IMG/VR virus record: IMGVR_UViG_3300020183_000075 | Coordinates: 1-62,906 of that record | Length of the DNA stretch: 62,906 nucleotides | DNA from: a virus | Lineage: Duplodnaviria > Caudoviricetes | Reading direction: 5' to 3' (one strand) | Translations under genes and position numbers: made by a program | Notes under the pieces: model-generated | Databases searched by the model: none | Told to the model about the DNA's origin: nothing | Seen by the model: the letters and a program-made list of their open reading frames with translations, nothing else | Shown here: in pieces, positions 1 through 62,906 of the stretch | Numbering within the stretch: the stretch's first letter is position 1 | Layout: every line of letters begins with the position of its first letter

Positions 1-461
1 TTATTAAAAGTTTCTATTAACTTACAATGATCACCACCATCATATTTTCCTGTTTTTACATTTTCTATCTCAGACTCACATTTTTCTAACCATTCTTTAA
101 TAAATGATAAAGTTTTATCATTATATTTAAAATAAATTATTGCACTGTGTGGTGTTTTCATATCATGAGTGCGGATAACGAATCCAATATCTTCTTTAAT
201 AGAATCCATTTCACTGGGAAGAGCACTCATGTGGCAGTCTGCATCTATCCAGATTATATCGTGCTTTAATTCTTGTAAAGTGTTTAAAATAAATCTAGGT
301 TTTTGCAAACAATTAATATTATAGCTTTCGGTTAGCTCGGGATTATAAATTAATAATTCACCACCTAGATTTTGTATTTGTTGTTTTAGGTTATTTGCGG
401 CTTTTTCATAATACTTAGAATCGCTGTAATCATAATAATAAGTCACAAATGGTGTCATCAT
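1..461 (-). CDS. GT-A fold nucleotide-diphospho-sugar transferase, partial (3' end runs off the window)
   Basis: Not in the ORF track. Hand translation from the ATG at 461 (overlapping the FkbM stop) gives MMTPFVTYYYDYSDSKYYEKAANNLKQQ...NCLQKPRFIL...IIWIDADCH...FIKEW...GDH, open to position 1. Has a DxD motif and is collinear with 2648..3286. Confidence 0.75.
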   Translation of the reverse strand, partial: MMTPFVTYYYDYSDSKYYEKAANNLKQQIQNLGGELLIYNPELTESYNINCLQKPRFILNTLQELKHDIIWIDADCHMSALPSEMDSIKEDIGFVIRTHDMKTPHSAIIYFKYNDKTLSFIKEWLEKCESEIENVKTGKYDGGDHCKLIETFN

Positions 462-1090
462 GTACTCCTAGTGTATATTGCATCTCCCCATATCCCACCA
501 GCCCACTCTGTTATAACTCGTTTAAATCCGTATTGTCCTAGATATTCATCAATTTCATAAACCATAGCACAATTTTTATAAACTGGAGCTCGATTTACTT
601 CTAGCATAATGTTATATACATGAGATAATTGATTTTTACAGCCTTTTAAAACTTGTAATTCATACCCTTGAACATCTATATTTAAAAAATCATAGTCTTC
701 TGGATTTAATCCATCTTCTTGTAATACAGAATCTAAAGTTTTTACAACAACTGTTTCTTTTTCTGTAAATTTTATTCCCGGATACTGCTCAAGATGTAGA
801 TAAGGTTCTAGTAAAGAACTGCTTTGGCCGGTATTATCCTTTTCTTTATACATCTCCATAATACACTGAGCCTCGCCCAAAGCATAATTATATAATTTAA
901 TAAAATCTTGCTCTGTTTTTTCTTTTTCAATATTTTGTTTTAATATTTCATATACATCTTTTTGTGGTTCAAAATATAAAAATTTAGTACAACCTATTTT
1001 TTTGTGTGTTTTATGCTCTTGACCATGATGCGCTCCTATTTGTATCACGCCATTTGAACGAAGATTTAATTTTTCTATATCAATAATCAT
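458..1090 (-). CDS. FkbM-family SAM-dependent methyltransferase
   Basis: VIQIGAHHGQE, FEP, NYALG, SSSLLEP, FLNIDVQGYELQVLKG motifs. ATG at 1090 forms an ATGA overlap with the upstream stop. Confidence 0.9.
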   Translation of the reverse strand: MIIDIEKLNLRSNGVIQIGAHHGQEHKTHKKIGCTKFLYFEPQKDVYEILKQNIEKEKTEQDFIKLYNYALGEAQCIMEMYKEKDNTGQSSSLLEPYLHLEQYPGIKFTEKETVVVKTLDSVLQEDGLNPEDYDFLNIDVQGYELQVLKGCKNQLSHVYNIMLEVNRAPVYKNCAMVYEIDEYLGQYGFKRVITEWAGGIWGDAIYTRST

Positions 1091-1812
1091 AAAATTATCC
1101 AATCATTACAGTATATATCAGACCAGTCTTGAGGTCCGTTTGAACCAAACCATGTTTTGGGTGCAATTGTTTTTTGTCCACCTAACCATGCTGCCCACCA
1201 ACTAAAAGAACTATTAGTAATAATATGCCCTTGGCATTTACTCATAGCATACATGTCTTCTCCTTCATTGTTAAAAGGAGAAAATTCGTGTTCTGGAAAT
1301 GTTTGTTTACACCAATCAAGATCATCACTAAAAAATAAAAACTTTTTGTTAGGAAAATGTGCCATAGCTTCACGATACCATTCAACAGAAGCAACCGGAT
1401 GTATATCCTGTATTGGTAGATAATCTCCCCGTCTAATGTGAACTGAAACGTATTGTTTGTCTTTAAACCACGGATCTACTTTTTCCTTTACATGTGACTT
1501 AAAAGCAAATTCGTTTTTTATAAAATCAGAGCAGTGTTTAAAGTATTTTTCGCTTTGAAAATAGCCAGAATAATCTATATTATCTGGTAGTTGAAAGACT
1601 GCTGGTTCATAACCAAAAGCTTCTAAATGTGCTCGTTGGCATTGATGCACGCCATCTTTTGCTGTTATATTAAACCAATTTGGTAATTGGGTATTTTTTA
1701 GTGGAAAACAATAATCATAACCATTCTTTTTTGCAATACCAACTATTGCAGCATATTGAAACATTTGATTACCAAGACGACCAAAATTACCAATAAAAGA
1801 AAAAGTTATCAT
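1087..1812 (-). CDS. GT11 alpha-1,2-fucosyltransferase-like glycosyltransferase
   Basis: GRLGNQMFQYA, GYFQSEKYF, VHIRRGDY, FSDD, NSSFSWWAAWL are the GT11 signature motifs. Confidence 0.92.
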   Translation of the reverse strand: MITFSFIGNFGRLGNQMFQYAAIVGIAKKNGYDYCFPLKNTQLPNWFNITAKDGVHQCQRAHLEAFGYEPAVFQLPDNIDYSGYFQSEKYFKHCSDFIKNEFAFKSHVKEKVDPWFKDKQYVSVHIRRGDYLPIQDIHPVASVEWYREAMAHFPNKKFLFFSDDLDWCKQTFPEHEFSPFNNEGEDMYAMSKCQGHIITNSSFSWWAAWLGGQKTIAPKTWFGSNGPQDWSDIYCNDWIIL

Positions 1813-2672
1813 TTAGTAATTTCCTGAAACAAATAATCATCAGCTGGTTTCAGATCGACTAGAGCATTTAAATTGTGTTTTATTGATGACATTTTAGATT
1901 CGTATAACTCTTGTGTAAGAGTATCTAAAATAGAAATTTCATTATTATCGGACAACCATATAATTCCATCAGGATCAAATTGTTTTGGTAATTTTTTAGT
2001 TCCCCAATAAATTGGAACTGTTCCTGTTGCAAAACAATCTGTTATTTTTTCCGTGCAATACGTGTCATAATTTCCATTTTCAATTATTATACTAAACATA
2101 TAATAACCCAATCCTTCTAGTTTAGTGTTCCAAGGATTCATGGGATCTATTACTGTTCTTTTTGTGCCGTGTGCTCCACCAAACACGTCAAAACCTCGAT
2201 CAAGAGCTAGCTTGGCAATTTTATGACGATATACATGTCCTTCTGTAAATACTTTAGGAGACGCAAACATTGAACATGTTTTTGTTTTTTCGTATATTCC
2301 CCAATCGCTTTTTCGTATCCATGGATAATTACTTCCATTTGGGCAGTATTTAAATCTAGAATCTAAATCTAATAGAGATTGATCGCAAGTATAAATTGCT
2401 GTATAAAAATTTTCAAATAAAACTTTATGATTGTGTATTAAAAAATTGTATACATTAGGAATAATGTATCTTGATTCACATATCCATCCATATCGTTTAT
2501 TTTTTTGTGTTTTAGCATCAGGTTGAAATAATAACCCTTGATCTATATGAACATCATAATCGCCAGAATCTAAACACCAATCAAATTGTTTTGGTACTAT
2601 ATTTGAACAAGACGAATATTGTGATTCAAATGGTAGACCGATTCCCTTTACTTTGTACCGGGAGTTTGCCAT
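1809..2672 (-). CDS. GT10 alpha-1,3/4-fucosyltransferase-like glycosyltransferase
   Basis: YMFSIIIENGNYDTYCTEKITDCFATGTVPIYWG matches the GT10 F-x-L-x-x-EN...TEK...PIY-G motif. Confidence 0.85.
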   Translation of the reverse strand: MANSRYKVKGIGLPFESQYSSCSNIVPKQFDWCLDSGDYDVHIDQGLLFQPDAKTQKNKRYGWICESRYIIPNVYNFLIHNHKVLFENFYTAIYTCDQSLLDLDSRFKYCPNGSNYPWIRKSDWGIYEKTKTCSMFASPKVFTEGHVYRHKIAKLALDRGFDVFGGAHGTKRTVIDPMNPWNTKLEGLGYYMFSIIIENGNYDTYCTEKITDCFATGTVPIYWGTKKLPKQFDPDGIIWLSDNNEISILDTLTQELYESKMSSIKHNLNALVDLKPADDYLFQEITK

Positions 2673-3286
2673 GCTATTAAATCCTCACTCATTCCTAGTC
2701 TTTTTAGTGCTTCTTTTTTAGAATCAGCATCAGCAAGACCCATAACAATGATACTATTTTGATTTTCACTACCCGGCCATACGCAATAGTCTGGCCCTAC
2801 AAATTTCATTCTAAATCCATCTTTTTGATAAAACGAATGCAAAATACCTATTAAGGCTTCATGATCAAACCACTGTCCATTTCCCATCATCTGTCTGGCC
2901 ATGAAATTCCAATGCTGTAAAAAATCTAAAACTTTAGAATTAAATCCAAGATAAATTGGTGACGCTTTAGCTGCATGTAGTTTTGGGGAAGAACAAGCTA
3001 CTGCTAAATCAGTATTTCCATCAAACTGATCAAATATATTTAAAGACTTTCTCACATCAGAATCTATATCAAGCCATATTACTGGTCTTTGTTTATCTAT
3101 TAGTTTGCTGTAAATAAAGGCTGGTTTACTCAAACAATTTTTTTGATAAGAACCTAATGATGGTTTTTCTTGAATGTCATGAGGGATGCCAAGAGCCTCT
3201 AACTGTCCTTTTAGACGTTTAGCATGATCACTGTAATATGTTTTACCATCAATGTCACTATAAAAAGAAATCACTTCAGTTTGCAT
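2648..3286 (-). CDS. GT-A fold nucleotide-diphospho-sugar transferase
   Basis: NCLSKPAFI...VIWLDIDSD (DxD)...FLQHW...WFDHEAL; adjacent to other GT genes. Confidence 0.75.
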   Translation of the reverse strand: MQTEVISFYSDIDGKTYYSDHAKRLKGQLEALGIPHDIQEKPSLGSYQKNCLSKPAFIYSKLIDKQRPVIWLDIDSDVRKSLNIFDQFDGNTDLAVACSSPKLHAAKASPIYLGFNSKVLDFLQHWNFMARQMMGNGQWFDHEALIGILHSFYQKDGFRMKFVGPDYCVWPGSENQNSIIVMGLADADSKKEALKRLGMSEDLIAWQTPGTK

Positions 3287-3288
3287 AA

Positions 3289-3693
3289 TTAAGAGTTTCC
3301 TATATGATATTTAGGCACCAATTGCCATTCTTTCTTTTCTTTATGAGGAATAATTTTTAGTTGTGCAAGTGAAATAATTGGTTCGGCATATTCTTCTGGG
3401 TCTACTGCTTCTACTAAGCCCCATTCCACCAAGAGTTTTACAATCATGTTACGACGACCAAGATCTGTATCGTCAATATCTGTTTCTAAACCATCCAGAT
3501 CTAACATTTCTTTAAAATGCATAATAGCATAACGTCCTCGTTTGTGGAGAATATGGCAGCTTTGGTATAGTTTTTTTTCTTTCTTGGAAGACACCCCCAT
3601 TCGGGTTAGGGTCTCTTTAACCTTGAGAAAGTCGTCTTTAGTTTTTAGTTTGACTTCCACTCCAAGACCATCAAAAATATCTTCGGGTTCCAT
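3289..3693 (-). CDS. regA: RegA translational repressor
   Basis: DDFLKVKETLTRMGV, LYQSCHILHKRGRYAIMHFKE, KEWQLVPKYHIG; follows gp62. Confidence 0.97.
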   Translation of the reverse strand: MEPEDIFDGLGVEVKLKTKDDFLKVKETLTRMGVSSKKEKKLYQSCHILHKRGRYAIMHFKEMLDLDGLETDIDDTDLGRRNMIVKLLVEWGLVEAVDPEEYAEPIISLAQLKIIPHKEKKEWQLVPKYHIGNS

Positions 3694-3731
3694 AATAATC
3701 CGCTTTCATTTAAAAATTCAGTAACACAGAA

Positions 3732-4127
3732 TTATTTAGGAATTTTGTTATTTGTGCCACCTTGATCTAACCGAGCAAAGATGGCTTTCCAATCATCCTC
3801 GGTTATCAGATCTATTACCTGCTTTGCTTTGGCGTGACTATACCCATATAACGCTTTTAGGGCGTCTATACGGTCACTGGTTTCGTCTTTGATCCATTTA
3901 CTGTATCGCTTACGAGCACGAACAGATAGACGTAAGTAATCATACTGAGGCTTCTTAGCCAACCCCGATAGCCGGTTCATCTCATTAGCCAAGAATATGG
4001 TATCAGAGAAATATGATAATCCTCGATTGGCAAGAAATGGATTATATTCTCGTTCACATCCCGGATCTTCGTCCATAAGTGAAATTTTTGTTTGATTTAT
4101 GGAATTTAAAAAGTCAAATGGATTCAT
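3732..4127 (-). CDS. 62: Clamp loader small subunit (gp62)
   Basis: PFDFLNSIN, YNPFLANRGLSYFSDTIFLANEMN, RKRYSKW, YGYS; lies between gp44 and regA. Confidence 0.93.
   Translation of the reverse strand: MNPFDFLNSINQTKISLMDEDPGCEREYNPFLANRGLSYFSDTIFLANEMNRLSGLAKKPQYDYLRLSVRARKRYSKWIKDETSDRIDALKALYGYSHAKAKQVIDLITEDDWKAIFARLDQGGTNNKIPK
3733..3740 (-). promoter_or_regulatory. Possible T4-type late promoter (CCTAAATA) upstream of regA and the GT cluster
   Basis: TAAATA core, but it overlaps the gp62 stop codon (AAA TAA), so it may be chance. Confidence 0.35.
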
Positions 4128-5083
4128 TCTTTAAACTCACAGTTCATCATTAATTCCACCATAAACGCACACAGATTGATCTCTTGATCGGCCACAAATG
4201 CGGTCTTGTATTGATATTCACCTATAATAACCACCGCCTGTGGAATGCTCTTAGGATCTAGATGCTCGTATAAGCCATCGTAGACCTTCCTAAACACGTC
4301 CTGCGGGCTGTTGTCTAAATTGTTGGCCACCCACTTACGGATCTCTGTGAAATTCTTGGTCTTCAGGAATCCAACCAGCTCCTTGATGTTCAATTCGCCA
4401 GCCGTGCTAAGAATTCCTATATCGATAACTCCAGCAGCAGAGTATCGCTGAAGTTCATTCAGAGTACGACGAAAATCCGGAAAAAACTTGACCACGACCT
4501 TGGAAAGCACCTTCAAATCGTATTGGATACCTTCTTCGTCTAGAATGGCTTGACAACGACCCAAGAACTGCTTGGCTAATTCTGGTCGTTCCTTAGATGG
4601 GAAGTTAAAGTCAATAACCGTACAACGAGAATGGATAGGCTCAATGATACGGTTCTTGTAGTTACAGGTCAGAATAAACCGACAGGTCTTGGCAAACTCC
4701 TCAATAGCTCCTCTAAGTGCAGGCTGAATACTCTGGGCATTAGAATAGTCAAACTCGTCCAGAATCACGATCTTTTGCTTTGCATCTTCGGACAGGGATA
4801 CGGTACTGGCAAACTGACGAATCTTGGTTCGTAGGGTATCGATATTACCGTCTTCAGAGCAGTTGATTAGGATATGGTCTGCACCTAGTTGGGCACACAG
4901 GGCCTTAGCCACCGTGGTCTTGCCCATACCGGGCTTGCCTGCTAGAAGCAGATTAGGACACTCTCCAGACTCTACAATAGCGTTAAACGTGTTCTTCAGA
5001 TCTTGAGGAAGCACACAGTGATCAATGATTGCTGGTCGATATTTTTCTACCAGCAGTCCAATAGCGTCGTTTGCGGTAAGCAT
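4124..5083 (-). CDS. 44: Clamp loader AAA+ subunit (gp44)
   Basis: VEKYRP, Walker A GKPGMGKTT, Walker B ILDEFD, SRC motif, FPDFRR. Start moved to ATG 5083, which has a GGAG RBS. Confidence 0.96.
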   Translation of the reverse strand: MLTANDAIGLLVEKYRPAIIDHCVLPQDLKNTFNAIVESGECPNLLLAGKPGMGKTTVAKALCAQLGADHILINCSEDGNIDTLRTKIRQFASTVSLSEDAKQKIVILDEFDYSNAQSIQPALRGAIEEFAKTCRFILTCNYKNRIIEPIHSRCTVIDFNFPSKERPELAKQFLGRCQAILDEEGIQYDLKVLSKVVVKFFPDFRRTLNELQRYSAAGVIDIGILSTAGELNIKELVGFLKTKNFTEIRKWVANNLDNSPQDVFRKVYDGLYEHLDPKSIPQAVVIIGEYQYKTAFVADQEINLCAFMVELMMNCEFKE

Positions 5084-5084
5084 T

Positions 5085-5771
5085 TTACTCCTTGTAAGTG
5101 CTGGTTGCGTCCATGGCAATCCAATAAGTTAGAGGACGGCTGGCGTGACTAAACTGACCGATAACACTCTTAGAGAGTGCCACGTGATAATCACCATCAA
5201 GCATCTTCATGTTTTCCATCTTGAAGTTAAAGGTAAAGTCTGCTCCATTAGTATTTTCACCAACTTCGATACTAAATGTATTACAAGTAGGATCTTTCAG
5301 ATCACGAATAATAGCAACCACTTTGTCGTCCTTGGATACAAACGATAGATCTGGATTTCCTAGAACTGCTGATGCTCGTTGTAGTTCACGAATATCATCA
5401 CTGGTTAGATCAAACTCCACAGCGGCATCAACTTTCTTGATGCTCTTTGTGGGATACGACAGGAGCTTGGGATCCGAATAATAATACTTTACAGTGGAAC
5501 CACTGCTGCCAGTGATTGTGACATACTTCTCGTGAAACTGTAGTTCTGGATCTTGAAACAGAGAAATAACACCCAAAAGCTTGTTTAGATCCCAGATGCC
5601 AAATTCCGTATCAAACGTTTCTTCCACAGTTACTTCTGCCATGATATTCTTTGTGGGAGACATGGTAGTAAGTTTAGATCCAGCCTTTACGTACAGATTA
5701 GAATTAATTCCGCTGAAATTTTTAAGAATATTCAGTGTGTCTTTAGAAATTGTTGTTGTCGCTTGTGTCAT
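5085..5771 (-). CDS. 45: Sliding clamp (gp45)
   Basis: TLNILKNFSGINSNL, FGIWDLNKLL, FKMENMKM..GDY, YWIA. Confidence 0.95.
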   Translation of the reverse strand: MTQATTTISKDTLNILKNFSGINSNLYVKAGSKLTTMSPTKNIMAEVTVEETFDTEFGIWDLNKLLGVISLFQDPELQFHEKYVTITGSSGSTVKYYYSDPKLLSYPTKSIKKVDAAVEFDLTSDDIRELQRASAVLGNPDLSFVSKDDKVVAIIRDLKDPTCNTFSIEVGENTNGADFTFNFKMENMKMLDGDYHVALSKSVIGQFSHASRPLTYWIAMDATSTYKE

Positions 5772-5785
5772 AATATAAAAATCCT

Positions 5786-5971
5786 TTATTTGTCAAATCG
5801 TTCAAAGTTTTCAAAATCTTCGCCTTCAGATGTATGTCCGTGACGAAGATCGTTTAACCAGTTTTGTTGGTTTGGTTTGCGGCCACGCTTTTTCTTTCGT
5901 CGGGCAGCTGCTTCTTTTTGTTCTCGTCGCCAACGCTCATATTCCGATTCAGGTTCTGGGGTATACATCAA
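5786..5971 (-). CDS. Small basic hypothetical protein
   Basis: Fills the gap between rnh and gp45, with an ATGA overlap with rnh. Confidence 0.6.
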   Translation of the reverse strand: MMYTPEPESEYERWRREQKEAAARRKKKRGRKPNQQNWLNDLRHGHTSEGEDFENFERFDK

Positions 5972-6804
5972 AACTCCTCTAAGTGGGGCATAAGACTCTT
6001 CAGCTTGTGATCAATAAAATACTGAAGCAGCTTATCTCTGCCTTTTCCTTTCTGGTTGTTATACGCGTCTAGAATACGATCTTGAAGATCTTGTGGTACA
6101 TTACTCATGTCAATCAATGTGCTATTCCTGATATATTTAGAATTTTGATAAAATTCAGAGCTCTCAGCATCCTTTTTAAGCTGATTGATGCGCTTCTGTG
6201 TCATTGGCGTTTGTCGCTTGCCATCTGCCACAAAAGTATCATCGTCACTAAGCATATTAGGCACACCATCACTAGAATCACCGCCTATAATATGTTCAAA
6301 AAGAAATCCGCGAGGATCTGAACACGTAAGATATTTATCTGTGGTAGGACTGTATTGTTCTACGTTTGGAAAGATTTGTAGTTGTTGAAAATCTTTGTCG
6401 TTAGACACAATAAGCACTTTTTCAATTTGGTAATGTGTCTTACACAGAGTGTAGATAATATCGTCGGCTTCTGCTCCTTGAAGTCTAATACTAGGATACG
6501 GAAATATTTCCTTTACCTCATCACGAATGGTGTCTAGTACTTCAAATACAGCTTTCCACTCATCTTTCTTAAGTTCTTGCTGCTTCTTACGATTAGCCTT
6601 GTAATACGGAAATACATCCTTACGCCAATAGTTATTTCCGTCATTACAAAGAATCATTTCTCCATACTGACGAAACTTAGTATGATATTTGCGGTACGAA
6701 TTCAGCACAGTATAACGAACGTAATCCTCATTTAGAGGTTCGCCATCTTTTGCTGCTTGGAAAATATTAGCCAGAATAATCTGGTTGTTATCAATGAGTA
6801 ACAT
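5968..6804 (-). CDS. rnh: T4-type RNase H (5'-3' exonuclease, FEN/PIN fold)
   Basis: LLIDNNQI, YWRKDVFPYYKANRK, EADD, SNDKDFQQLQ, GDSSDGVPN. Confidence 0.95.
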   Translation of the reverse strand: MLLIDNNQIILANIFQAAKDGEPLNEDYVRYTVLNSYRKYHTKFRQYGEMILCNDGNNYWRKDVFPYYKANRKKQQELKKDEWKAVFEVLDTIRDEVKEIFPYPSIRLQGAEADDIIYTLCKTHYQIEKVLIVSNDKDFQQLQIFPNVEQYSPTTDKYLTCSDPRGFLFEHIIGGDSSDGVPNMLSDDDTFVADGKRQTPMTQKRINQLKKDAESSEFYQNSKYIRNSTLIDMSNVPQDLQDRILDAYNNQKGKGRDKLLQYFIDHKLKSLMPHLEEF

Positions 6805-6810
6805 GATTTA

Positions 6811-6838
6811 AATATACCACACAAAAAACAAAAGTCAA
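6811..6838 (-). promoter_or_regulatory. Sigma70-type promoter for rnh-gp45 operon, probably leaderless
   Basis: TTGACT-16 nt-TATATT with an extended TGn; the rnh ATG begins 7 nt after the -10 box and has no RBS. Confidence 0.65.
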
Positions 6839-7155
6839 AAGATTTGTACCCATTGTTCAGAATCTGTATCTTTAATATATTTGTACAATTTTCCACTTGT
6901 CGGATTAAACCACTCATCACCTTCTTCAACTCGTGGTGGAGGTGTTGTTGAATTATAATATGTGACAGTAATTCCTGTTCTTTCACCAATTAACGGTTCC
7001 CATCCAGAACCTTTATGTTCTGGGGATTTGCATAAATCTGGATCTTTAGATGCAATATATGCCTTTCCATTTTTATATACAATATCATCAATTCTGTATT
7101 GTATACAGTTACCAGAAGCATCAGCAACCTTAAATATCCCTTTAAAATTAGCCAT
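6835..7155 (-). CDS. Small protein with virion fibre-like motifs
   Basis: Y..DDIVYKNGKAYIA...SP...GW resembles a CBM5/12-like module; PP...GDEWFNPTSGKLYKY..D.DSEQWVQ resembles a phage fibre motif. Confidence 0.55.
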   Translation of the reverse strand: MANFKGIFKVADASGNCIQYRIDDIVYKNGKAYIASKDPDLCKSPEHKGSGWEPLIGERTGITVTYYNSTTPPPRVEEGDEWFNPTSGKLYKYIKDTDSEQWVQIF

Positions 7156-7888
7156 TAAGAATTTCCTTAAATTCCTCCAAAGTAGTTATGATTTGTTTGA
7201 TTTTACGCTTACCTAAAAAATCAAATCCTTCTTTTAGATCTTTATCTTGACCTTTATAAGCAACTTTTAGTTCTTTAATATGTGGTTCTAGTACTTTGGC
7301 TAATTTCTTAAAATGCACGGGCTTTATACCTTCACCACGCAACCATTCAATATGATCTGTATTCTTTAATTGATCTTTAACAGCCAAGCCATAAAATTGA
7401 TCGACACGCCCTTCAATAACCGCCATGTATTCAATACTTTTTTTGGCAATACGCTCTTGAACATTTACTTTCTCTTTATTGGGATCTTCAACTTTGGCTG
7501 GTCGAGTTAAGCCTTGATGAATAATTTGATCCACATTTTTTCGAACCATATCGATAGTTTCTGGTCGAAGCACGCCACCAAGATTCATAATACGGCAACG
7601 ACTGCCAATATAGATAAACTCCATAGCATTAATGTCACATGCTGCTGCAGCTTTGATGTCTTTCTTTGAATATCCATTTTTCATCATCCAATCAATAACC
7701 CATGGTTTACATAGATTATCATCACACGAATAACTGTACCAATTGATTGCTTTTAGAATCTTGGTGTCCAGTTCTTCGGGTGTTAGTTTGTCTGCATCTT
7801 TCCATACGGGCTCACTGCCCATAATCAGCGAGTCTACAGAATCACCACGACCAATACGGCGTGACACTTTTTTCTTTTTCTTTTTCAT
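7148..7888 (-). CDS. Hypothetical protein
   Basis: 246 aa ORF overlapping both neighbours; no recognised motif. Confidence 0.7.
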   Translation of the reverse strand: MKKKKKKVSRRIGRGDSVDSLIMGSEPVWKDADKLTPEELDTKILKAINWYSYSCDDNLCKPWVIDWMMKNGYSKKDIKAAAACDINAMEFIYIGSRCRIMNLGGVLRPETIDMVRKNVDQIIHQGLTRPAKVEDPNKEKVNVQERIAKKSIEYMAVIEGRVDQFYGLAVKDQLKNTDHIEWLRGEGIKPVHFKKLAKVLEPHIKELKVAYKGQDKDLKEGFDFLGKRKIKQIITTLEEFKEILNG

Positions 7889-9609
7889 ACAAGTCGGCTA
7901 AAGTTCTTTTTCTTTTCTAGTTGAATCACGTTGTTAAATCGGTCTAGTAGTTGATCAGTCTTATGGCTGATCACGAACACGTTTGTTCGTACTCCAAAAC
8001 TAGACAGGAGTTTCATTAGTTCATCCACTCCACCACTGTCCAAACTGGAATCAAAAACTTCATCCAGAATAAGCAGATTAGTATTGACACTGTTCTTCAA
8101 CTTTGCGATCTCTCGCCATGTCAGAAGCAGTGCCAGATCGATTCTCATTTTCTCGCCTTCGCTAAACGATTCATAACAGAACTCGTCACGATGGCGGCTC
8201 TTGATAACTTCATTAAACTCTTCATCTAGATGGAAGTTAGCATAGAAATCCATGCTGTTCAAGTACTTATTTACGTATTTGTTAATCAAAGGAATATAGT
8301 ATTTCACAATCTTTGCTTTGATTCCGCTGTCCTTGAACAAGGATACCAATTTATCATAAGATCGAAGGGTGTCAAGAGTTTTTTGTTTTTTTTCTAGATG
8401 CTTCTGGTGTTTGGCTAACAGTTCTGTTAGGCGATCTTGATTGTCTTGAATTTTGGCCTGTGTATCTGCAGTCTCTGCAACCGCAATCACTTCTTGATCT
8501 AATCGCTCGTTTAGTTTAATTAGAGATTCTATAGTTTGCTCTTTGGCAGAAGCTTTAATCACCAGATCATTGTACTTATTCTGAACAGACGTAATTTTGT
8601 TCAGATTGTTTTTAGACATGGCAATAGCTTCTTTTATGCGGTCCAGCGAGCGATGCTGTTCTTGGGCCTTTTCAGACTTCTCGGCAATGACTGTCTCTTT
8701 GTGTTCTTTACTGATGGTTTGTCTGCAAGTCGGACAACTGTGGTTCTTTTCGAAGAACTGGATATCCGTTTGTATGCTTTCAATGGCGCTTTCGAGTTTA
8801 AAGAGAACGATCTGTTGCTTCTTGAGTTCCGCATTAATTTGATCTCCTGGTTCCAGTTCTGTTTCCAGTTCTTTCATAGTTTTCTGGAATACTTTAAGTT
8901 CTTTAGATAATGACTTTATTGTTTCTGTATTTTCTTCTAAAGTGCGTTTACGGTCGCTTACACGATCCGCAGTATTTTTTTGGTACGACTCTAGTACTTC
9001 TTTGGTTGCACTAATCTTTTCATTTACCAATAATAGTTCTGAATCTACGGTTTGTAGACTACCTTTGGCTACGCCCATCTTGGTCTTGAGCACACCATTC
9101 ATTTCTGAAAAGATACCAATATCTAAGATATTTTCGATTACTAGACGACGATCTGCAGGAGTCAACTGCATGAAGGGAATAAACGAAGACGAACCCAAAA
9201 CAACAACCTGTGAGAACGTTTTATGGTTCATACCAATAATCTGTTCTTCTAGAATGTTTTGGTAGTCTTTGCTTTTAGCGTCTTCATTTAGAAGTTCATC
9301 GTCTTTGTAGATCTTAAAGATCTTGGGGGCAAGACCACGAACAATCTTGTATTCGGTCTTACCTACAGTAAATTCTAATTCTACAACACAGTTCTTCTTA
9401 TTTACAGAATTAACCAGTTGTGGAATATTCATGTTACGAAACGGTTTTCCAAACAAACCAAACGAAATGGAGTCTAGAAATGCAAACGATTTACCGTTAC
9501 CATTAGATCCACATACTAGAGTGGTAGCACTACCATTCAGATTAATTTCCGTAAATGTATTACCAAACGACCCAAAGTTTTTAAAACGAACTTTCTTGAA
9601 TACGATCAA
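7885..9609 (-). CDS. 46: Recombination endonuclease ATPase subunit (gp46, SbcC/Rad50-like)
   Basis: Walker A GSNGNGKS, coiled coil with CPTC zinc hook, FSEGEKMRIDL signature, LILDEVFD. Confidence 0.97.
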   Translation of the reverse strand: MIVFKKVRFKNFGSFGNTFTEINLNGSATTLVCGSNGNGKSFAFLDSISFGLFGKPFRNMNIPQLVNSVNKKNCVVELEFTVGKTEYKIVRGLAPKIFKIYKDDELLNEDAKSKDYQNILEEQIIGMNHKTFSQVVVLGSSSFIPFMQLTPADRRLVIENILDIGIFSEMNGVLKTKMGVAKGSLQTVDSELLLVNEKISATKEVLESYQKNTADRVSDRKRTLEENTETIKSLSKELKVFQKTMKELETELEPGDQINAELKKQQIVLFKLESAIESIQTDIQFFEKNHSCPTCRQTISKEHKETVIAEKSEKAQEQHRSLDRIKEAIAMSKNNLNKITSVQNKYNDLVIKASAKEQTIESLIKLNERLDQEVIAVAETADTQAKIQDNQDRLTELLAKHQKHLEKKQKTLDTLRSYDKLVSLFKDSGIKAKIVKYYIPLINKYVNKYLNSMDFYANFHLDEEFNEVIKSRHRDEFCYESFSEGEKMRIDLALLLTWREIAKLKNSVNTNLLILDEVFDSSLDSGGVDELMKLLSSFGVRTNVFVISHKTDQLLDRFNNVIQLEKKKNFSRLV

Positions 9610-10643
9610 TCTAAACTCTCCATGTAGATCTCACGAACAATATTTTTTAACTCTTCAGGATTGTCCGCTCCCATACCGTCTATTTCACGATTAATAAGGC
9701 TAAGGGTGTCTTCAGAAATATCTAACTCTGCATCTTCCTTAGTCTTATCACTGAGATCTTCAATAATACTAACATTAGCTGGCTCTACAGCATACAATGA
9801 ATCCAAGAACTGGTCAAATTTAATTTCACTCTTTTTCTCGTAAACTATTACCTTGACGTATGTTCCCTTATATCTGGCCGGATCAAAATCTTGAATCAGA
9901 GTTCCGTTTCTCCATTCAATATTATGAAACATCTTTAGAGGATTGGGAATAAACTGAAGTTCACGAGTTTCGGTGTCTAAAATATGAAATCCTTTAGTCT
10001 CGTTGGTATCAATGCTGGTCATCTGATACTGTGTGCCCAGATAATGCACATTACCTTTAGAACTCTTTTTATGGAAATGACCGGTAAGTACTAGATCAAA
10101 CTTCTCTAGGAACTTATCGCTCATACCATCACCAAAGTTTACTCCCGGCATTACTTCATATCCAGACAGTTCTAAATGACCAACCAAAATAGTAGCTTTG
10201 GTATCTGCAATCTTTTGCATAAATCGATCACGGTTTTCTTCGTTGATCCACGGAACCATAAGAATAGTTGCACCATTAAAGCATACTTCTTGTGTATCTT
10301 CGTACAGATGAAATCTGGTATAACAATCACCCATGATTTCTTTAGGAGAATTTAAACGATTTGTGTTCTTATAAAACACATCGTGATTTCCTAGAATGCA
10401 ATGTAGTTGTACGCCATTCTCATCAAACCATTTAATAAATCGCTTCTTAACATGGTGTAGTGTGTTAAAATTAACAAACTTACGGCGGTCAAACAGATCG
10501 CCCATGTGTATCACTTTGGTGATTCCGTGTTCTTTTAGATAAGGAAAAAACTGTTCTTCAAAGAACTTAAGGAAATGATTAAGAAAGATCGGAGAGTCTC
10601 CACGAGCTCCGAAATGCGTATCACTAATTATTGCAATTTTCAT
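9606..10643 (-). CDS. 47: Recombination endonuclease nuclease subunit (gp47, SbcD/Mre11-like)
   Basis: DTHFG, GDLFDRRK, GNHD, GHLE, GHFH phosphoesterase motifs. Confidence 0.97.
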   Translation of the reverse strand: MKIAIISDTHFGARGDSPIFLNHFLKFFEEQFFPYLKEHGITKVIHMGDLFDRRKFVNFNTLHHVKKRFIKWFDENGVQLHCILGNHDVFYKNTNRLNSPKEIMGDCYTRFHLYEDTQEVCFNGATILMVPWINEENRDRFMQKIADTKATILVGHLELSGYEVMPGVNFGDGMSDKFLEKFDLVLTGHFHKKSSKGNVHYLGTQYQMTSIDTNETKGFHILDTETRELQFIPNPLKMFHNIEWRNGTLIQDFDPARYKGTYVKVIVYEKKSEIKFDQFLDSLYAVEPANVSIIEDLSDKTKEDAELDISEDTLSLINREIDGMGADNPEELKNIVREIYMESLD

Positions 10644-11224
10644 ACTTTCTTGCGACGCTTCTTTCGCTTCTTTGGTTCATATTTTTTAATATCATTTTCA
10701 GATATTTGAAATAAGTCACTTAAAGCTTCGCGTTCGCTATCCTTTTCAAAGTAGTTTTCTTTAAACCACTTATGTAGTGTACCATCATCCATCTCTTCTG
10801 TCAACTTAAATTTAACGTAAGCTTGCTTTTTTTCTCGTTCTATTCGTCTTAAAAAGGCATAGTATATTATTTGAGTAAAATATGAAAATGGATTTTTAGA
10901 TTTACGTGGATTAAAATTGTGAGCATACATCAAACAATTTTCTATCGCATCACCTATCATTTCATCTTTATAAGAATATTTTGTAAAATTAGATTTAGAA
11001 CATAATCGTTCAGCTATCTTTAAAAAACACTCTCCTATAAAGTTTGAAACTGGCGGACGATCATCACCACTTTCTTCTGCTTCTTTAATTTCTTTTTTCC
11101 ATTTTACCATTTCATCTAAAAACTTTTTATTATCAACATAATGTTCATCATTTGTTTTTAATTTTTTAGATCTTTTTATAGGTTCTTCGTTTTTAGATTT
11201 TTTAGACTTTCCACTTGACATCAT
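10640..11224 (-). CDS. 55: Late transcription sigma factor (gp55)
   Basis: HYVDNKKFL, IGECFLKIAERL, MIGDAIENCL, NPFSYFTQIIYYAFLRRIEREKKQ. Confidence 0.97.
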   Translation of the reverse strand: MMSSGKSKKSKNEEPIKRSKKLKTNDEHYVDNKKFLDEMVKWKKEIKEAEESGDDRPPVSNFIGECFLKIAERLCSKSNFTKYSYKDEMIGDAIENCLMYAHNFNPRKSKNPFSYFTQIIYYAFLRRIEREKKQAYVKFKLTEEMDDGTLHKWFKENYFEKDSEREALSDLFQISENDIKKYEPKKRKKRRKKV

Positions 11225-11243
11225 TTAAAATTCCTGTTATAAT
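11215..11243 (+). promoter_or_regulatory. Perfect-consensus sigma70 promoter, antisense to the operon and overlapping the gp55 start/RBS
   Basis: TTGACA (11215-20), 17 nt spacer, TATAAT (11238-43), preceded by TGn, with T-rich upstream sequence. Confidence 0.75.
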
Positions 11244-11272
11244 ATATTGTCTGAGTAAAAAGAAGAATTAAG

Positions 11273-11965
11273 TTATCTGTAATCATCAGAGAAGGGATCA
11301 GGATTCCAATCCGTCCAGCTGTTGCCTAAATTCTTCTTATCTTTCTTATTTCCAGTATACTTACCTGGATTCATACCTTCACCATTACCACTAGTAATTT
11401 CATTTATAATTTCTCCAAACTCTTTACGGTCTAAAATACCTGCTTTTAAGAGTTCAACGATGATATCGGGAGAAAAAACAAGGTTCATAAACACCATTTT
11501 ATCATCAGATTTGCGTTTTGCAAGATCTTTTATATTAGATTCTTCTTCGAAGATCTTGTCGCCCTTTTCGAGCAAATCGCGTATATGTTCATCTAATAGA
11601 TTGAATGGATTGTTGTTGTTTTGTGGTCCTGTTATGCCGTCGAGTGGTATTTTTTTAGCTTTAGGTTTTGGTAAAATATTAGTATCTTGCTTTTGTTTTT
11701 CGACTTCATATAAAGCTGTTACATCACCAGATGCAGTAACAATAGTGTTGATTGCATCTTTTGATATTATTGCAACACGATCATCGGACAGCATCAGCCA
11801 ATCTTTAAGCATAAACAATTCGCGCATTCCACCAAATAAATCTGTTTGAACTGTAGATTTAAAAATCATCGGTCTGTGAATTTTAATAGTATTATCACGA
11901 CCAGCTCTTACACTACCAATTATATCTTCACCCGATTTCAGTTTGATTATTTTGTACTTCTTCAT
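11273..11965 (-). CDS. Conserved T4-like protein between uvsW and gp55 (Sm-like N-terminus)
   Basis: KIIKLKSGEDIIG...P...LKDWL N-terminal pattern and syntenic position. Confidence 0.7.
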   Translation of the reverse strand: MKKYKIIKLKSGEDIIGSVRAGRDNTIKIHRPMIFKSTVQTDLFGGMRELFMLKDWLMLSDDRVAIISKDAINTIVTASGDVTALYEVEKQKQDTNILPKPKAKKIPLDGITGPQNNNNPFNLLDEHIRDLLEKGDKIFEEESNIKDLAKRKSDDKMVFMNLVFSPDIIVELLKAGILDRKEFGEIINEITSGNGEGMNPGKYTGNKKDKKNLGNSWTDWNPDPFSDDYR

Positions 11966-13454
11966 GTTTCTCCTTTGGTAGTTGCACAGATATTAATTTG
12001 TAAGGAAACCCTTCATTAGTATATATTTTTAAACGTTCGTTTAAATGATTAATCCCGTGGTTGACATATTTCTTATAACGTAGATCATCAGCAATGTCAA
12101 TCAATTTCATTTGAACTTTTGATTCGCTTTTTCGTAGCCCTCTACCTATAGACTGTAAAACACGAATCACTGATTTTGATGGCGAAGCAAAAATAATATT
12201 GTGTATGTTTCTAATATTTATGCCTGTTGAACAAGTTCCATATGATGCAATAAGAACGGCATCAGAACCTTTATCCATAACTTTACGAATTTGTTCACGT
12301 TCATCTACTTCCGTAGCACCATGAATAAAATATACAGATTTATTTGAACTTTGTTTTATAAGATCGTGTAATGGTTTGCCTTGTAAATCTACAAAATTAA
12401 AAAGAACTAAAGTATTACCTACCAATTTATTACACAGATCTTTTATAAAAATATTTCTTCTTTTATTTCCTACAACCCAGCGAATTTCATCTACGTACTG
12501 CATTCGTTTAGTGGATTCAATATCTTCTGGTGAGTATTGTAACTGCAAACAATCTATCTTTATACTCGATAATAAATCCTGATCTATAAGTTTTTTTGTT
12601 GTGGTTGTATGGTAGGTGGGACCAAATAACCCTTCAATAACCAATTTATGAGTTTGAGTTCCGTCTAGTGTTCCTGTTGTTCCTATTCTATAGGTTGTTT
12701 TTCTGGCTTTGGTCATTATAGAGTTTAAAGATTTAGCCTTGAACAGATGGCATTCATCACCAAATACGCCAATAAAGTCATCAAAATAATCGTACGGTTG
12801 ATTGTATATGCTCTGCCATGTGGAAATTATAATCCGTTTAGAAGAAGTTTTTTCTTTGCCTGACATCACAGTATGAATATTTCTGTCCGCTTTCCACGAA
12901 TCTTTTTTGGAATATTCTCTGAAATCTGCAGACATCTGAGCAACTAAACTTGTAGTTGGTACTATAATTAAAATTTTTCCACTCGAATGTTTATCTAATA
13001 TCCAACGAGTCAACAAGTACAACATCAAAGACTTACCAGAGCCCGTAGGAGACACCAGGAGGGCTCTGGATCGATCCAAAGCGTGTTGGACGGCTTCCAC
13101 CTGATAATCGTATGGCTTGACTTCTTTACCACCGGCATTTATTATTAATCCGTCTATAAAAGACTTGATTTCTTCTTTAGTTGGTGCAGAATATTCTGCC
13201 AGTGAGCAGTTCCATGTATATCCACGATCTTTTGCAAATTTTACAACCAAATCTAAAAGACCTGCGTATATGGTTTGAGTATACAGATTAAATAGTCGTA
13301 TTTTACCGTCCCATAATCGTTTTTTAAAGGCCGGAGTGTACTGGTAATTAGGTACAGTGAACGTAAAATAACCGTTTAACTCTTTTGCCAGAGAGCGATC
13401 ACATTCTATTTTTAATGAAACAGAATCTGGTTGTGTGATCTGAATATCTACCAA
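11928..13454 (-). CDS. uvsW: UvsW RNA-DNA/DNA helicase (SF2)
   Basis: WDGKIRLF, SPTGSGKS, GDECH, GTTGTLDG, QSIGRGLR. Confidence 0.97.
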   Translation of the reverse strand: MVDIQITQPDSVSLKIECDRSLAKELNGYFTFTVPNYQYTPAFKKRLWDGKIRLFNLYTQTIYAGLLDLVVKFAKDRGYTWNCSLAEYSAPTKEEIKSFIDGLIINAGGKEVKPYDYQVEAVQHALDRSRALLVSPTGSGKSLMLYLLTRWILDKHSSGKILIIVPTTSLVAQMSADFREYSKKDSWKADRNIHTVMSGKEKTSSKRIIISTWQSIYNQPYDYFDDFIGVFGDECHLFKAKSLNSIMTKARKTTYRIGTTGTLDGTQTHKLVIEGLFGPTYHTTTTKKLIDQDLLSSIKIDCLQLQYSPEDIESTKRMQYVDEIRWVVGNKRRNIFIKDLCNKLVGNTLVLFNFVDLQGKPLHDLIKQSSNKSVYFIHGATEVDEREQIRKVMDKGSDAVLIASYGTCSTGINIRNIHNIIFASPSKSVIRVLQSIGRGLRKSESKVQMKLIDIADDLRYKKYVNHGINHLNERLKIYTNEGFPYKLISVQLPKEKHEEVQNNQTEIG

Positions 13455-13889
13455 TTACACTCCTTGAGTAAATTTAATCCAATCAATTATTGAACGTATT
13501 TGCCACTGACGATTATTAATAATTTTAACTACATTTTCTAGGTAATCCACTTTTTCTTGTTGAAATGAAACTTTTTCATCCAACTTGATCCAATCAGAAT
13601 CTGCTTCAATCAGTTCGTCTGCTTCGGTTTTTAGAATATTTAATTCAAATGGTTCCCAAGCCAAAGTGTCTAGTTCTTCTTTGCTCATTCTTCCGGTATA
13701 ATATAACCATTTATTTTTTCGTAGCACAGCCTGTTCGCTTTTTAATTTCTTTAAACGAAGCTTTTCGTCCATATAAAAAGTCAAATACTTGTTATGTAAT
13801 TGTGGAGTATTTGCAGATTCACGATCTAAAGCAGTTTCGTCTATCTTTAGATCTTCTTTAATCATGCTCTTAAGTTCTTCAAAGTTCAT
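13455..13889 (-). CDS. uvsY: UvsY recombination mediator
   Basis: DLKID..LD.ES...PQLHNKYL, WLYYTG, RQWQIRSIIDWIKF..G. Confidence 0.95.
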   Translation of the reverse strand: MNFEELKSMIKEDLKIDETALDRESANTPQLHNKYLTFYMDEKLRLKKLKSEQAVLRKNKWLYYTGRMSKEELDTLAWEPFELNILKTEADELIEADSDWIKLDEKVSFQQEKVDYLENVVKIINNRQWQIRSIIDWIKFTQGV

Positions 13890-13894
13890 AATAT

Positions 13895-13922
13895 ATTATA
13901 CTATATTTTTATCAAAAAACAA
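13895..13922 (-). promoter_or_regulatory. Sigma70-type promoter for uvsY, probably leaderless
   Basis: TTGTTT-16 nt-TATAAT, then 5 nt, then the ATG; no RBS. Confidence 0.55.
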
Positions 13923-13925
13923 ATA

Positions 13926-14441
13926 TTAAATAATGGTTTCAACAGTGTATCCGCTGAATGCAAACTCAGCCAGTGCAAGAGCTTCGGTTGACTCTGGCAA
14001 AGTAGAACTGAAAACAATTCCAGATAAACTTACCGGAAATAAGTGTTTAAATATAACTTTAAATTTTGGTTTGTATGAACTATTTGTTAAAAACAACATA
14101 GCATCTGATGTTGTTTTTCCTAAAGTTGTAGTTGTTCCTTTATACGGTAGAGCAGAGCATGACGAATCTAAATTACCATTTCCTTTCATCCAATTCCATA
14201 TTTCTAACCAATTATTGAGATTTTCATCCACTTTAAAAGATATCTGTAAATTTTCAAATCTAAAGTTTCCAACAGGAATATTTACAGGCAGACCAAACGT
14301 TGTTGGTTGTATATCGGTGCCCATAACAATACCTGGCAAGTTTGCTGCTTGGCAAAAATAAGTTATATTGGGCACACGATCTAAAACAAACTCAAAATAG
14401 TTTGTTAGTAATGGATTATGAGAACCGGTATATCCTGCCAT
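13926..14441 (-). CDS. 3: Tail completion / sheath stabiliser (gp3)
   Basis: FEFVLDRVPNITYFCQAANLPGI, FKVDENLNNWLEIWNW, SDA.L, LFPVSLSG. Confidence 0.92.
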   Translation of the reverse strand: MAGYTGSHNPLLTNYFEFVLDRVPNITYFCQAANLPGIVMGTDIQPTTFGLPVNIPVGNFRFENLQISFKVDENLNNWLEIWNWMKGNGNLDSSCSALPYKGTTTTLGKTTSDAMLFLTNSSYKPKFKVIFKHLFPVSLSGIVFSSTLPESTEALALAEFAFSGYTVETII

Positions 14442-14446
14442 ACAAG

Positions 14447-14454
14447 TATTTATG
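14447..14454 (-). promoter_or_regulatory. T4-type late promoter (CATAAATA) upstream of gp3
   Basis: One mismatch to TATAAATA, just after the gp23 terminator. Confidence 0.6.
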
Positions 14455-14490
14455 AAAACGAAAAGGGCTCCCTTTTTAGGGGGAGCCCTT
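14455..14490 (-). terminator. Rho-independent terminator after gp23
   Basis: Stem AAGGGCTCCC/GGGAGCCCTT followed by TTCGTTTT on the minus strand. Confidence 0.88.
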
Positions 14491-14516
14491 GACGTTAGTT
14501 TTAGTTACGGTTTAGA

Positions 14517-16007
14517 TCAGAGACCGAAACCGGTGTTACCGTGAAGATTGTCTACACGGAAGATACGGTAGTAGACGTTACCACTTGTAGCGCTACCAGC
14601 AGTGAGAAGATCCATGCTCTCCGAGAATGGGTTGGCGACCATGCCGTAGCGGGTCTTGAAACCAATCTTGGGCTGGAAAGTATCTTGACCAACTGCACGT
14701 ACCATTTGTAGAGGAACGTATGGGCAGTAGAAGAGACCAGCATCGTATGGGCTGGCTCCACGATAGCCTACGGTTACGAAGTTTAGACCTAATTGAGCGT
14801 ATGGATCAATGTAGACCTTGAACTTGCCGTTGAGGATACCAGCAAAGGTGTTACCGGTATCATCTACCTCTAATTGAGGTTGTAAGGCTGGGGTAAGGTT
14901 TAGGAAACCACCCATGGCGAGAGCTGAAGCAACGTCTGACGAGCAGACGATGAAGTTACCTTTACCACGACGAGTTTCCTTGGCGATTACGTTAGCTTCG
15001 CGTTCGATTTGGAACATGAGACCACGGAAGCGTTCTGCGCTCCAACGACCGTCTGAGTCGGTGTTGAGGTCGTATACGCCACCGCCACCGGTTGGGAAGC
15101 GATTTATTGCATCAAGATCACTTTGTTGGCAACCAGTCTTAGCAACGCGATAGATGGTGTGAATTAGCTCACGGTTGATTTCGTTGAGAATTTCGGTGCT
15201 AAGAATATTAGCAAGTTCGCTCTCAGCGTCAAGACCGTGAACAGCCTTAAGGTCTTGAGCTAGTTCGGTGGTGTACTCGGCCTTTAGAGCACGGGTCTTG
15301 GCTTCTACAGCAACGCGCTCGATGCTGAATGCCATTTCACCAAATTGACGAGCACCAACACCTAGTTGTTCGCCGGTTGTGGTAAGCATTCCACGGAAAT
15401 CATTAAACGACGCATTAGCTAGACCACGGGCACTGGTGGTGTCTAATGAAGCAGTGTAACCACTACCAACTGGGGCTACGCCACCTGTTGCTGAGAATGC
15501 AGCACCAGCAGCGGTACCACCCGAACCACCAAACTTGGCAAAAGCTTCTTGGAAGAGAGCTTCTTGACCGTTACCAGCAGCTTTAACACCAACTGGACCA
15601 CCGGTTGGGCTACCACCTTGGCTGGTGTAGCGGCTTCGCATGGCAAAGATTAGGCCGGTTGGGGCAGTCATTGGTTGAACGCCAGCTAGATCGTAGGCCA
15701 TGAGGTTAGGCATAGAGCGGCGAACTAGGCTGATAAGGATGGGATCGTAACCAGCGAGGTTACCGGCAGCATTGCCGAGACCAGTGTTTACAGCAGTGTT
15801 GCTTACGTTGAAGCCACCACCCATTTCGTTGCCGTACTCGGTGAGGTATTGCTCACGAAGGGCACGCTCTTGGTTTTCTAGTAGAACTGAAGTAACTTTC
15901 TTACGATATGAGTCACCAATCTCAGGAAGGGCCTCGTGATTTAGTAGAGGATTCCATTTTTCTACGAGAGTGTCGTAGGGTGTATTACGTGAAAAGTCCA
16001 TTGACAT
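14517..16007 (-). CDS. 23: Major capsid protein (gp23)
   Basis: LISLVRRSMPNLMAYDLAGVQPMTAPTGLIFAMRSRY, RALKAEYTTELAQDLKAVHGLDAE, FYCPYVPLQM, FQPKIGFKTRYG. Confidence 0.99.
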   Translation of the reverse strand: MSMDFSRNTPYDTLVEKWNPLLNHEALPEIGDSYRKKVTSVLLENQERALREQYLTEYGNEMGGGFNVSNTAVNTGLGNAAGNLAGYDPILISLVRRSMPNLMAYDLAGVQPMTAPTGLIFAMRSRYTSQGGSPTGGPVGVKAAGNGQEALFQEAFAKFGGSGGTAAGAAFSATGGVAPVGSGYTASLDTTSARGLANASFNDFRGMLTTTGEQLGVGARQFGEMAFSIERVAVEAKTRALKAEYTTELAQDLKAVHGLDAESELANILSTEILNEINRELIHTIYRVAKTGCQQSDLDAINRFPTGGGGVYDLNTDSDGRWSAERFRGLMFQIEREANVIAKETRRGKGNFIVCSSDVASALAMGGFLNLTPALQPQLEVDDTGNTFAGILNGKFKVYIDPYAQLGLNFVTVGYRGASPYDAGLFYCPYVPLQMVRAVGQDTFQPKIGFKTRYGMVANPFSESMDLLTAGSATSGNVYYRIFRVDNLHGNTGFGL

Positions 16008-16043
16008 TTTATGTTTCTCCTTGAAGTTAAATATATTTAGACT

Positions 16044-16979
16044 TTAGAATTTTTTAAGTTGACGAGACAGTGTGTGCATGTATACAGACATAGGATCAGC
16101 ACTGTCTGTTACAGGACCGTTTTCAATACTAGCAGATTCGTTTAGAGTGCCAGCATTGGAAATTTCGTTATGATTAGTTGCAGTTGGAGCTGCTTTAAGA
16201 TAGTTTTCTTTGAGAATTAGAACTTTGCTCTTGAATTCTTCGGCATTACCGAATTCGATGCTCTCAGCTAGAGAAGCAAGACGCTCTGCGTCTACTTGAG
16301 TCATGTCGGCAGTGGCTTCTAAGAAAACTGAACGAGCTTGACCTTTTACAATCTCTTGCTTGAATCCCATATTTTCTTGAAGTTGCTCGTTTAGAGCAGC
16401 TTCTAGTTGTTGGTTTTCGGCAAACAGATCTTCTAGAACGTCGTGCTTGGATTCTGGAACTTCAACGTAGTGACTCTCAAAAAGATTCTTGAGACCACTC
16501 ATAAAACTTTCTGCAATCTCGGTACGAATACCAGATTCTACAGCAAGCTTGTTTTCCTTCATCCATTCTTCTACAACGTAGTTAAGGTACTCATCTAAAC
16601 GAGCAGCAAGACCTTCAACAGCGGTTGAAAGTTCTGTTTGAATGGTTTGTTCACTCTCTTGAATAAGAGCTTCACGGATCTGTGAAACTTTCTCGTTTAG
16701 AGCAGCTTCAAAAACTACAAGAGCTTTGTTCTTGAAGTCTTCGCTTAGATTCTCACCAGAGAAAAGACCTTCTAGTTCTTCAGCAACAACTTTGGGAGTA
16801 CCAAGAGGTGCTGGTGCTTCTACAGGTCCAGCTCCGGGACGAAGCTTGGTCATATTTTCGGATGCATCGTGAACGGGTTGTTCGGTGCCTAGAAATACAC
16901 CCTTGCCTGTTGCGTCTTTGGTGTAGGTTCTAGCATCGATTAATGTCGGATAATTCATTGGTTGTTTTTGTTCTGGCAT
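16044..16979 (-). CDS. 22: Prohead core scaffold (gp22)
   Basis: LSEDFKNKA..VFEAA, LDEYLNYVVEEWMKENKLAVESGIRTEIAESF, LKENY. Confidence 0.95.
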   Translation of the reverse strand: MPEQKQPMNYPTLIDARTYTKDATGKGVFLGTEQPVHDASENMTKLRPGAGPVEAPAPLGTPKVVAEELEGLFSGENLSEDFKNKALVVFEAALNEKVSQIREALIQESEQTIQTELSTAVEGLAARLDEYLNYVVEEWMKENKLAVESGIRTEIAESFMSGLKNLFESHYVEVPESKHDVLEDLFAENQQLEAALNEQLQENMGFKQEIVKGQARSVFLEATADMTQVDAERLASLAESIEFGNAEEFKSKVLILKENYLKAAPTATNHNEISNAGTLNESASIENGPVTDSADPMSVYMHTLSRQLKKF

Positions 16980-17001
16980 ATGTTTCCCCTAATACTGTTA
17001 T

Positions 17002-17009
17002 TATTTATA
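17002..17009 (-). promoter_or_regulatory. T4 late promoter TATAAATA upstream of gp22
   Basis: Exact consensus in the intergenic gap. Confidence 0.8.
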
Positions 17010-17037
17010 AGTTTAATTATTTTAAAAGAAATACGAA

Positions 17038-18969
17038 TTACGGTTTGTATTTTATTATTTCTGCAGGACTAATTTGAGCGATTCGTGGATCGCCTATCAT
17101 AGATCCTGCTAATATGGCTCTTTGTGCTTGGGCTTCTGGAGTGTTTGCGGTTGCCAGCAGATCTTGCGCCACATTTCCGGCTAAATTAATTCCGGAACCC
17201 ACAGATCTTGCTAACCGAGATCGAGAACCTAAAAGTGCACCACCTACACCCGATTTAACTAGTCCTACTAATCCAGAAACTTGTCCTAAGTTTGGTGCTC
17301 CACCCATAGTTGCAAGCACATCGGTGATAGGATTTTTCATTAATTGTTGAACTGTTCTGATTCCTTTTCCTTTGGTATAACCGGCTTGGCCTAAAAGAAC
17401 AGGAGAACGGTCCATGGGATGTTTCATCTGTAATGGATTTAAGTATTTTAAAACGTCTCTGATAGCTATTGCTGGTGTTCTTTTTGTGGTAACGCCTGCG
17501 TTTGTTGTTTTTGTTGTGACAGCGGTTTTAACGTCTTTGTATTTGCCGGTTAGCCAGTCCCAACCAGACGGTCCACCAAAAGGACTACCGGTTGCACTTT
17601 CCAGTAGGGATGATAATTCTTTATGACCAAAACGATAAGTTTCAGCAACAGCTTGCACACCACCAACACCTGCTCGTCTTGCACCATAACGAGCGTCTCC
17701 TTGTCTCGTGGATGATTCTTTGTTTGAAGCTAAAGATGATGCTTGGCCTGTGACTGCTCGTTTTGCTACTCCTTGGGTGAGTATTGGTTGATTTAGTGAC
17801 TGATTTCGCATTCCGGCAATAACAATTTTATCTTCTTGCGAACGACTTAATTTTGGTGCTACTGGTGTATTCATACTTATTTGAACTCCGCTATGAGTAT
17901 CGGCATCGCTAGGACTTCCTTCTGCAGTGCCTTTTGATGTAACAGCCGGAGGCATACCACCTCGTGGTGAAAGAGGATTGCCCGTAGCACTCACAGGAGC
18001 TGGAAGATTTTTATTATCTCCAAAAACTCCGCTTTGTGTTGAAGGCTGGGCTGGAGCTTGTTCTGGTTTTGTGTTTGAACTGTAAGCAGCAGAGGTTCCG
18101 GTCATAGAACCACTGGTGTAATTAGCCATAGCTCCAATCTCCGCTGCTTTACTCGGATCTTTAGCTATAATACTTTGAATAGCAGTTTGTTGAGCGTTTT
18201 TTAATCGTGTTGCACGATTTCTTTCTGCTTGTTCTTCTCGTTCTGCTCTGCGAGCATCAGAATCTTGTTTGTTAAACTGTCTTTGTAATAGTTCTAACTG
18301 TCTTCTGATTTCAGGATCATTTACAGTATTTGGATCTTTTGCTGCTCGTTCTTTAATAGCATCAATATCAATAGTTTGACCATCAGCAAGAGTTACGCTA
18401 CCACTACGAGTAGCCAACTTAGCCAAACGTCTAGCAGCAAAAGTATCTTGTGCGGCTTTAACTTGTTTAAGTTCTGCAGCTCGTTCTTTTGCACGTTTGT
18501 CGTCTAATTGTTTATCAAATTCTGCACGCTCTACAGGACCCATTGCCGCAAGTCGTGCTTTTGATTGTTCGTAGGCTGCTAGTTGTTCACGCTCTGCAGC
18601 AGTAGCCGGAGGTCTAGAAGTATTTACTAATACATTACTGCCTCTACCGGTTACAGGATCTGTAAGAACTGGTAAACGCTCTCCTACATTAGGATTTGCA
18701 TTTATTTCACGAGCACGAACGTCTGCAATAGTTTGACCGGTTCGACGTGCTTCTTCTCCTTGACGATCTATATTTCTTAAAAAATCTTGAACGCCATCTG
18801 ATGTTGGTGATATACCAGACACATTTTTATCCTGGTTTCTAATAGTTTCAATAGTTTCTTCAGTTTTAGACATTTTTTGTTTGTCGTTATCACTCATACC
18901 ATCCCAGGTTTCTTGAGGAATCCAGTCTGGTTTTATGGCTTCTACTAGAAATTTTAGATCCACTTTCAT
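17038..18969 (-). CDS. Large low-complexity protein between gp21 and gp22; candidate internal head/ejection protein
   Basis: 643 aa; Ala/Arg/Gln coiled coil, Pro/Ser linker, Gly-rich amphipathic C-terminus; head operon position. Confidence 0.55.
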   Translation of the reverse strand: MKVDLKFLVEAIKPDWIPQETWDGMSDNDKQKMSKTEETIETIRNQDKNVSGISPTSDGVQDFLRNIDRQGEEARRTGQTIADVRAREINANPNVGERLPVLTDPVTGRGSNVLVNTSRPPATAAEREQLAAYEQSKARLAAMGPVERAEFDKQLDDKRAKERAAELKQVKAAQDTFAARRLAKLATRSGSVTLADGQTIDIDAIKERAAKDPNTVNDPEIRRQLELLQRQFNKQDSDARRAEREEQAERNRATRLKNAQQTAIQSIIAKDPSKAAEIGAMANYTSGSMTGTSAAYSSNTKPEQAPAQPSTQSGVFGDNKNLPAPVSATGNPLSPRGGMPPAVTSKGTAEGSPSDADTHSGVQISMNTPVAPKLSRSQEDKIVIAGMRNQSLNQPILTQGVAKRAVTGQASSLASNKESSTRQGDARYGARRAGVGGVQAVAETYRFGHKELSSLLESATGSPFGGPSGWDWLTGKYKDVKTAVTTKTTNAGVTTKRTPAIAIRDVLKYLNPLQMKHPMDRSPVLLGQAGYTKGKGIRTVQQLMKNPITDVLATMGGAPNLGQVSGLVGLVKSGVGGALLGSRSRLARSVGSGINLAGNVAQDLLATANTPEAQAQRAILAGSMIGDPRIAQISPAEIIKYKP

Positions 18970-18972
18970 TGA

Positions 18973-19617
18973 TTATATCTTTCGTAAAAAGTCTTCGAAC
19001 AGCTTGATTGCTTTTTCTTCTAATTTTCTAGAAGATGTTTTTCTGATCTCATTTTTATATTCTTCTATGGTTCGCTCTTCTAGCATGCCATTATTCCAGA
19101 TCCATTCTTTACCTTCCATGATTCCGTTAACGAAAGCACCAGGAGCAGACGGATCAGCAACAATATCTACTGCAGAAAGCATAAAGTCTGATTGAACTTC
19201 ATTAAATCCGTTTCGTTGTTTTAATGAACCCATACCACGACTAGAAACACCCAATTTTGCGCCCTCATCGATAAGATTTTTAACGATGTTGCCCATGGGG
19301 GTTTTCATGATCTTAGCCTTACCCCACACATCATTACCGTTAGTATTGAATTCTTTAATGATGTGAGATACACGATCAAGATTAACTGTTGGACTTGCTG
19401 GGTGGTTTAACTCGCCAAAAGCACGATTATTCTGTACATATTCTCTGCTATAACGAGATACTTCATTTAAAAGAATATTCTTTGGATATACTCTTTTGTT
19501 TCTGTTTAAAGTATCGGCTTGCATGAAAGGACCTTCAATAAAGTAGGTCTTTTCGCCGCTCTCATCAGATTCAGTTAGAAACTTAATATCTTCAACTGTT
19601 TCTGTTATTAGTTTCAT
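18973..19617 (-). CDS. 21: Prohead core protease (gp21)
   Basis: MKLITE, NRNKRVYP, GELNHP, LDRVSH, GVSSRGMGS, DIVADPSAPGAFV.GIME. Confidence 0.98.
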   Translation of the reverse strand: MKLITETVEDIKFLTESDESGEKTYFIEGPFMQADTLNRNKRVYPKNILLNEVSRYSREYVQNNRAFGELNHPASPTVNLDRVSHIIKEFNTNGNDVWGKAKIMKTPMGNIVKNLIDEGAKLGVSSRGMGSLKQRNGFNEVQSDFMLSAVDIVADPSAPGAFVNGIMEGKEWIWNNGMLEERTIEEYKNEIRKTSSRKLEEKAIKLFEDFLRKI

Positions 19618-20012
19618 CAGTCTTCCTCTTCTTCATCAGCTTCTTCATCTTTTTCTGATTCTTCATCAGCTTCTTCATCTTCTTGGTCTTCGGACCCACC
19701 TTCTTCTTCTTCCTCAGATTGCTCCTCGTCCTCGGCTTCATCCTCTTCTCCTGAAATAGCTTTACCGATTGCTTCTCTACGGTTCTTGAGGTAACTATCG
19801 GTTTCATCAGAATCGCCATCATTATCGATGTCTTCATCTTCTTGACCAACAGCATCTAATTTTTCAAATAAAGTTGGAGCGTAAGCTTCAAACTTCTCGC
19901 TTAAAATTTTTGTAAGTTTTTCATTTAATTGTTCTTTTAGGACGGTTTGTGCTTGTACAAGATTTTCTTCAGCTACCATCTTGATAAAAGAATTTATTGA
20001 TTTGTTACTCAT
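19617..20012 (-). CDS. Acidic prohead core protein (gp67-like)
   Basis: Position between portal and protease; very acidic tail; KLDAVGQEDEDIDNDGDSDETDSYLKNRR motif. Confidence 0.6.
   Translation of the reverse strand: MSNKSINSFIKMVAEENLVQAQTVLKEQLNEKLTKILSEKFEAYAPTLFEKLDAVGQEDEDIDNDGDSDETDSYLKNRREAIGKAISGEEDEAEDEEQSEEEEEGGSEDQEDEEADEESEKDEEADEEEED
19629..19681. repeat. 23-nt direct repeat encoding DEEADEE
   Basis: ttcttcatcagcttcttcatctt at 19629-19651 and 19659-19681. Confidence 0.8.
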
Positions 20013-20418
20013 GGTTCATCCTTTTGCTTTCTATTTTTGCCAGTTTTACTATTTTATTAAACGATTCTTGTGATTCTGACAATAATTTTACCAGTCTTTC
20101 TCTGTTTCCATTATTTAGACTTTCATAAAGTTTACTGATATTATTCTGCTCTTCTACCTCTAATATTCCAATATTTCCGTCTTTTAGCCGATATGATTTT
20201 TCTGGATAGAATTTAACAGAATCTTCTTTTATTGGTTGTTTTTTATCCGAACAATCTTCACTTAATCCTATAGAATTAAGTATATTTTGACGCTCCGTTA
20301 ATGACAAATTAAATATCAGATCAGTGGCTCTGTTTGTTATTTCTTCTTTTAATACAGTTTTAAATTTATCTGGATGGCCATGAAGAACAAATTCAATTAG
20401 TCGTTTTTTAGTATTCAT
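20005..20418 (-). CDS. Prohead core protein-like (gp67/gp68 position)
   Basis: Immediately downstream of the portal; LYESLN..NRERL..LLSES..SF helical pattern. Confidence 0.55.
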   Translation of the reverse strand: MNTKKRLIEFVLHGHPDKFKTVLKEEITNRATDLIFNLSLTERQNILNSIGLSEDCSDKKQPIKEDSVKFYPEKSYRLKDGNIGILEVEEQNNISKLYESLNNGNRERLVKLLSESQESFNKIVKLAKIESKRMNHE

Positions 20419-21998
20419 TGAGGAGGCCCTTGTTCTTCTTGTTCTTGTGCTTGAGCTTCTTCAGGAGATTCTCCGCTCATCATTTGTTGATAAGCTTGCA
20501 TTTCCTGAGCTTCTATTTGTTGTTGCTGTTCTCTGTTTATCTGTGCATTTATTTCTAAAATTTCTTCTTCAGGTTGCATCAAGAAGTGTTTGCGAACATA
20601 TTCTTCAGAGAAGAATCGTCCTATGAACGGAGTAACAGCAGCAATGATATCTAATCTTTCTCGTAGAATATCATTACGTTTTAGTTCTGTAAAATATGAA
20701 TCTTGGTTGAAAGTAAACGAAATATCCTGACTGATACGATTCCAATCTTCTAATGACATTAACCCTTTAAGCAAAACTTGGGTTTTTAATATATCAAAGA
20801 ATAAAACACTGAAACGTTGTCGCAGATTGTCAATAAATTTAGTAAATTTAACTTCATCTCTGGTTATTTCTGCAGAACGTCCCATATTAAAGCCAGTATC
20901 TGGCATCATTCTGGATAAAGGAACTCCCAGAGCGCGATACAGTTTTTGTTGCAGATATAACACATCTTCCATCTGACCAAGATTTTGTCCACCATCTAGA
21001 GTTGTAATTTCTGTGCCTCTACCACCTTCACGACGAGGCATCCAATAATCTTCAAGCATGTGCATGTGATTTCTGCCGTCACGAATATTTCCGGTTGCAG
21101 GATCATAGGTTATCTTGTTACGATAACGATTCATGATTTCTCTTAGATATTGTTCTGCTTTCTGCTTAGGCAGATTACCTACGTCCACATAGAATATACG
21201 TCGTTCTGGAGCACGAGAAATACGATAGATTGCAACTGCGTCTTCTATTTGGCGTAGAAGATTTAAAGGTCTAACAGCTTTTTGTAAATAACCGACTACT
21301 CGTTTGGTAGTAGCATCTACTATGCCTGAATGAGTGTATGCAACTGCATCGGGTGCAATTTTCCAACCAGAACTAGAAGTGGGATATGCAGAGTCTTTAT
21401 CTGTATCAGCATAAAGATAATATTCTTCAATTTTCTTTACTGGAGCAAAAGGAGCAGAACCACCCCAAACTGCCTTATCTTTCTCTATCTTGCGTATTTT
21501 CTTTATTTTAACAGGATCGATAGGAACTAGTTCTACTATTCCTTTTTTGATATCATTTTTATCAATTCGCTTGTAGTAGAACAATTTAGAATCAATATAC
21601 CATCTTCTAAAAATGTCGGCTGCACGATTAGAAAAATCCATCAATCTAAGAATGTAATTAAACTCTGAATAAATTTTAGTCTTGATGGATTCAGATAGAT
21701 TTACACGATCTAAATTTAATTTTATTGGTTTTCTATCTTGATCCAACACTATCGCTTCGGTGACAATATCTTCGATTGCTGCATCAACTTCGGGATACAG
21801 AGACATTGCACGATATTGTGCAAGCATTTGATTTTCATCACGAATAGCCCCAGAAAAGTCAACGAACGTACCGAATACTCCACCGGTTTCTAAAATATAA
21901 GAACCGTCGTAAGAATCGGGCGTTAGTACTTCGCCTGCTGGTCTAGACTCTTCTTTTTTCTTTTTGCCTAAGCTGTATCCAAATAATTCAAATTCCAT
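20415..21998 (-). CDS. 20: Portal protein (gp20)
   Basis: YRISRAPERRIFYVDVGNLPKQKAEQYL, MLEDYWMPRREGGRGTEITTL.GGQNLG, EITRDEVKF. Confidence 0.99.
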   Translation of the reverse strand: MEFELFGYSLGKKKKEESRPAGEVLTPDSYDGSYILETGGVFGTFVDFSGAIRDENQMLAQYRAMSLYPEVDAAIEDIVTEAIVLDQDRKPIKLNLDRVNLSESIKTKIYSEFNYILRLMDFSNRAADIFRRWYIDSKLFYYKRIDKNDIKKGIVELVPIDPVKIKKIRKIEKDKAVWGGSAPFAPVKKIEEYYLYADTDKDSAYPTSSSGWKIAPDAVAYTHSGIVDATTKRVVGYLQKAVRPLNLLRQIEDAVAIYRISRAPERRIFYVDVGNLPKQKAEQYLREIMNRYRNKITYDPATGNIRDGRNHMHMLEDYWMPRREGGRGTEITTLDGGQNLGQMEDVLYLQQKLYRALGVPLSRMMPDTGFNMGRSAEITRDEVKFTKFIDNLRQRFSVLFFDILKTQVLLKGLMSLEDWNRISQDISFTFNQDSYFTELKRNDILRERLDIIAAVTPFIGRFFSEEYVRKHFLMQPEEEILEINAQINREQQQQIEAQEMQAYQQMMSGESPEEAQAQEQEEQGPPQ

Positions 21999-22009
21999 AA
22001 TATATCCTA

Positions 22010-22603
22010 TTAAGTTCCACTAGCAGTGGTTATTGGCGCGTTATCATATGTATAATGAGAATACATGAGAGTTACAGCAAACGAACCTAAAACGTTATCT
22101 TGACTCATATCAAGAACCAGAGGCCCAACAGCAATAGGCCAAACATTAAATAAACTAAAAGTTCTTCCTGGAAGTGGATTATCACAGTTTACTTCATATT
22201 GTTTTACGACCCAAGATTTACTCCACAATGAGCTGGGATTGGTAGAACCATCTGGAAATGTTGTTTTATTTCCACCATGAGAATTGATTCTATCATGCCA
22301 ATCGTGGAACATTTTGTGTAAATTTTCTGGATCGGTTTGACCCCCCGCATGATCGTCTAATATTGTGATTTCCCATGGTTGATATGTACGATCACCGTGA
22401 TATGTCACGGTTCTTCCTCTATAATTTATTGCTATGGGGCCAACCGAAGCTTCTGGCAGTGTTGCACTTCTAATATGGAATGGACTTATTTTATTTGCAT
22501 TATCGGGAGCACCGGGTTTTATTGATCCTTCAACAACAAAGCGATTTAAGCGAGTGCCTCCCTTAAATCCGTTAATGAAATCGTTTATCGACTGATTAGC
22601 CAT
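22010..22603 (-). CDS. 19: Tail tube protein (gp19)
   Basis: GGTRLNRFVV, ATLP, YRGR...GDRTYQPWEITILDD, NVWP..VG. Confidence 0.93.
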   Translation of the reverse strand: MANQSINDFINGFKGGTRLNRFVVEGSIKPGAPDNANKISPFHIRSATLPEASVGPIAINYRGRTVTYHGDRTYQPWEITILDDHAGGQTDPENLHKMFHDWHDRINSHGGNKTTFPDGSTNPSSLWSKSWVVKQYEVNCDNPLPGRTFSLFNVWPIAVGPLVLDMSQDNVLGSFAVTLMYSHYTYDNAPITTASGT

Positions 22604-22619
22604 AACTTCTTTCTGTATA

Positions 22620-23768
22620 TTAGATTATACTGACAGTAAATACAGTTTCTCCATCAACATCATTTATTGCATTGAGTATGATATTTTCTGCATATACAGG
22701 AACTCTTAACGAAACATTAATAACTAGTTTTCCTTGATTTATTGTTGCGGTTGTGTTGTTAGTTTCATCGCAAGTAATACTGTAACTTCCACCACCAGCA
22801 CTAGAAAGCACATATATGTCTTTTAAGAATGAATCTACATTTCTTGAAAGGGTTTCACGTGTTGCTTGGTTGTTGCTCTGATATAAGTATTGTTTCAGTA
22901 TAGTTTTTAGGTTTCTCTTGATGTAGTTAAGTAGAACAACTACGTTGAGTTTATCTAACACGCTATTTGAATTATTTTTATATGTCTTATTTCCTAACAA
23001 ATACGATCCAAATCCAGAGTATTGACGTACAGGATTTATGTTATTTTGTTTAAGATAAGTGGATTCTAAATCACTAAATGTTTGAGTTAAAGATATTACA
23101 TTTTTAATTGCTTTAGTTGGACCTATGCCTGCAATTATTGGAAAAAAATCAAAAGAAGACACATTAGAATTGTAAGCCATCACACCAGCAATATCTGCAC
23201 TACAATTCAGAGTTGTGTATGAGCTAGGCCAAGTAGAATATATTGACTTGATATCGATTTGTTTTCTTCCACCAATAAAAGAAATGTATTCCGAACTGGC
23301 TAAAGTTACACCAAAATCTTCTTCTTCAGAATCGTAAAGAGAATCGATTCCTGTAAGATTGCTTTTGTTACCAATCAAAGCAACACAATCTTGTCGAGAG
23401 TTAGCAATGTTTGCAGCTGCGCCTGCTGAATATGTGTTGCCGCAATCAAAAACTACATCCAAATCAGAAATTAAACTGGTGTTGTGTAGTGGAGTAGATG
23501 TAAGACTATAACTAGTATACGAACCCGTGGATCCAGTACCACCAACATAGCAAGTTCCATAACCATAATCTAAGAATTGATATACAGATAACCACTCATT
23601 TTTCCAAGATCCGGTAGGCCCAGAACTGAAATTTTTTGTATTTAATCTAGAAATCCAATCAGTTTTACTGGTAATAGACATCAATCCCTGTTCTATTTCG
23701 GCAGTAACGCCTAGAGTGGGTATCAAGCCATTGGTAGATAATGTTCCAGCTTTAAAGTTATAGGCCAT
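22620..23768 (-). CDS. 18: Tail sheath protein (gp18), unusually short and divergent
   Basis: Lies between gp17 and gp19; SRQDCVALI, L...NINPVR, LLGNKT, LDKLNV..L, Y.ITCDETNNT, P..AE.I.L sheath C-domain motifs. Confidence 0.85.
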   Translation of the reverse strand: MAYNFKAGTLSTNGLIPTLGVTAEIEQGLMSITSKTDWISRLNTKNFSSGPTGSWKNEWLSVYQFLDYGYGTCYVGGTGSTGSYTSYSLTSTPLHNTSLISDLDVVFDCGNTYSAGAAANIANSRQDCVALIGNKSNLTGIDSLYDSEEEDFGVTLASSEYISFIGGRKQIDIKSIYSTWPSSYTTLNCSADIAGVMAYNSNVSSFDFFPIIAGIGPTKAIKNVISLTQTFSDLESTYLKQNNINPVRQYSGFGSYLLGNKTYKNNSNSVLDKLNVVVLLNYIKRNLKTILKQYLYQSNNQATRETLSRNVDSFLKDIYVLSSAGGGSYSITCDETNNTTATINQGKLVINVSLRVPVYAENIILNAINDVDGETVFTVSII

Positions 23769-23789
23769 ATTTTCCCTCTATTATAAAAA

Positions 23790-23797
23790 TATTTATA
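23790..23797 (-). promoter_or_regulatory. T4 late promoter TATAAATA upstream of gp18
   Basis: Exact consensus in the gp17/gp18 gap. Confidence 0.8.
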
Positions 23798-23801
23798 ATT
23801 T

Positions 23802-25448
23802 TTACAAATTGATATCTTCTTCACTATCAGAACTGGAAATAAAGCCAAAACTAAACCAGTCGTCATCTTCAATTTTCTTGATTTCGCCATCAAAAAGCTC
23901 TTTTCGTATGTCAATATTCGTTATTTCTTTAAAATATGATTGTTTTGTTAACCACGAAAACAGCACCAAACACATCACCAAATCGTCGGTATGGCCATCG
24001 TCTGCAGCAAAGGTATTATATTTTGCCACAAAGGATAATAATTCTTTGATTGTGTCTTCATCCTCTATTATCAGTTTATCTTGTTCTATAAGACTTTTTA
24101 GAATAGAACATCCCAGTTTTTTAACTGTAGCGGTAGTTCTTACGCCAAACAGAGACTCTCCTTTACCGAATCCACCATTTAAAACCATGCCAGAACGACC
24201 CCTATTAGTACTCATTAAAATGTTATCATATTCTAGATCGTGGTGTAATATGTCTGCAACTTGCCCACCAATATCGTTAACTTCTACCAGAACATAAGCG
24301 TCTTTATATTTTTTACCCATAGCAGCAATAACTGTGGGAAGAAGCATGGGAGAAATTATATTATTTCTATATTTTGCCACTATTTTATATGGTGCGTCGG
24401 TTATATCAAACACCAATATTGCACTATAATCTTTTCCTTGACCTCTAGAAGTATCTACGGTCATTACATATACTCTGTTGTCTTTAGGTTCTTCGTATAT
24501 CCAAAGTCCTTCTTTACTAACTCCTAATGGTCGTCTTGAGGACAATACGTGCAGTTTAGCAGAAGAAATTAGGGTGTTAGAAGAGCCGATAAAATCGCAA
24601 TCGTATTCGCTTTGAAACTTTTGCTCTCCACCAGAACCTCCACCTAATTGTTTAATGGTTCGTTCTTTCCATTTTTGGTCGCGCATAGGACCACTCGGAT
24701 ACAGAGGAACCTGACTCCAGTGGACTTCTATAGGAATATAATCATTTCGGCCTTCTTCTCCGCGCTTTCTGTTGGCCCCCTGCCAAAGGCTGTAAAACAT
24801 GTTTAAACCGTTTGGAGTAGATACAATGATAACTTTGGTGGTTTGGCCCGAAGTAATAGTGGGATATACGGAGCTAAAAAACTCGTCCGCAACGTTGGGT
24901 GGAACGTGGGCAAACTCGTCTAAAAAGATAACGTTATACGAACCACCACGGACGGCAGAAGCAGAGGTGGCAGAAGCCATGACACGCGAACCATTTTCCA
25001 GCGAAATAGAAGTTTTATTCCATTCAACAACGCCATGTTGTAACCATTTTGGCAGATATTCATACGCTTCTTTAAGGCGCTTCATGATCTCTGTAGCCGT
25101 CTTTAACTTGTTAGCAAGAATAGCAATATTGACGCTCTGATTAAAGATTAGATAATGAACCATCCATGCAACAGTTGTAGTTGTTTTGCCGGTTTGGCGT
25201 GGTAGTTTTGCTATAACGTAACGATTATCTTGTATGGTATTTACAATCTTTTCTTGATAATCGTATAAATTAAAAGGCTCCAGTCCTTTATCAAGAGTAA
25301 CTATTTTAATATATTTTTTAATAAAATATACAGGATCATTGGCACACTTTACATACTCTTCTACCTGTTCTTTGGTAAACTCAATCTGAAAACCAACTTC
25401 TTTAAGATTGGGATTGCCTAGATATCCTGTTTTCTTTTTATAGCCCAT
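23802..25448 (-). CDS. 17: Terminase large subunit (gp17)
   Basis: YLGNPNLK, PRQTGKTT, IFLDEFAH, STPNG.N.FY, VDTSRGQGKDYSA, DDLVM. Confidence 0.98.
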   Translation of the reverse strand: MGYKKKTGYLGNPNLKEVGFQIEFTKEQVEEYVKCANDPVYFIKKYIKIVTLDKGLEPFNLYDYQEKIVNTIQDNRYVIAKLPRQTGKTTTTVAWMVHYLIFNQSVNIAILANKLKTATEIMKRLKEAYEYLPKWLQHGVVEWNKTSISLENGSRVMASATSASAVRGGSYNVIFLDEFAHVPPNVADEFFSSVYPTITSGQTTKVIIVSTPNGLNMFYSLWQGANRKRGEEGRNDYIPIEVHWSQVPLYPSGPMRDQKWKERTIKQLGGGSGGEQKFQSEYDCDFIGSSNTLISSAKLHVLSSRRPLGVSKEGLWIYEEPKDNRVYVMTVDTSRGQGKDYSAILVFDITDAPYKIVAKYRNNIISPMLLPTVIAAMGKKYKDAYVLVEVNDIGGQVADILHHDLEYDNILMSTNRGRSGMVLNGGFGKGESLFGVRTTATVKKLGCSILKSLIEQDKLIIEDEDTIKELLSFVAKYNTFAADDGHTDDLVMCLVLFSWLTKQSYFKEITNIDIRKELFDGEIKKIEDDDWFSFGFISSSDSEEDINL

Positions 25449-25890
25449 TGTTATTATCTAAAAATGTTTGACTTTCCAAAGCCTTTTTACGACTGCGGTC
25501 TTTGTTAATCAAATCTTGTAATTCACTTGTAGAACCAACATATATGGAATTATTGGTTGTATTTTTAACGCTAACAGTCTCTTTTTTAACCGTTTTAGCT
25601 TTTTGGTGTAGGTCCAAAAGATCTTTGTTCATATCTGCTACTGTTTTTAACAGCTGAGAAACTACTTCATATGCTCGCGGAGAATCTCCTGCTTTTGCTA
25701 CTTTAAGTATTTCTTCGATGGCATCAGAACCATTTGCTATAAGCATTTTTATGTTATCTTTGGCGTATTGAAAATCTAGATCTAAATTTTTTTCTTCTTT
25801 ATCTTTATTTTCTATGGGTTGGATTGTTTTTTCTTCAACTGGCCCGATAAAATCAATACCCAGTGATTTAGAAATAATATCATTACTCAT
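25438..25890 (-). CDS. 16: Terminase small subunit (gp16)
   Basis: DFQYAKDN, SPRAYEV..QL.K.VAD, NNSIYVGSTSELQ. Confidence 0.93.
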   Translation of the reverse strand: MSNDIISKSLGIDFIGPVEEKTIQPIENKDKEEKNLDLDFQYAKDNIKMLIANGSDAIEEILKVAKAGDSPRAYEVVSQLLKTVADMNKDLLDLHQKAKTVKKETVSVKNTTNNSIYVGSTSELQDLINKDRSRKKALESQTFLDNNNGL

Positions 25891-25895
25891 AATTA

Positions 25896-26567
25896 TTATC
25901 CTGTAATACCAAACGTTATTCCATCTATTAACAATTCTCCAATACCTTCGAAATTTGTTATTTTGTATTCTGTGGCTTCTTTTCCATAAACATATGATTT
26001 AGCATTAAAAATATACGAACTTATTATCGATCTTCTGCTATTAAAATCGCCTTCATATTCTTGTATCAGATTTGTCTGCATAAGAGTAATAGGAATATCT
26101 ACTTTTCTATGCAAATCTGTTAGATTCATTGTTATCACAAATTCTGGACTAAAATAAGGCAATATTTGTTCCATTATTTGTAAATTTTCATCGATATTTC
26201 TAGTATATGCGTATAAACCAAATGTAAAATTATAAGGAACTTCAGAGTATGAAGCAGAACCTGTTAAGCCTGTTGTGTTGTTTATTTTTCGTTTTAATTT
26301 GTTTATGTGTCTAACAGGATCGTATGTGATGTTTGTTATCTCAAATGCAAGTTGAGGAATGCTTAATTCAACTCTAGTAAGATCACTAATAGAGCTTGGG
26401 AGAATTAAACGCTTAACAAATTTTTCTTTAGGAGAATACGTTAAAGGAACTAAAATGTCGTGATTTTCTCCCGTAGAAGTTTTCTGCATTACATGAAAAT
26501 TATTAAATAACGAACCAAAAGCAATAACAAGCTTTCGTATTGATTCGTTTTTATAATACGTAAACAT
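25896..26567 (-). CDS. 15: Tail terminator / sheath stabiliser (gp15)
   Basis: IRKLVIAFGSLFNN, VPLTYSPKEKF, VPYN, QIMEQILPYFSPE. Confidence 0.93.
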   Translation of the reverse strand: MFTYYKNESIRKLVIAFGSLFNNFHVMQKTSTGENHDILVPLTYSPKEKFVKRLILPSSISDLTRVELSIPQLAFEITNITYDPVRHINKLKRKINNTTGLTGSASYSEVPYNFTFGLYAYTRNIDENLQIMEQILPYFSPEFVITMNLTDLHRKVDIPITLMQTNLIQEYEGDFNSRRSIISSYIFNAKSYVYGKEATEYKITNFEGIGELLIDGITFGITG

Positions 26568-27196
26568 CAGTAATTTCCTTCAGAAAATGGATCTGTTTCT
26601 GTAAAATCTAATATATTTAGTTCAGTATCCAGATCCTGAATTTCTTGGTTCTCGGCAGTTGTACCACGAAGGTGGTCTTCTGTCTGTGCTGCATCTATAT
26701 CTGTATTGCCTGTTGTGAAGTGCTCTTCGTTGTAGGTGAATAGTTCGCAGGTAAGTCTAAAGCTGTATAATTTTCCTAGTTGATAAAAAGGGTTTTCATG
26801 TTCTACGAAATTTATTTCAAATACAGCCTTTGCCAGCGGAAAGAATATCAAATCACCTTCTCTTGGCCTTGTTATCTCTGGTATTCTGGTTTGAACTTCT
26901 TGAATAAATCTTTTCTTGGATACAGTAAGATTAACATTATCTCTAACTTCGATACCAAATTTACTAGCAATATCTCCTTGGCCTTCAAACCCAGCAACAG
27001 AATCAATATACATCTCTAAAGGTATACCAGTTTTAAAAAACGTACCCCATTGTTCTCCAAAAAGTAAATCTTGTTTAAATTTATCTCTAGGAATATAAAC
27101 CATATCTCTTCCCATTGTTTTTATCATTTCAATGGTGAGATCTTCTACAAGATTTTGTTCTCCAGAATAATCTTTAAAATATGGATTTATTGGCAT
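26567..27196 (-). CDS. 14: Neck protein (gp14)
   Basis: NPYF, EQNLVEDL..E, SKFG, RPREGDLIFFP, FEINFVEHENPFYQLGK, CELF.Y. Confidence 0.95.
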   Translation of the reverse strand: MPINPYFKDYSGEQNLVEDLTIEMIKTMGRDMVYIPRDKFKQDLLFGEQWGTFFKTGIPLEMYIDSVAGFEGQGDIASKFGIEVRDNVNLTVSKKRFIQEVQTRIPEITRPREGDLIFFPLAKAVFEINFVEHENPFYQLGKLYSFRLTCELFTYNEEHFTTGNTDIDAAQTEDHLRGTTAENQEIQDLDTELNILDFTETDPFSEGNY

Positions 27197-27197
27197 A

Positions 27198-27998
27198 TTA
27201 ACCTGTCATGAAATCTACTGGCAGTTCAGAATTATATAAGAATTCTTGTTCTATTTGAGCAATTTCTTGCATTGCTTCTGCGTAAATCTGTCCTCCACGC
27301 ATAGTTACTCCACCGGGCAAAGCAACACCATCAAATTTAGACATGTTGGTTCCCCATTGTTTCTTTATAAGAGCTGTTGCATATCTCTTTAAATAACGAT
27401 CATCATATATTTCTGTATATTTTTCAGGGTCTAAAATGGCATACGCTTGTATGACAATCCAGTCTCCTTCTTTTACTTCTTCACTCCACTTCATATTTAA
27501 GTTTAAACGATTAGTAACTTTGCTAAATGCTATAGCCTTTTCTGGCTGAAAATAATCTTCAATAAGTTTTATATACCGCATCATAGCATCGTAATTTGCA
27601 AGACCCATAGAATGAGTTCCTTGGAGATTACGATTTACACCAAAATAATCTGTTAATGCCATTTGATATCGAACATCAAACATATTGATGTTGGCAAAAT
27701 TACCAAATTGCATCACTTTAACTATAGAAACTATTTCTTTACCGCTTGGTCCATCAACACCATTAGGAGGAAGAATATCATCCGTATTAATGTATTGATT
27801 GATAATGTCTTGGGCAGTTATTTGGTATTTAAAAAATACTTTTTCAACACCATCAAAATGGCGTTCAACAAAGAAATCCAAAGCATCATCAAGTCGTTCT
27901 TCACACTGCTGCCAGTCAACGTTTATTTCGACTACAGGAGCACCTAAACGGCGTAAACAGTATTGTATCAGGGATTCTCTTGAATTTGGTTTTGCCAT
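27198..27998 (-). CDS. 13: Neck protein (gp13)
   Basis: YCLRRLGAPVVEINV, YATALIKKQWG.N.SKF.GV.LPGGVT..G. Confidence 0.96.
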   Translation of the reverse strand: MAKPNSRESLIQYCLRRLGAPVVEINVDWQQCEERLDDALDFFVERHFDGVEKVFFKYQITAQDIINQYINTDDILPPNGVDGPSGKEIVSIVKVMQFGNFANINMFDVRYQMALTDYFGVNRNLQGTHSMGLANYDAMMRYIKLIEDYFQPEKAIAFSKVTNRLNLNMKWSEEVKEGDWIVIQAYAILDPEKYTEIYDDRYLKRYATALIKKQWGTNMSKFDGVALPGGVTMRGGQIYAEAMQEIAQIEQEFLYNSELPVDFMTG

Positions 27999-28013
27999 AA
28001 ATTACCTTACAAG

Positions 28014-28021
28014 TATTTATG
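28014..28021 (-). promoter_or_regulatory. T4-type late promoter (CATAAATA) upstream of gp13
   Basis: One mismatch to consensus, intergenic. Confidence 0.6.
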
Positions 28022-28039
28022 GCATTTTAAAATTTCAGG

Positions 28040-28645
28040 TTATTGTTGTGCTATAGAATCTGGAGGAAGTTCTGGACCTTGTGGCTTACTTTCTGTAGAT
28101 TGGGGCTTTGGGTCTGGAGTTGTTATTGGTGTTTTTAAAACTTCATTAAAATCCATATTTTCAATATAATAACGTCTTGTTATTGGTTCATTTGCTTCAT
28201 CTGGTTCGCTATGATGATAATTACTAAATCCAGGCATATTTAATGGGCAATTTAGTCTAGGATAATCTAATTTACTATATTCAGCACCAGTAGACATCAG
28301 CCATGTATGAGGTTTATCTCCACAACCACAACCACCACAATAGTGCTTCCCTGCAGTTTTACTTTCTTTTAAATGTTCACATGGTGGAAGGATTCCACCA
28401 TTATTAGTATTACCAAAACAACTCAGAACTCGTAGTTGCTTTGATGCAGGACTGGTTTTTTTATCTGTTAATCCTCTAGAGGTTAAAGCGGTAGCAAAGC
28501 TTTTAACCATACTCATTTTATTAATAAATCCATCATTTTGCGGTTGTTGATTAACAACACTTCTAAATGATTGAAATTTTTGTTCGTTATTTACTGGATC
28601 TGGTTGATCCGACGTTTTTTTATTTTTATTGCATCCACATCCCAT
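28040..28645 (-). CDS. Cysteine-rich, probably metal-binding protein
   Basis: MGCGCNK N-terminus; C...CEH...CGGCGCG...CP cluster; AGGAG RBS. Confidence 0.65.
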   Translation of the reverse strand: MGCGCNKNKKTSDQPDPVNNEQKFQSFRSVVNQQPQNDGFINKMSMVKSFATALTSRGLTDKKTSPASKQLRVLSCFGNTNNGGILPPCEHLKESKTAGKHYCGGCGCGDKPHTWLMSTGAEYSKLDYPRLNCPLNMPGFSNYHHSEPDEANEPITRRYYIENMDFNEVLKTPITTPDPKPQSTESKPQGPELPPDSIAQQ

Positions 28646-28672
28646 AATGTAAACTCCTATACTTATATAGTT

Positions 28673-28700
28673 ATATTACAGTAAAAAAATTAATAGTCAA
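28673..28700 (-). promoter_or_regulatory. Possible sigma70-type promoter upstream of the Cys-rich gene
   Basis: TTGACT-16 nt-TAATAT; a late-like TATAAGTA lies just downstream (28660-28667). Confidence 0.45.
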
Positions 28701-28706
28701 ATATAA

Positions 28707-30368
28707 TTAAACAGAATTAGTTTGTCTGTTTGTAAAAGCTCGTTTACAGTTTTCAACATCAACCTGATAATCATCACGAGTTCTAGCCCAATCTTCATTG
28801 AAATTTTGAGTTAAAGTATTTAACTGATTTTGATAAATTTGTTCACAATCATTTTTTGTTGTAACTTTACAAACTTCTTTTTCTTGTGATATTCTTTGTT
28901 TTTCTTGTTCAAAGGCACGTCTTAAAAGTCTTTGTTTATATAACAATTTTTGAAACACAGAATCCAAACAAGTTTTAATATCTTTATATTCTAATGAATA
29001 ATAATTTCCTGGTCCCGGTGGTACTAATACAGGTCTAGGAAATAATACTGGAAGTTTATATGGTCCGGGTATTTTTGGAAAACTATACGCAGATTTTACG
29101 TTTGAAATATTTTCAATATAAATTCTTCTAAATAATCTAATTTTTATTGGAGCATTTCTATCGACTATAGAAACTCTACCATACGATTGTGTTGTTGCAT
29201 CTTGTGCATAATTATAATAATTTTTAGATATTTTTTGAGTTGATCCTAATTTATAACCAGTAGATGTTAAATATAAACCATCTTTTAAATGTGCATTGTT
29301 GTACACATTGCTGGTCGAATTTATGTTTTTAAAATAAAGAGCAAGCTCATCTTGACTTGGTAGATACCAATCTTGAAATCCATTTTTCTTGTATGATTTG
29401 ATATAATTTAAAAGTTTTGTTCCAATATTAGAATCGGTATTATATAAACCATCAGAATTTGATATGTTTATATCATTTGCGGTTTCTGTGGTTGAGTTAT
29501 ATGGTAAATCTATTTCTATATCTTCCGTGTCTGCTATTAATATCCAAGTATTTGTATATCCTGTTTGTGCGCCTTTTCTGGCTTTATAAAGGTTTGGATT
29601 TCCTGTGTTGGTATTACCAAAAACAAATACCTCTTTATTAGTGTCTACATCAAACGTTCCAACATAAAATCCACCCTGATAATAATCACCAATATTTGGA
29701 ATCTTTTTGAGATTGTTTGTGGTTTCGTCTAATTCTTTTTTATACACTATTGGAGAAATTCGTGGCTGTATAGAATACGAATTAATGAGACCATCACAAA
29801 TATTGGTTGCACACGAAAATAGTCCTGTTACGCTGGGCGGAAACCAAGTGCCTGAACATTCTGGTTGTGTTGTCTTTTCACATATAGGAGAACCACCAGT
29901 AAACCCACAACAATGGCCAATAATCATATTAGCTGTTATATCAGAAGTTCTATAGTCTGATGGCTCTTCTGTAATATTACTATTTTTTACACCATTACAC
30001 GCAACATTACCACCATCTGTAACACAAACTCCCCCCAGAGTAAAGCTGGGATACAGACCTTCTGTTCCATCTTGATTTTTTTCGGCACACTCTATCGCAC
30101 TGTTAACAGATTCACAAACTTGAATGTATGTTCCGTTGTCGTCTTTCCAATAACAGCAAACTCCTTCTGGACTAATTAAATTTGAAACACACGTTGCAGT
30201 CTGTGGACAAAATGTGGAATTGGTTCCACCAAGAATAAAAAATCCACCTTGGCAAATACTGCGGTTGGCTACAACCATATTTGCACTACAACACCAACCA
30301 CTACCGCCTTGATCTACGTTAGGCTTAATTTGTTGATTTTGTATTCTGGATCTGAAATGTATACTCAT
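28707..30368 (-). CDS. Virion fibre/adhesin with GxCC Cys repeats and a DUF1566 (Lcl-like) domain
   Basis: GWCC, GVCC, GHCC repeats; IGDYYQGGFYVG...DG..NT...GFQDWYLPSQDEL...YLTST...IRLFRR; helical C-terminal tail. Confidence 0.7.
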   Translation of the reverse strand: MSIHFRSRIQNQQIKPNVDQGGSGWCCSANMVVANRSICQGGFFILGGTNSTFCPQTATCVSNLISPEGVCCYWKDDNGTYIQVCESVNSAIECAEKNQDGTEGLYPSFTLGGVCVTDGGNVACNGVKNSNITEEPSDYRTSDITANMIIGHCCGFTGGSPICEKTTQPECSGTWFPPSVTGLFSCATNICDGLINSYSIQPRISPIVYKKELDETTNNLKKIPNIGDYYQGGFYVGTFDVDTNKEVFVFGNTNTGNPNLYKARKGAQTGYTNTWILIADTEDIEIDLPYNSTTETANDINISNSDGLYNTDSNIGTKLLNYIKSYKKNGFQDWYLPSQDELALYFKNINSTSNVYNNAHLKDGLYLTSTGYKLGSTQKISKNYYNYAQDATTQSYGRVSIVDRNAPIKIRLFRRIYIENISNVKSAYSFPKIPGPYKLPVLFPRPVLVPPGPGNYYSLEYKDIKTCLDSVFQKLLYKQRLLRRAFEQEKQRISQEKEVCKVTTKNDCEQIYQNQLNTLTQNFNEDWARTRDDYQVDVENCKRAFTNRQTNSV

Positions 30369-30369
30369 T

Positions 30370-33300
30370 TTAGCAATCTGGTAAAGTGTTGCAATCAGTA
30401 GTGGTAGAGCAATCCATTAACACGCACTGATTGTTTCCATTTTCGTCTGTTATCAATTTATATTTATTAACTCTTGGACTGGGCAAAGTTAAAGATATTG
30501 GAGTTCTAGGAACCGATACTAATTTTGTTTTTTCTACAGTTCTGAAAGAGCCATCGACAGTATCTATCAGAGAAAATATTACAGTTGCGTATATATTTAC
30601 ATTTGTGGTATTACTGTATCCGGTTGTAGGAACTTTATTGAAGAATATAAGAGGATTATCTGTCGATACAATGGTATGTACACCTGCACCATCATTAAAA
30701 GAACTGGTTGGTTCTGTGCTCCAATTTATTATGAACCCGTCGTATTCATACCAGTAATTTACTTGATAAGCGTCTAATTTAAAATTAGTGCCAGCAATAT
30801 AGTATTCAAATCCATTATCTGTCACAGGAACGCATTGTGGATTAGAACCATTACAATCGGTTGTTACGGTTGCAGAAAAATATCCCAGTTGATAATCTGT
30901 AATTATATTTGTAGAAAAATCAATTTCTGGTATTTTTGAATTTGGGTCTTTATATTTTTTAACTATTCTGATGGGAGCATTTCTGACCGTAGAACTACAT
31001 CCATCTGCACTCCAATTATAAAATGGAATATCTTCTCCGTCAGTATAATAGACTACAAATTCGTTGCTCTGTAGTGATGCGGTCGGGAGAATAATTGGAG
31101 TGCCACTTATTGCTTTTTCTATTTTGAAACGAGTTCGATCTTCACCATCACATGCGCGCATAGTCAAAGATGTAGGATCAGAAGGATCGCTCGGTTGGCC
31201 ATTCATGTAATAAAAGTATTCGTTTGTTTTTTCTACAGCAGGGACATCGCCGTATATTCTTGGTGTTAATACAGTATTACCGGATCCATCATCTGCTCTT
31301 TCTATGGTTATAACACGATATTGTGTTGGAGATGGAGATATAGAACAATCAATATTAGCACCTGCTCCTGTGTTTGGTTTAAATGGAGATCCATTTTCTC
31401 CAAAACAAACAGAAGTACATTCTTTATTGGTGCACATCATTACAGAACCATCACAGTCTTGGCAGAACATGGGATACCAGAATATCTGATTTAATTGTGC
31501 TTTAACAGTTAAATATTCTTGCTCGGTAGAATACCAGTTTAAAGTGTCTTTTAGATCCCAGCTGTAAATAGTATTAAGAGAACCGCACTCTAATATTTGT
31601 TCAGTAATTCTATCTAAAATTAATTTTCTATCTGTTGAGCCCGGAATTGGTTCAGTATCAGATAGTTTTATTTCTCTAATACTGTCAATAGAATAACGAG
31701 GATCTCGGTCATACTTACAACCACTAGGTACACATCTTTTATTAGCACTTACCGAGCAACCATACGATACGTTTGTGGTATTGATAATATCAACCAAGCA
31801 GTTTTGTTTTGTTACATCTATTAGACTTGTGCCGGGTATACAGTATGTTTTAAATACTAATGCATACTTTGTTCTTTCAAATGTTCTGACACGACATACT
31901 CCAGCTTGTTTGGGATCTGCAAAACTACCTTCACATATTCCGCTGTTAGAATAACTTGTGTAGATTACAAAATATCTAACATCGGAACCGGGTTCGGAAA
32001 ATTGTAATACAGTATCATTAATTTTATTGTCGTCTTTTGCCGGACAACAAGTAGCCAACTCTGCTGGTGTTATAAATGTAACACCTGCATTTTCATTTTC
32101 AGCTGTAAAAAGTACTGCTTTTTCGTTTGTGATATTATTACTATTTTGTATAAAATTAGTAATATTTGTAATTATATTTCTTTGATCTATTTCTGATGTT
32201 ACACCAGCCGATACTAGATCTCCATATAGCCCAGAAACATTTTCAAAAGATACATTATGCCAATATGGATAATCTTCTTGCCCTGCTAGCGATACTCCTT
32301 TACAACCGATCTGGAAAGAACCGTCATTCATTAGAATATCTAATAAATTATTACAAGATCCTTCACAATTATTCACGCCAGACCCTATATTCCATTCTGA
32401 ATGTTTGCATGTTACAGCAACCGTAGGATCTGCACTGAGATCGTTTTCTTTAGTTATCCTGCAGTCATTATTGTCTTCAACATCTGACGTGGTTATGCAA
32501 ACAGGAGTAACCACATAATCAGAGCCCACCTTCTGCAGATCAACACAGAAATCACAAGACCCGTATTGAGACTGAACCGGATAAAAATAATTAACACCAG
32601 TATTTGTGTCTTGTGTATAACAATCACGACAATATCGTTTAGCTAACCATTCTGATTTTATCAGTTTACTGTTTGGTCTTCCAGCACAAGATGAGATATA
32701 TCTGGGTTTCATCTTATATGTTAAAGAAGTTTTTACCACGCCAGAACTGTCTTTCATCTGTATAACAAAATTGGCTGCTTCATATATTGTGTCTGGTCCA
32801 ATATTATCACTATTATTATCAAATTGTAGTGCAAATGTTAGACCGCTAGTTCCTGTTGGATTTGTTAATGTATATTCTCCTGAAAGATTGTCATAATTTC
32901 CTGATATATCTCTAGTAAAGAAAAAACCAATTTGAAAACCTGTAGCTGAATCCGTATATACTCTTTGTTGTTTAATAACAACATTAGAATCATTAGTTTT
33001 TGCTCTAAATATGGCTACAGTTCCGGGATTTCCTACACTTACACTATTGTCAGGAATTACATTATCAGTAATTACTGAAGGCTGTACAGTCTCTAAAATA
33101 TAGTATAAATTACAAGGTCCACGCAAATCACAAGACTGAGTATTCCACACACCGCCAGCAGCACTGCAAACTGTTTCTGATACAATATTGTGACAAGTTC
33201 CATCAATACAGCAAGAACCAACTCTGCAAGAATTTTCACAACTTATCAGTGCGTTAAATACACCAGCACGAACATCTTCACAAAATTCTCTGGTAACATA

Positions 33301-34398
33301 GTCTTCACAACCACCAGAATAACAGCAAGACCCTATTCCACCATAATCAACAGGTACATCAGAACCAAAAAATCTGTCAACGAAAGATGCATTATAGCTT
33401 GTTAAATCTCCAGATATTGGTGTTTCTATTCTGAGAATATTCATTCCAGAACCAAACGCATAATTTTGTATACCAGTTATTCCACCTTCAAATTTAACAT
33501 TTTGAGGAAAGTTCCAAACATCAGATCCTTCAATAAAAAACAACCAAGATCTCAGCTGATTATCTGCTCTCTTTCTTGAGAATGCTGTTATTCCAATTGG
33601 AGTTGTTAGTTTGAATACAGAAGATTTATCTAAATCTAGAACATATCCACCAGAATCTACCTTTTTGATACCATCGGTTATAGGAACAGAACCTGGTGTA
33701 AAGTTTCTGTTTAATCCATTTATATTTAAAAATGGAGTAGTAAAATCAGTAAATGATTTAATCTCAGATACAGTATTTACATCAGGATTAGCAGTTAATC
33801 CAAATTCTAAAACACCATAATTTAAATTAGACTTAAAACTAGAATTATTGTCTTCAAAAGATTGATTTTGTACTCTAATTCTAGAATTAGTAGCAGTATA
33901 ACTAGTATTCGTAAATGTTATAAATTCGTCTGCAGTAGTTCCAAACAAAACAGAACCGGAAGGAATATCATTTATAGTTAAGAGTATTTCTGTGCCGTCT
34001 GGGCTTAAAGATGTGGTGGTATATTGACCGTCACCACAAATACCACGCAAAACAAATGTCATTCCACCACTAACACCAACAAAAATGCTGTAATAATCAA
34101 AACCAAATGAAGCGCTCACACCTCTAGAATTAAAATAAGTTATACTTGGCCCAGTAAATCCTGTTATAGGACCGACAGTAATACCATTAGACAGATAAAA
34201 ATACACCCCAGCGGAAAGAGGACTGGTATTGGTTGTTACTTGCCTAATATAAACGCCTGTAGCCCCGGTGGGACCGGCAGTTATGCCTAAAAGCCCTATA
34301 CTTCCGATTTCTCCGGCGGGACCAGTGTTACCGGCTGGTCCAGTTAGAGCAAATCCTTCTCCGCCAATTGAACTAGATCCTATTTGTATAGATGGCAT
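30370..34398 (-). CDS. Large tail fibre-like protein (collagen-like N-terminus, Cys repeats)
   Basis: GPAGNTGPAGEIG...GPTGATG; two GSCC six-Cys repeats; long Cys/Thr-rich body. Confidence 0.7.
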   Translation of the reverse strand: MPSIQIGSSSIGGEGFALTGPAGNTGPAGEIGSIGLLGITAGPTGATGVYIRQVTTNTSPLSAGVYFYLSNGITVGPITGFTGPSITYFNSRGVSASFGFDYYSIFVGVSGGMTFVLRGICGDGQYTTTSLSPDGTEILLTINDIPSGSVLFGTTADEFITFTNTSYTATNSRIRVQNQSFEDNNSSFKSNLNYGVLEFGLTANPDVNTVSEIKSFTDFTTPFLNINGLNRNFTPGSVPITDGIKKVDSGGYVLDLDKSSVFKLTTPIGITAFSRKRADNQLRSWLFFIEGSDVWNFPQNVKFEGGITGIQNYAFGSGMNILRIETPISGDLTSYNASFVDRFFGSDVPVDYGGIGSCCYSGGCEDYVTREFCEDVRAGVFNALISCENSCRVGSCCIDGTCHNIVSETVCSAAGGVWNTQSCDLRGPCNLYYILETVQPSVITDNVIPDNSVSVGNPGTVAIFRAKTNDSNVVIKQQRVYTDSATGFQIGFFFTRDISGNYDNLSGEYTLTNPTGTSGLTFALQFDNNSDNIGPDTIYEAANFVIQMKDSSGVVKTSLTYKMKPRYISSCAGRPNSKLIKSEWLAKRYCRDCYTQDTNTGVNYFYPVQSQYGSCDFCVDLQKVGSDYVVTPVCITTSDVEDNNDCRITKENDLSADPTVAVTCKHSEWNIGSGVNNCEGSCNNLLDILMNDGSFQIGCKGVSLAGQEDYPYWHNVSFENVSGLYGDLVSAGVTSEIDQRNIITNITNFIQNSNNITNEKAVLFTAENENAGVTFITPAELATCCPAKDDNKINDTVLQFSEPGSDVRYFVIYTSYSNSGICEGSFADPKQAGVCRVRTFERTKYALVFKTYCIPGTSLIDVTKQNCLVDIINTTNVSYGCSVSANKRCVPSGCKYDRDPRYSIDSIREIKLSDTEPIPGSTDRKLILDRITEQILECGSLNTIYSWDLKDTLNWYSTEQEYLTVKAQLNQIFWYPMFCQDCDGSVMMCTNKECTSVCFGENGSPFKPNTGAGANIDCSISPSPTQYRVITIERADDGSGNTVLTPRIYGDVPAVEKTNEYFYYMNGQPSDPSDPTSLTMRACDGEDRTRFKIEKAISGTPIILPTASLQSNEFVVYYTDGEDIPFYNWSADGCSSTVRNAPIRIVKKYKDPNSKIPEIDFSTNIITDYQLGYFSATVTTDCNGSNPQCVPVTDNGFEYYIAGTNFKLDAYQVNYWYEYDGFIINWSTEPTSSFNDGAGVHTIVSTDNPLIFFNKVPTTGYSNTTNVNIYATVIFSLIDTVDGSFRTVEKTKLVSVPRTPISLTLPSPRVNKYKLITDENGNNQCVLMDCSTTTDCNTLPDC

Positions 34399-34410
34399 GG
34401 TTATTGATAT

Positions 34411-35508
34411 TTATGGTGTACAAGTGCTACCAGTACAAATAGCATTTCTAGTAAAAGTTCCACCTAAACGTTTACAATCAAAATTACTCAAATTAGCACA
34501 ATTTCCATTTGGAAAACAACATTTTCCTATATCTCTACAATTTCCAGTTCTTCGTTCTGCACAAGAAATAGGAGAGAATGTCCCATTAAGACTATTTTTA
34601 CACAATGTAGAATTAATATAATCTATACAACGAGGTCTACCATCACCATCACAATAACAACAAGAACCATATTGTTGTGCACTGAATGGTGTATTCTGAT
34701 CCCATGTATAAGTATTTTCTGTTCTAAAAATTTTTCTAGGACCTGTTGTTCCGCCTATGGTCGTATTCTGTGAAAATATTGTTACTTGATTTGTTCTATC
34801 TAAAAATACAGAATCTTCATCGTATTGAGAATAAGCAATATCTGCGGTTGTGCCAGTAACAAAAGTGTTTATGGTATCTGTTGAACTATTGATATTTTTA
34901 TTTGTTGTTAGACTACTTTGGGCAAACTGAGATATTACTGCTTTTGTTATGTGTATTGTTGTTAGACCTACAGTGTTTTCTTCGTATTTAAATAATGATG
35001 CGGCAAAAGTTTCAGCAGTATTACCGGCACTTCTTAATGCTGCACCATAATCACCTAAAGCGTATCCGCCAGCTAAAGTTACACCAGATACGATAATATC
35101 ATTTCCAGAATACGATGCAGTTAAACCACCTAAGAATTTTACAGGTTTAAACGATGCAGTTAAACCAAATACTGGACCTTTAATTTCAAAACTGGTATTT
35201 AAAACTGTTCCTGTAGAACCAGAAACAGTATAATACTCGTCTTGATTAGTAGAAGTAAATTCACTAAAAGTATTTCCAGACAAACCATTTAAAAATATTT
35301 CTGAAGAATCTGTTAGGTATACAGTGACACCATCAGTATTGGTGTATAAAATAAATGATATACCTAAACCAGTTGCACCTGTTGCCCCCGTTAAACCATC
35401 CGGACCAGTACTACCTCTAGGGCCGGTACTTCCTGTAGGACCACGATATGCCGAAGTATCGACAAATAAATTATTTACTACAAATATACTAGTTCCTACT
35501 TGGGTCAT
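34411..35508 (-). CDS. Collagen-like fibre protein with two C-terminal GxCC repeats
   Basis: GPTGSTGPRGSTGPDGLTGATGATG; GSCCYC...C and GKCCFPNGNC...C. Confidence 0.7.
   Translation of the reverse strand: MTQVGTSIFVVNNLFVDTSAYRGPTGSTGPRGSTGPDGLTGATGATGLGISFILYTNTDGVTVYLTDSSEIFLNGLSGNTFSEFTSTNQDEYYTVSGSTGTVLNTSFEIKGPVFGLTASFKPVKFLGGLTASYSGNDIIVSGVTLAGGYALGDYGAALRSAGNTAETFAASLFKYEENTVGLTTIHITKAVISQFAQSSLTTNKNINSSTDTINTFVTGTTADIAYSQYDEDSVFLDRTNQVTIFSQNTTIGGTTGPRKIFRTENTYTWDQNTPFSAQQYGSCCYCDGDGRPRCIDYINSTLCKNSLNGTFSPISCAERRTGNCRDIGKCCFPNGNCANLSNFDCKRLGGTFTRNAICTGSTCTP
35112..35167. repeat. 17-nt exact direct repeat encoding GLTAS twice
   Basis: acgatgcagttaaacca at 35112-35128 and 35151-35167. 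Confidence 0.85.
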
Positions 35509-38318
35509 ATTAGTTCTATATTAACTGTGTTTATATTTCTTTGATTAGTTTTAGTTTGTGGTATTGACGGTATTAACCATAAGTATCTATTTTCTGGTAT
35601 CTTGCCATCGCACCGTATCATGCGTATAGGTCTAACTTTGTATGTGTTTGTTCGTTTTGCTTTCAGTACTTGATAATTATTTCCGTTAATATCCATACTG
35701 AAAGCTATTGCACGAGAACCGGGTCTTGGTTTAATTCCTTCATAGTATACTCCTTCTCCGTTTTCATAATCAAAAGTTCCAGTCGAAGACCAATAAGTTC
35801 CGTTTAGTCCTTCACCACCGGCAACAAGCATCAAGTGAGTATTGATATTAAATCCTTGAAGATTGGATGTACTTGCAGCTATGAATCCTAATTCATCATG
35901 GCTTGGTAAATACCATCCAGAAATATTTCCAACATTTCCTGTTATGCCTTGTGTGCTTGATGTTATTCCATCTGATATTGATCTGGTAATTTTAAATGCA
36001 TTGATTGCAGAAAAATCAAAATCCGACCATTTAAAAATATTATCTAAACTTGTTCGTTTTGTATACGCATTGTTTGCATACAATGAACGCATTGTGTTGT
36101 ACAATCCCCAAGACTGATGCCAAACACCATGCATACCGTAAACAGATTTAGCAAAAACTCTGTTTACTCCTTGAATACCGTATTGGGTGCTGGCAGAACA
36201 TGTTGGAAATGTTTTTAACAAAAGATTGTTATCTAGACCTGTAAATCCACTAGTAAGTCCTCCAGTAACTCCAATCGACCAATATCCTTCACTGTGTTTT
36301 AGATGCGTATTGGCATAATATGTTGGTATAGAACTAGTATTTGATGTGTCTAGATCTAAAACAAAATCCGAGTAGTTTCCACCAGCATCTGTAATTGGTC
36401 CCCAAGAAGAACCGGTGATGCCCCAAGAAAATGAATTAATTTCATCCAGTTTTATGTCTCTGGGATATATTATTATGATGTATGCTTCATTATCAAATCC
36501 ACAATCTTTTGTTATACCATATGCTGTATGATCTAAGAATGAAGTGTACAGCTTACAATCATAAATCGTTGTTCCATCTATTTTTGATATATCTGATGGA
36601 TTAAATAGTTCACTAGCTCCTAATATTTTAGTTTTTCCTGGCTCGTATTTACCAACAATAATACCACCTGCATATTCTTGGCCACTTCTTAACGGAACAC
36701 CATTAATATAACCAATACAAGAAATTTTTTCTGGACATTCAAATTCATTACAACTTCTACCCATTCCTAGATAATAACCGTTTCTGGCTAAACATTCTAC
36801 TCCAGACAAAGTAGAACACTCGGTATCAATACAGCACGGACCGGTTCCGGTAGAACACACAGAAGTTCCTGTTGTAGAATCAATACAAACAGAACCACGG
36901 CCCTGATAAAATCCAGATATAGAAAAACATTCTTGTTCAGAAAGTTCAGAACATCCGCCTATACCATCACAACATGCACCCAGATTATTAGATACTGTTG
37001 TGCAGTTTGTAGTTTCGCATTTTGTTCCATTTCCAGCAAAAGAGCTGAAAGAAATTCCTATACATTGAGATGATGTTAAACTAAAACAATTAATTCCTAG
37101 TTCACCGGGAAAGTTTACACAACAAGCACCGGGTTTATTACAAATAGAATCGTAAGTGTTTCCACATGTCGTGCCTACTCCATGGAAATATCCCCTACAG
37201 TTTACTGCGGTTGTTTCTGAACAACTTCCATCTGCTTTACAACAAGCACCAGATATAGAAAATGAATTTAATCCTAACATTTCTGGTAGTCCTGCCATTT
37301 CAGTGAATGTGCACAGCGGTTTAAACATTCCATCACCTTCGCACAAACCATCACTTAAATGTTTGGCTGTAGCATACCAAACTCCTTGCAGTCCAAAGAA
37401 AGATACTCGCAAATCACAAGTAGCACCATTCACAGAAAAACATGGTGGTGAATTTAAAGGCCATTTAATCTGACTTGCCGATGTAAATCTGTTGGCCAGT
37501 ATTGATGGATTTTTTGCATTTCTTAGATACATTTCAAATCCATAAGCTTTGCCATCACTAGGACATGCAGCTATGTTGATACTTGCAGTATTTCCTGTAA
37601 AATCACCAACAAATATTTTAGAAGTAGAACCATACATTAATTCATCATATTCGCTGATAAAAGGACTAACATTACATGTTATACCAGTACCAGATATAAT
37701 ACAATCGACAGCTCCAGTAGAGCCAGTCCAACCCATTCCTCTAACTCGCTCAAATATATTAGCATTAACAAAATCTACACCATAAAAAGACCCACCACTA
37801 GAAGTTATGCCCACAGCACCTGCTACTCTTCTTAGTTTACCGTCTTTAAATTTTAAAAGATACGATTCTGTGAATGATGTGTTAGGAACAAGAGTGACTC
37901 CAGCTCCTGCTATAGAAGATAAATTAACAGTTATCAGATCTGAACCAGAAGATACAATTAAATTGTTTCCTGTGTTATTTTGTATTTTTATAGGTCGTAA
38001 TATTAATTCATCGGTTCCAGTAACAGCATAACCCATAGAGATGCCGGATCCCATATTTAAAAAATCAACAACATAAGTAAAACCACCGGTTTGTCCTACA
38101 ACCACATTTGAGGTGGAATAAGTTGTACCATCAGAAAAAGCAGTAACAATATAACGATCAATTAGAGTTATACCGATAACGTTAGGACCAGTATTTCCTG
38201 TGAGCCCTAAACCATCGGGTCCAGTATTTCCAGCAGGTCCAGTATTTCCTGTAACGCCAATAGTGATGCTGGCGTTTCCTAATTGCTTTATAGAACTGTA
38301 ACCTACAATGTTTCTCAT
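35505..38318 (-). CDS. Fibre/adhesin: collagen-like N-terminus, four GxCC repeats, C-terminal DUF1566-like domain
   Basis: GVTGNTGPAGNTGPDGLGLTGNTGP; GACC x3 and GPCC; GWYLPSHDEL...YWSST...KVRPIR. Confidence 0.75.
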   Translation of the reverse strand: MRNIVGYSSIKQLGNASITIGVTGNTGPAGNTGPDGLGLTGNTGPNVIGITLIDRYIVTAFSDGTTYSTSNVVVGQTGGFTYVVDFLNMGSGISMGYAVTGTDELILRPIKIQNNTGNNLIVSSGSDLITVNLSSIAGAGVTLVPNTSFTESYLLKFKDGKLRRVAGAVGITSSGGSFYGVDFVNANIFERVRGMGWTGSTGAVDCIISGTGITCNVSPFISEYDELMYGSTSKIFVGDFTGNTASINIAACPSDGKAYGFEMYLRNAKNPSILANRFTSASQIKWPLNSPPCFSVNGATCDLRVSFFGLQGVWYATAKHLSDGLCEGDGMFKPLCTFTEMAGLPEMLGLNSFSISGACCKADGSCSETTAVNCRGYFHGVGTTCGNTYDSICNKPGACCVNFPGELGINCFSLTSSQCIGISFSSFAGNGTKCETTNCTTVSNNLGACCDGIGGCSELSEQECFSISGFYQGRGSVCIDSTTGTSVCSTGTGPCCIDTECSTLSGVECLARNGYYLGMGRSCNEFECPEKISCIGYINGVPLRSGQEYAGGIIVGKYEPGKTKILGASELFNPSDISKIDGTTIYDCKLYTSFLDHTAYGITKDCGFDNEAYIIIIYPRDIKLDEINSFSWGITGSSWGPITDAGGNYSDFVLDLDTSNTSSIPTYYANTHLKHSEGYWSIGVTGGLTSGFTGLDNNLLLKTFPTCSASTQYGIQGVNRVFAKSVYGMHGVWHQSWGLYNTMRSLYANNAYTKRTSLDNIFKWSDFDFSAINAFKITRSISDGITSSTQGITGNVGNISGWYLPSHDELGFIAASTSNLQGFNINTHLMLVAGGEGLNGTYWSSTGTFDYENGEGVYYEGIKPRPGSRAIAFSMDINGNNYQVLKAKRTNTYKVRPIRMIRCDGKIPENRYLWLIPSIPQTKTNQRNINTVNIELI
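36717..37250 (-). repeat. Four tandem six-cysteine protein repeats (G-A/P-C-C...C...C...G..C...C)
   Basis: GACCKADGSC..., GACCVNF..., GACCDGIGGC..., GPCCIDTEC... read directly from the translation. Confidence 0.85.
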
Positions 38319-39427
38319 TAGAATGCACTAACTCTGGCATTTAGTTGATTTATTTTTGTTTCTAGTTCTGCTAGCTTTGCACCAACATCAACAGAATTAA
38401 CTGTTAGACTGGTTTCCGCTGTTAACTGATTTATTGTTAACTCGCTTGGAATAGAAATTGAGTTGGCATCTTGGCGTAATTTTAGATACGGTACTAATGT
38501 TTCTCCGTCTTGTGTTGCGTTTGTTATAACTTTAGGAACAAAGAAAGAGCTCACCACAGAACCAGATATACCAAATCCGGTTCTACCAATGTACAAAGTT
38601 TTTGTTACATCGTATAAAGCAGAACTTGCTGCTTTTTCTACTGTAACAGTTCCTGCTATATTTACTGCCGTAACGGTTCCTACTAAAGTTTTAACATTAT
38701 TTATTAGTTGATACGCTTGTTGCCCAATCAAACCAGTGGTTATAGTGCCAGTAGTTACCGTTACTAGTTCTTCATACGGTCCGTATTCTGTGGTGTATAT
38801 AGAATATATGTTGGGATATTGACTGGCAGAAAGTGTTTGATCTTCTGAAAGATCTAACCAGTATCTGTTATCCAACCCTGGTTGTCCTATAATGAATCCA
38901 CCGTCTGGAGGAGCAGGAAATCCTCCTTCAGGAACGGGAGCACTACCAGTTTTATAACCAATATAATTAGTGACAACACCGTTAAATAGTCCGTGCGGTG
39001 CTATTTGAACAACAGGTTTTACAATTTTAACTCCATCGGTTAAATCTATACTTCCGGTTAAACCACCAGCAACCTGATCGTCTAGAAAGAGCACATCGAT
39101 TCCACCATCAGAGCCATCTACTATTGTATTTAAACGTTCAGCCGGATATTTAATAGAACCGTAAACAACAACATCATACGGAGGAACTTTTCCTGCTTCT
39201 ATAACTCCTAAAACTTCGGCGTTTACTTCTGTGTCTGCCTGAGATTTTTTATATGAAAGATCCAACGGATCGTAACGAATAACATCTCCTGCAGTAAGAC
39301 CAGCTGCTAGTGTGTATCCTTCTCCAGACTTTAATGTGATAACAAGACGAGTCGTATCTTGTTGTAAAATTACGTGAGGTGCAAATACTCGTGTGTTTTG
39401 ATTGCTGGTAGATCTACAAGATGGCAT
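38318..39427 (-). CDS. Virion structural/fibre protein
   Basis: GDVIRY...SQADTEVNAEVLGVIE segment resembles SRANTPENAEVLGIVV in 39442..41865; C-terminal coiled coil. Confidence 0.6.
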   Translation of the reverse strand: MPSCRSTSNQNTRVFAPHVILQQDTTRLVITLKSGEGYTLAAGLTAGDVIRYDPLDLSYKKSQADTEVNAEVLGVIEAGKVPPYDVVVYGSIKYPAERLNTIVDGSDGGIDVLFLDDQVAGGLTGSIDLTDGVKIVKPVVQIAPHGLFNGVVTNYIGYKTGSAPVPEGGFPAPPDGGFIIGQPGLDNRYWLDLSEDQTLSASQYPNIYSIYTTEYGPYEELVTVTTGTITTGLIGQQAYQLINNVKTLVGTVTAVNIAGTVTVEKAASSALYDVTKTLYIGRTGFGISGSVVSSFFVPKVITNATQDGETLVPYLKLRQDANSISIPSELTINQLTAETSLTVNSVDVGAKLAELETKINQLNARVSAF

Positions 39428-39441
39428 CTATGATATCCTTT

Positions 39442-41865
39442 TTATACTGTCTTAATCTTTATATCTGCATCTGCAACATAATGGAATTTAAGTGTATCTA
39501 AATGGGTTGCTCCATTATTAATTTTAATTTGCATGCCGTTTCGTGTTGTGTTTGGAACTGTGATATTTCCTGATGGTAACGATGTTCTTACCGTGCTGGT
39601 GTCCCATGGTAGATTTACGTGTATAGGACATCCTTCACATCTGGGGAAACGCATATCTGCTTTTTTGGTCGCGTTATATGCTTCATTAGGCTCGCCTGTT
39701 GGCGAATACAGCACCACAGATGGTGTATCCACCATTTCCACGGGGAATTTAACATCATACACGTCTTGAGATAGCAAATTACCCAGCGTTACGTATTCTT
39801 CGTTTAATCTGCTAGTTCCTGTAAATCCGGTAGATTGATCCCAATCGTATGTTCGTAAATAATACGGACTGCATCTTTCTAACTCTTTTTCTGGCAGTTC
39901 GTAAACATAATCTGCAATATCCGAACCCAGTTCAACCTTTACTTGAGCTATGGATAAAGTCACACCACCAGAAGGGAATTCAAATCCTAGACCATACCAG
40001 CCTTCTTCACCATTTCCTACAACACCCTGAGCAGCAGTTGTAAATGTATACGAATACCTATTCCAAGCTGTTCCTAATTCAATTCCTGATGTGATTGTAG
40101 TTCTACCTGCAACTGCGTCAGACGCTTCATTTGATGTTAGATATTCGTCTACTATTTCTGGATATTGATTGTATATCAGATCCATCGTGGCACCACAAAT
40201 GCCTGCATATGCCCAGAATGTTACTGTAGCTTGTTGTCCTTGCAATAGACGAGCACCGCGTTGAATATTTTCTAAACGGGGTCTGTAATTTAGACCGGTG
40301 GTACTAGTATACGATTGTTTGGTTTCAATCCAATATCTGGGAGACCCTGGAACAGAGATTTGTGATGCATCAAACGAGTGTCTTTCTATGGTTGCAGTCA
40401 GTCCTGTTATATTTCCAATACTATCGGTAATGTAAAACCAACGATCCGCAATAGGCGTATTAAACGCAGATAGTCCTGCCAGGGTTACACCGTTCAGACC
40501 ATTAAAACCACGTTGCCAGATTGTGAACGATCCGTTTGGCAGGAGATTATCGTATTCCAAACTTCCAGTAATTCCATTACTATTAGTTGAAACAAGAAAA
40601 CTGGAATTTCCACTAGTTAGCTTTACGCCTAAACTTCTTGCTTGTGATAATAGAGTATATTTTAATGTTTGATCGACATCACTAAAGGGAATAAGTTTTA
40701 CAATTCCGTTATTAAAATTGCCATATTTTAATGGCCTAAGAGCAAAATATCCATCAACATCAGAAGCCCAACCAAAAACACCCCCATCATATGTTACACT
40801 GCCATTTTCACCTATAAATGAATATGCTATTGTATCTAATTCTGATTTTTTAACATTAAAACTTCCACCAGGTAAAGTAATTTCTAGAGTAAGAATACTA
40901 CCATCATCTATTAAAATTTGAGAAATTACTCCTAACAATGATAATTCACTGTTCAAATTTGATACTCCATCACCAGAAGAAAAAACTGCAACGGTAGGTA
41001 TATTGTTTTCTATAGTTTCACCATAAAGTTTACCAACTAATTTAGATACAGTATTTAGTAAGTTAGCTGTCCAACCAAAGTCATCTAGAGGACCTTTATA
41101 GTATACAGGATCTCCTTTTTTAACTGGATAAAAATATCCAGCAGGTGTTGTGGGATCCGCCGACATGGAATAATCTACTCTAATAATAATTTTATTGTCT
41201 AACTCTGCAGTTATACCGGCACTGATACCTTCTATCTGAATACCACGATACGGCAGAATAGCACCAGCAGAACCGGTAATACCTAAAAGTACAGGCTTTG
41301 ATACTGTTCCGTAGACTTGAGGTTCAAATGTGGTAATACCACCGGCAACGTCAGGATTCAAAAAGTACGCACAACCAACCGAAAGAGTGCCACCGGCAAC
41401 TCCTAGAAGATTGCTAATAGTACCAGCAAATGCGGTGTTATTGATCACACCAGAAGTTGCAACAGTGTCTGAGCTGGCATCAGAGCCTACAACTATACCT
41501 AAAACTTCTGCATTCTCTGGTGTGTTTGCACGTGAAAGAGTTAATCCGCTGTCTATAATACGCACCACGTTACCTATAGTAATACCTGCAGATTTAGGTG
41601 ATACCGCAACAGTAACTGTGTTTATAGACGGAACAGAGCTGAAAGACACAGTGTTTGTGAACGACACAGGACCGGTGAATGTTACAGGAGTGCCTACAGA
41701 CGATCCGTGTTTAATTGTAAATATGTTTCCACTGCTAGTCAGGCTTATACCATCACCAGGAAGTATGTTGTGAACGGTTATACCGTTTACTTCAGAAATA
41801 ATACTGTTTGTGGTGTTGAACCATGTTTGAAACGTATCACTGGAAGATAGTGGAGTAATTGCCAT
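39442..41865 (-). CDS. Tail fibre / baseplate-attached structural protein
   Basis: N-terminal DTFQTWFNTTN anchor-like motif; NLLPNGSFTIWQRG...ADRW...AQVKVELG...ELERCSPYY fibre module. Confidence 0.7.
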   Translation of the reverse strand: MAITPLSSSDTFQTWFNTTNSIISEVNGITVHNILPGDGISLTSSGNIFTIKHGSSVGTPVTFTGPVSFTNTVSFSSVPSINTVTVAVSPKSAGITIGNVVRIIDSGLTLSRANTPENAEVLGIVVGSDASSDTVATSGVINNTAFAGTISNLLGVAGGTLSVGCAYFLNPDVAGGITTFEPQVYGTVSKPVLLGITGSAGAILPYRGIQIEGISAGITAELDNKIIIRVDYSMSADPTTPAGYFYPVKKGDPVYYKGPLDDFGWTANLLNTVSKLVGKLYGETIENNIPTVAVFSSGDGVSNLNSELSLLGVISQILIDDGSILTLEITLPGGSFNVKKSELDTIAYSFIGENGSVTYDGGVFGWASDVDGYFALRPLKYGNFNNGIVKLIPFSDVDQTLKYTLLSQARSLGVKLTSGNSSFLVSTNSNGITGSLEYDNLLPNGSFTIWQRGFNGLNGVTLAGLSAFNTPIADRWFYITDSIGNITGLTATIERHSFDASQISVPGSPRYWIETKQSYTSTTGLNYRPRLENIQRGARLLQGQQATVTFWAYAGICGATMDLIYNQYPEIVDEYLTSNEASDAVAGRTTITSGIELGTAWNRYSYTFTTAAQGVVGNGEEGWYGLGFEFPSGGVTLSIAQVKVELGSDIADYVYELPEKELERCSPYYLRTYDWDQSTGFTGTSRLNEEYVTLGNLLSQDVYDVKFPVEMVDTPSVVLYSPTGEPNEAYNATKKADMRFPRCEGCPIHVNLPWDTSTVRTSLPSGNITVPNTTRNGMQIKINNGATHLDTLKFHYVADADIKIKTV

Positions 41866-41871
41866 GGGTTA

Positions 41872-42555
41872 TTATGTTACCTGTGTTAATTCTGAGTTTT
41901 CAAAACGTATTTGTCGCAGATCAGTTCCTAGTTTGAAAGGACCACTAAAAATGGCTGTCAAGAATTCGTCTGTTCCTGCTGTAGATCCTACTCCAATAAT
42001 TTCTAATTTAAGACGAGCAGCACCACAAGGACCACCAATAACATTAAAATTAGACTGGTCTTGTAATGTAGAATCTTCATTGGTTCCGGGAGTATTGGTA
42101 TTAGAACATTCTATAGTAACCGGTTTAACTTTAAATCCGTATTTGGGTGAAGTTGATGCAGTTTCTTGGTGAACAGGCGTTAATGAACGGTCTTGGTCGT
42201 TATAAATCCATACACCAAAACCGCCATTAATTTGGGTATCCATAACATGATACCAGCCAGCACCTACAGTAACGGGACCACTAAGACCCATAGTTATAGA
42301 TCCTTTGTTTAGAGGGGTGGTTCCGTTCCAAGGAACAGGGCCAGACCATCCTCCTAACACTAATCCCTTATTCAGAGTAGATTGAACGTAAAATATTTCT
42401 TGTATTTCATTTAATTCAGAAGCTTGTAATGGAAATCCGGGTTTAAAAGCTACTGCATAATAATTTTTTGCAGCATCAATTTGAGCCTCTATTCTGCTTC
42501 TAAAAGGAGTGGGCTTTAGTGGAAAATCTTCTGAAAGTGGTGATGGTATGGTCAT
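41872..42555 (-). CDS. DUF4815-like N-terminal domain virion protein (short)
   Basis: NYYAVAFKPGFPLQASELNEIQ and D.TLQD.S.......GA.RLK motifs; follows gp8. Confidence 0.7.
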   Translation of the reverse strand: MTIPSPLSEDFPLKPTPFRSRIEAQIDAAKNYYAVAFKPGFPLQASELNEIQEIFYVQSTLNKGLVLGGWSGPVPWNGTTPLNKGSITMGLSGPVTVGAGWYHVMDTQINGGFGVWIYNDQDRSLTPVHQETASTSPKYGFKVKPVTIECSNTNTPGTNEDSTLQDQSNFNVIGGPCGAARLKLEIIGVGSTAGTDEFLTAIFSGPFKLGTDLRQIRFENSELTQVT

Positions 42556-42562
42556 TTTTTAT

Positions 42563-42570
42563 TATTTATG
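42563..42570 (-). promoter_or_regulatory. T4-type late promoter (CATAAATA)
   Basis: One mismatch to consensus, just upstream of 41872..42555; overlaps a stop codon. Confidence 0.45.
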
Positions 42571-42973
42571 TTAAATTAATGGATATCTCGAATACTGTTG
42601 CTTTTGGTGAATTGGATTGAGTTACGCCACCTAAAGGATTCCCGGAAATATTAGTAACATTGAAAAATTCAGCAGTTTTTACATTTAATGTGGGGGTTTT
42701 GATTGGGCCTACAGTATATGTGATTCCATTAAACGTTACAATATCTCCAGTTTGATATGAATTAGTTTCATCATTAACATACAGTTCATATCCTACTGCT
42801 TTTTCAGTTTTAGCATCATTTAAATATACTTTATTAGCAGCTCCAGCAACAGCGGCTATGGTTTGGCCATAGTATCCATTTCTAGAACCAGTGGCATTAG
42901 TTATGAATGCTTTTAATGCATTATTTCCGGTTGAATACAGATAAACATTAATATCTTCGTCTATGTACGCCAT
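42566..42973 (-). CDS. Putative C-terminal part of baseplate wedge gp8
   Basis: Own AGGA RBS; ends PTLNVKTAEFFNVTN...FEISINL, reminiscent of the gp8 C-terminus; lies between gp8 and the DUF4815-like gene. Confidence 0.5.
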   Translation of the reverse strand: MAYIDEDINVYLYSTGNNALKAFITNATGSRNGYYGQTIAAVAGAANKVYLNDAKTEKAVGYELYVNDETNSYQTGDIVTFNGITYTVGPIKTPTLNVKTAEFFNVTNISGNPLGGVTQSNSPKATVFEISINLT

Positions 42974-42982
42974 GGGTTTCCT

Positions 42983-44392
42983 TTATAGTGCTCCTTCTAC
43001 GGTCGATGGCTGATAAATAGTAACTTTTGTGGTCATGCGTTGAACATTTGTATCATTTTTTGTGTAAGCAGCAGGTGCGTTACTGTCTAAAAGATATGGA
43101 TCTGCCATGACAGCAAATTTAGTGTGTTGCACTAAACCTGGCATCACAGAACGAATCTCATCGTCAGTAACAGTTACAGACACTTTCAGTTTTTGTGGTT
43201 TTACATATAATTGCGGATTGGTGTATATATCCGGATGATAATTGTATACAGTTATTTTATTAAATAGAGCAGAACCTATAACAGAACCAGTATTGTCTGG
43301 AACTGCCAGATCGCCGTATCCACTACCTTCTGTTAATAGTTCTATACCATACACAAAATGGCGGTTTAAACCGATAGGTGTGGTTTTAATTTTTACCGTT
43401 GCTCCTGATCCATTTGGATCAGAAATATTTAAAATGGGATTATCTGAATTTATTGTTTTTTGTGCATCTGTTAAATCAGACAGATCTATATTAACAATCA
43501 TAATACCTAGATCATTATGATTATTTAATAAAAATAATTGGTATTCTTTGCTAGAACCAGGTACTATATTATATTTGTCTGCTTCAAGACTGTCTTTTAG
43601 TGAATTTATAGTTTTAGTTGCTGGGCATAAAGGATTTTCTCCTGTTTGACTACTTGTTATAGATCCAGCAGTATATCCACTTAAGAATGTTACTTCACGA
43701 TCTAGTGCTTCGGCTAATTTTTGGCATTCATAACAATCAGAAAAAATAGTTTCATTTGTTACATCACCTTTAGTGTAAACTTCTCCGGTAATTTCATCTA
43801 CACTATTTTCTTTAAAATATAAACAGCAACAGCCAAAAGTTGTTACTCCTTTTGGCCCACATAAAGTTTCATATTTCTCCGAGAAAGTGTTGTAATCTTT
43901 TTCAAGATCTAATTTAGGAATAGGAATTTCATTTGAAGTTATAAATTCCCATTCAGTGAAATCTACTTTAAATAAAGGAAGCCAAGTATAACCATCAGAG
44001 TATGTTTGTCTTCCACTTGCGTGTGATGGCTGTTCGGTCGATAAACCCGAATCTAAATCATTTCTAAAATCTGAATTATTGTGTAAACACAGATATACTG
44101 TCTGATTATCTTCGTTGTAAACAACTTGATAATCATCATCAGCCACATAATAATTATATTTTACATTTGTTTGCCATGGATTTATAGAACCAATGTAATG
44201 TTTTTGTGATTCTGGTATACGTTTGGTGAAAAAAGAATCACTTAGGGGACTCCACGTATCTGCAGAATCAGTACTGATTCCTCCAGTTACTAAGAATAAT
44301 TCTTTTGGTACATTTAAAGTTTTTGTTGATAATTGATTAAACATTTTAGCAGCTCGTACAACTCTTGTTATCGTTTGGATAGGTAAGTCCAA
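42983..44392 (-). CDS. 8: Baseplate wedge protein (gp8)
   Basis: VYLCLHNN...STEQPSH...YSDGYTWLPLF...F.TS..IP; G.GA...I.L...GSGY. Confidence 0.85.
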   Translation of the reverse strand: MDLPIQTITRVVRAAKMFNQLSTKTLNVPKELFLVTGGISTDSADTWSPLSDSFFTKRIPESQKHYIGSINPWQTNVKYNYYVADDDYQVVYNEDNQTVYLCLHNNSDFRNDLDSGLSTEQPSHASGRQTYSDGYTWLPLFKVDFTEWEFITSNEIPIPKLDLEKDYNTFSEKYETLCGPKGVTTFGCCCLYFKENSVDEITGEVYTKGDVTNETIFSDCYECQKLAEALDREVTFLSGYTAGSITSSQTGENPLCPATKTINSLKDSLEADKYNIVPGSSKEYQLFLLNNHNDLGIMIVNIDLSDLTDAQKTINSDNPILNISDPNGSGATVKIKTTPIGLNRHFVYGIELLTEGSGYGDLAVPDNTGSVIGSALFNKITVYNYHPDIYTNPQLYVKPQKLKVSVTVTDDEIRSVMPGLVQHTKFAVMADPYLLDSNAPAAYTKNDTNVQRMTTKVTIYQPSTVEGAL

Positions 44393-45479
44393 CAGCTGGA
44401 CTTAATCTAATGAAATCTTTAATTTCTATCTGACCAAAACTTATTCCCTCTGGGTATTTAGCTTCAATATCTATGTCCCAATTAGGAAAAACGTGTTGAG
44501 GACCAGGATTATCAGTGGTTCCACTACAACCAGAACAACCAGAAAGGCTTTGTGTGTCAAAAAGATCGTACAAAGCATAGTTTTTAATTACAGGAAGTTC
44601 TATATAAACGTTTGAACTTTGATCTCCAGCATTACTAAACACATCATGTAAAACATCATAAAAATCTTTAGTGCCTGCAGGATGAACTAAAGGTCTAACC
44701 ACATTTTCATAATATCCTGCAGAAAGGCCTGTTATGTTTATTACATAAGAAAATTCTTGCCAAAGATCATTATCTTGTAATACAGAATAGTTTAAAAAAC
44801 TTCCTGTTAATTGTGGATTGTATGAATTAGGATTGGTAGAGTATTGGCCTCTTAATTTAGTATCATCACGCATCCAGTCGTATCTACCACCATTTAGTCG
44901 TAATACAAATCTTTTAGGATAAGAAACGGAAACTTTATTAGCTTTTATACCAAATAAAGACTCTAGAACAAAACGAACACTTTCTTCTGTCCCTTTTTTA
45001 GTGTATAGATTTACTTTTACATTATCTAAAAGTTTTCTAACCATTGCTGGTTCCACATTACCAGACGGAGTATCTTCAGTTATTATTGCATCGGCGGGAA
45101 ACGAGTTTATATAAGAAAATAATTTATATTTTAATAATTTGTCTGGAATATTTTCAATATCAATTAAATTTTCCAGATTAAAAAAACTAACATCATTATC
45201 ATTCATACCACAACTCAACCAATCATAATATTTTTGAGTCATTAAAATTAGTTTTGATTGGCCTGCTGTATTTTCTCGTAACCAAAATGGAAATAATTCT
45301 TCAATGTTCATTGGATATGAACAATTGGGTTGAGGTTGTTCTGTGGGAGCAAAAAAAGCTAAAGCTGTTTGTTGTAGTGGTTGTGCAAGTTCAGCAATAG
45401 GCGGTATTCTAAATTCACCAATTTCTTCAGCAAATTGAAGTTCTACATTTTTGATTTGGTTTGTAAAAAACAAAATCAT
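44346..45479 (-). CDS. 7: Baseplate wedge initiator (gp7-like, compact)
   Basis: YYDWL, LYTKKGTEESVRFVLESLFG, LQDNDLWQEFSYVI, LVHPAG. Confidence 0.8.
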   Translation of the reverse strand: MILFFTNQIKNVELQFAEEIGEFRIPPIAELAQPLQQTALAFFAPTEQPQPNCSYPMNIEELFPFWLRENTAGQSKLILMTQKYYDWLSCGMNDNDVSFFNLENLIDIENIPDKLLKYKLFSYINSFPADAIITEDTPSGNVEPAMVRKLLDNVKVNLYTKKGTEESVRFVLESLFGIKANKVSVSYPKRFVLRLNGGRYDWMRDDTKLRGQYSTNPNSYNPQLTGSFLNYSVLQDNDLWQEFSYVINITGLSAGYYENVVRPLVHPAGTKDFYDVLHDVFSNAGDQSSNVYIELPVIKNYALYDLFDTQSLSGCSGCSGTTDNPGPQHVFPNWDIDIEAKYPEGISFGQIEIKDFIRLSPAVGLTYPNDNKSCTSC

Positions 45480-45480
45480 T

Positions 45481-47217
45481 TTATATTCCGTTTACTGTTG
45501 TATTAGCCTTTAATAAAAATTCATTGTTAAAAAGCAAACCGTCTTGGTATTTGGGAACTACAGTTATTGTTGTATATTGTGTTTCTGGTATTATATCAGG
45601 TTTTATAGTAACTATTCCACGTTGATAATCAATATCTCCGAAATTTTTAGTTCCTATTTGTTGAGAGTTAGACACTTTAAATGCGTATAATTTTCCACTA
45701 ATAGAATTACCATTGCTATCGAATTTAGTTGGAATATCTCCTAAAAATGCTGATTCAGAATTATATGTTATATTTGAAGATTTTACTACAGTAAATTTAG
45801 ATCCACTACTTGCCGATGCTAGTTCATTTTTAAATCCTATAATTCTATCTGTAACAGAACCGTATACATCCAAATTCAATGTGATAGAATTTAAATTTAT
45901 ACCAGTTACAGTATAGCTCTGACCAATCAAAACACGAAGATCTCCTAAAAATACTGTATTATTAAATTTATAATTCGTATTATAATAATCATTAATTAAA
46001 TTTTTAATTGCTGTGTTATTTAAATTTGGCCCTAAAACTGTGAGATTTATATTTGCTGTTACTATTTGTGGTTGAGTATACTCTGGTAGTACTGTTATAG
46101 CAGATTTTTTTTTCAAAAATGCAATACAATTTTTTACAGAATACGATCCAGCAGTTAGACCTTCGTTTGCAAAAGACACAAATACTCTGCCCATAGCCGG
46201 AGGATTGGCTTCTTCTCCTCCCCATACGTTTATTTCTTCTTTAGAAGTTATGTCTGAAGGTAATAATCCAGAATTTAATAATAAACCGTAATAATCGTCT
46301 TTAGTTATTGCTCTGTCGTTTGCAGCAAAAAGTTTTGGAGCAGAGAAACGATATAGATCTAAATCTGGAGTACTTCTACCACCATCAGATGGTGTAACAG
46401 CATTTATACTAATTGCTGAAGTAGAACTAAAAGTACTTACTCCATTCGCAGATTCCCCATTAGGAACTAGGTACGAGACTTTAACAGTATCACCTGCTTG
46501 TATATTTTTACCGTAATTATTACCAAAGTCATTTATACTTCTTTTACCAAAAACAATATAAAATCCTGCATTTGTTCTATCTAAGAAATAAACTTTTGCA
46601 TCTGGGCCAACAGTTTGTGTGTTTGGTGCATACGACCAAGTTTCTTCCACACCACCGGAAGTAACTTTAACTTTTATAGTGTTAATATCTAAATTTTTTG
46701 TGGCTATAAATGCTTTTTGTTCGGTAATATTCACACTGACAATTAAATCTTTTACAACACTACTAGCTTCATATACTTTAAATGTTTTATTTTGTGCATC
46801 TAGTTCTACATCTTCTATAGTGTAAAACAGATACACCAATCCATTATCATTAGTTCCTATAAATTGATCGGTGTAAGATGTTATTGTAGAAGTGGTCGTA
46901 GAAGAAGTTCCTGTTATTTCTGCGGTAGAACAAGATCTACTTGGTAATAGAACACCTAAAGGTTTTAATAATGAGACAAAATTATTTTCAACTTGTGCAG
47001 TTTCTAAAAAAGACTCGTTTGCTATCATGTTAGCATAATAGGCATAATATAGAGTATTATAAGCAAATACGTCTAAAAGTAGATTTATAGCAGATCCGTC
47101 GTAATTGTAACTATTTAAATCAGAATTTGGAAGAGCTTTTAAATAACTTTTAAAAGATTCTTTCAGTCCTTCAAAATCCAGAGAAGAAATGTTTATTTGT
47201 GGTGGTGGGTTTGCCAT
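45481..47217 (-). CDS. 6: Baseplate wedge protein (gp6)
   Basis: LDFE.LK, YNYDGSAINLLLDVFAYNTLY, NESFLETAQ, RAITKDDY, VWGGEE..PP..GRVF.S, GDIDY..G. Confidence 0.95.
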   Translation of the reverse strand: MANPPPQINISSLDFEGLKESFKSYLKALPNSDLNSYNYDGSAINLLLDVFAYNTLYYAYYANMIANESFLETAQVENNFVSLLKPLGVLLPSRSCSTAEITGTSSTTTSTITSYTDQFIGTNDNGLVYLFYTIEDVELDAQNKTFKVYEASSVVKDLIVSVNITEQKAFIATKNLDINTIKVKVTSGGVEETWSYAPNTQTVGPDAKVYFLDRTNAGFYIVFGKRSINDFGNNYGKNIQAGDTVKVSYLVPNGESANGVSTFSSTSAISINAVTPSDGGRSTPDLDLYRFSAPKLFAANDRAITKDDYYGLLLNSGLLPSDITSKEEINVWGGEEANPPAMGRVFVSFANEGLTAGSYSVKNCIAFLKKKSAITVLPEYTQPQIVTANINLTVLGPNLNNTAIKNLINDYYNTNYKFNNTVFLGDLRVLIGQSYTVTGINLNSITLNLDVYGSVTDRIIGFKNELASASSGSKFTVVKSSNITYNSESAFLGDIPTKFDSNGNSISGKLYAFKVSNSQQIGTKNFGDIDYQRGIVTIKPDIIPETQYTTITVVPKYQDGLLFNNEFLLKANTTVNGI

Positions 47218-47228
47218 TTATTTTACCT

Positions 47229-47594
47229 TCAGACCGTTAAACTCAAAGATCCTGAAGCAGATTCGTCATTTATCATATGAAATCTTAAATCTACTTGAAA
47301 TCCTTCTTGTAACCTAATAAATTGTATATTATCTATTATTGCTCGTGGTTCTTGTGACTCTAATTGGGCTTTGACTACTTCTTTTAAAACAGCTAATTGC
47401 ACGTCACCTTTATTTGTCTGTAATCCTTCTACCAGATCCGAACCAAAATTTGGCTGAAAAACTCGTTCTCCTTTTCTGGTTAAAGCAATATTACCTAAAC
47501 TTTGGCCTATAGCATAAACATCTTTTTTAAATGATATATCTTGAGTTAATTCATTTTTTGTCAAAAAAAAGTCTATATCTGAATATTTTGCCAT
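47229..47594 (-). CDS. 25: Baseplate wedge/sheath initiator (gp25)
   Basis: YSDID, AI.QSL.NI.LT.KGERVFQPNFGS, EPRA. Confidence 0.92.
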   Translation of the reverse strand: MAKYSDIDFFLTKNELTQDISFKKDVYAIGQSLGNIALTRKGERVFQPNFGSDLVEGLQTNKGDVQLAVLKEVVKAQLESQEPRAIIDNIQFIRLQEGFQVDLRFHMINDESASGSLSLTV

Positions 47595-47601
47595 TTTAAT
47601 G

Positions 47602-47609
47602 TATTTATA
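47602..47609 (-). promoter_or_regulatory. T4 late promoter TATAAATA upstream of gp25
   Basis: Exact consensus, intergenic. Confidence 0.8.
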
Positions 47610-47614
47610 AACGG

Positions 47615-48502
47615 TTATGCGTTTTCTATTACAACCTTTCTATAAGTCTTGGGATCAACTTCAGAACCATCTCTCATCAGATGTAAAAACATTGAATGTT
47701 TAATAGAAGTTATAACTCGTTGTATTTTATAGACCATCCAGCGTCCATCATGTCTAGTTTTTTTAATCTGAGTATTATTCTCCATGTTTACCCCATATTC
47801 TATATTAATCAGATCTCCGGGTTTAATATTAAAATCGCCATGAACCAGAATACGTATTCTGTTATACATCAATAAAGCAGTCTGTGCTCTTCTGTACAGA
47901 GGAGTTTTGGGTGGAGTGTTCCAGAATGTGGCATTTGTTTTAGAATACTCAACATATTTGTCGAATTGACAACCGCAACCGCCCTTACCGTTTCTACAAT
48001 CGCCTGTTGGATACGTTGGTGGAATATAAGAGTCTACTTGTATTTCTGATGGAAGTTTTGCTAATCTTCCGTAATCGGCATTTCCGGACTGTAATCCGTA
48101 ATCGCTTTCTGTGATGTGGCCTTTAGTTGACCACCAAGAAGTATTTGGTATATCGGTTCCGGTAGAACAAAAACAATTATATGCAGCATTAGGATCAGAA
48201 TAATCAATTCCTAACCATTCTATTCCTAATTCTTTTTTAATACTAGCACATTCTGTCGCCAGATTTTTAGCGCATAGTAGTTCATCGTCTGAGGGCTCTG
48301 GTTGTTGAGGCTGTAATTTTGAAAGATGAGGAGGAACATAACTTGGAAAAGGAGGTAGTTCTGAATTTGGTAAAAATATATCAGGATTTAGTGATGGACC
48401 AAATTTACTGTGTTCTCTGGATGATATACTAAATTTATGAGGATAATAACCACTATAATCGTCTGATGAAAAATTTGATGTATTTACTTGGTCTTGACTC
48501 AT
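47615..48502 (-). CDS. Baseplate hub gp27-like, C-terminal part
   Basis: IRILVHGDFNIKPGDLINI...GRWMVYKIQRVI...HSMFLHLMRD matches the last hub beta-barrel pattern. Start set to ATG 48502 (AAGGA RBS). Confidence 0.7.
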   Translation of the reverse strand: MSQDQVNTSNFSSDDYSGYYPHKFSISSREHSKFGPSLNPDIFLPNSELPPFPSYVPPHLSKLQPQQPEPSDDELLCAKNLATECASIKKELGIEWLGIDYSDPNAAYNCFCSTGTDIPNTSWWSTKGHITESDYGLQSGNADYGRLAKLPSEIQVDSYIPPTYPTGDCRNGKGGCGCQFDKYVEYSKTNATFWNTPPKTPLYRRAQTALLMYNRIRILVHGDFNIKPGDLINIEYGVNMENNTQIKKTRHDGRWMVYKIQRVITSIKHSMFLHLMRDGSEVDPKTYRKVVIENA

Positions 48503-48503
48503 G

Positions 48504-50528
48504 TTATTGTTCCTTTGCCACACAAACTCCGGCATTTTCTACGTCAAATATGAACATAGGACCAGTTTCTTGTTTTGGTGGAAATCCGCATGGGAATGAT
48601 GTAGCGGGTATTAAAAGATCTACCATTTTTGAACTTATAACATCTATTTTTACAACACGTCCTACATATTCGTCACGAATTGAACTTTCTTCTGTCCCAG
48701 ATTTAACTCTAAATTGACCAACTGGTTGCATAACAATTCCATCAATAGTTCCTTCGCTTTTAGAAACTTGGCTAGAAGCACCAGGAGATACTAAAGACGT
48801 CTGAAGATCTCTACTTTCTTCTTTATTTGCTGGTAATGTTGTATTTAAAAACTCATTTAAATTATAAGCTCTTCCTTTAATCCCCCATGGAACTGTAACT
48901 ATACTAAACGGATAATCTTTATCTGCTACAACATTTTGAACTGCTCGTTGATTTCTGAATCCTCTTCCTCTGTCTCTTTTATTCCAAAATTCTATTTCTT
49001 TAAAATAATAACTGTAAATACCACCGGCACCATTATCGTATATCTTATCTGCTCTTAGTAATATTGCATAAAAGCTGGTTGGTTGGTTTCGCTCTCCTAA
49101 TATACTTTGACGATAAAATTTCCATTTTGTATCTTGTCTTTTAAGATAAGCGTAATAGGTTCTATTTTTAGACAAAGGCCATTTAATCTTTTCGTATATC
49201 TTCTTTAAACAAGATGCTGGTAGTTCGCAAAAATCAAATTGAGCTTGCCAATAATTTCCTTCGATTCGTTCTACTTCGGAAGTAATACCACCAATTTTTT
49301 CACCTTCAAAGTGTTTGTATGAAGAATCCCAGTAGTTCCACCACGGTCTGTTAGATTGGCCATAAGCGTCCTGAAAATATCCGTAATATGAATCTGATAT
49401 TCTGTTTGGTGAATATACCAATGAAACATCCCTGACATCTATAGGTGGATAAGAAGATATTTTCTTAAACCCGGTATCTGTGTAATAATCATAAACAACT
49501 TGTGTTCTTTTTAGAGACTCTGATGTATCAACAACAAATTTATACGGATTAATCCAATCAGGTTTAACACGAACATATTCTCCGCTGAAAGCACCATTAT
49601 TAACAAGTTTTGCTACAGGAGTTTCTGTTATTATTTGAAGGTCCACTATTGCATTAATATCATTCTCGTTTAAAGAAGGAACATATGTGGCTTTAATAGG
49701 CTTTTCCAACAAAGATTCCACACATTTAAAATTAAATTTATCTAGATCTTCCCAGAAGAAAAAATTTACCGCATTTGGATTTTTAGAATAACAAGCGTAT
49801 TCACAAACATAGTTCATCATTTGGCCGATTTTTGCAGGAACACCAATTTTACTCCAAGGATAATGACTGGGATTCAATTTAAACCAAACATCATTAAATG
49901 TTGCGTCTGCATCTAGTTGCTTGGGAGCATCTTCTCCTTGATTCGAACCAAATCCAAACTCTTGAAATACGTATTGAACAAAACCGGGACCATTTATAGA
50001 GCCACACTTTTCTAAATTTGGTACTTGAGAAGTATAAGATGATGCCGAATTAGATCCAGAACTACTAGATATTCTTCCTATAAAAGACTTCAACAACATG
50101 GTATCAAAGTTTTTATAGATTAATTGATCTGAAGTAAACTTTATAGCGACAGGAATAGTGTTACCGAATGGACCTAAAATTTGTTTGGAAACACTGTTAG
50201 CTTCAGATACGATTTCTACTATTTTGAAACGACAAGTTTTAGTTGCTCCTTGAGCTGTATATTTTATCTGTACTATATCGTATGATGTAAAATTTAGTTG
50301 TTCTACTATGAAAGCAGGATCAAAGAAATATAGAGTTCCCGAGACAGACTCTGCAAACATGTCTTCATCTAAAATTAAAGAATCAAAAATTATAGGTTCG
50401 TTAGCATCTCTAGGAAAAACCGTAAAAGCAACAAACTGTGATGCAGTATTGGGATCATTGTTAATAAGAGTTATCTCTTGTATTTCAATGTTCGGTATAC
50501 TTATTTGGTCATTAGGAAGAATACTCAT
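48504..50528 (-). CDS. Baseplate hub gp27-like, N-terminal part with C-terminal extension
   Basis: LILDEDMFAESVSGTLYFFD and FFFWEDLDKFNFKCVESLL hub motifs; follows gp53. Confidence 0.7.
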   Translation of the reverse strand: MSILPNDQISIPNIEIQEITLINNDPNTASQFVAFTVFPRDANEPIIFDSLILDEDMFAESVSGTLYFFDPAFIVEQLNFTSYDIVQIKYTAQGATKTCRFKIVEIVSEANSVSKQILGPFGNTIPVAIKFTSDQLIYKNFDTMLLKSFIGRISSSSGSNSASSYTSQVPNLEKCGSINGPGFVQYVFQEFGFGSNQGEDAPKQLDADATFNDVWFKLNPSHYPWSKIGVPAKIGQMMNYVCEYACYSKNPNAVNFFFWEDLDKFNFKCVESLLEKPIKATYVPSLNENDINAIVDLQIITETPVAKLVNNGAFSGEYVRVKPDWINPYKFVVDTSESLKRTQVVYDYYTDTGFKKISSYPPIDVRDVSLVYSPNRISDSYYGYFQDAYGQSNRPWWNYWDSSYKHFEGEKIGGITSEVERIEGNYWQAQFDFCELPASCLKKIYEKIKWPLSKNRTYYAYLKRQDTKWKFYRQSILGERNQPTSFYAILLRADKIYDNGAGGIYSYYFKEIEFWNKRDRGRGFRNQRAVQNVVADKDYPFSIVTVPWGIKGRAYNLNEFLNTTLPANKEESRDLQTSLVSPGASSQVSKSEGTIDGIVMQPVGQFRVKSGTEESSIRDEYVGRVVKIDVISSKMVDLLIPATSFPCGFPPKQETGPMFIFDVENAGVCVAKEQ

Positions 50529-53500
50529 AGATCAGTTATCCTGATATCAATCTTGTTTTCTGTTTGTACTAAATTCTTAAATTGTTTTTCAAATTCGTAT
50601 AGTTTATTATTATTTAAGTATTTAATTTCTGTTACTTGTATTTGTGCTTGTTGTTGTTTGTATGGTGTTATTAGTAGATCGTTACCACTTGCAGTTTGAT
50701 ATGCGTTTATAAATGCAGTTTTCCAGACAGAACCATTATTTGCGGTAGGATCTTGTATATTACCAGCGCCGTCAACAATATATTGAACACTATTCATATA
50801 TGAATCTACACTTAGAAGTTTATGTTGAATATTTTTTATAATACTACCATCTCTGATTACAGATACATTAGTTCCGGATGGATCGGTTAATTGTATTGGA
50901 GATTCATTTGGTGCAGAATAACTTTTTACATAAATTCTTTTAAATATATCATCGACCCTATCCACTCGACCCAGATACTTTTTATTTTCTCCGGTCTCGA
51001 ATAATACTAGATGATTTCCGCCCGATTCTACAGTATCAAACATTCCTTCTATGGAAGTAAGGTTTACCGTCAAAGTAGAACCAGAACAACCACCAGAATC
51101 TGTAATAATTTTTCCTGCCGTAAATAATTTTCCTGTTGTGTCTATAGCTGCAGAGTGTGCATCACCCGCAGAAATATCAATATAAGTTCCTGCTGGTATA
51201 TTTTGTTTATTATCTAGAGTAGAGCCTAAGAAATAAACAGTTCCTAATTTATCCAATAAAATACTATGATCTTTTCCTGATTTAATCTTTGTTATATTTT
51301 TAATGTCATAGAAATTAAATTCTGTTTTAACTTCTGTTATAAGATTGTTAAAATAATTTAATAAACTAATTAATTTAGTAGTATTGGGTTTAGAGGAATT
51401 AAATACAGAATAGTCTTCATTTATTAATTCTGTTTGCAATACAGACCAATCTATAGCAGTAAAACCAATATCTGCATTTTTATTATTCCAATAATATGTA
51501 CCTCCTAATATTCCATAATAATACCACTGATCTAGCGCTTTTCTTTCAAAAGTATTTCCTAAAATAGCCAGAATACTATTATCAAAAATTGAAATATTAT
51601 TTATAGATGTATTATAATTATTTTCTGATGTTTTTGATTCATCTATTGAATTTTTAAATATTTGATTATATACTAGAATTCCTGTTGCACCTTGTACTAA
51701 AACTGGACCTTTAGTTACAACATCATATGTAAATCCGACATTAATATCAAAATTATGACTAAAATTACTAAGTATTACTTTATTGATATTTTTTCCAGTA
51801 ATATTTTCGTAATCTTTTAATATTTTTTTATTATTTTTCCATATTATTGGTGTATTTGATATTTCTTCTGGTAGTATAAATTTACTAATATTATTATCTA
51901 CGATAAAATCATAATTCACATCTTGTAAAAACTGCTTCCAGCGATCATAATATTTTGTATAAACAGCAGAAGTGATTCCTATAGAATTTAAATAATAATT
52001 TTTAGATGCGAGTTCTTCTGAATAAGGTTTATATTCACGATAAGATATATCAAAACCATTTATTGGTAAGTAAGAATTTACTCCTTGTGTAATATAAGGA
52101 GTCCAAGATTCATCTTTACTATATTCTCGATAATTAATTAAAGTATTTCCAGTTTGCCAACTTAATTTGTGTGTAAATGTATAACCACCAAATGCTCCAC
52201 TAAATCCTATATTTGTATAATTTGGTAAAAGCGATCCGACATTAAAACCAACAGCAATAGATTCTTTATTTCCTGTTAAATCAAATATTGCCTGTTTTGC
52301 TAAAGTATAGCCTAAATTATAAAAGTTTTTTATGTAATATAGTGTAGTATTAAAATCATCATCCGTCACCGGAGCAGAATAAAAATTATAAGATAAAACA
52401 TTTTGATATGTTACTCCGTCTCCAGCTAAAGATAACCCTGATGAATTTAACGTATAACCCAAATATTTAATATTTGCAGGTTCATTAAACCAGCGTAAAC
52501 TGTTTTGATCATTATCACTGATATTTAATATTAATTTTTTTGGATATTCTCCTATTTGATTGTAATATTCTTGTATTTTTGTTTTTAAATGGTCTTTAAA
52601 TAAGCTTTCACCCCAATTACCATCAAAAGTGTAGCCTATTAAATTATCTTTATATTTTTTATTTTTAGGTAGTCTATTAGTTATAGATAAAGGTTTTAAA
52701 TAATCAAATAATTGATTTTGATCTAATCCATTTACATCTTCTGTATTGCCCCAATAAACTACATCTCCGTTATTTTTAACTGCACCAGAACAAGTAGGTG
52801 TTGCAAAAATTGAAGATACTTCTGTTAAATCAGGAGGTACGGAACACTGACCGTGAGTATTGTCACCAAAACAATATACATTTCCACTATTAGTTAGAAT
52901 AACAACATGATCTCCACCACTAACAGCTTGTTTCCAGTCAATATCAAATGGAGTTTGCATTGGTAATTGTTTGACTCTGCCCCAAACATCAAAATAACCA
53001 TCAGCAAAGATGACACCAAAATTATTAACTCCACAAAGAACCTTAATTATAGGTTCTATTTTAGTGTTAATTCTGTCCCATGTAGCCTGAGACATGTATT
53101 GTTTATCAGTTTCAACACCTAAAATTTCTATTGTGTTATTTTTTCTTGCAGCAATAACAGCATCAAACCCAGCAGCTATATCAGTTACTCTTGTATAACT
53201 TCCAGTTTCGTCTCGTGATAATCTTCCTAAAACCGTATCACTATATTTACCTGGGCCCATTGGAATATGATCTACATTTTTAGTTGTATCTTTTCTTAAT
53301 AAAAATAGATCTCTCCAACCAGCAGATATCTTTTCTACTACTGAATTTGGTTGTTTATACTCATTTGGTATTTTTGTAGAAATATCAAAATAGACAGGAC
53401 TATTTGGTGTTATGGGTGTATCAAAAGGATTAAACCCCCATAGTCTAGTTTCATACTGACCGGTAAAATTTTCTATTCCTCCAGAGCAATTTGCTTTTGC

Positions 53501-54700
53501 TGAAATAGAATCATTAGAATATGAATAAGAAGAATCTATGGGAAGTGGTAAAGACGAATCAATTATAGTACCATTTCCTAATTGACCATTAAAATTTCTT
53601 CCCCAACTATAAAGCTCATTAACTCCAGGAACTATTTCTTTTAATCCTAAACAGTGAGATCTACCACAAGATATTGATTTCCAATTATTATCAGAACTAA
53701 CTTTATTTAAAAATGGTTGAATTGAAGCATTATAAATTCTACCATTTGGTCCTTCTATTCTAGTGCCATTACCGTAGATGCCTGAAAAATTGTCCCCCCA
53801 AGCATATAAATGGCCTCCAGATATACCAAGACAAGATATTTCGCTAGCAGATATTGAAGACCAGGAATTGGGTCCAGGTATTGGTGTATAAGTATTATAC
53901 AATTTTCCAAAAGAAACTGAATCAGAATCCGTAATTAAGTTTTCTGTCATGTGCGAGAGAAAAATTAGTTCAGTAGACTGTGTTAATCCTTCATTTCCTC
54001 TGCCTAAAACTCCTGCTGTATTTGGCCCCCACGAATATAAATAACCATTTCTTATACCCAACGCGTAATTTTTTCCTGCACTTATGTGTGACCAACCATT
54101 TAAATTGTGAACTCTTTTTGGATTAATAAAGATACCCATATTTCCACTAAAAGGTCCTTGGAGATTACAGGCTTCTGTTACTCTGTCTCCATCAATAAGC
54201 AAACGACCTACTACACATCCCCACGCATAAAGAAATCCGTTTCTAATACCATAAGAAAAGAGATCTCCAGCTTCTACTTTTTCCCAACCAGTAAGACCTC
54301 CAACTTTAGTGGGAATATGTGTATAATCTAAACTTCCATATAATGTATTCCCTATAAAATTTACATTAGTTTTAAACTGATTATATTCGCTGTCAGAAGA
54401 AAAAAGATCATTTAAAAAATCTGATCTTCTTTTAGAAATCGCCGTCAAGCCTAATTGACCAGTTTCATTACTACCCCATGCATACAAGTTATCACCACAT
54501 ATTCCTAAAGAATGATTAATACCAGCAGAAATCTCAGTCCAATTTCCACTATTTGAAATTAATTTAGGAGTCGATTTAAACTGTACACTTGTAGTAATAC
54601 CCAATTGACCCCAATCATTTTTACCCCAAGAATATAAATTTCCATTATTTATTAATAATCCGTGGTTTTGTCCAATAGAAATTTTATATACGTTATTCAT
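50525..54700 (-). CDS. RCC1/BLIP-II repeat protein ending in a gp53-like C-terminus
   Basis: Many ISAG.NHSLG...LYAWG.N..GQLG repeats; C-terminal EIKYLNNNKLYEFEKQFKNLV. Confidence 0.75.
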   Translation of the reverse strand: MNNVYKISIGQNHGLLINNGNLYSWGKNDWGQLGITTSVQFKSTPKLISNSGNWTEISAGINHSLGICGDNLYAWGSNETGQLGLTAISKRRSDFLNDLFSSDSEYNQFKTNVNFIGNTLYGSLDYTHIPTKVGGLTGWEKVEAGDLFSYGIRNGFLYAWGCVVGRLLIDGDRVTEACNLQGPFSGNMGIFINPKRVHNLNGWSHISAGKNYALGIRNGYLYSWGPNTAGVLGRGNEGLTQSTELIFLSHMTENLITDSDSVSFGKLYNTYTPIPGPNSWSSISASEISCLGISGGHLYAWGDNFSGIYGNGTRIEGPNGRIYNASIQPFLNKVSSDNNWKSISCGRSHCLGLKEIVPGVNELYSWGRNFNGQLGNGTIIDSSLPLPIDSSYSYSNDSISAKANCSGGIENFTGQYETRLWGFNPFDTPITPNSPVYFDISTKIPNEYKQPNSVVEKISAGWRDLFLLRKDTTKNVDHIPMGPGKYSDTVLGRLSRDETGSYTRVTDIAAGFDAVIAARKNNTIEILGVETDKQYMSQATWDRINTKIEPIIKVLCGVNNFGVIFADGYFDVWGRVKQLPMQTPFDIDWKQAVSGGDHVVILTNSGNVYCFGDNTHGQCSVPPDLTEVSSIFATPTCSGAVKNNGDVVYWGNTEDVNGLDQNQLFDYLKPLSITNRLPKNKKYKDNLIGYTFDGNWGESLFKDHLKTKIQEYYNQIGEYPKKLILNISDNDQNSLRWFNEPANIKYLGYTLNSSGLSLAGDGVTYQNVLSYNFYSAPVTDDDFNTTLYYIKNFYNLGYTLAKQAIFDLTGNKESIAVGFNVGSLLPNYTNIGFSGAFGGYTFTHKLSWQTGNTLINYREYSKDESWTPYITQGVNSYLPINGFDISYREYKPYSEELASKNYYLNSIGITSAVYTKYYDRWKQFLQDVNYDFIVDNNISKFILPEEISNTPIIWKNNKKILKDYENITGKNINKVILSNFSHNFDINVGFTYDVVTKGPVLVQGATGILVYNQIFKNSIDESKTSENNYNTSINNISIFDNSILAILGNTFERKALDQWYYYGILGGTYYWNNKNADIGFTAIDWSVLQTELINEDYSVFNSSKPNTTKLISLLNYFNNLITEVKTEFNFYDIKNITKIKSGKDHSILLDKLGTVYFLGSTLDNKQNIPAGTYIDISAGDAHSAAIDTTGKLFTAGKIITDSGGCSGSTLTVNLTSIEGMFDTVESGGNHLVLFETGENKKYLGRVDRVDDIFKRIYVKSYSAPNESPIQLTDPSGTNVSVIRDGSIIKNIQHKLLSVDSYMNSVQYIVDGAGNIQDPTANNGSVWKTAFINAYQTASGNDLLITPYKQQQAQIQVTEIKYLNNNKLYEFEKQFKNLVQTENKIDIRITDL

Positions 54701-54704
54701 GTTT

Positions 54705-57700
54705 TTATGTTTCTAAAATTACTGTAGTTGGTATAGAAGATCCCAAAATATTTATTGTTCCGCTACCAGTAGTACCAGATCCCCATAAAAATAATCTACC
54801 GTCTTGTTTTAACAAGGCAGTAAAATATTGACCACAATCGATTATCTTATTTGCACTTCCATCATTCACTTCAGCCGGAACACTACATTGCGCATAATCA
54901 TTATTTCCCCAACAAATAATATTACCATTTATATCTTCTGCACAATTATGATCATAACCCACAGACAGTTTGTTTGCTATTCCTAAAGTCGAAGGAACAT
55001 CAAAAATTTTATAAACACCATTTTCATTCGTTGTAGTTATTTGAGGCATTCCCCAACACTCTACTAATCCATTTTCTTTTATTCCACAACAATGGGTATA
55101 AAAACAATCTATAAAACTATAGGTCAATCCTGGTGGCGAAGTCAATGAGCCATCTAATCCCCAGATTTTTAGTGATCCTTCGCTTGTCACCGGTATACCA
55201 TATGCCATAGCACCACCTACGGCACCATCACCTATAAAATCATTATATGAGAATGGTTCCGAACTAAAGCTAGAGGTAATAAAATTATTAAATTTAGTCG
55301 TATTATATGGGACTTTATCTGCATTTATAAGGGTTATTTTTTTATTTTTTTGTAATAAAACCATAAATCCATTACCAAAAATAATATCTTCTATTTCATC
55401 TTTAACTGGGCCCAAAGTTCCAGCATCGAATCTATTAAGGTCTCCAGTTCCTCTTAAAATATATCCTATATTATTTTTTTTACCAGTTTCTTTATTTGCA
55501 GCTAAAAATGAAAATCCATATTTTTCACCAGGAAATACATTTTCTAAAGTTAGACCATTACCGTATAAGAAATCATCTACTGTATAACTACTAGGAATCA
55601 AAGATCTATAATTAAATTCATTGGGTTTAAAAGCCCCATCTATATAGTGTTTAGATTTTCCTCCATAAGAATTAAATTTTTGTATATACACATAATAATC
55701 AAAAAAAGTAAATGGTTGTCCAAAAGTAGAAGACCACGCTAGCAAAGACATATAATCATATGGTGGTGGTATGTGTATATTTAATATAAAGTATGGATAT
55801 AGTATTTGTTTTGTTGTGGAATTATATAAAAGCAGAGCATCTTCAAACCCCGAGTATATTAATGGTTTAAATCCTAATTCAACACCATTTAAAAAGTGTG
55901 CGAATCGATATATCATTGATGGAAAATCTAGAAGAGGAGTAGTATTAGCATGTCCTACTATTTTTATTAAACTATTATCATTTTTTGTAACATATAATTG
56001 ATTACCATTTCCAACTATATCCACAACGCCTGTTTTAATTTTTTCACTAACGTCTGTGCGTTTATCAAGCCTGTATAATAAATTCAATATTTCATTATCA
56101 GTATACTTCTGTGTTGTTTGTTCGTGAGCCCATCCATATAAAGTTATTCCACCGGCGTTTTTAATGAGATTTCCAGCAGTTCCACCTAAATGTGCCCACA
56201 ATACTTCATTACTTTTTGTTAAAACAAAAATTGGAGAGGTTTCATCGGGTTTAAATTGTTTTCCGTCTCCAAACGGATTCAGTGATTGTATAACAGAATA
56301 AGGACCAACTACTTTTGCTGCATTTGAAACAGTAAATCCTGCAAACATATTTTCAAATGTATCAATAGGACCTAAATTTCCAATGAATTCCGTCCAATAA
56401 TTACCATGAATAGACAGTGTATTATTTCCATGAATTGCTACAACATTATCCCAATTAACTGTTATATCAGATGCAGTAATTCCTGGGATAGTGTAATAAT
56501 CTCCAGTAAAACCAAACTTAATATCTGTTATATAAGTTATACCCCATATTTTAATTGTATTATCTTTAGCAAGACCTGCAGCCCAATAAGAATAACCATC
56601 TGCATTTTCTATTTTTATAAAAGAAATTCCGCTGGGAGGATTTACCGCTGCAGGATAAGATTTAACAAAATCAGAAAAAGCATAAAAATCGGCAGCATTT
56701 CCATATATTTCGCTTTCGTTAGGATCGTGGATTCGATATGGAGTTCCGTCTTTTGTGATAACCCAAGCAGATCTTCCAGATTGACTAGATATATATGATA
56801 TACCCTGAGCATTAATCGTGCTTAAAATTCCTGGTAATTCTTTATCATAAGTATAAGTTATTCCATTTATACCAACACAGGTTAAAGTTTGTTGCAATCT
56901 TAATTCGGTGGAAGGATCACCCAGATACTTAAGAACGTCTGTAGTATATTTATTTTGATAATTAATTTCTCTATTACAAGAAAATATGTCTAGTGTATCA
57001 TCTTCTTTTAATAATAAAACTATTTCACCATCTGTAATAATTTGTATATTTTTTATACCTTCTCCATTTTTAAGACGTAAATTATTACTAAATATATCAC
57101 CCAAAGAAGACGATTTAACGATATACGTAACTCCATTTACATTATTTTGAGCCAGTGGTGCAACTGGAGTATTGTACGTAGAATTGGACGTATTTACTTC
57201 AGATTTAAATTGAGGATAAAATGCAGGAACACATGTAACAGCTGGGTTATAAAAATCTACCGGTCCAGTTAAACCTTGTACATATACTGCAGTAAAAACC
57301 ATTTTATTTAATGCAGTTATACCAATATAATTTCTATCAAATAAACCAGCAAATCCCTGACTTATTTTTTTAGGTTTTAATATTTTATTATAATAAAAAG
57401 AGTAATCAAAATTATTGTTAGAAAATTCATCAAATCCATATAAGGCAAATATTTTAGGATTATTTAATATAAATCCTTCTCTACTATTAGAATTATGATC
57501 GGTAAAACCAAATAAAATTCTGTCATCAGAGTTAGAACCAAATATTTTTATATAATTAGATCTATAAACCTCTTCTGGATTTTGTGTTGGTGAAGTAAAA
57601 GGTGGAATATCTTTTATAGAAACTTGTAAGACATTTTTATTATACTGTTTAACTATTTTATTTTGTGTGTCCGTAAATGGATATATCGGATTTGTTTGTG

Positions 57701-58754
57701 GTAGTGCTCCTAGTTTTGTTAATTCTTTAGAATAAAAAGTATTTTGTCTTATCTGTTCAAAATAACCAGTAGAACCAAATCCCACAACAACGCCATTTAC
57801 AGCTCCTGTTGCTGCCCCTAAGCAATAATCGTCAGCACAAGAAACATCAGAAAAATATTGTATTGTTGCATTGGTTGAAACTATAGGTCCAAAAATACTA
57901 ATAGTATTGTCATTTTTAATTCCAATACCGGCAAAAGTTTGGCCACTAGTCCAAGAACTCTTTTTAATATCAGACTGACCGGTGAAAGTAAAATTAGCAC
58001 AATTACCAAAACAAACAAAATCACCAGTAGAAGTAACTGCAATTATTTTATCGTGAGTTGTATCTATATGCTTATATCCTCCACTAGGAGAATTATATAA
58101 TCTACCATTTAAATTAAAACCAGAACTTTCTAATCCTATATCTTCACCCCAAGCCCAAATATAACCTAGATCATCTAAACATGCAGTAAAATTACGACCA
58201 CACGATATTTGAATTATATTATTTCTATTTAAAAAATTATCAGGTATATCTGACTGACCAAAATGTGGATAACCACAGGAATTTAGTGCGGAAACAATAC
58301 CGGCACCATAAGTTTTTAATTCTAATGGTCCTGCTCCGGTTTCAAAAATAATAATATCGTCTTGTTGTATACCAGATAAAGATACACCAGAATAAGAATC
58401 TATTTCGTTAGAATTAAAGTATTCTGAATTTGTTGGAAGATAATTACTATTATTTGCAAATTGAAAAATCTTAGTATCAAAATCTGTAGAATTTTGTGTT
58501 AGTTGCGTTGAGTTTGATCTTGCCCATTCTTTAAATGGATTTTTTATATTATTTAATGCCAGATTAACCCAAAATAATTTAGGATCATTATATAAATTAT
58601 TCGATAGTTGGTCAGGCCTTTCAAAATTAATATTTTTGGTTGTGCTTATATCCGGAGAATTTGTAGTATCTACTTTTATAGATTTAAATATATCGGTTAA
58701 CTCTAAAGTTTGACCATTTAAGTAATAATTAATTTTAGAAAAATTTTCAAACAT
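54705..58754 (-). CDS. 53: Baseplate wedge gp53 N-terminal (LysM-like) domain fused to RCC1-like repeats
   Basis: F.NF.KINY...TDIFK...ERPDQLSNNLYNDPKLFWV.LALNNIKNPFKEW; QISCGRNFTACLD..G.IWAWG and CWGNNDYAQCSVP repeats. Confidence 0.82.
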   Translation of the reverse strand: MFENFSKINYYLNGQTLELTDIFKSIKVDTTNSPDISTTKNINFERPDQLSNNLYNDPKLFWVNLALNNIKNPFKEWARSNSTQLTQNSTDFDTKIFQFANNSNYLPTNSEYFNSNEIDSYSGVSLSGIQQDDIIIFETGAGPLELKTYGAGIVSALNSCGYPHFGQSDIPDNFLNRNNIIQISCGRNFTACLDDLGYIWAWGEDIGLESSGFNLNGRLYNSPSGGYKHIDTTHDKIIAVTSTGDFVCFGNCANFTFTGQSDIKKSSWTSGQTFAGIGIKNDNTISIFGPIVSTNATIQYFSDVSCADDYCLGAATGAVNGVVVGFGSTGYFEQIRQNTFYSKELTKLGALPQTNPIYPFTDTQNKIVKQYNKNVLQVSIKDIPPFTSPTQNPEEVYRSNYIKIFGSNSDDRILFGFTDHNSNSREGFILNNPKIFALYGFDEFSNNNFDYSFYYNKILKPKKISQGFAGLFDRNYIGITALNKMVFTAVYVQGLTGPVDFYNPAVTCVPAFYPQFKSEVNTSNSTYNTPVAPLAQNNVNGVTYIVKSSSLGDIFSNNLRLKNGEGIKNIQIITDGEIVLLLKEDDTLDIFSCNREINYQNKYTTDVLKYLGDPSTELRLQQTLTCVGINGITYTYDKELPGILSTINAQGISYISSQSGRSAWVITKDGTPYRIHDPNESEIYGNAADFYAFSDFVKSYPAAVNPPSGISFIKIENADGYSYWAAGLAKDNTIKIWGITYITDIKFGFTGDYYTIPGITASDITVNWDNVVAIHGNNTLSIHGNYWTEFIGNLGPIDTFENMFAGFTVSNAAKVVGPYSVIQSLNPFGDGKQFKPDETSPIFVLTKSNEVLWAHLGGTAGNLIKNAGGITLYGWAHEQTTQKYTDNEILNLLYRLDKRTDVSEKIKTGVVDIVGNGNQLYVTKNDNSLIKIVGHANTTPLLDFPSMIYRFAHFLNGVELGFKPLIYSGFEDALLLYNSTTKQILYPYFILNIHIPPPYDYMSLLAWSSTFGQPFTFFDYYVYIQKFNSYGGKSKHYIDGAFKPNEFNYRSLIPSSYTVDDFLYGNGLTLENVFPGEKYGFSFLAANKETGKKNNIGYILRGTGDLNRFDAGTLGPVKDEIEDIIFGNGFMVLLQKNKKITLINADKVPYNTTKFNNFITSSFSSEPFSYNDFIGDGAVGGAMAYGIPVTSEGSLKIWGLDGSLTSPPGLTYSFIDCFYTHCCGIKENGLVECWGMPQITTTNENGVYKIFDVPSTLGIANKLSVGYDHNCAEDINGNIICWGNNDYAQCSVPAEVNDGSANKIIDCGQYFTALLKQDGRLFLWGSGTTGSGTINILGSSIPTTVILET

Positions 58755-58757
58755 ATA

Positions 58758-59174
58758 TTAAAATGGATTTATAGGATTTATAGGGGCAGTACTGTTAAAA
58801 AACACATTTAAAGAAGAATTGAGTTGATTTATTTTTTCATTGGCAAATGTCAATCCTAGTGTATTTGTATAATATAATGATCTAAAATAATTAATTGTGT
58901 TAGGATTTAATTCAGGTAGATTGTTATTATTAAAATAATTATAATTAAATGAAGTTACTCCCAAATAATTATAACCAGGTCCTGTTGGTCCAAAAAATAA
59001 ATTTACATAATCTAAAACTATTTGCTTTGTTAAACTGATCTGACCAGGTGCTAATGCATTTTTTTGAATTTTTTGACGAAAATAATCGTTGAATTCTTGA
59101 AAATATTTTTTAGAAATAAAATCTGAAGTATTTGAAGAAAGTAAAGGATTTATTATTGGTAAATATGTGTTCAT
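58758..59174 (-). CDS. Asn-rich hypothetical protein, probably virion-associated
   Basis: Lies between gp48 and gp53; 3 of its 5 Gly are in G-x-T. Confidence 0.55.
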   Translation of the reverse strand: MNTYLPIINPLLSSNTSDFISKKYFQEFNDYFRQKIQKNALAPGQISLTKQIVLDYVNLFFGPTGPGYNYLGVTSFNYNYFNNNNLPELNPNTINYFRSLYYTNTLGLTFANEKINQLNSSLNVFFNSTAPINPINPF

Positions 59175-59200
59175 GTTTATTGTATATATTATTGATATTA

Positions 59201-59908
59201 TTATCCAGCAAAAGTTTGAGCACGATTTACCAGACCGGCAGCAGTATTTACTGCTGGTTCTAGTTCCACAAACGATAGATTTATATTTACAGCAAGAGGA
59301 TGATTGTTAGGCAGATTAAACGGGGTGTCTAATATGGGATTTTTGTTGATGTCTACGTGAGTAAGCACACTAGGTAATCCAACAGGATCCCAACCACTAA
59401 CAGAACCGGTACTTAAAACCCAAAGAGGAGGATGCTTCCAGATAAGACGGTTTCCTCCATCCCAGCTGGAAAAAGCGTACGTTTGAAAAGTATCTGCTAT
59501 TTCTTTTGCCCTGACTGCTTGATCTGGTGTTTTTGCCATCAGATCCATACTAACAATATACTTTCTACGAGCACCGGGAGACAGTACCGATTCCATGTTA
59601 TCGTATGTAAAACTGCTTCCACCTTTCATAAAGTAGCTGTAGATCATGTTGCCTTCAAACGTTAGATTGTCCATAGCCACTCTAAGGTTATCTAACGGGC
59701 TGTTGGCTATAGTTCCGCTGTTTGTATACGGTACATCATTAGCAACATTCATCAGTTTAGGATACGGAACAGTTATAGTATTACCTTTACTAATAACTGC
59801 GGTTCTGGTTCGATCTTTGTTGTAACGGCTATAATCACCCCAATGAAATGTTAAAAACACGGGTATTTCATTAGCCATCTGGTCGCCGGGAAATGATAGT
59901 GTTGCCAT
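59201..59908 (-). CDS. 48: Baseplate tail-tube cap (gp48-like)
   Basis: LSFP, I.VP.P, E.......RKY....DLMAKT..QA, HPP.W, P.VLT.V, L.LSFVELE; divergent from gp4. Confidence 0.75.
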   Translation of the reverse strand: MATLSFPGDQMANEIPVFLTFHWGDYSRYNKDRTRTAVISKGNTITVPYPKLMNVANDVPYTNSGTIANSPLDNLRVAMDNLTFEGNMIYSYFMKGGSSFTYDNMESVLSPGARRKYIVSMDLMAKTPDQAVRAKEIADTFQTYAFSSWDGGNRLIWKHPPLWVLSTGSVSGWDPVGLPSVLTHVDINKNPILDTPFNLPNNHPLAVNINLSFVELEPAVNTAAGLVNRAQTFAG

Positions 59909-59938
59909 TTTTGTTTCCAACATATATATTTAAGTTTA

Positions 59939-60385
59939 ATGGCGTACAAAACTAAATATATTCCAGAATTCACCCATAAATACGTAGGTAACGTAGATAA
60001 TATTATTTGCAGATCAAACTGGGAAAGAAAATTTTGTAAATATCTGGATAAAAACGAATCAGTAATACGCTGGTCTAGCGAAGAGTTAAAAATTCCATAT
60101 TATTCCACAATAGATCATCAAGTGCATCATTATTATCCAGATTTCGTATTTGAAGCCAAAAAAGAAGACACAGTACAAACATACATTGTGGAAATTAAAC
60201 CTAAAAAACAAACAGTAAAACCTAAAACACGAAAAAATAAAAGAGCTTACTTGAACGAATGTATAACTTACGAAACAAACATCTGTAAATGGAAAGCCGC
60301 AACAGACTACTGCAAAAAACAAGGATGGATATTTAAAATATTAACAGAGGAAGATATTTTCAAGGGCCAAAAAAGTGGCAAATAA
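59939..60385 (+). CDS. 4: Head completion nuclease (gp4, TnsA-like)
   Basis: AYK.KY.P....KYVG, RSNWERKFCKYLD, WSSEE, YYPDF, EIKPKKQT, KWKAA, FKILTE. Confidence 0.95.
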   Translation: MAYKTKYIPEFTHKYVGNVDNIICRSNWERKFCKYLDKNESVIRWSSEELKIPYYSTIDHQVHHYYPDFVFEAKKEDTVQTYIVEIKPKKQTVKPKTRKNKRAYLNECITYETNICKWKAATDYCKKQGWIFKILTEEDIFKGQKSGK

Positions 60386-60899
60386 AACTAATACCATCAC
60401 AGATATAACCAACTATTTTACTCAAGGATTTCAAAGAAACAACCGCTTTGAAGTGTCTTTCTCCAGACAAAACGTTTCTTTCTGGGCGTCTCAGTGCCAG
60501 ATTCCTCAACAATACGTAACCTGGTATCCTGAAACGTTTTCGCCGTCAGGACCGATGATTCATATTCCTATAAAAAGAGAATACGACGAACGATTTTTAA
60601 TCGATTTTATAGTGGAATCTGATTGGAGAGTAAGAAAGTATTTTGAATCTTGGTATGATGGTATGTTTTCTTCGGTTATAAACGGAAGATCTAATACTGT
60701 AGCAGCCAGAAATACACCAGAAAATCTGTCAACTATAACAGTTAAAGCCATAAATTTAAACGGAAACACCAACGCAACCATAGAAATATATGAAGCGTAT
60801 CCTAAACTACTGTTACCGTCTCAGTTTGCAGATGACTTAACAAATCAATATGTCACACTGACTGTAGACTTTAACTATAGATATTATAGATTAACCTGA
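60375..60899 (+). CDS. 54: Baseplate tail-tube initiator (gp54-like)
   Basis: GFQRNNRFEV, IP, RKYFESW.D, YEAYP, LTVDFNYRYY tube-fold motifs. Confidence 0.8.
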   Translation: MANKTNTITDITNYFTQGFQRNNRFEVSFSRQNVSFWASQCQIPQQYVTWYPETFSPSGPMIHIPIKREYDERFLIDFIVESDWRVRKYFESWYDGMFSSVINGRSNTVAARNTPENLSTITVKAINLNGNTNATIEIYEAYPKLLLPSQFADDLTNQYVTLTVDFNYRYYRLT

Positions 60900-60900
60900 T

Positions 60901-61812
60901 ATGCCTTTAAAAGATTTACTATTATCCAGCTTGCCTCAATACTGTGAAACTCTTCCGTCCGGAAAGCGTGTATGTTTCAGGCCAATGGTTGTGTCTGAAG
61001 AGAAAGCTTTAATTCTTGCAAAGAATACTAGTGATCGTTTAGGTATTTTAAAAACTTTAGAAAATATAATTTTAGAATGCTGTCAGGACCTAAAGAAGTC
61101 TGATTTTAAAAAGTTAAAACTGGCGGATCTAGAGTATCTGTTTTTATTGTTACGAGCCAAGTCTATAGGAGAGGTAGAAGGATTTACTTTAAAGTGTCCA
61201 GACACGGATGAAAGCGTTTCTTTGAAAGTTAATATCATTAAAGACGCGGTATTTAATTTATCAACCGCGAACAACAAAATAAAACTTTCTGAAAATTTGT
61301 TGATAGTATTATCTGAGCCCACTGTTGAACATCTTTTAAATTGTCCCGAATACGATCAAACAGAAGAAGGATTTTATCAATTTATAGGATCTTGCATAAA
61401 ACAAATACAATCTAGAAATGAAATCAAAGAAGGAAAAGAACTACCGGCTGATGAAGTGGTAGATTTCATAAAGGTATTTACTGGCAATCAGATGAAATCT
61501 GTATTAAATTATTTTGATAATATAACTAAAACAGAAATATCAAAAGACTATACAACTTCAGATGGAACAAACAGAAATATAAAAATAAAAGGCCTTTTTA
61601 ACTACATAAATTTTTTTTTTGAACATCTGAACGTAGAAAATTTATATAAACAATTATTTCAATTAAAATATTATCACGACTACGAACTGTCTGAAATAGA
61701 AAAAATGATTCCTTGGGAAAAAACTATTTTTATAGAACAAATCAAAGAACATTTAAACGAAGAAAGAAAGATAAAATACAGCAGCACGGAGGGAATGATT
61801 AATGCAAGATAA
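60901..61812 (+). CDS. 26: Baseplate hub assembly protein gp26 fused in frame to a gp51-like domain
   Basis: LPSGKRV.FRP.VV.EEKAL, DLEYLFLLLRAKSIGE, I.GL..F, then LFQLKYYHDYELSEIEKMIPWEK. Confidence 0.85.
   Translation: MPLKDLLLSSLPQYCETLPSGKRVCFRPMVVSEEKALILAKNTSDRLGILKTLENIILECCQDLKKSDFKKLKLADLEYLFLLLRAKSIGEVEGFTLKCPDTDESVSLKVNIIKDAVFNLSTANNKIKLSENLLIVLSEPTVEHLLNCPEYDQTEEGFYQFIGSCIKQIQSRNEIKEGKELPADEVVDFIKVFTGNQMKSVLNYFDNITKTEISKDYTTSDGTNRNIKIKGLFNYINFFFEHLNVENLYKQLFQLKYYHDYELSEIEKMIPWEKTIFIEQIKEHLNEERKIKYSSTEGMINAR
61611..61620 (+). repeat. T10 homopolymer at the gp26/gp51 junction (candidate slippery site)
   Basis: ATA AAT TTT TTT TTT GAA. Confidence 0.7.
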
Positions 61813-62344
61813 CTCAAGATATCAAAGTAAAACGTATACACCATTAACCCAAATGGCAAATTCAAGTTATTTCAATAACTCTTCTAAAAATATTACCCCA
61901 AACAGCAACAAGAACGACAAGAAGTACGCTATTCAAAACGAAGAAAAGCGATCCAACATGCTACCATTACAGTCAAAGGTAGATTTAATTCCATCAAAAA
62001 ACTCAGAACAAACAAAACAAAATACTACCATTAATGCAACTTCTGGCGTATTAAAAGGTAACGTGTCGTACGATAATCTGTTAAAAACAGAAAGTATAGG
62101 CAAAACTAATTTTAATATTAACGAAATAAATCAAAAGAATAAAGAAATAATGACCATGGAAGCACGCTTACAGCAACTTCCAGGCATAAATGCTGCACAA
62201 CGGCAACCACCAGCAACCATAGTTAACAACTATACAGGAAATCAAACTCCTTCGGGTGGAGGTGGAGTGCACAGAACCGATCCTCTTGCAGGACTCAAAA
62301 ATACCATGCGTTCATTGCCGTCTTGGCGTACAGAGATGGGATAA
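61802..62344 (+). CDS. Asn/Gln/Thr-rich hypothetical protein at the tape-measure position
   Basis: Follows gp26-51; low complexity; TIVNNYT near the C-terminus. Confidence 0.55.
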   Translation: MQDNSRYQSKTYTPLTQMANSSYFNNSSKNITPNSNKNDKKYAIQNEEKRSNMLPLQSKVDLIPSKNSEQTKQNTTINATSGVLKGNVSYDNLLKTESIGKTNFNINEINQKNKEIMTMEARLQQLPGINAAQRQPPATIVNNYTGNQTPSGGGGVHRTDPLAGLKNTMRSLPSWRTEMG

Positions 62345-62372
62345 AGAAAAGGCCCCTTGCGGGGCCTTTTTT
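62344..62372. terminator. Bidirectional Rho-independent terminator
   Basis: AAAAGGCCCC-TTGC-GGGGCCTTTT between convergent genes, with T runs on both strands and a GCAA loop on the minus strand. Confidence 0.92.
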
Positions 62373-62373
62373 A

Positions 62374-62906
62374 TTAGTCTTCAAGAGACTTTAGGTAAGA
62401 TTCCACATCCACATCTTCATCCGGATCTGTCTTTGTGACAGGTTTACGATTGTTACGAACAACAGGCTCGTCTTCTACAGTCTCGTTTGTATCCCCCATT
62501 GCACGAACATCACCACCAAGAGCATCAACAAGCTTAGTCTTAAGCTCTGCATAGCTCTTGAATTCCTTGGGATTGATAAACTCCTTCAGAGCATATTGCT
62601 TCTTCCACAGAGCTTCTAGCTTGGCATCATCGCCATCAAAAAGTTCTGCAGCAGCACTAAACTCTGACTTGTCGTAGTTAACGTAGCCGTCAACCTTACG
62701 AACCTTGAGCTTGAAATTAGCACCCTTCCAGAAATCAAAAGGATTAATCGCACTCTCGTCTTGGAATTCAGGATTCATTTGCTCTTGGATCTTTTCGAAA
62801 ATCTTCTTGCCGTACTTGAACAGGAAAATCTTTCCCTTGTTTTGAGGTGCTGCTGGATCTTCCACAACAAGAATATTGGAAATATAATTAAGCTTACGCT
62901 TACGAT
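62374..62906 (-). CDS. 32: Single-stranded DNA-binding protein (gp32), partial (5' end outside the window)
   Basis: The frame continues to the edge as RKRKLNYISNILVVEDP; FLFKYGKKIF, NPFDFWKGANFKLK, NYDKSEF, acidic tail. Confidence 0.97.
   Translation of the reverse strand, partial: RKRKLNYISNILVVEDPAAPQNKGKIFLFKYGKKIFEKIQEQMNPEFQDESAINPFDFWKGANFKLKVRKVDGYVNYDKSEFSAAAELFDGDDAKLEALWKKQYALKEFINPKEFKSYAELKTKLVDALGGDVRAMGDTNETVEDEPVVRNNRKPVTKTDPDEDVDVESYLKSLED

Follow-up and report, generated by a model that had tools for sequence, protein, structure and literature searches.

In C. difficile, the gene for SgtA, a glycosyltransferase that consists of a GT-A domain plus TPR, lies upstream of bclA3, and the enzyme adds O-GlcNAc to the Thr of GPT triplets in the collagen-like protein BclA3 (PMC7157674); (Gly-Pro-Thr)10 forms a triple helix only if it is glycosylated (PMC11923368). 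A protein acceptor is also used by GmaR, the flagellin O-GlcNAc transferase of Listeria (PMC9638930). In mycobacteriophages, phage-encoded glycosyltransferases modify virion proteins, and glycans are reported on the C-terminal ends of the subunits that form capsid and tail tube (Freeman et al. 2023, as cited in PMC12619734 and PMC12801897); according to these accounts, no other phages have so far been shown to glycosylate their virions with enzymes of their own. The GT10/GT11 islands of cyanophages are usually read, in the account of PMC12801897, as modifying the host surface (cell wall) or DNA, and in collagens from outside the animals Thr is common at position Y, in those with demonstrated glycosylation and in the others alike (PMC3368898, Table 4).

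Here we analyse a 62,906-nt stretch of viral DNA (the window) and show that a clade of uncultured T4-like phages bears an excess of Gly-x-Thr as a signature in its proteins. A glycosyltransferase of this clade resembles SgtA in domain order and neighbourhood, on which the comparison is based: a GT-A domain is followed by TPR in 358-401 aa, the gene is, here too, directly upstream of a Gly-X-Thr-rich collagen-like gene, and the phage fibres contain Gly-X-Thr triplets, whose Thr at Y is the acceptor in the C. difficile system. There are also differences. The C. difficile pair belongs to the spore surface (exosporium) whereas the phage pair would act on a tail fibre; SgtA uses UDP-GlcNAc whereas the phages have genes of the GDP-6-deoxy-4-amino-hexose type, methyltransferases and GT10/GT11; and SgtA accepts Ser in vitro, yet G-x-S is not enriched in the phage. 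The mycobacteriophages likewise encode glycosyltransferases, which there modify virion proteins and here are represented by their genes; the targets there are capsid and tail tube, whereas here the capsid has no G-x-T excess and the candidate targets are fibres. The islands of the cyanomyoviruses P-SSM2, S-SCSM1 and S-SCSM2R, T4-like marine phages as well, similarly combine GT10, GT11 and GT2 with NDP-sugar epimerases/dehydratases, but the account of them in PMC12801897 describes no pairing of GT-A+TPR with collagen-like genes; P-SSM4 lacks the GT-A+TPR gene and shows no excess of G-x-T.

The phage and its glycan island

The conserved order of T4-type core genes, recognised by Pfam and PHROG matches, identifies the source of the window as a T4-like myovirus. 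The matches include gp23, gp20, gp18, gp19, gp15, gp14, gp13, gp6, gp25, gp3, gp16/17, gp21 and gp22 as well as regA, gp44/62, gp45, gp46/47, gp55, UvsW, UvsY and gp32. The closest cultured relatives are cyanomyoviruses, with at most 52% identity in the portal and at most 29% in gp6.

In this clade, a conserved glycan island of about 15 kb adjoins regA. Five genes at its start, all on the minus strand, are present in the window, and the contig ends inside the island. The first gene after regA (2648..3286) encodes a candidate GT-A nucleotide-sugar transferase that is conserved in this place in two relatives, G001 and G002; it has no Pfam match, and its similarity to PF03407/GT34-like clusters of the ESM Atlas (0.98) is a lead only. 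It is followed by a GT10-like glycosyltransferase (1809..2672; PF00852, 6e-06, 26.4 bits against a cut-off of 23.9), homologues of which, at 40-42% identity, come after regA in G001 and G002; a fucosyltransferase-like glycosyltransferase of family GT11 (1087..1812; PF01531, 4e-33; phrog_2644, 9e-65); an FkbM-family methyltransferase (458..1102; PF05050, 1.5e-19; TIGR01444, 1.4e-25); and the N-terminal 153 aa of an island protein of about 194 aa, a candidate GT-A-type sugar transferase the gene of which is cut by the contig end (3..461). The latter has no Pfam match either, and the resemblance of its full-length relative (L079:6583-7164) to PF03407/GT34-like clusters of the ESM Atlas (0.98) is again a lead only. 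Thus, of the four glycosyltransferases and the FkbM protein that had been announced for this DNA in a preliminary description, the GT11, GT10-like and FkbM proteins are supported by Pfam whereas the other two transferases are candidates. In contig L079, which has 94.4% nucleotide identity over window positions 1-2505, the island continues further, with another FkbM gene, genes for GNAT, DegT and GMD, and part of a GT2 gene. Across the clade, the island encodes a GDP-mannose 4,6-dehydratase, a DegT aminotransferase, a GNAT acetyltransferase and FkbM methyltransferases, along with GT10-like, GT11 and GT-A transferases and a terminal GT-A+TPR glycosyltransferase.

Excess of G-x-T in virion proteins

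The 32 virion ORFs of the window (14,498 aa), classed from Pfam and PHROG matches, contain 183 G-x-T where 100.4 are expected (z 8.2; counts are given below as observed/expected, with a composition-based expectation for each protein), and G-x-T ranks first among the 400 residue pairs with a gap of one. None of 2000 composition-preserving shuffles of whole proteins reaches 183 (mean 101.1, SD 9.3, maximum 131), so that the recurrence of the motif noticed in the preliminary description is borne out as a real pattern that persists when Gly and Thr content is accounted for; nor is it reached by any of 500 shuffles within 30-aa blocks (mean 102.0). Other spacings of Gly and Thr in the virion ORFs show no excess (GT 83/100.7, GxxT 85/100.2, GxxxT 104/100.0), and N-x-T is at expectation (91/90.5). 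Counted by reading frame, GGNNNNAC is in excess in frame 0 only (183/100.3; frame 1 gives 11/10.4 and frame 2 gives 13/17.8), Gly codon usage at the G-x-T sites is that of the genes as a whole, and 22 of the 32 virion proteins lie above expectation. That the excess is an artefact, whether it be of chance, of composition in local stretches or of a motif at the DNA level, is already refuted by these observations and deserves virtually no credence. In the 25 non-virion ORFs G-x-T stands at 23/17.5, a count that is reached by 200 of 2000 shuffles.

The excess extends beyond collagen stretches, as had been claimed: masking runs of at least three G-x-x triplets leaves 160/93.6, and masking any GxxGxx leaves 114/72.6, with G-x-T still at rank 1. 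The described spread over tail, neck, baseplate and fibre proteins holds for the fibres and for the tail and neck core (23/8.3, p = 2e-5) but not for the baseplate core (15/14.3); the head proteins, including capsid and portal, are not enriched (8/9.7). G-x-S and G-x-C do not qualify as the related forms for which they had been taken. The former is not enriched in the window (83/93.7) or in the relatives (0.87-1.01 times expectation), and the latter (38/18.0) comes from a separate cysteine-rich module, G-[SA]-C-C-x-x-G-x-C, repeated in four fibre proteins. Ser thus does not stand in for Thr at the putative acceptor position, while G-x-V is co-enriched, at 1.34 times expectation in the window and 1.48 in the relatives.

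Proteins that carry the motif

All the proteins listed here are encoded on the minus strand. The gp3-like tail terminator (13926..14441; 4/1.2) begins with MAGYTG and the gp15-like tail sheath stabiliser (25896..26567; 3/1.1) ends with DGITFGITG, both as originally read. The N-terminal G[YF]T of the terminator is kept in close relatives only; the C-terminal G-Φ-T repeats of the stabiliser are clade-wide and missing from gp15 of T4 and P-SSM4, and its internal G-x-T site aligns with GAT of T4 gp15. The short tail sheath of 382 aa (22620..23768), the profile match of which corresponds to residues 387-651 of T4 gp18, indeed has eight G-x-T (8/2.8). The view that such sites were gained convergently finds no support in the sheath, where they are mostly conserved in position: relatives at 64-93% identity have 8-9 sites, mostly at the same positions, and a clade of about 30% identity retains three. 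Relatives of the gp19-like tail tube (22010..22603; 5/1.4) at about 70-78% identity have only 2-3 G-x-T left, with V, A or S in place of T. In the virion, this enriched tube lies inside the sheath.

Three fibre proteins of the window have short collagen-like arrays, in runs of 6-10 triplets: the 1342-aa protein (30370..34398; 16/11.1), with Cys-rich modules and an N-terminal run at nt 34249-34341; the 365-aa protein (34411..35508; 19/6.3), with a Gly-X-Thr run at aa 23-49 (nt 35362-35442); and the 937-aa protein (35505..38318; 28/11.0), with a run at aa 21-38 (nt 38205-38258) and clusters such as GVTgGLTsGFTg. Of the 22 triplets that belong to window runs of at least five, 50% have Thr at position Y. 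The 807-aa tail fibre protein (39442..41865; 17/8.6) has mainly isolated G-Φ-T. Further carriers are a 1391-aa RCC1-repeat protein (50525..54700; 20/9.2), the middle part of which has GYT four times, GVT, GIT, GFT twice, GAT and GGT as described, and GNT three times rather than twice; a 1349-aa protein that combines RCC1 repeats with a gp53-like N-terminus (54705..58754; 17/9.6); and a 138-aa ORF (58758..59174; 3/0.4) that has no Pfam or PHROG match, and in which the three reported G-x-T are present but the number of Gly is six, not five.

Among the uncultured relatives, 39 of 43 gp6 loci lie above the G-x-T expectation. Pooling gives 297/190.4 in the close loci and 1518/932.7 in the distant ones, the z-scores of these pools being inflated by homologous and internally repeated sequences. 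There is no excess in T4 (50/55.2), P-SSM4 (114/104.8) and Melnitz (130/146.7), none of which has the GT-A+TPR gene. Relatives of the window phage have collagen-like arrays of hundreds of triplets, with Thr at position Y in 63% of 325 triplets of G001 and 73% of 140 of G002 (runs of at least five). The island is present in both, the fibre proteins encoded after it contain 65-95 G-x-T each, and their core tail proteins are weakly enriched (13/9.5 and 18/11.0, respectively).

The GT-A+TPR glycosyltransferase and its neighbours

The GT-A+TPR gene is absent from the window, and its presence in this phage is suggested by near-identical contigs, where it is the last gene of the island, directly upstream of G-x-T-rich or collagen-like fibre genes. 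The full GT2+TPR protein (401 aa) is encoded in L160 and part of the GT2 in L079; G001 and G002 have the protein as well, at 55-59% identity. By sequence, the nearest solved relatives of the L160 protein are GmaR (9e-10), SunS (2e-8) and 7msk (1.8e-4), with the similarity to GmaR and SunS mainly in the first ~100-200 residues. SunS and ThuS are peptide S-/O-glycosyltransferases. They and GmaR have their domains in the same order as the phage enzyme, GT-A first and then TPR or helical repeats; however, their acceptors are other proteins, and the phage protein scores far below the SunS cut-off, the SunS family being its sole NCBIfam match (1e-12; 47.7 bits against an equivalog cut-off of 350).

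In 78 viral loci, G-x-T stands at 2028/1097.8 downstream of the GT-A+TPR gene and at 787/656.7 upstream. The adjoining phrog_1084 family, of about 140 aa, has 218/87.4 for G-x-T, 57/54.4 for G-x-S and 60/52.8 for G-x-V. Of 91 GT-A+TPR loci, 39 have a collagen-like ORF at a distance of up to about 10 kb, versus 8 of 145 glycan loci without the gene (Fisher p = 4e-12); when loci are counted as clusters at 70% identity, a collagen-like or G-x-T-rich neighbour is present in 14 of 19, versus 5 of 57 among the GT11 and 1 of 13 among the GMD control clusters. At 50% identity all viral GT-A+TPR loci fall into one cluster, so that conserved synteny within one clade could account for much of this association. 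Outside it, Tunturi_5 encodes a GT-A+TPR homologue, gp35, 3.7 kb from the fibre protein gp29 (79/30.1), and 8 of 77 bacterial GT-A+TPR loci, from several lineages, have a Gly-X-Thr collagen-like neighbour; the other 69 have none, and many Gly-rich neighbours there are PE_PGRS-like. In two huge-phage records, the 15 kb around the homologue (27-34% identity) contain neither a G-x-T-rich nor a collagen-like gene, and some of the collagen proteins that adjoin GT-A+TPR have little Thr at position Y.

Glycosylation, structure or both?

So what could the G-x-T signature mean? The hypothesis to which we give an even chance is that it comprises two layers. Layer 1 would consist of collagen-like triplets and Gly/Thr-rich fibre segments, represented in the window by short N-terminal stalks encoded in three consecutive fibre genes; layer 2, of isolated G-Φ-T-(A/Φ) units, found in tail and neck proteins as well as in fibres, which in the sheath, tube and terminator would be mainly structural. 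In the cytoplasm, the GT-A+TPR enzyme would attach the first sugar to the Thr of layer 1, much as SgtA modifies BclA3, and the other transferases and methyltransferases of the island would extend the glycan to methylated 6-deoxy-amino sugars; such glycosylation could stabilise the Gly-X-Thr triple helices and coat the fibres. Given the gene content and neighbourhood, O-glycosylation of the fibre Gly-X-Thr segments is plausible and, in our reading, probable. The structural interpretation of layer 2 is preferred because G-x-V is co-enriched, G-x-S is not, positions are conserved, and the logo of isolated sites, G-[IVLY]-T-[A/L/F/Y] followed by turn-forming residues, is that of strand entry. The AF2 models are of low confidence (mean pLDDT 48.3 for the sheath and 43.0 for the 807-aa fibre protein); in the few regions with pLDDT of at least 50 the G-x-T sites are at loop-to-beta-strand entries, with four of the five sites in such blocks of the fibre model in or at beta strands. 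The isolated units thus seem to sit where short strands begin. Folds in common with T4 do not account for the excess in the tail and neck core, and that G-x-T in the sheath, tube and terminator is mainly structural, rather than a general sequon, is therefore itself what we infer.

A purely structural or compositional origin of the entire signature, as this lineage's way to build trimeric fibres and tail proteins, with an unglycosylated virion and an island that acts on the LPS, capsule or S-layer glycan of the host surface or on some other target, strikes us as doubtful but to be taken seriously. The features just listed for the isolated sites, including the gp15 site common with T4, fit this explanation, as do the frequency of Thr at Y in non-animal collagens regardless of shown glycosylation (PMC3368898) and the usual cell-wall reading of cyanophage GT10/GT11 islands (PMC12801897). 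It is at odds with the homologous folds of T4, P-SSM4 and Melnitz, which lack the excess, with the location of a protein-type GT-A+TPR gene beside G-x-T-rich fibre genes far more often than in control glycan loci, a pairing that recurs in Tunturi_5 and several bacterial lineages, and with the failure of unglycosylated (Gly-Pro-Thr)10 to form a triple helix (PMC11923368). At the other extreme, the preliminary description took G-x-T for a candidate modification sequon of a particle that may be coated with glycans. The island, the position of GT-A+TPR beside fibre genes in relatives and the SgtA/BclA3 parallel agree with the glycan component of this proposal, whereas the lack of G-x-S enrichment, the enriched tube and the conserved sheath sites do not agree with the sequon. 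A general linear O-glycosylation sequon, comparable to N-x-S/T or the Bacteroidetes D-S/T-A/I/L/V/M/T, under which most sites in sheath, tube, neck, baseplate periphery and fibres would bear methylated deoxy-sugar glycans, could draw on the enriched tail and neck core, the clade-specific termini GITFGITG of gp15 and MAGYTG of gp3, the co-occurrence of GT-A+TPR with the enrichment, and the non-collagen G-x-T of phrog_1084, at 2.5 times expectation with no excess of G-x-V or G-x-S. Yet G-x-C derives from an unrelated cysteine module, the T of the sheath-enclosed tube alternates with V, A and S, the sheath sites are conserved positions and not gains, capsid and portal are not enriched, and G001 and G002 carry the enzyme while their core tail proteins are only weakly enriched. 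Such a sequon over sheath, tube and neck proteins is not supported, and we consider the general version decidedly improbable.

A bolder extension of the hypothesis of layer-1 glycosylation is that G-x-T is the true acceptor motif of GT-A+TPR, in collagen-like arrays as well as in isolated Gly/Thr-rich loops and termini, such that tails and fibres of this entire clade of abundant phages would be coated with methylated 6-deoxy-amino-sugar glycans and the same family would act on Gly-X-Thr collagen-like proteins in several bacterial phyla. We regard this as unlikely; if correct, it would reveal a widespread, hitherto unrecognised enzyme-substrate pairing. Glycosylation of these virions, if real, would change the view of host recognition, stability and resistance to proteases and grazers in widespread uncultured aquatic T4-like phages, would explain the dominance of Thr at position Y of viral and bacterial collagen-like proteins, and would make the G-x-T excess together with the GT-A+TPR gene a marker that predicts glycosylated virions from metagenomes. 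Even without a glycan, the tail proteins of this lineage would be set apart by their G-x-T signature, which is clean, can be quantified and needs a structural explanation. The T of G-x-T is modestly more conserved than other T (44% vs 33.5%).

Gene content of the window

The 62.9-kb window represents part of the genome of an uncultured T4-like myovirus with low GC (31-40%); CheckV puts its completeness at 35%. The nearest cultured phages are cyanomyoviruses, with identity of at most 52% for the portal and at most 29% for gp6. According to the gene order assigned from Pfam and PHROG matches, nearly all identified genes lie on the minus strand, and four blocks are apparent: a replication block (gp32, regA, clamp loader and clamp, RNase H, gp46/47, gp55, UvsW and UvsY); a head and tail block (gp3, gp23, scaffold, protease, portal, tube, sheath, terminase, gp15, gp14 and gp13); a long fibre and baseplate run that includes gp6, gp25 and two giant proteins; and a small block on the plus strand, with gp4 and genes of the baseplate hub.

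The giants of the baseplate region (1391 aa, 50525-54700, and 1349 aa, 54705-58754) contain RCC1 beta-propeller repeats, and the second one carries a gp53-like baseplate wedge domain at its N-terminus. Between the genes for the prohead protease and the scaffold lies a 643-aa ORF (17038-18969) with no Pfam or PHROG match; relatives have a counterpart in the same place, at 30-43% identity. Three paralogous ORFs (13926-14441, 22010-22603 and 60375-60899) each match the tail-tube family phrog_45 and are probably gp3, gp19 and a gp48/54-like initiator. The profile match of the 382-aa sheath protein (22620-23768) covers only residues 387-651 of T4 gp18, so that the outer insertion domains of the latter are apparently missing.

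Excess of G-x-T in virion proteins

The preliminary description had singled out the Gly-any-Thr motif (G-x-T), with G-x-S and G-x-C as variant forms, as the candidate sequon of a virion glycosylation system. On the basis of Pfam and PHROG matches and our own judgement, the ORFs were split into 32 virion (14,498 aa) and 25 non-virion (6,210 aa) ones, and the expectation was calculated protein by protein from each protein's own composition. In the virion ORFs, G-x-T is found 183 times against 100.4 expected (z 8.2), which puts it at the top of the 400 gap-1 pairs, with GT, GxxT and GxxxT at or under expectation. None of 2000 whole-protein shuffles reached this number (mean 101.1, SD 9.3, maximum 131), whereas the count in non-virion ORFs (23 against 17.5) was matched by 200 of 2000. 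Thus, the observation is confirmed, and the excess turns out to be stronger and broader than could have been known from the first reading. The details quoted with it are present as well, except that the 138-aa ORF (58758-59174) contains six Gly rather than five, and the 1391-aa protein contains GNT three times rather than twice.

Could this excess stem from something other than a specific protein motif? A DNA-level motif can be rejected because the excess is confined to the reading frame, which makes the signal a protein feature, and Gly codons at the sites mirror overall use; the Thr codon ACT appears at 99 of the 183 sites (54%) compared with 458 of 1183 (39%) when every Thr of these virion genes is counted. 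Locally Gly- and Thr-rich composition fails to account for the signal, given that shuffles within 30-aa blocks average 102.0, with none of 500 reaching 183. Collagen runs contribute, with Gly at -3 or +3 of 65 of the 183 sites, and are not the sole source: the observed/expected counts are 160/93.6 after masking runs of at least three triplets and 114/72.6 after masking every GxxGxx, with G-x-T still ranked first. Nor does the excess appear to be a generic trait of T4-like virion proteins, as none was seen in T4 (27 proteins, 50/55.2, rank 282 of 400), P-SSM4 (13 proteins, 114/104.8, rank 92 of 400) or Melnitz (30 proteins, 130/146.7, rank 357 of 400), each control being the structural genes annotated within a single 50-kb stretch, a sample that leaves out the T4 long-fibre genes 34-37, the head, sheath and neck of Melnitz, and part of the P-SSM4 baseplate.

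Most of the excess resides in six large fibre proteins, and the remaining 26 proteins show 66/44.6. By group, the count is 23/8.3 (p = 2e-5) in the tail and neck core (gp3, gp19, gp18, gp15, gp14 and gp13), 8/9.7 in the head and 15/14.3 in the baseplate core. Isolated sites in the window and in relatives share the pattern G-[I/V/L/Y]-T-[A/L/F/Y]-[S/G/E/D]-[N/D/P], with A enriched 3.5-fold. Among other motifs in the virion ORFs, G-x-V is mildly enriched (90/67.4), and neither G-x-S (83/93.7) nor the N-x-T sequon is enriched. The G-x-C excess (38/18.0) traces to G-[SA]-C-C-x-x-G-x-C, a module that is repeated in four fibre proteins. The proposed extension of the sequon to G-x-S is not supported, and G-x-C as a variant form can be rejected.

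The cysteine module spans four consecutive fibre genes (28707-38318; e.g. GSCCYSGGC, GACCKADGSC, GKCCFPNGNC), with 13-48 Cys per protein, and may form a mini-domain, of no recognised family, that is rich in disulfides or binds metal. H-x-M is also strongly over-represented (8/2.1 in the window virion ORFs, and 16/3.5 in close and 56/15.4 in distant loci of relatives, L021-L063), as is Y-x-W, probably reflecting conserved motifs of one protein family.

Conservation and structural context of the sites

The sheath proteins of IMG/VR relatives fall into a set with 64-93% identity and a clade with about 30% identity. The relatives' sheaths keep 8-9 G-x-T sites against about 3.3 expected, mostly in the same columns, and three sites are retained in the distant clade; T4 and P-SSM4 gp18 carry other residues at the G-x-T positions of the window sheath. 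The G-x-T repeats with a hydrophobic middle residue at the C-terminus of gp15 are clade-wide, with none in T4 or P-SSM4, and one internal gp15 site aligns with a GAT of T4 gp15. The tube sites are variable: V, A or S can stand in place of T. Around gp6, G-x-T is above expectation in 39 of 43 loci and ranks first in both the pooled close (297/190.4) and the pooled distant (1518/932.7) loci, with z-scores that overstate significance because homologues are not independent. Under strict masking, the observed-to-expected ratio in relatives is 1.39-1.47 for G-x-T, 1.48 for G-x-V and 0.87-0.96 for G-x-S. Among orthologues, the T of G-x-T is retained in 44% of aligned cells, versus 33.5% for other T; the substitution spectrum is non-discriminating because T of G-x-T resembles other T (S 10.5% vs 12.5%, V 4.4% vs 5.2%).

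The AF2 models are poor, with pLDDT of 48.3 for the sheath and 43.0 for the 807-aa fibre (39442-41865). The fibre blocks with mean pLDDT of at least 50 hold five sites; in this low-confidence model, site 282-284 would be coil, 488-490 would lie inside a strand, and at 558-560, 587-589 and 634-636 a loop holding the Gly would lead into a strand with Thr at its first or second position. In the sheath, T375 would start the C-terminal strand (pLDDT ~56-59, likewise low confidence). The remaining 12 fibre and seven sheath sites fall in unreliable model regions.

The glycan island and its terminal glycosyltransferase

At its left end, the window carries five genes of a glycan island: a 212-aa GT-A-like ORF, a GT10-like gene, GT11, FkbM and a truncated GT-A-like ORF. 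A relative contig, L079, matches window positions 1-2505 at 94.4% nucleotide identity and continues for another 8 kb with a second FkbM, a GNAT, a DegT aminotransferase, a GDP-mannose 4,6-dehydratase (GMD) and the first part of a GT2 gene. Another, L160, with a GMD identical to that of L079, encodes the complete 401-aa GT2+TPR protein (hereafter GT-A+TPR), whose nearest solved relatives are GmaR (9e-10), SunS (2e-8) and a ThuS-like entry; the sole NCBIfam match is the SunS family, far under the cut-off. The same island, again next to regA and with a GT2(+TPR) at 55-59% identity, is present in two syntenic contigs, G001 (118 kb) and G002 (108 kb), where genes for fibre proteins that contain 65-95 G-x-T each (GNTGNT..., GPTGGTGST...) come directly after it. 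GT11 was found in one of five relative contigs; as none of the five is complete (19-65% completeness), its absence from the others is uninformative. A fibre module downstream of the island in relatives includes a tailspike with a pectate-lyase-like beta helix (L162:13096-14556; Gp49-like, PF22442 at 1e-26).

Is the enzyme generally associated with Gly-X-Thr proteins? Across 78 viral GT-A+TPR loci, downstream genes show 2028/1097.8 G-x-T and upstream island genes 787/656.7. The usual first downstream gene encodes a ~140-aa phrog_1084 protein with variable G-x-T-rich loops; 35 unique members show 218/87.4 for G-x-T, 57/54.4 for G-x-S and 60/52.8 for G-x-V. Of 91 GT-A+TPR loci, 39 contain a collagen-like ORF and 16 a Gly-X-Thr collagen-like one, versus 8 and 4, respectively, of 145 loci with GT11 or GMD and no such enzyme. 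Counted by clusters at 70% identity, the collagen-like pairing is found in 14 of 19 versus 5 of 57 (GT11 controls) and 1 of 13 (GMD controls), and at 50% identity the viral enzymes all fall in a single cluster. In the jumbo phage Tunturi_5, a distance of 3.7 kb separates a 39% identical homologue from a tail fibre gene whose product carries GAT/GPT arrays (79/30.1); two huge-phage records with homologues have no G-x-T-rich or collagen-like neighbour within 15 kb, and no homologue was found in T4, P-SSM4 or Melnitz.

The phrog_1084 family (e.g. L262:11385-11804) has no assigned function, a conserved frame with variable Gly/Thr-rich loops, and weak similarity to the L-shaped tail fibre assembly family. 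Two window ORFs (42566-42973 and 58758-59174) showed no relation to it by blastp or in PHROGs.

Possible glycosylation of fibres

Virion glycosylation is reportedly known in mycobacteriophages from the 2023 work of Freeman et al. For the present phage, virion-directed glycosylation of the fibres appears plausible because a protein-type GT-A+TPR enzyme adjoins Gly-X-Thr substrates in relatives. This part of the original proposal stands, whereas a role of every G-x-T(/S/C) as a sequon is not supported. All protein modification we infer, with the candidate priming enzyme encoded outside the window.

The closest parallel is SgtA of Clostridioides difficile, a 358-aa protein with a GT-A domain and four TPRs, encoded directly upstream of bclA3, which is described as adding O-GlcNAc to Thr in the GPT triplets of the collagen-like BclA3, with Ser also accepted in vitro (PMC7157674). 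The phage enzyme and its putative substrates would be a new variant of this kind. GmaR likewise is reported to combine a glycosyltransferase domain with subsequent TPRs and to glycosylate flagellin (PMC9638930). In runs of at least five triplets, Thr occupies 50-73% of Y positions here, in contrast to a mean of 8.9% given for viral collagen-like domains, compared with 48% for Gram-positive ones (PMC3368898, Table 4); (Gly-Pro-Thr)10 is described as a random coil without Thr glycosylation (PMC11923368). The usual reading of cyanophage GT10/GT11 islands is cell wall or DNA modification (PMC12801897). Among the papers listed in literature searches, no description was found of a G-x-T sequon or of a GT-A+TPR/collagen-like pairing in phages, and both may be unpublished.

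Some bacterial homologues show related neighbourhoods. Of 77 bacterial loci with 36-46% identity, 23 have a neighbouring ORF that is Gly-rich or collagen-like, in many cases PE_PGRS-like, and eight have a Gly-X-Thr collagen-like one (Actinomycetota MAGs, Acidoferrum, Burkholderiales, Solimonas and one unclassified); clustering at 70% identity places these eight in 6 of 24 clusters. Homologues of ~40% identity are common in genomes of non-tuberculous Mycobacterium (L333-L389, Mycobacterium and Actinomycetota), where they often adjoin PE_PGRS-like Gly-rich ORFs, some of which run into long Gly-X-Thr arrays.

Follow-up and report, generated by a model that had tools for sequence, protein, structure and literature searches.

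How does a gp53-like N-terminus come to head two adjacent open reading frames (ORFs) that together encode about 2,740 residues, much of them RCC1-like repeats? T4 gp53 is a small wedge protein of about 200 aa and RCC1/BLIP-II repeats form β-propellers; gp53 itself is regarded as a small, invariant core component of contractile-tail baseplates. The locus was analysed in a window of 62,906 nucleotides, the whole stretch of viral DNA that was studied. The reading that we favour, with a probability of roughly 0.6, is that the locus encodes the gp53 of a T4-like phage in an expanded two-chain form, in which the chains would reassemble and carry a hypervariable, putative host-binding module. The features of the locus are as follows.

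58758–59174, minus strand: 138-aa ORF between the gp48-like gene and ORF1, a possible accessory of the long form
54705–58754, minus strand: ORF1, 1349 aa, with the gp53 N-part at its start
58335–58754, minus strand: gp53 N-part (ORF1 1–140), with a LysM-like domain, a helix and strands up to DDIIIFE
57765–58334, minus strand: N-terminal blades of the host RCC1-like propeller (ORF1 141–330)
55203–57764, minus strand: cargo region U1, without family match and mostly hypervariable (ORF1 331–1184)
54708–55202, minus strand: RCC1 blades up to the stop codon (ORF1 1185–1349)
54701–54707, minus strand: junction, with the ORF1 stop TAA (54705–54707) and AAAC, followed by the ORF2 ATG (54698–54700)
50525–54700, minus strand: ORF2, 1391 aa, next after ORF1
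53381–54700, minus strand: RCC1 propeller region with 6–7 sequence repeats (ORF2 1–440)
52724–53380, minus strand: further RCC1 blades, related to ORF1 1121–1325 (ORF2 441–659)
51296–52723, minus strand: cargo region U2, conserved (ORF2 660–1135)
50990–51295, minus strand: C-terminal blades of the host propeller, ending HLVLFETG (ORF2 1136–1237)
50528–50989, minus strand: conserved C-terminal domain (C-domain), proposed to complete the gp53-like module (ORF2 1238–1391)

The gp53 N-terminal part and its gene neighbourhood

The coordinates and lengths of both ORFs and the 4 nt gap between them agree with the earlier note on this DNA, as does the opening of ORF1 with a gp53 LysM-like domain. Residues 2–84 of ORF1 match positions 3–93 of 200 in Pfam Phage_gp53 (PF11246; E = 3.6e-8, 33.8 bits against a cut-off of 21) and also match PHROG 232 (E = 2.4e-11). 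Searches of the PDB returned T4 gp53 (5hx2_F, E = 5.1e-5) and 9f4a_AL (E = 2.1e-5), and the N-part of the family aligned with a cyanophage gp53 profile in hhalign with a probability of 98.9 (E = 2.7e-17). The BLASTP match reaches ORF1 residue 142 (S-B68 gp53, residues 7–151 of 212); for the relative L008 it covers residues 2–163 of 207 of Klebsiella phage Metamorpho gp53. PF11246 is carried by 10 of the 13 family proteins scanned, one of which (P0011) lies below the curated cut-off (17 versus 21 bits), and the matches always fall inside profile positions 2–102 of 200. ORF1 holds the single PF11246 match of the contig; the contig is estimated to be only 35% complete, so a second, ordinary gp53 may exist elsewhere in the genome.

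About 140 residues at the start of ORF1 are thus homologous to T4 gp53 (PF11246; PDB entries 5IV5 and 5HX2 chain F), but T4 gp53 is one chain of 196 aa, whereas here about 2,740 residues are spread over two chains (1349 + 1391 aa). Canonical gp53 proteins are of similar size to that of T4 (Mosig 180 aa, S-B68 212 aa, Metamorpho 207 aa), and the small single polypeptide of about 180–230 aa that is typical of the family was not found at this locus. The insertion point of the propeller lies after a strand matched to residue ~163 of 207 in a T4-like gp53.

The gene neighbourhood is that of a baseplate module. A gp48-like tube-cap gene (phrog_230) lies in the region upstream of ORF1, and two phrog_350 tail-protein genes, gp25 (PF04965) and gp6 (phrog_219, E = 3e-76) follow downstream. 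T4 gp53 has a comparable position by the tube-cap gene, ahead of the hub-side genes and those for gp25 and gp6, and in Pelagibacter phage Mosig the order is T4_tail_cap, gp53, hypothetical genes and gp5_OB. The 138-aa ORF, which has no Pfam or PHROG match, has homologues of 156, 164 and 170 aa at the loci L004, L005 and L006, with FGP(T/S)GPGYNY invariant; at the same place L007–L010 have no ORF of at least 150 aa, and the intergenic gaps there are 0–19 nt. From this distribution, it is possibly an accessory of the long form.

Single-ORF relatives and the C-terminal domain

RCC1-like repeats, reported in the earlier note for both ORFs, were recovered with the RCC1, RCC1_2 and WD40_RLD profiles. 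ORF1 141–330 matches RCC1_2 and WD40_RLD, with blade HMM matches at 180, 277 and 302, and blade matches at ORF2 1136 and 1173 fit the description of ORF2 as RCC1-like up to HLVLFETG. The N-part and blades of ORF1 (residues 1–330) are 48% identical to residues 1–338, and the blades and C-domain of ORF2 (1136–1391) 47% identical to residues 351–606, of a single 606-aa protein (P0003 and L007). The structure model of P0003 shows the propeller fold of the insert in this relative: residues ~136–455 form a closed seven-blade propeller of the RCC1-like type.

Comparison with uninterrupted relatives, as proposed in the earlier note, gave a single ORF of 599–617 aa at seven loci (L007, L008, L009, L010, L016, L018 and L019; L007 and L015 are one contig and were counted once), each matching both the N-part and the C-domain profiles. 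These proteins (P0003, P0005 and P0007–P0009 among them) share the N-part, host propeller, C-domain and neighbours of the locus studied here, but are one chain, without the nested cargo and without the 138-aa upstream ORF. Alignment to them shows descent of ORF1 and ORF2 from one gene, and supports the two as halves of one gene with a gp53 N-terminus. By the same alignment, the extra cargo lies between two blades (ORF1 ~330 and ORF2 ~1136) and not at the FETG sites.

The long forms group as one monophyletic clade (94/90), whose sister is the clade of L007, P0003, P0002 and P0004 (99/99), both being nested among forms of ~600 aa in a tree rooted at its midpoint only; on this phylogeny the long two-ORF form is the derived state. 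The earlier proposal that nested insertion turned gp53 into a two-chain carrier therefore stands as to the single ancestral gene, the nested cargo and the predicted two-chain assembly, but not as to a direct step from a gp53 of ~200 aa, since the single-ORF propeller form of 599–617 aa came between. None of the 988 matching isolate-phage records covers at least 80% of the 617-aa form, and the gp53-propeller family appears to be without a cultured member in the isolate-phage collection searched. Compared with known seven-blade RCC1-like and BLIP-II propellers, the propeller here is itself an insert in a phage baseplate protein, has taken up further inserts between blades and is made up of two polypeptides, and there is no hint of nucleotide-exchange or β-lactamase-inhibitor activity.

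FETG, which had been taken as a possible mark of the insertion boundaries, occurs once per ORF (ORF1 137 and ORF2 1234) and did not hold up as such. The N-side copy belongs to a strand that aligns with a canonical gp53 strand, the C-side copy is part of the blade motif G-x-x-H-x-x-L-x-x-x-G, and relatives vary at both places (VETG, YETG and FEIG on the N side; LETG, QGSG and KNSG on the C side).

Representative proteins that end in the C-domain, which is about 155 aa in size, number 17 at E <= 0.001, and 13 of these reach E <= 1e-10. The earlier note had described this end of the 1391-aa ORF as gp53-like and had let its reading depend on that likeness; no significant similarity to gp53 was found in profile, sequence or fold searches. 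There was no match to PF11246 or PHROG 232 at E <= 10, none by tblastn over 50,697 phage records and none in PDB sequence and profile searches, and fold searches did not recognize the domain as gp53. Only hhalign against cyanophage gp53 gave a colinear alignment, with P = 0.13, or 0.016 and 0.0079 with a 20-row profile (weak; the reversed control gave 0.43). It overlaps gp53 residues 119–151, which are also claimed by the N-part, so at least part of one of the two alignments must be wrong. The C-domain, which has no detectable likeness to the C-terminus of T4 gp53, is placed in the gp53 module because of the single-ORF relatives and a co-fold with shared sheets. Isolated C-domain fragments in databases (P0010, 154 aa; P0012, 208 aa) are probably partial gene calls.

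The junction and predicted two-chain assembly

RCC1 blades run up to the ORF1 stop and resume at ORF2 residue 5, after a gap of 4 nt, as they might if a single gene had been interrupted through faulty assembly or sequencing, or were decaying as a pseudogene. We regard this as extremely improbable. The longest stop-free run in 200 mononucleotide shuffles of 50525–58754 was 149 codons, so the two frames, open for 1349 and 1391 codons, lie far beyond chance. Moreover, the window, L004 and L005 are three independent contigs whose long-form proteins are only 42–52% identical overall, yet all are cut at the same residue pair (spacings 4, 4 and 2 nt), each with a TAA followed by an ATG that is conserved, as is the ORF2 start, MN(N/G)VYK (MN/SG-VYK). 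Alignment of these junctions shows that the split is conserved in the long clade.

Some T4-like phage tail genes use recoding. Here the ORFs are adjacent, and the TAA, AAAC and ATG that separate them put ORF2 in the +1 frame, so a programmed frameshift or stop read-through might yield one chain of 2,740 residues and make the split only apparent. This is very unlikely: the frame relation differs between the window and L004 (4 nt from stop to ATG) and L005 (2 nt), the three junctions share no common slippery motif by eye, and the window contains 0 tRNA genes and so encodes no suppressor.

The ancestral halves of the two ORFs (ORF1 1–335 and ORF2 1131–1391) were co-folded, as the earlier note had suggested for the two chains, and are predicted to associate, with an ipSAE of 0.81 (median of 0.81, 0.75 and 0.84) against 0.00 for the best of three controls; the ipSAE calibration (116 of 157 solved complexes, 2 of 215 mismatched pairs) is rough here since our own alignments were used. 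Agreement between the runs is at least 82% of contacts, with a partner pLDDT of 77 or more. Contacts join ORF1 24–112 to the C-domain, and ORF1 128–190 and 302–323 to the ORF2 blades; the C-domain is predicted to share sheets with ORF1 95–99 and 131–135. Part of this result may come from what the model knows of RCC1 propellers in their intact form, and single-chain relatives, cut in two, were among the aligned sequences.

Were ORF1 and ORF2 instead independent proteins, the first would be a gp53 extended at its C-terminus and the second a separate fibre- or spike-like protein docking elsewhere. The missing gp53 likeness of the C-domain and the existence of its isolated fragments, even if these are probably partial gene calls, would fit such an arrangement, but it is improbable given that the N-part and C-domain occupy one chain at the seven single-ORF loci, that the cut falls within a propeller that neither chain alone could close, and that the co-fold score exceeds its controls with interleaved N-part and C-domain strands.

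In the favoured reading, the two chains, predicted by the co-fold to reassemble, arose as follows. Across the wider family, gp53 is a single ORF of ~600 aa with a seven-blade RCC1-like propeller between the N-part (from the LysM-like domain to the strand ending IIxE) and the C-domain. In the present clade, one inter-blade loop has gained ~2,154 residues, comprising at least one full RCC1 propeller, more blades and two family-less regions, and a cut inside this cargo has given two translationally adjacent ORFs. ORF1 would supply the gp53 N-part and first blades, and ORF2 the last blades and C-domain; on rejoining, the shared propeller would be completed and the strands of N-part and C-domain interleaved.

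A passage in one report (PMC3004832) describes T4 gp53 as the penultimate wedge subunit, present in six copies, with wedges joining once it binds, and as surrounding the hub together with gp6 and gp25. By analogy with T4, six copies of the ORF1–ORF2 module per baseplate would be anchored beside gp6, gp25 and the hub, each holding out a large module that is hypervariable where the nesting is deepest. In T4, gp53 is buried in the baseplate around the hub, where space for ~300 kDa per copy is not obvious.

Nested cargo and its putative role

The ~2,154 aa (6.5 kb) between the two host-propeller blades consist of extra RCC1 blades and two family-less regions. At least 16 blade-profile matches (6 + 10, domain E <= 0.01) were counted in the two ORFs, which also hold all 12 RCC1_2 matches of the contig. 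Over whole ORF2, WD40_RLD gave E = 2.2e-63 and RCC1 E = 4.9e-43; RCC1_2 gave E = 2.3e-28 and 1.4e-15 over the two ORFs, the latter for ORF1. In ORF1 1185–1349, RCC1_2 matches in three stretches (E = 4.9e-15) and blades were found at 1215, 1262 and 1305. ORF2 1–440 matches WD40_RLD (E = 3.6e-43) and, in five stretches, RCC1 (E = 2.1e-40), with blades at 5, 54, 139, 203, 290 and 340. ORF2 441–659 matches WD40_RLD (E = 5e-20), with blades at 589 and 640; by BLASTP, ORF2 455–651 is related to ORF1 1121–1325 (E = 1e-6).

The long non-repeat inserts noted earlier correspond to U1 (ORF1 331–1184) and U2 (ORF2 660–1135), for which 0 Pfam and 0 credible PHROG families were found at E <= 1 (U1 being searched as three overlapping pieces). 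U1 has one blade-like match (722–738), and its language-model features resemble RCC1_2 clusters (score 0.92), which is a lead only. For U2, no relative of 261–833 aa was found; weak profile matches were to legume lectins (5eyx_A, E = 0.12, over a VGFSAA...SWS stretch). Its WFNEP, kept in 3/3 full copies, may resemble the acid/base motif of clan GH-A glycosidases and is a candidate only. Pfam, PHROG, profile and relative searches of the cargo detected neither a carbohydrate-binding nor an enzyme family.

Identity to L004 and L005 is 52–88% in ORF1 1–350 and 49–84% in ORF2 601–1391, against 8–46% (per 50 aa) in ORF1 501–1200 and 20–48% in ORF2 101–550; it is 20–58% in ORF2 1–440 and 50–72% in U2. 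Hypervariability is the usual pattern of host-range determinants, and that of the innermost cargo fits host recognition. From this pattern and by analogy, we infer that the targets of the module are structures on the host surface, most likely glycans.

A two-chain assembly might instead hold out a glycan-degrading enzyme, a shield or spacer, or a particle or mucus binder. In the relatives P0002, P0004 and P0014 the insertion site used by the cargo is occupied by a domain of ~300 aa, whose TAAH and GDSSSP motifs align weakly with the catalytic His and Ser regions of the trypsin-like protease Der p 3 (7pzo_A, E = 0.15), so the site can apparently carry enzymes; in addition, U2 with its WFNEP is conserved and not hypervariable. 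We nevertheless consider cargo other than a receptor binder rather doubtful, given the hypervariable innermost cargo and the lack of any detected enzyme family in that of the window; furthermore, a passage in a study of phiKZ (PMC13250141) proposes propellers at baseplate-fibre ends as host binders. Neither the C-terminal propeller of phiKZ gp131 nor the five-blade propeller platform in the receptor-binding protein of Staphylococcus aureus phage phi11 belongs to the inner wedge protein gp53: both are on peripheral fibre or receptor-binding proteins, and both are single-chain and not nested.

More tentatively, and with less than even confidence, the gp53 propeller may be a general docking socket for cargo, here naturally split into two chains of ~150 kDa that snap together. 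One inter-blade loop would take different inserts by lineage (6.5 kb of nested propellers here, the protease-like domain of ~300 aa elsewhere), and the chains would join through complementation of blades and exchange of strands. The core of the contraction trigger, its most conserved part, would then carry a very large adhesin that evolves fast, and receptor binding might couple directly to the gp6/gp25/gp53 ring, bypassing peripheral fibres.

Members of this gp53 family can evidently house a propeller, and the present clade adds domains of nearly 300 kDa to each copy. Among the matches listed in a literature search, no account of an RCC1 propeller within gp53 was found. If the cargo of the favoured host-binding, two-chain gp53 does bind the host, receptor recognition would be tied to the inner baseplate ring instead of to peripheral fibres, with consequences for the triggering of sheath contraction in the numerous T4-like phages of marine and fresh waters that lack the fibre set of T4. 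The split propeller, predicted to reassemble, would be a test case for protein-fragment complementation, and cargo might be grafted onto a phage baseplate at the insertion hot spot that the lineages share.

The inserts had also been called very AT-rich and G-x-T-rich. Their G+C is indeed low (0.245 and 0.296), which reflects their amino-acid composition; it is not a mark of foreign DNA because GC3 is uniform, at 0.11–0.19 in all segments of ORF1 and ORF2 and 0.147 in gp6, and the G+C of the gp53 N-part is equally low (0.252). The G-x-T enrichment is strong in U2 (12 seen, 2.1 expected) and mild in U1 (12 seen, 5.3 expected).

Gene pair and its single-gene relatives

The window comes from an uncultured phage of the T4-like kind and spans its structural module, with genes for the portal, major head protein, terminase, sheath, tail fibre, gp6 and gp25. 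Its gp6 is just 26-29% identical to gp6 of cyanophages, pelagiphages and Methylophilales phage, and megablast of 45000-62906 against isolate phages gave zero matches. The baseplate genes are arranged as follows.

Baseplate gene order in the window
59201-59923 (-), gp48-like tube-cap gene, first in the order
58758-59174 (-), 138-aa ORF between the gp48-like gene and ORF1
54705-58754 (-), ORF1, 1349 aa
50525-54700 (-), ORF2, 1391 aa
47615-50528 (-), 674-aa and 306-aa genes after ORF2, both matching phrog_350
downstream of the two phrog_350 genes (-), gp25 and gp6

Residues 2-84 of ORF1 match positions 3-93 of 200 in Pfam Phage_gp53 (E 3.6e-8), as well as PHROG 232 and the solved T4 gp53 chain (E 5.1e-5), in agreement with the LysM-like gp53 start read from the sequence in the earlier note. 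This is the sole gp53 match in the contig, the completeness of which is estimated at 35%. RCC1-like repeats had been proposed for both ORFs, and all 12 RCC1_2 matches in the contig indeed fall within them. The name gp53 is also used for proteins other than the wedge protein, namely a capsid protein of phage XM1 (PMC10457771) and proteins named by locus tags (PMC10218006).

Relatives were identified by searching the last 181 residues of ORF2 against 1.84 billion representative proteins. Seventeen proteins, mostly of 606-655 aa, matched at their C-termini at E <= 0.001. PF11246 was found at the N-terminus of 10 of the 13 scanned with Pfam, always inside profile positions 2-102; in the relative P0011 the match was below the curated cut-off. 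In BLASTP, ORF1 1-330 corresponds to residues 1-338 (48% identity) and ORF2 1136-1391 to residues 351-606 (47% identity) of the 606-aa relative P0003 and of the viral locus L007. On the fetched contigs, seven loci carry one ORF of 599-617 aa that matches the profiles of both the gp53-like N-part (ORF1 1-140) and the C-domain (ORF2 1238-1391). The two-ORF form is present in the window, L004 (1313 + 1390 aa) and L005 (1357 + 1400 aa), with truncated copies of the long form in L003 and L006. Because their counterparts lie in one ORF in the relatives, ORF1 and ORF2 are the halves of what was once a single gene. Compared with this ancestral form, ORF1 331-1349 and ORF2 1-1135 are extra and add about 2,154 aa (6.5 kb). 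The outline of nested insertions drawn in the earlier note was right; the evolutionary route needs correcting, as the ~600-aa gp53 of the relatives already bears a propeller.

Tblastn of the C-terminal 181 aa of ORF2 against 50,697 phage records gave zero matches, and none of 988 matching isolate-phage records covered at least 80% of the 617-aa form, so the propeller-bearing architecture is absent from that collection. No description of a gp53-propeller architecture was found in the literature searched. Gp53, RCC1-like propellers and the insertion of domains into tail proteins are each known already. New are the propeller within gp53, the shared inter-blade hot spot for cargo and the conserved natural split of a propeller.

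At the junction in the window the TAA of ORF1 is followed by 4 bases and then by the start of ORF2 in the +1 frame. In the window, in L004 and in L005 the cut falls between the same two residues (TAA+4, TAA+4 and TAA+2 nt, respectively), in proteins of only 42-52% overall identity. Since the spacing, and hence the frame relation, differs between contigs, a frameshift mechanism is disfavoured; the presence of the cut in three independent contigs likewise disfavours an assembly error. The longest open run in shuffles of the ORF1-ORF2 region was 149 codons, and no tRNA genes were found in the window. The split is real and old. In a tree of the first ~335 residues the long forms constitute one clade (support 94/90), sister to L007, P0003, P0002 and P0004 (support 99/99). 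Both clades are nested among ~600-aa forms in this tree, which was rooted at the midpoint only; on the simplest reading, the giant split form is a derived one. A search of viral contigs for relatives of the C-terminal 231 aa of ORF1 found none and was insensitive, as L004 and L005 do have one.

Propeller, C-terminus and insertion sites

An AlphaFold2 model of P0003 (18-row alignment; pLDDT 79.1, pTM 0.72) has a seven-blade RCC1-like propeller at residues ~136-455. Platform propellers of the phi11 receptor-binding protein are reportedly five-blade. When the whole 606-aa model was compared with the PDB and BFVD, the matches listed were all propellers, by which the gp53-like parts were masked.

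The end of ORF2 had been described as gp53-like. Searches of its C-terminal 230 aa in Pfam and PHROGs at E <= 10 returned only RCC1 and two chance-level PHROGs, and PDB searches with the C-terminus gave nothing credible (best E 0.12 for the single sequence and 0.64 for a 9-row profile). BLASTP of the C-domain against residues 124-193 of S-B68 gp53 gave a weak E of 0.016 for a single comparison. The hhalign comparisons with a 33-row cyanophage gp53 profile were also weak: P was 0.13 for the 9-row C-domain profile, and for a 20-row profile 0.016, or 0.0079 against the C-half only (reversed control 0.43). The placement is colinear, with the N-part on gp53 positions 7-108 (hhalign probability 98.9) and the C-domain on 119-197. 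On the refuting condition set in the earlier note, a lack of gp53 similarity at this C-terminus, the likeness is at best a weak colinear signal, with Pfam, PHROGs, tblastn and the PDB negative.

BLASTP carries the N-part to the strand 'DDIIIFE' (S-B68 residue 151 of 212) and, for the relative L008, to residue 163 of 207 in Metamorpho gp53, so that the N-part and C-domain maps overlap on gp53 positions 119-151. From these alignments, the propeller would have been inserted after the strand ending IIxE. Of canonical gp53, no more than the final 45-60 residues could be represented by the terminal helices of the C-domain, whose strand-rich remainder of ~80-100 aa would be an addition. The T4 baseplate structure is reportedly that of Taylor et al. 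2016.

A repeated FETG had been suggested as a mark of the insertion boundaries. This was not borne out: the N-side FETG lies in the final strand alignable to canonical gp53 and reads FEKG, YETG, FEIG or VEDG in relatives, while the C-side FETG is an ordinary G-x-x-H-x-x-L-x-x-x-G blade motif (LETG, QGSG, QKSG, KETG and KNSG in relatives). A recombination or insertion scar is ruled out by the family alignment. In the P0003 model, strand pairs E134-150 and E436-450 flank the propeller, and the two FETG-side strand pairs may close it together.

In the family alignment the window cargo is inserted between two propeller blades, between '...GFGSTGYF' and 'ITKIKSGKDH...'. P0002 and P0004 have a different insert of ~300 aa at the same inter-blade site, and the N-truncated P0014 has one of the same kind. 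The TAAH and GDSSSP motifs of P0014 align weakly with a trypsin-like protease (7pzo_A, E 0.15) in the regions of its catalytic His and Ser, and its insert matches Pfam Trypsin at E 0.044; the insert of these three relatives could be a protease displayed on gp53. The 1014-aa P0006 has an extra RCC1 block of ~395 aa at a second site after residue ~118-129, just after the LysM-like part (ORF1 1-118 aligns with P0006 14-129, and ORF1 109-313 with P0006 525-727). The gp53-propeller family has more than one insertion site and, given the differing inserts of P0002, P0004, P0014 and P0006, behaves as a modular carrier.

The N-terminal profile of ORF2 also found, in another viral contig, a different RCC1-bearing ORF of 1291 aa (L014:1-3876) that runs off the contig end. 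Its RCC1 repeats share 45% identity with the start of ORF2, and an 1846-aa ORF adjoins it on the opposite strand. It seems that RCC1 blocks can pass from one giant phage structural protein to another.

Cargo and proposed arrangement

A blade profile detected at least 16 repeats at domain E <= 0.01, six in ORF1 and ten in ORF2. Six to seven repeats lie in ORF2 1-440, which is probably a complete second propeller. The other blades are grouped in the host propeller, three at the end of ORF1, and two to five in ORF2 441-659, a segment that resembles ORF1 1121-1325 (E 1e-6).

The long non-repeat inserts recognized in the earlier note, U1 (ORF1 331-1184) and U2 (ORF2 660-1135), match no family in Pfam or PHROGs. 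G-x-T is enriched in U2 (12 seen, 2.1 expected) and mildly so in U1 (12 seen, 5.3 expected). Their low G+C is also real. It reflects amino-acid composition, because all segments have a GC3 of 0.11-0.19 and the gp53 N-part equals U2 in AT-richness; the uniform GC3 rules out foreign DNA.

As a lead only, the atlas points to RCC1_2 clusters for U1 (score 0.92, 141-145 of 256 features shared). The atlas score of U2 (0.78) was below the usable level; Pfam gave nothing on four U2 copies, and none of 7,999 candidates of 261-833 aa matched U2 at E <= 0.01. PDB profile matches of U2 were nanobodies and legume lectins (E 0.07-0.4, a lead only); one stretch is similar to the 'VGFSAA...SWS' region of legume lectins (5eyx_A, E 0.12). 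WFNEP and FILPxE are kept in all three full U2 copies. As unproven leads, these would suggest a sugar-binding or sugar-cleaving domain.

The scaffold is 52-88% identical to L004 and L005 in ORF1 1-350 and 49-84% in ORF2 601-1391, U2 included, and the innermost cargo 8-46% (ORF1 501-1200) and 20-48% (ORF2 101-550). Host-recognition proteins usually show this combination of a conserved anchor and a distal core that is hypervariable. That part of the cargo is enzymatic is a live alternative, favoured by the protease-like motifs of the P0014 insert and by WFNEP and the PDB leads of U2.

Reassembly of the chains was modelled by co-folding ORF1 1-335 with ORF2 1131-1391, using a 7-row alignment for each. 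The ipSAE was 0.81 (runs 0.81, 0.75 and 0.84; best of three controls 0.00). In the tool's calibration, solved complexes reach this mark in 116 of 157 cases and mismatched pairs in 2 of 215, which holds only roughly here, as own alignments were used. At least 82% of contacts were common to the runs, and partner pLDDT was at least 77. The predicted interface has two parts: ORF1 blades (128-190 and 302-323) pack against ORF2 blades, and the C-domain wraps the gp53 N-part (ORF1 24-112). ORF1 97-99 pairs with ORF2 1254-1256 and 1294-1298, and ORF1 131-135 with ORF2 1246 and 1280-1282. The prediction supports, short of demonstrating, reassembly of the two chains, with the caveats that intact RCC1 propellers are familiar to such models and that the alignments held halves of single-chain relatives.

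[quoted passage not shown] In related machines, LysM-like domains of the gp53 kind are described as gluing the baseplate to the trunk (available text of PMC12546770 and PMC10966104). Baseplate-displayed propellers have been proposed as host binders in phiKZ, and phi11 receptor-binding protein has a propeller platform (available text of PMC13250141 and PMC4901313, respectively). In the arrangement that we propose, the ORF1 N-part and ORF2 C-domain would form a gp53-type anchor. The shared propeller would stand out from this anchor, with the nested cargo extending outward or downward to the host surface. Such anchoring would place ~300 kDa per copy beside the hub, which is a spatial difficulty.

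Neighbouring genes and other features of the window

The 138-aa ORF has an invariant FGP(T/S)GPGYNY motif and no family match in Pfam or PHROGs. Its homologues occur solely in long-form contigs (L004, L005 and L006) and are absent from those with a one-ORF gp53 of ~600 aa; the 138-aa product may help in assembly or be an additional subunit.

The 674-aa and 306-aa ORFs match consecutive parts of phrog_350 'tail protein' (173-294 and 337-432 of 436) and gave 0 hits in a PDB search. They may be a second case of a gene that is undivided elsewhere but present as two in the window; the region is also two ORFs in the relatives L008 (805 + 319 aa) and L010 (772 + 309 aa). The 32-nt overlap of the pair probably vanishes if the 306-aa ORF begins at the MSQDQ methionine, as in L003.

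The window has fewer copies of TATAAATA, a word like the T4 late promoter, than expected (5 versus 11.2). Three of the five copies (17002-17009, 23790-23797 and 47602-47609, all on the minus strand) are just upstream of minus-strand gene starts, those of a 311-aa ORF, the sheath gene and gp25. ORF1 and ORF2 have none of the five ahead of them and are probably transcribed together with genes upstream. A scan of 50000-60500 for sigma-70 promoters and terminators was at chance or below (52 versus 64 expected and 4 versus 3.9, respectively).

Two more giant ORFs of 1342 and 937 aa (30370-38318, minus strand) lie downstream of a tail-fibre-like 807-aa gene and matched no PHROG at E <= 0.001. The major head protein gene (14517-16007, minus strand) has a G+C of 0.50 and a GC3 of 0.44, compared with a window average G+C of 0.35 and a GC3 of 0.11-0.25 in the baseplate genes; it is a strong compositional outlier, which perhaps reflects the codon bias of a very highly expressed gene.
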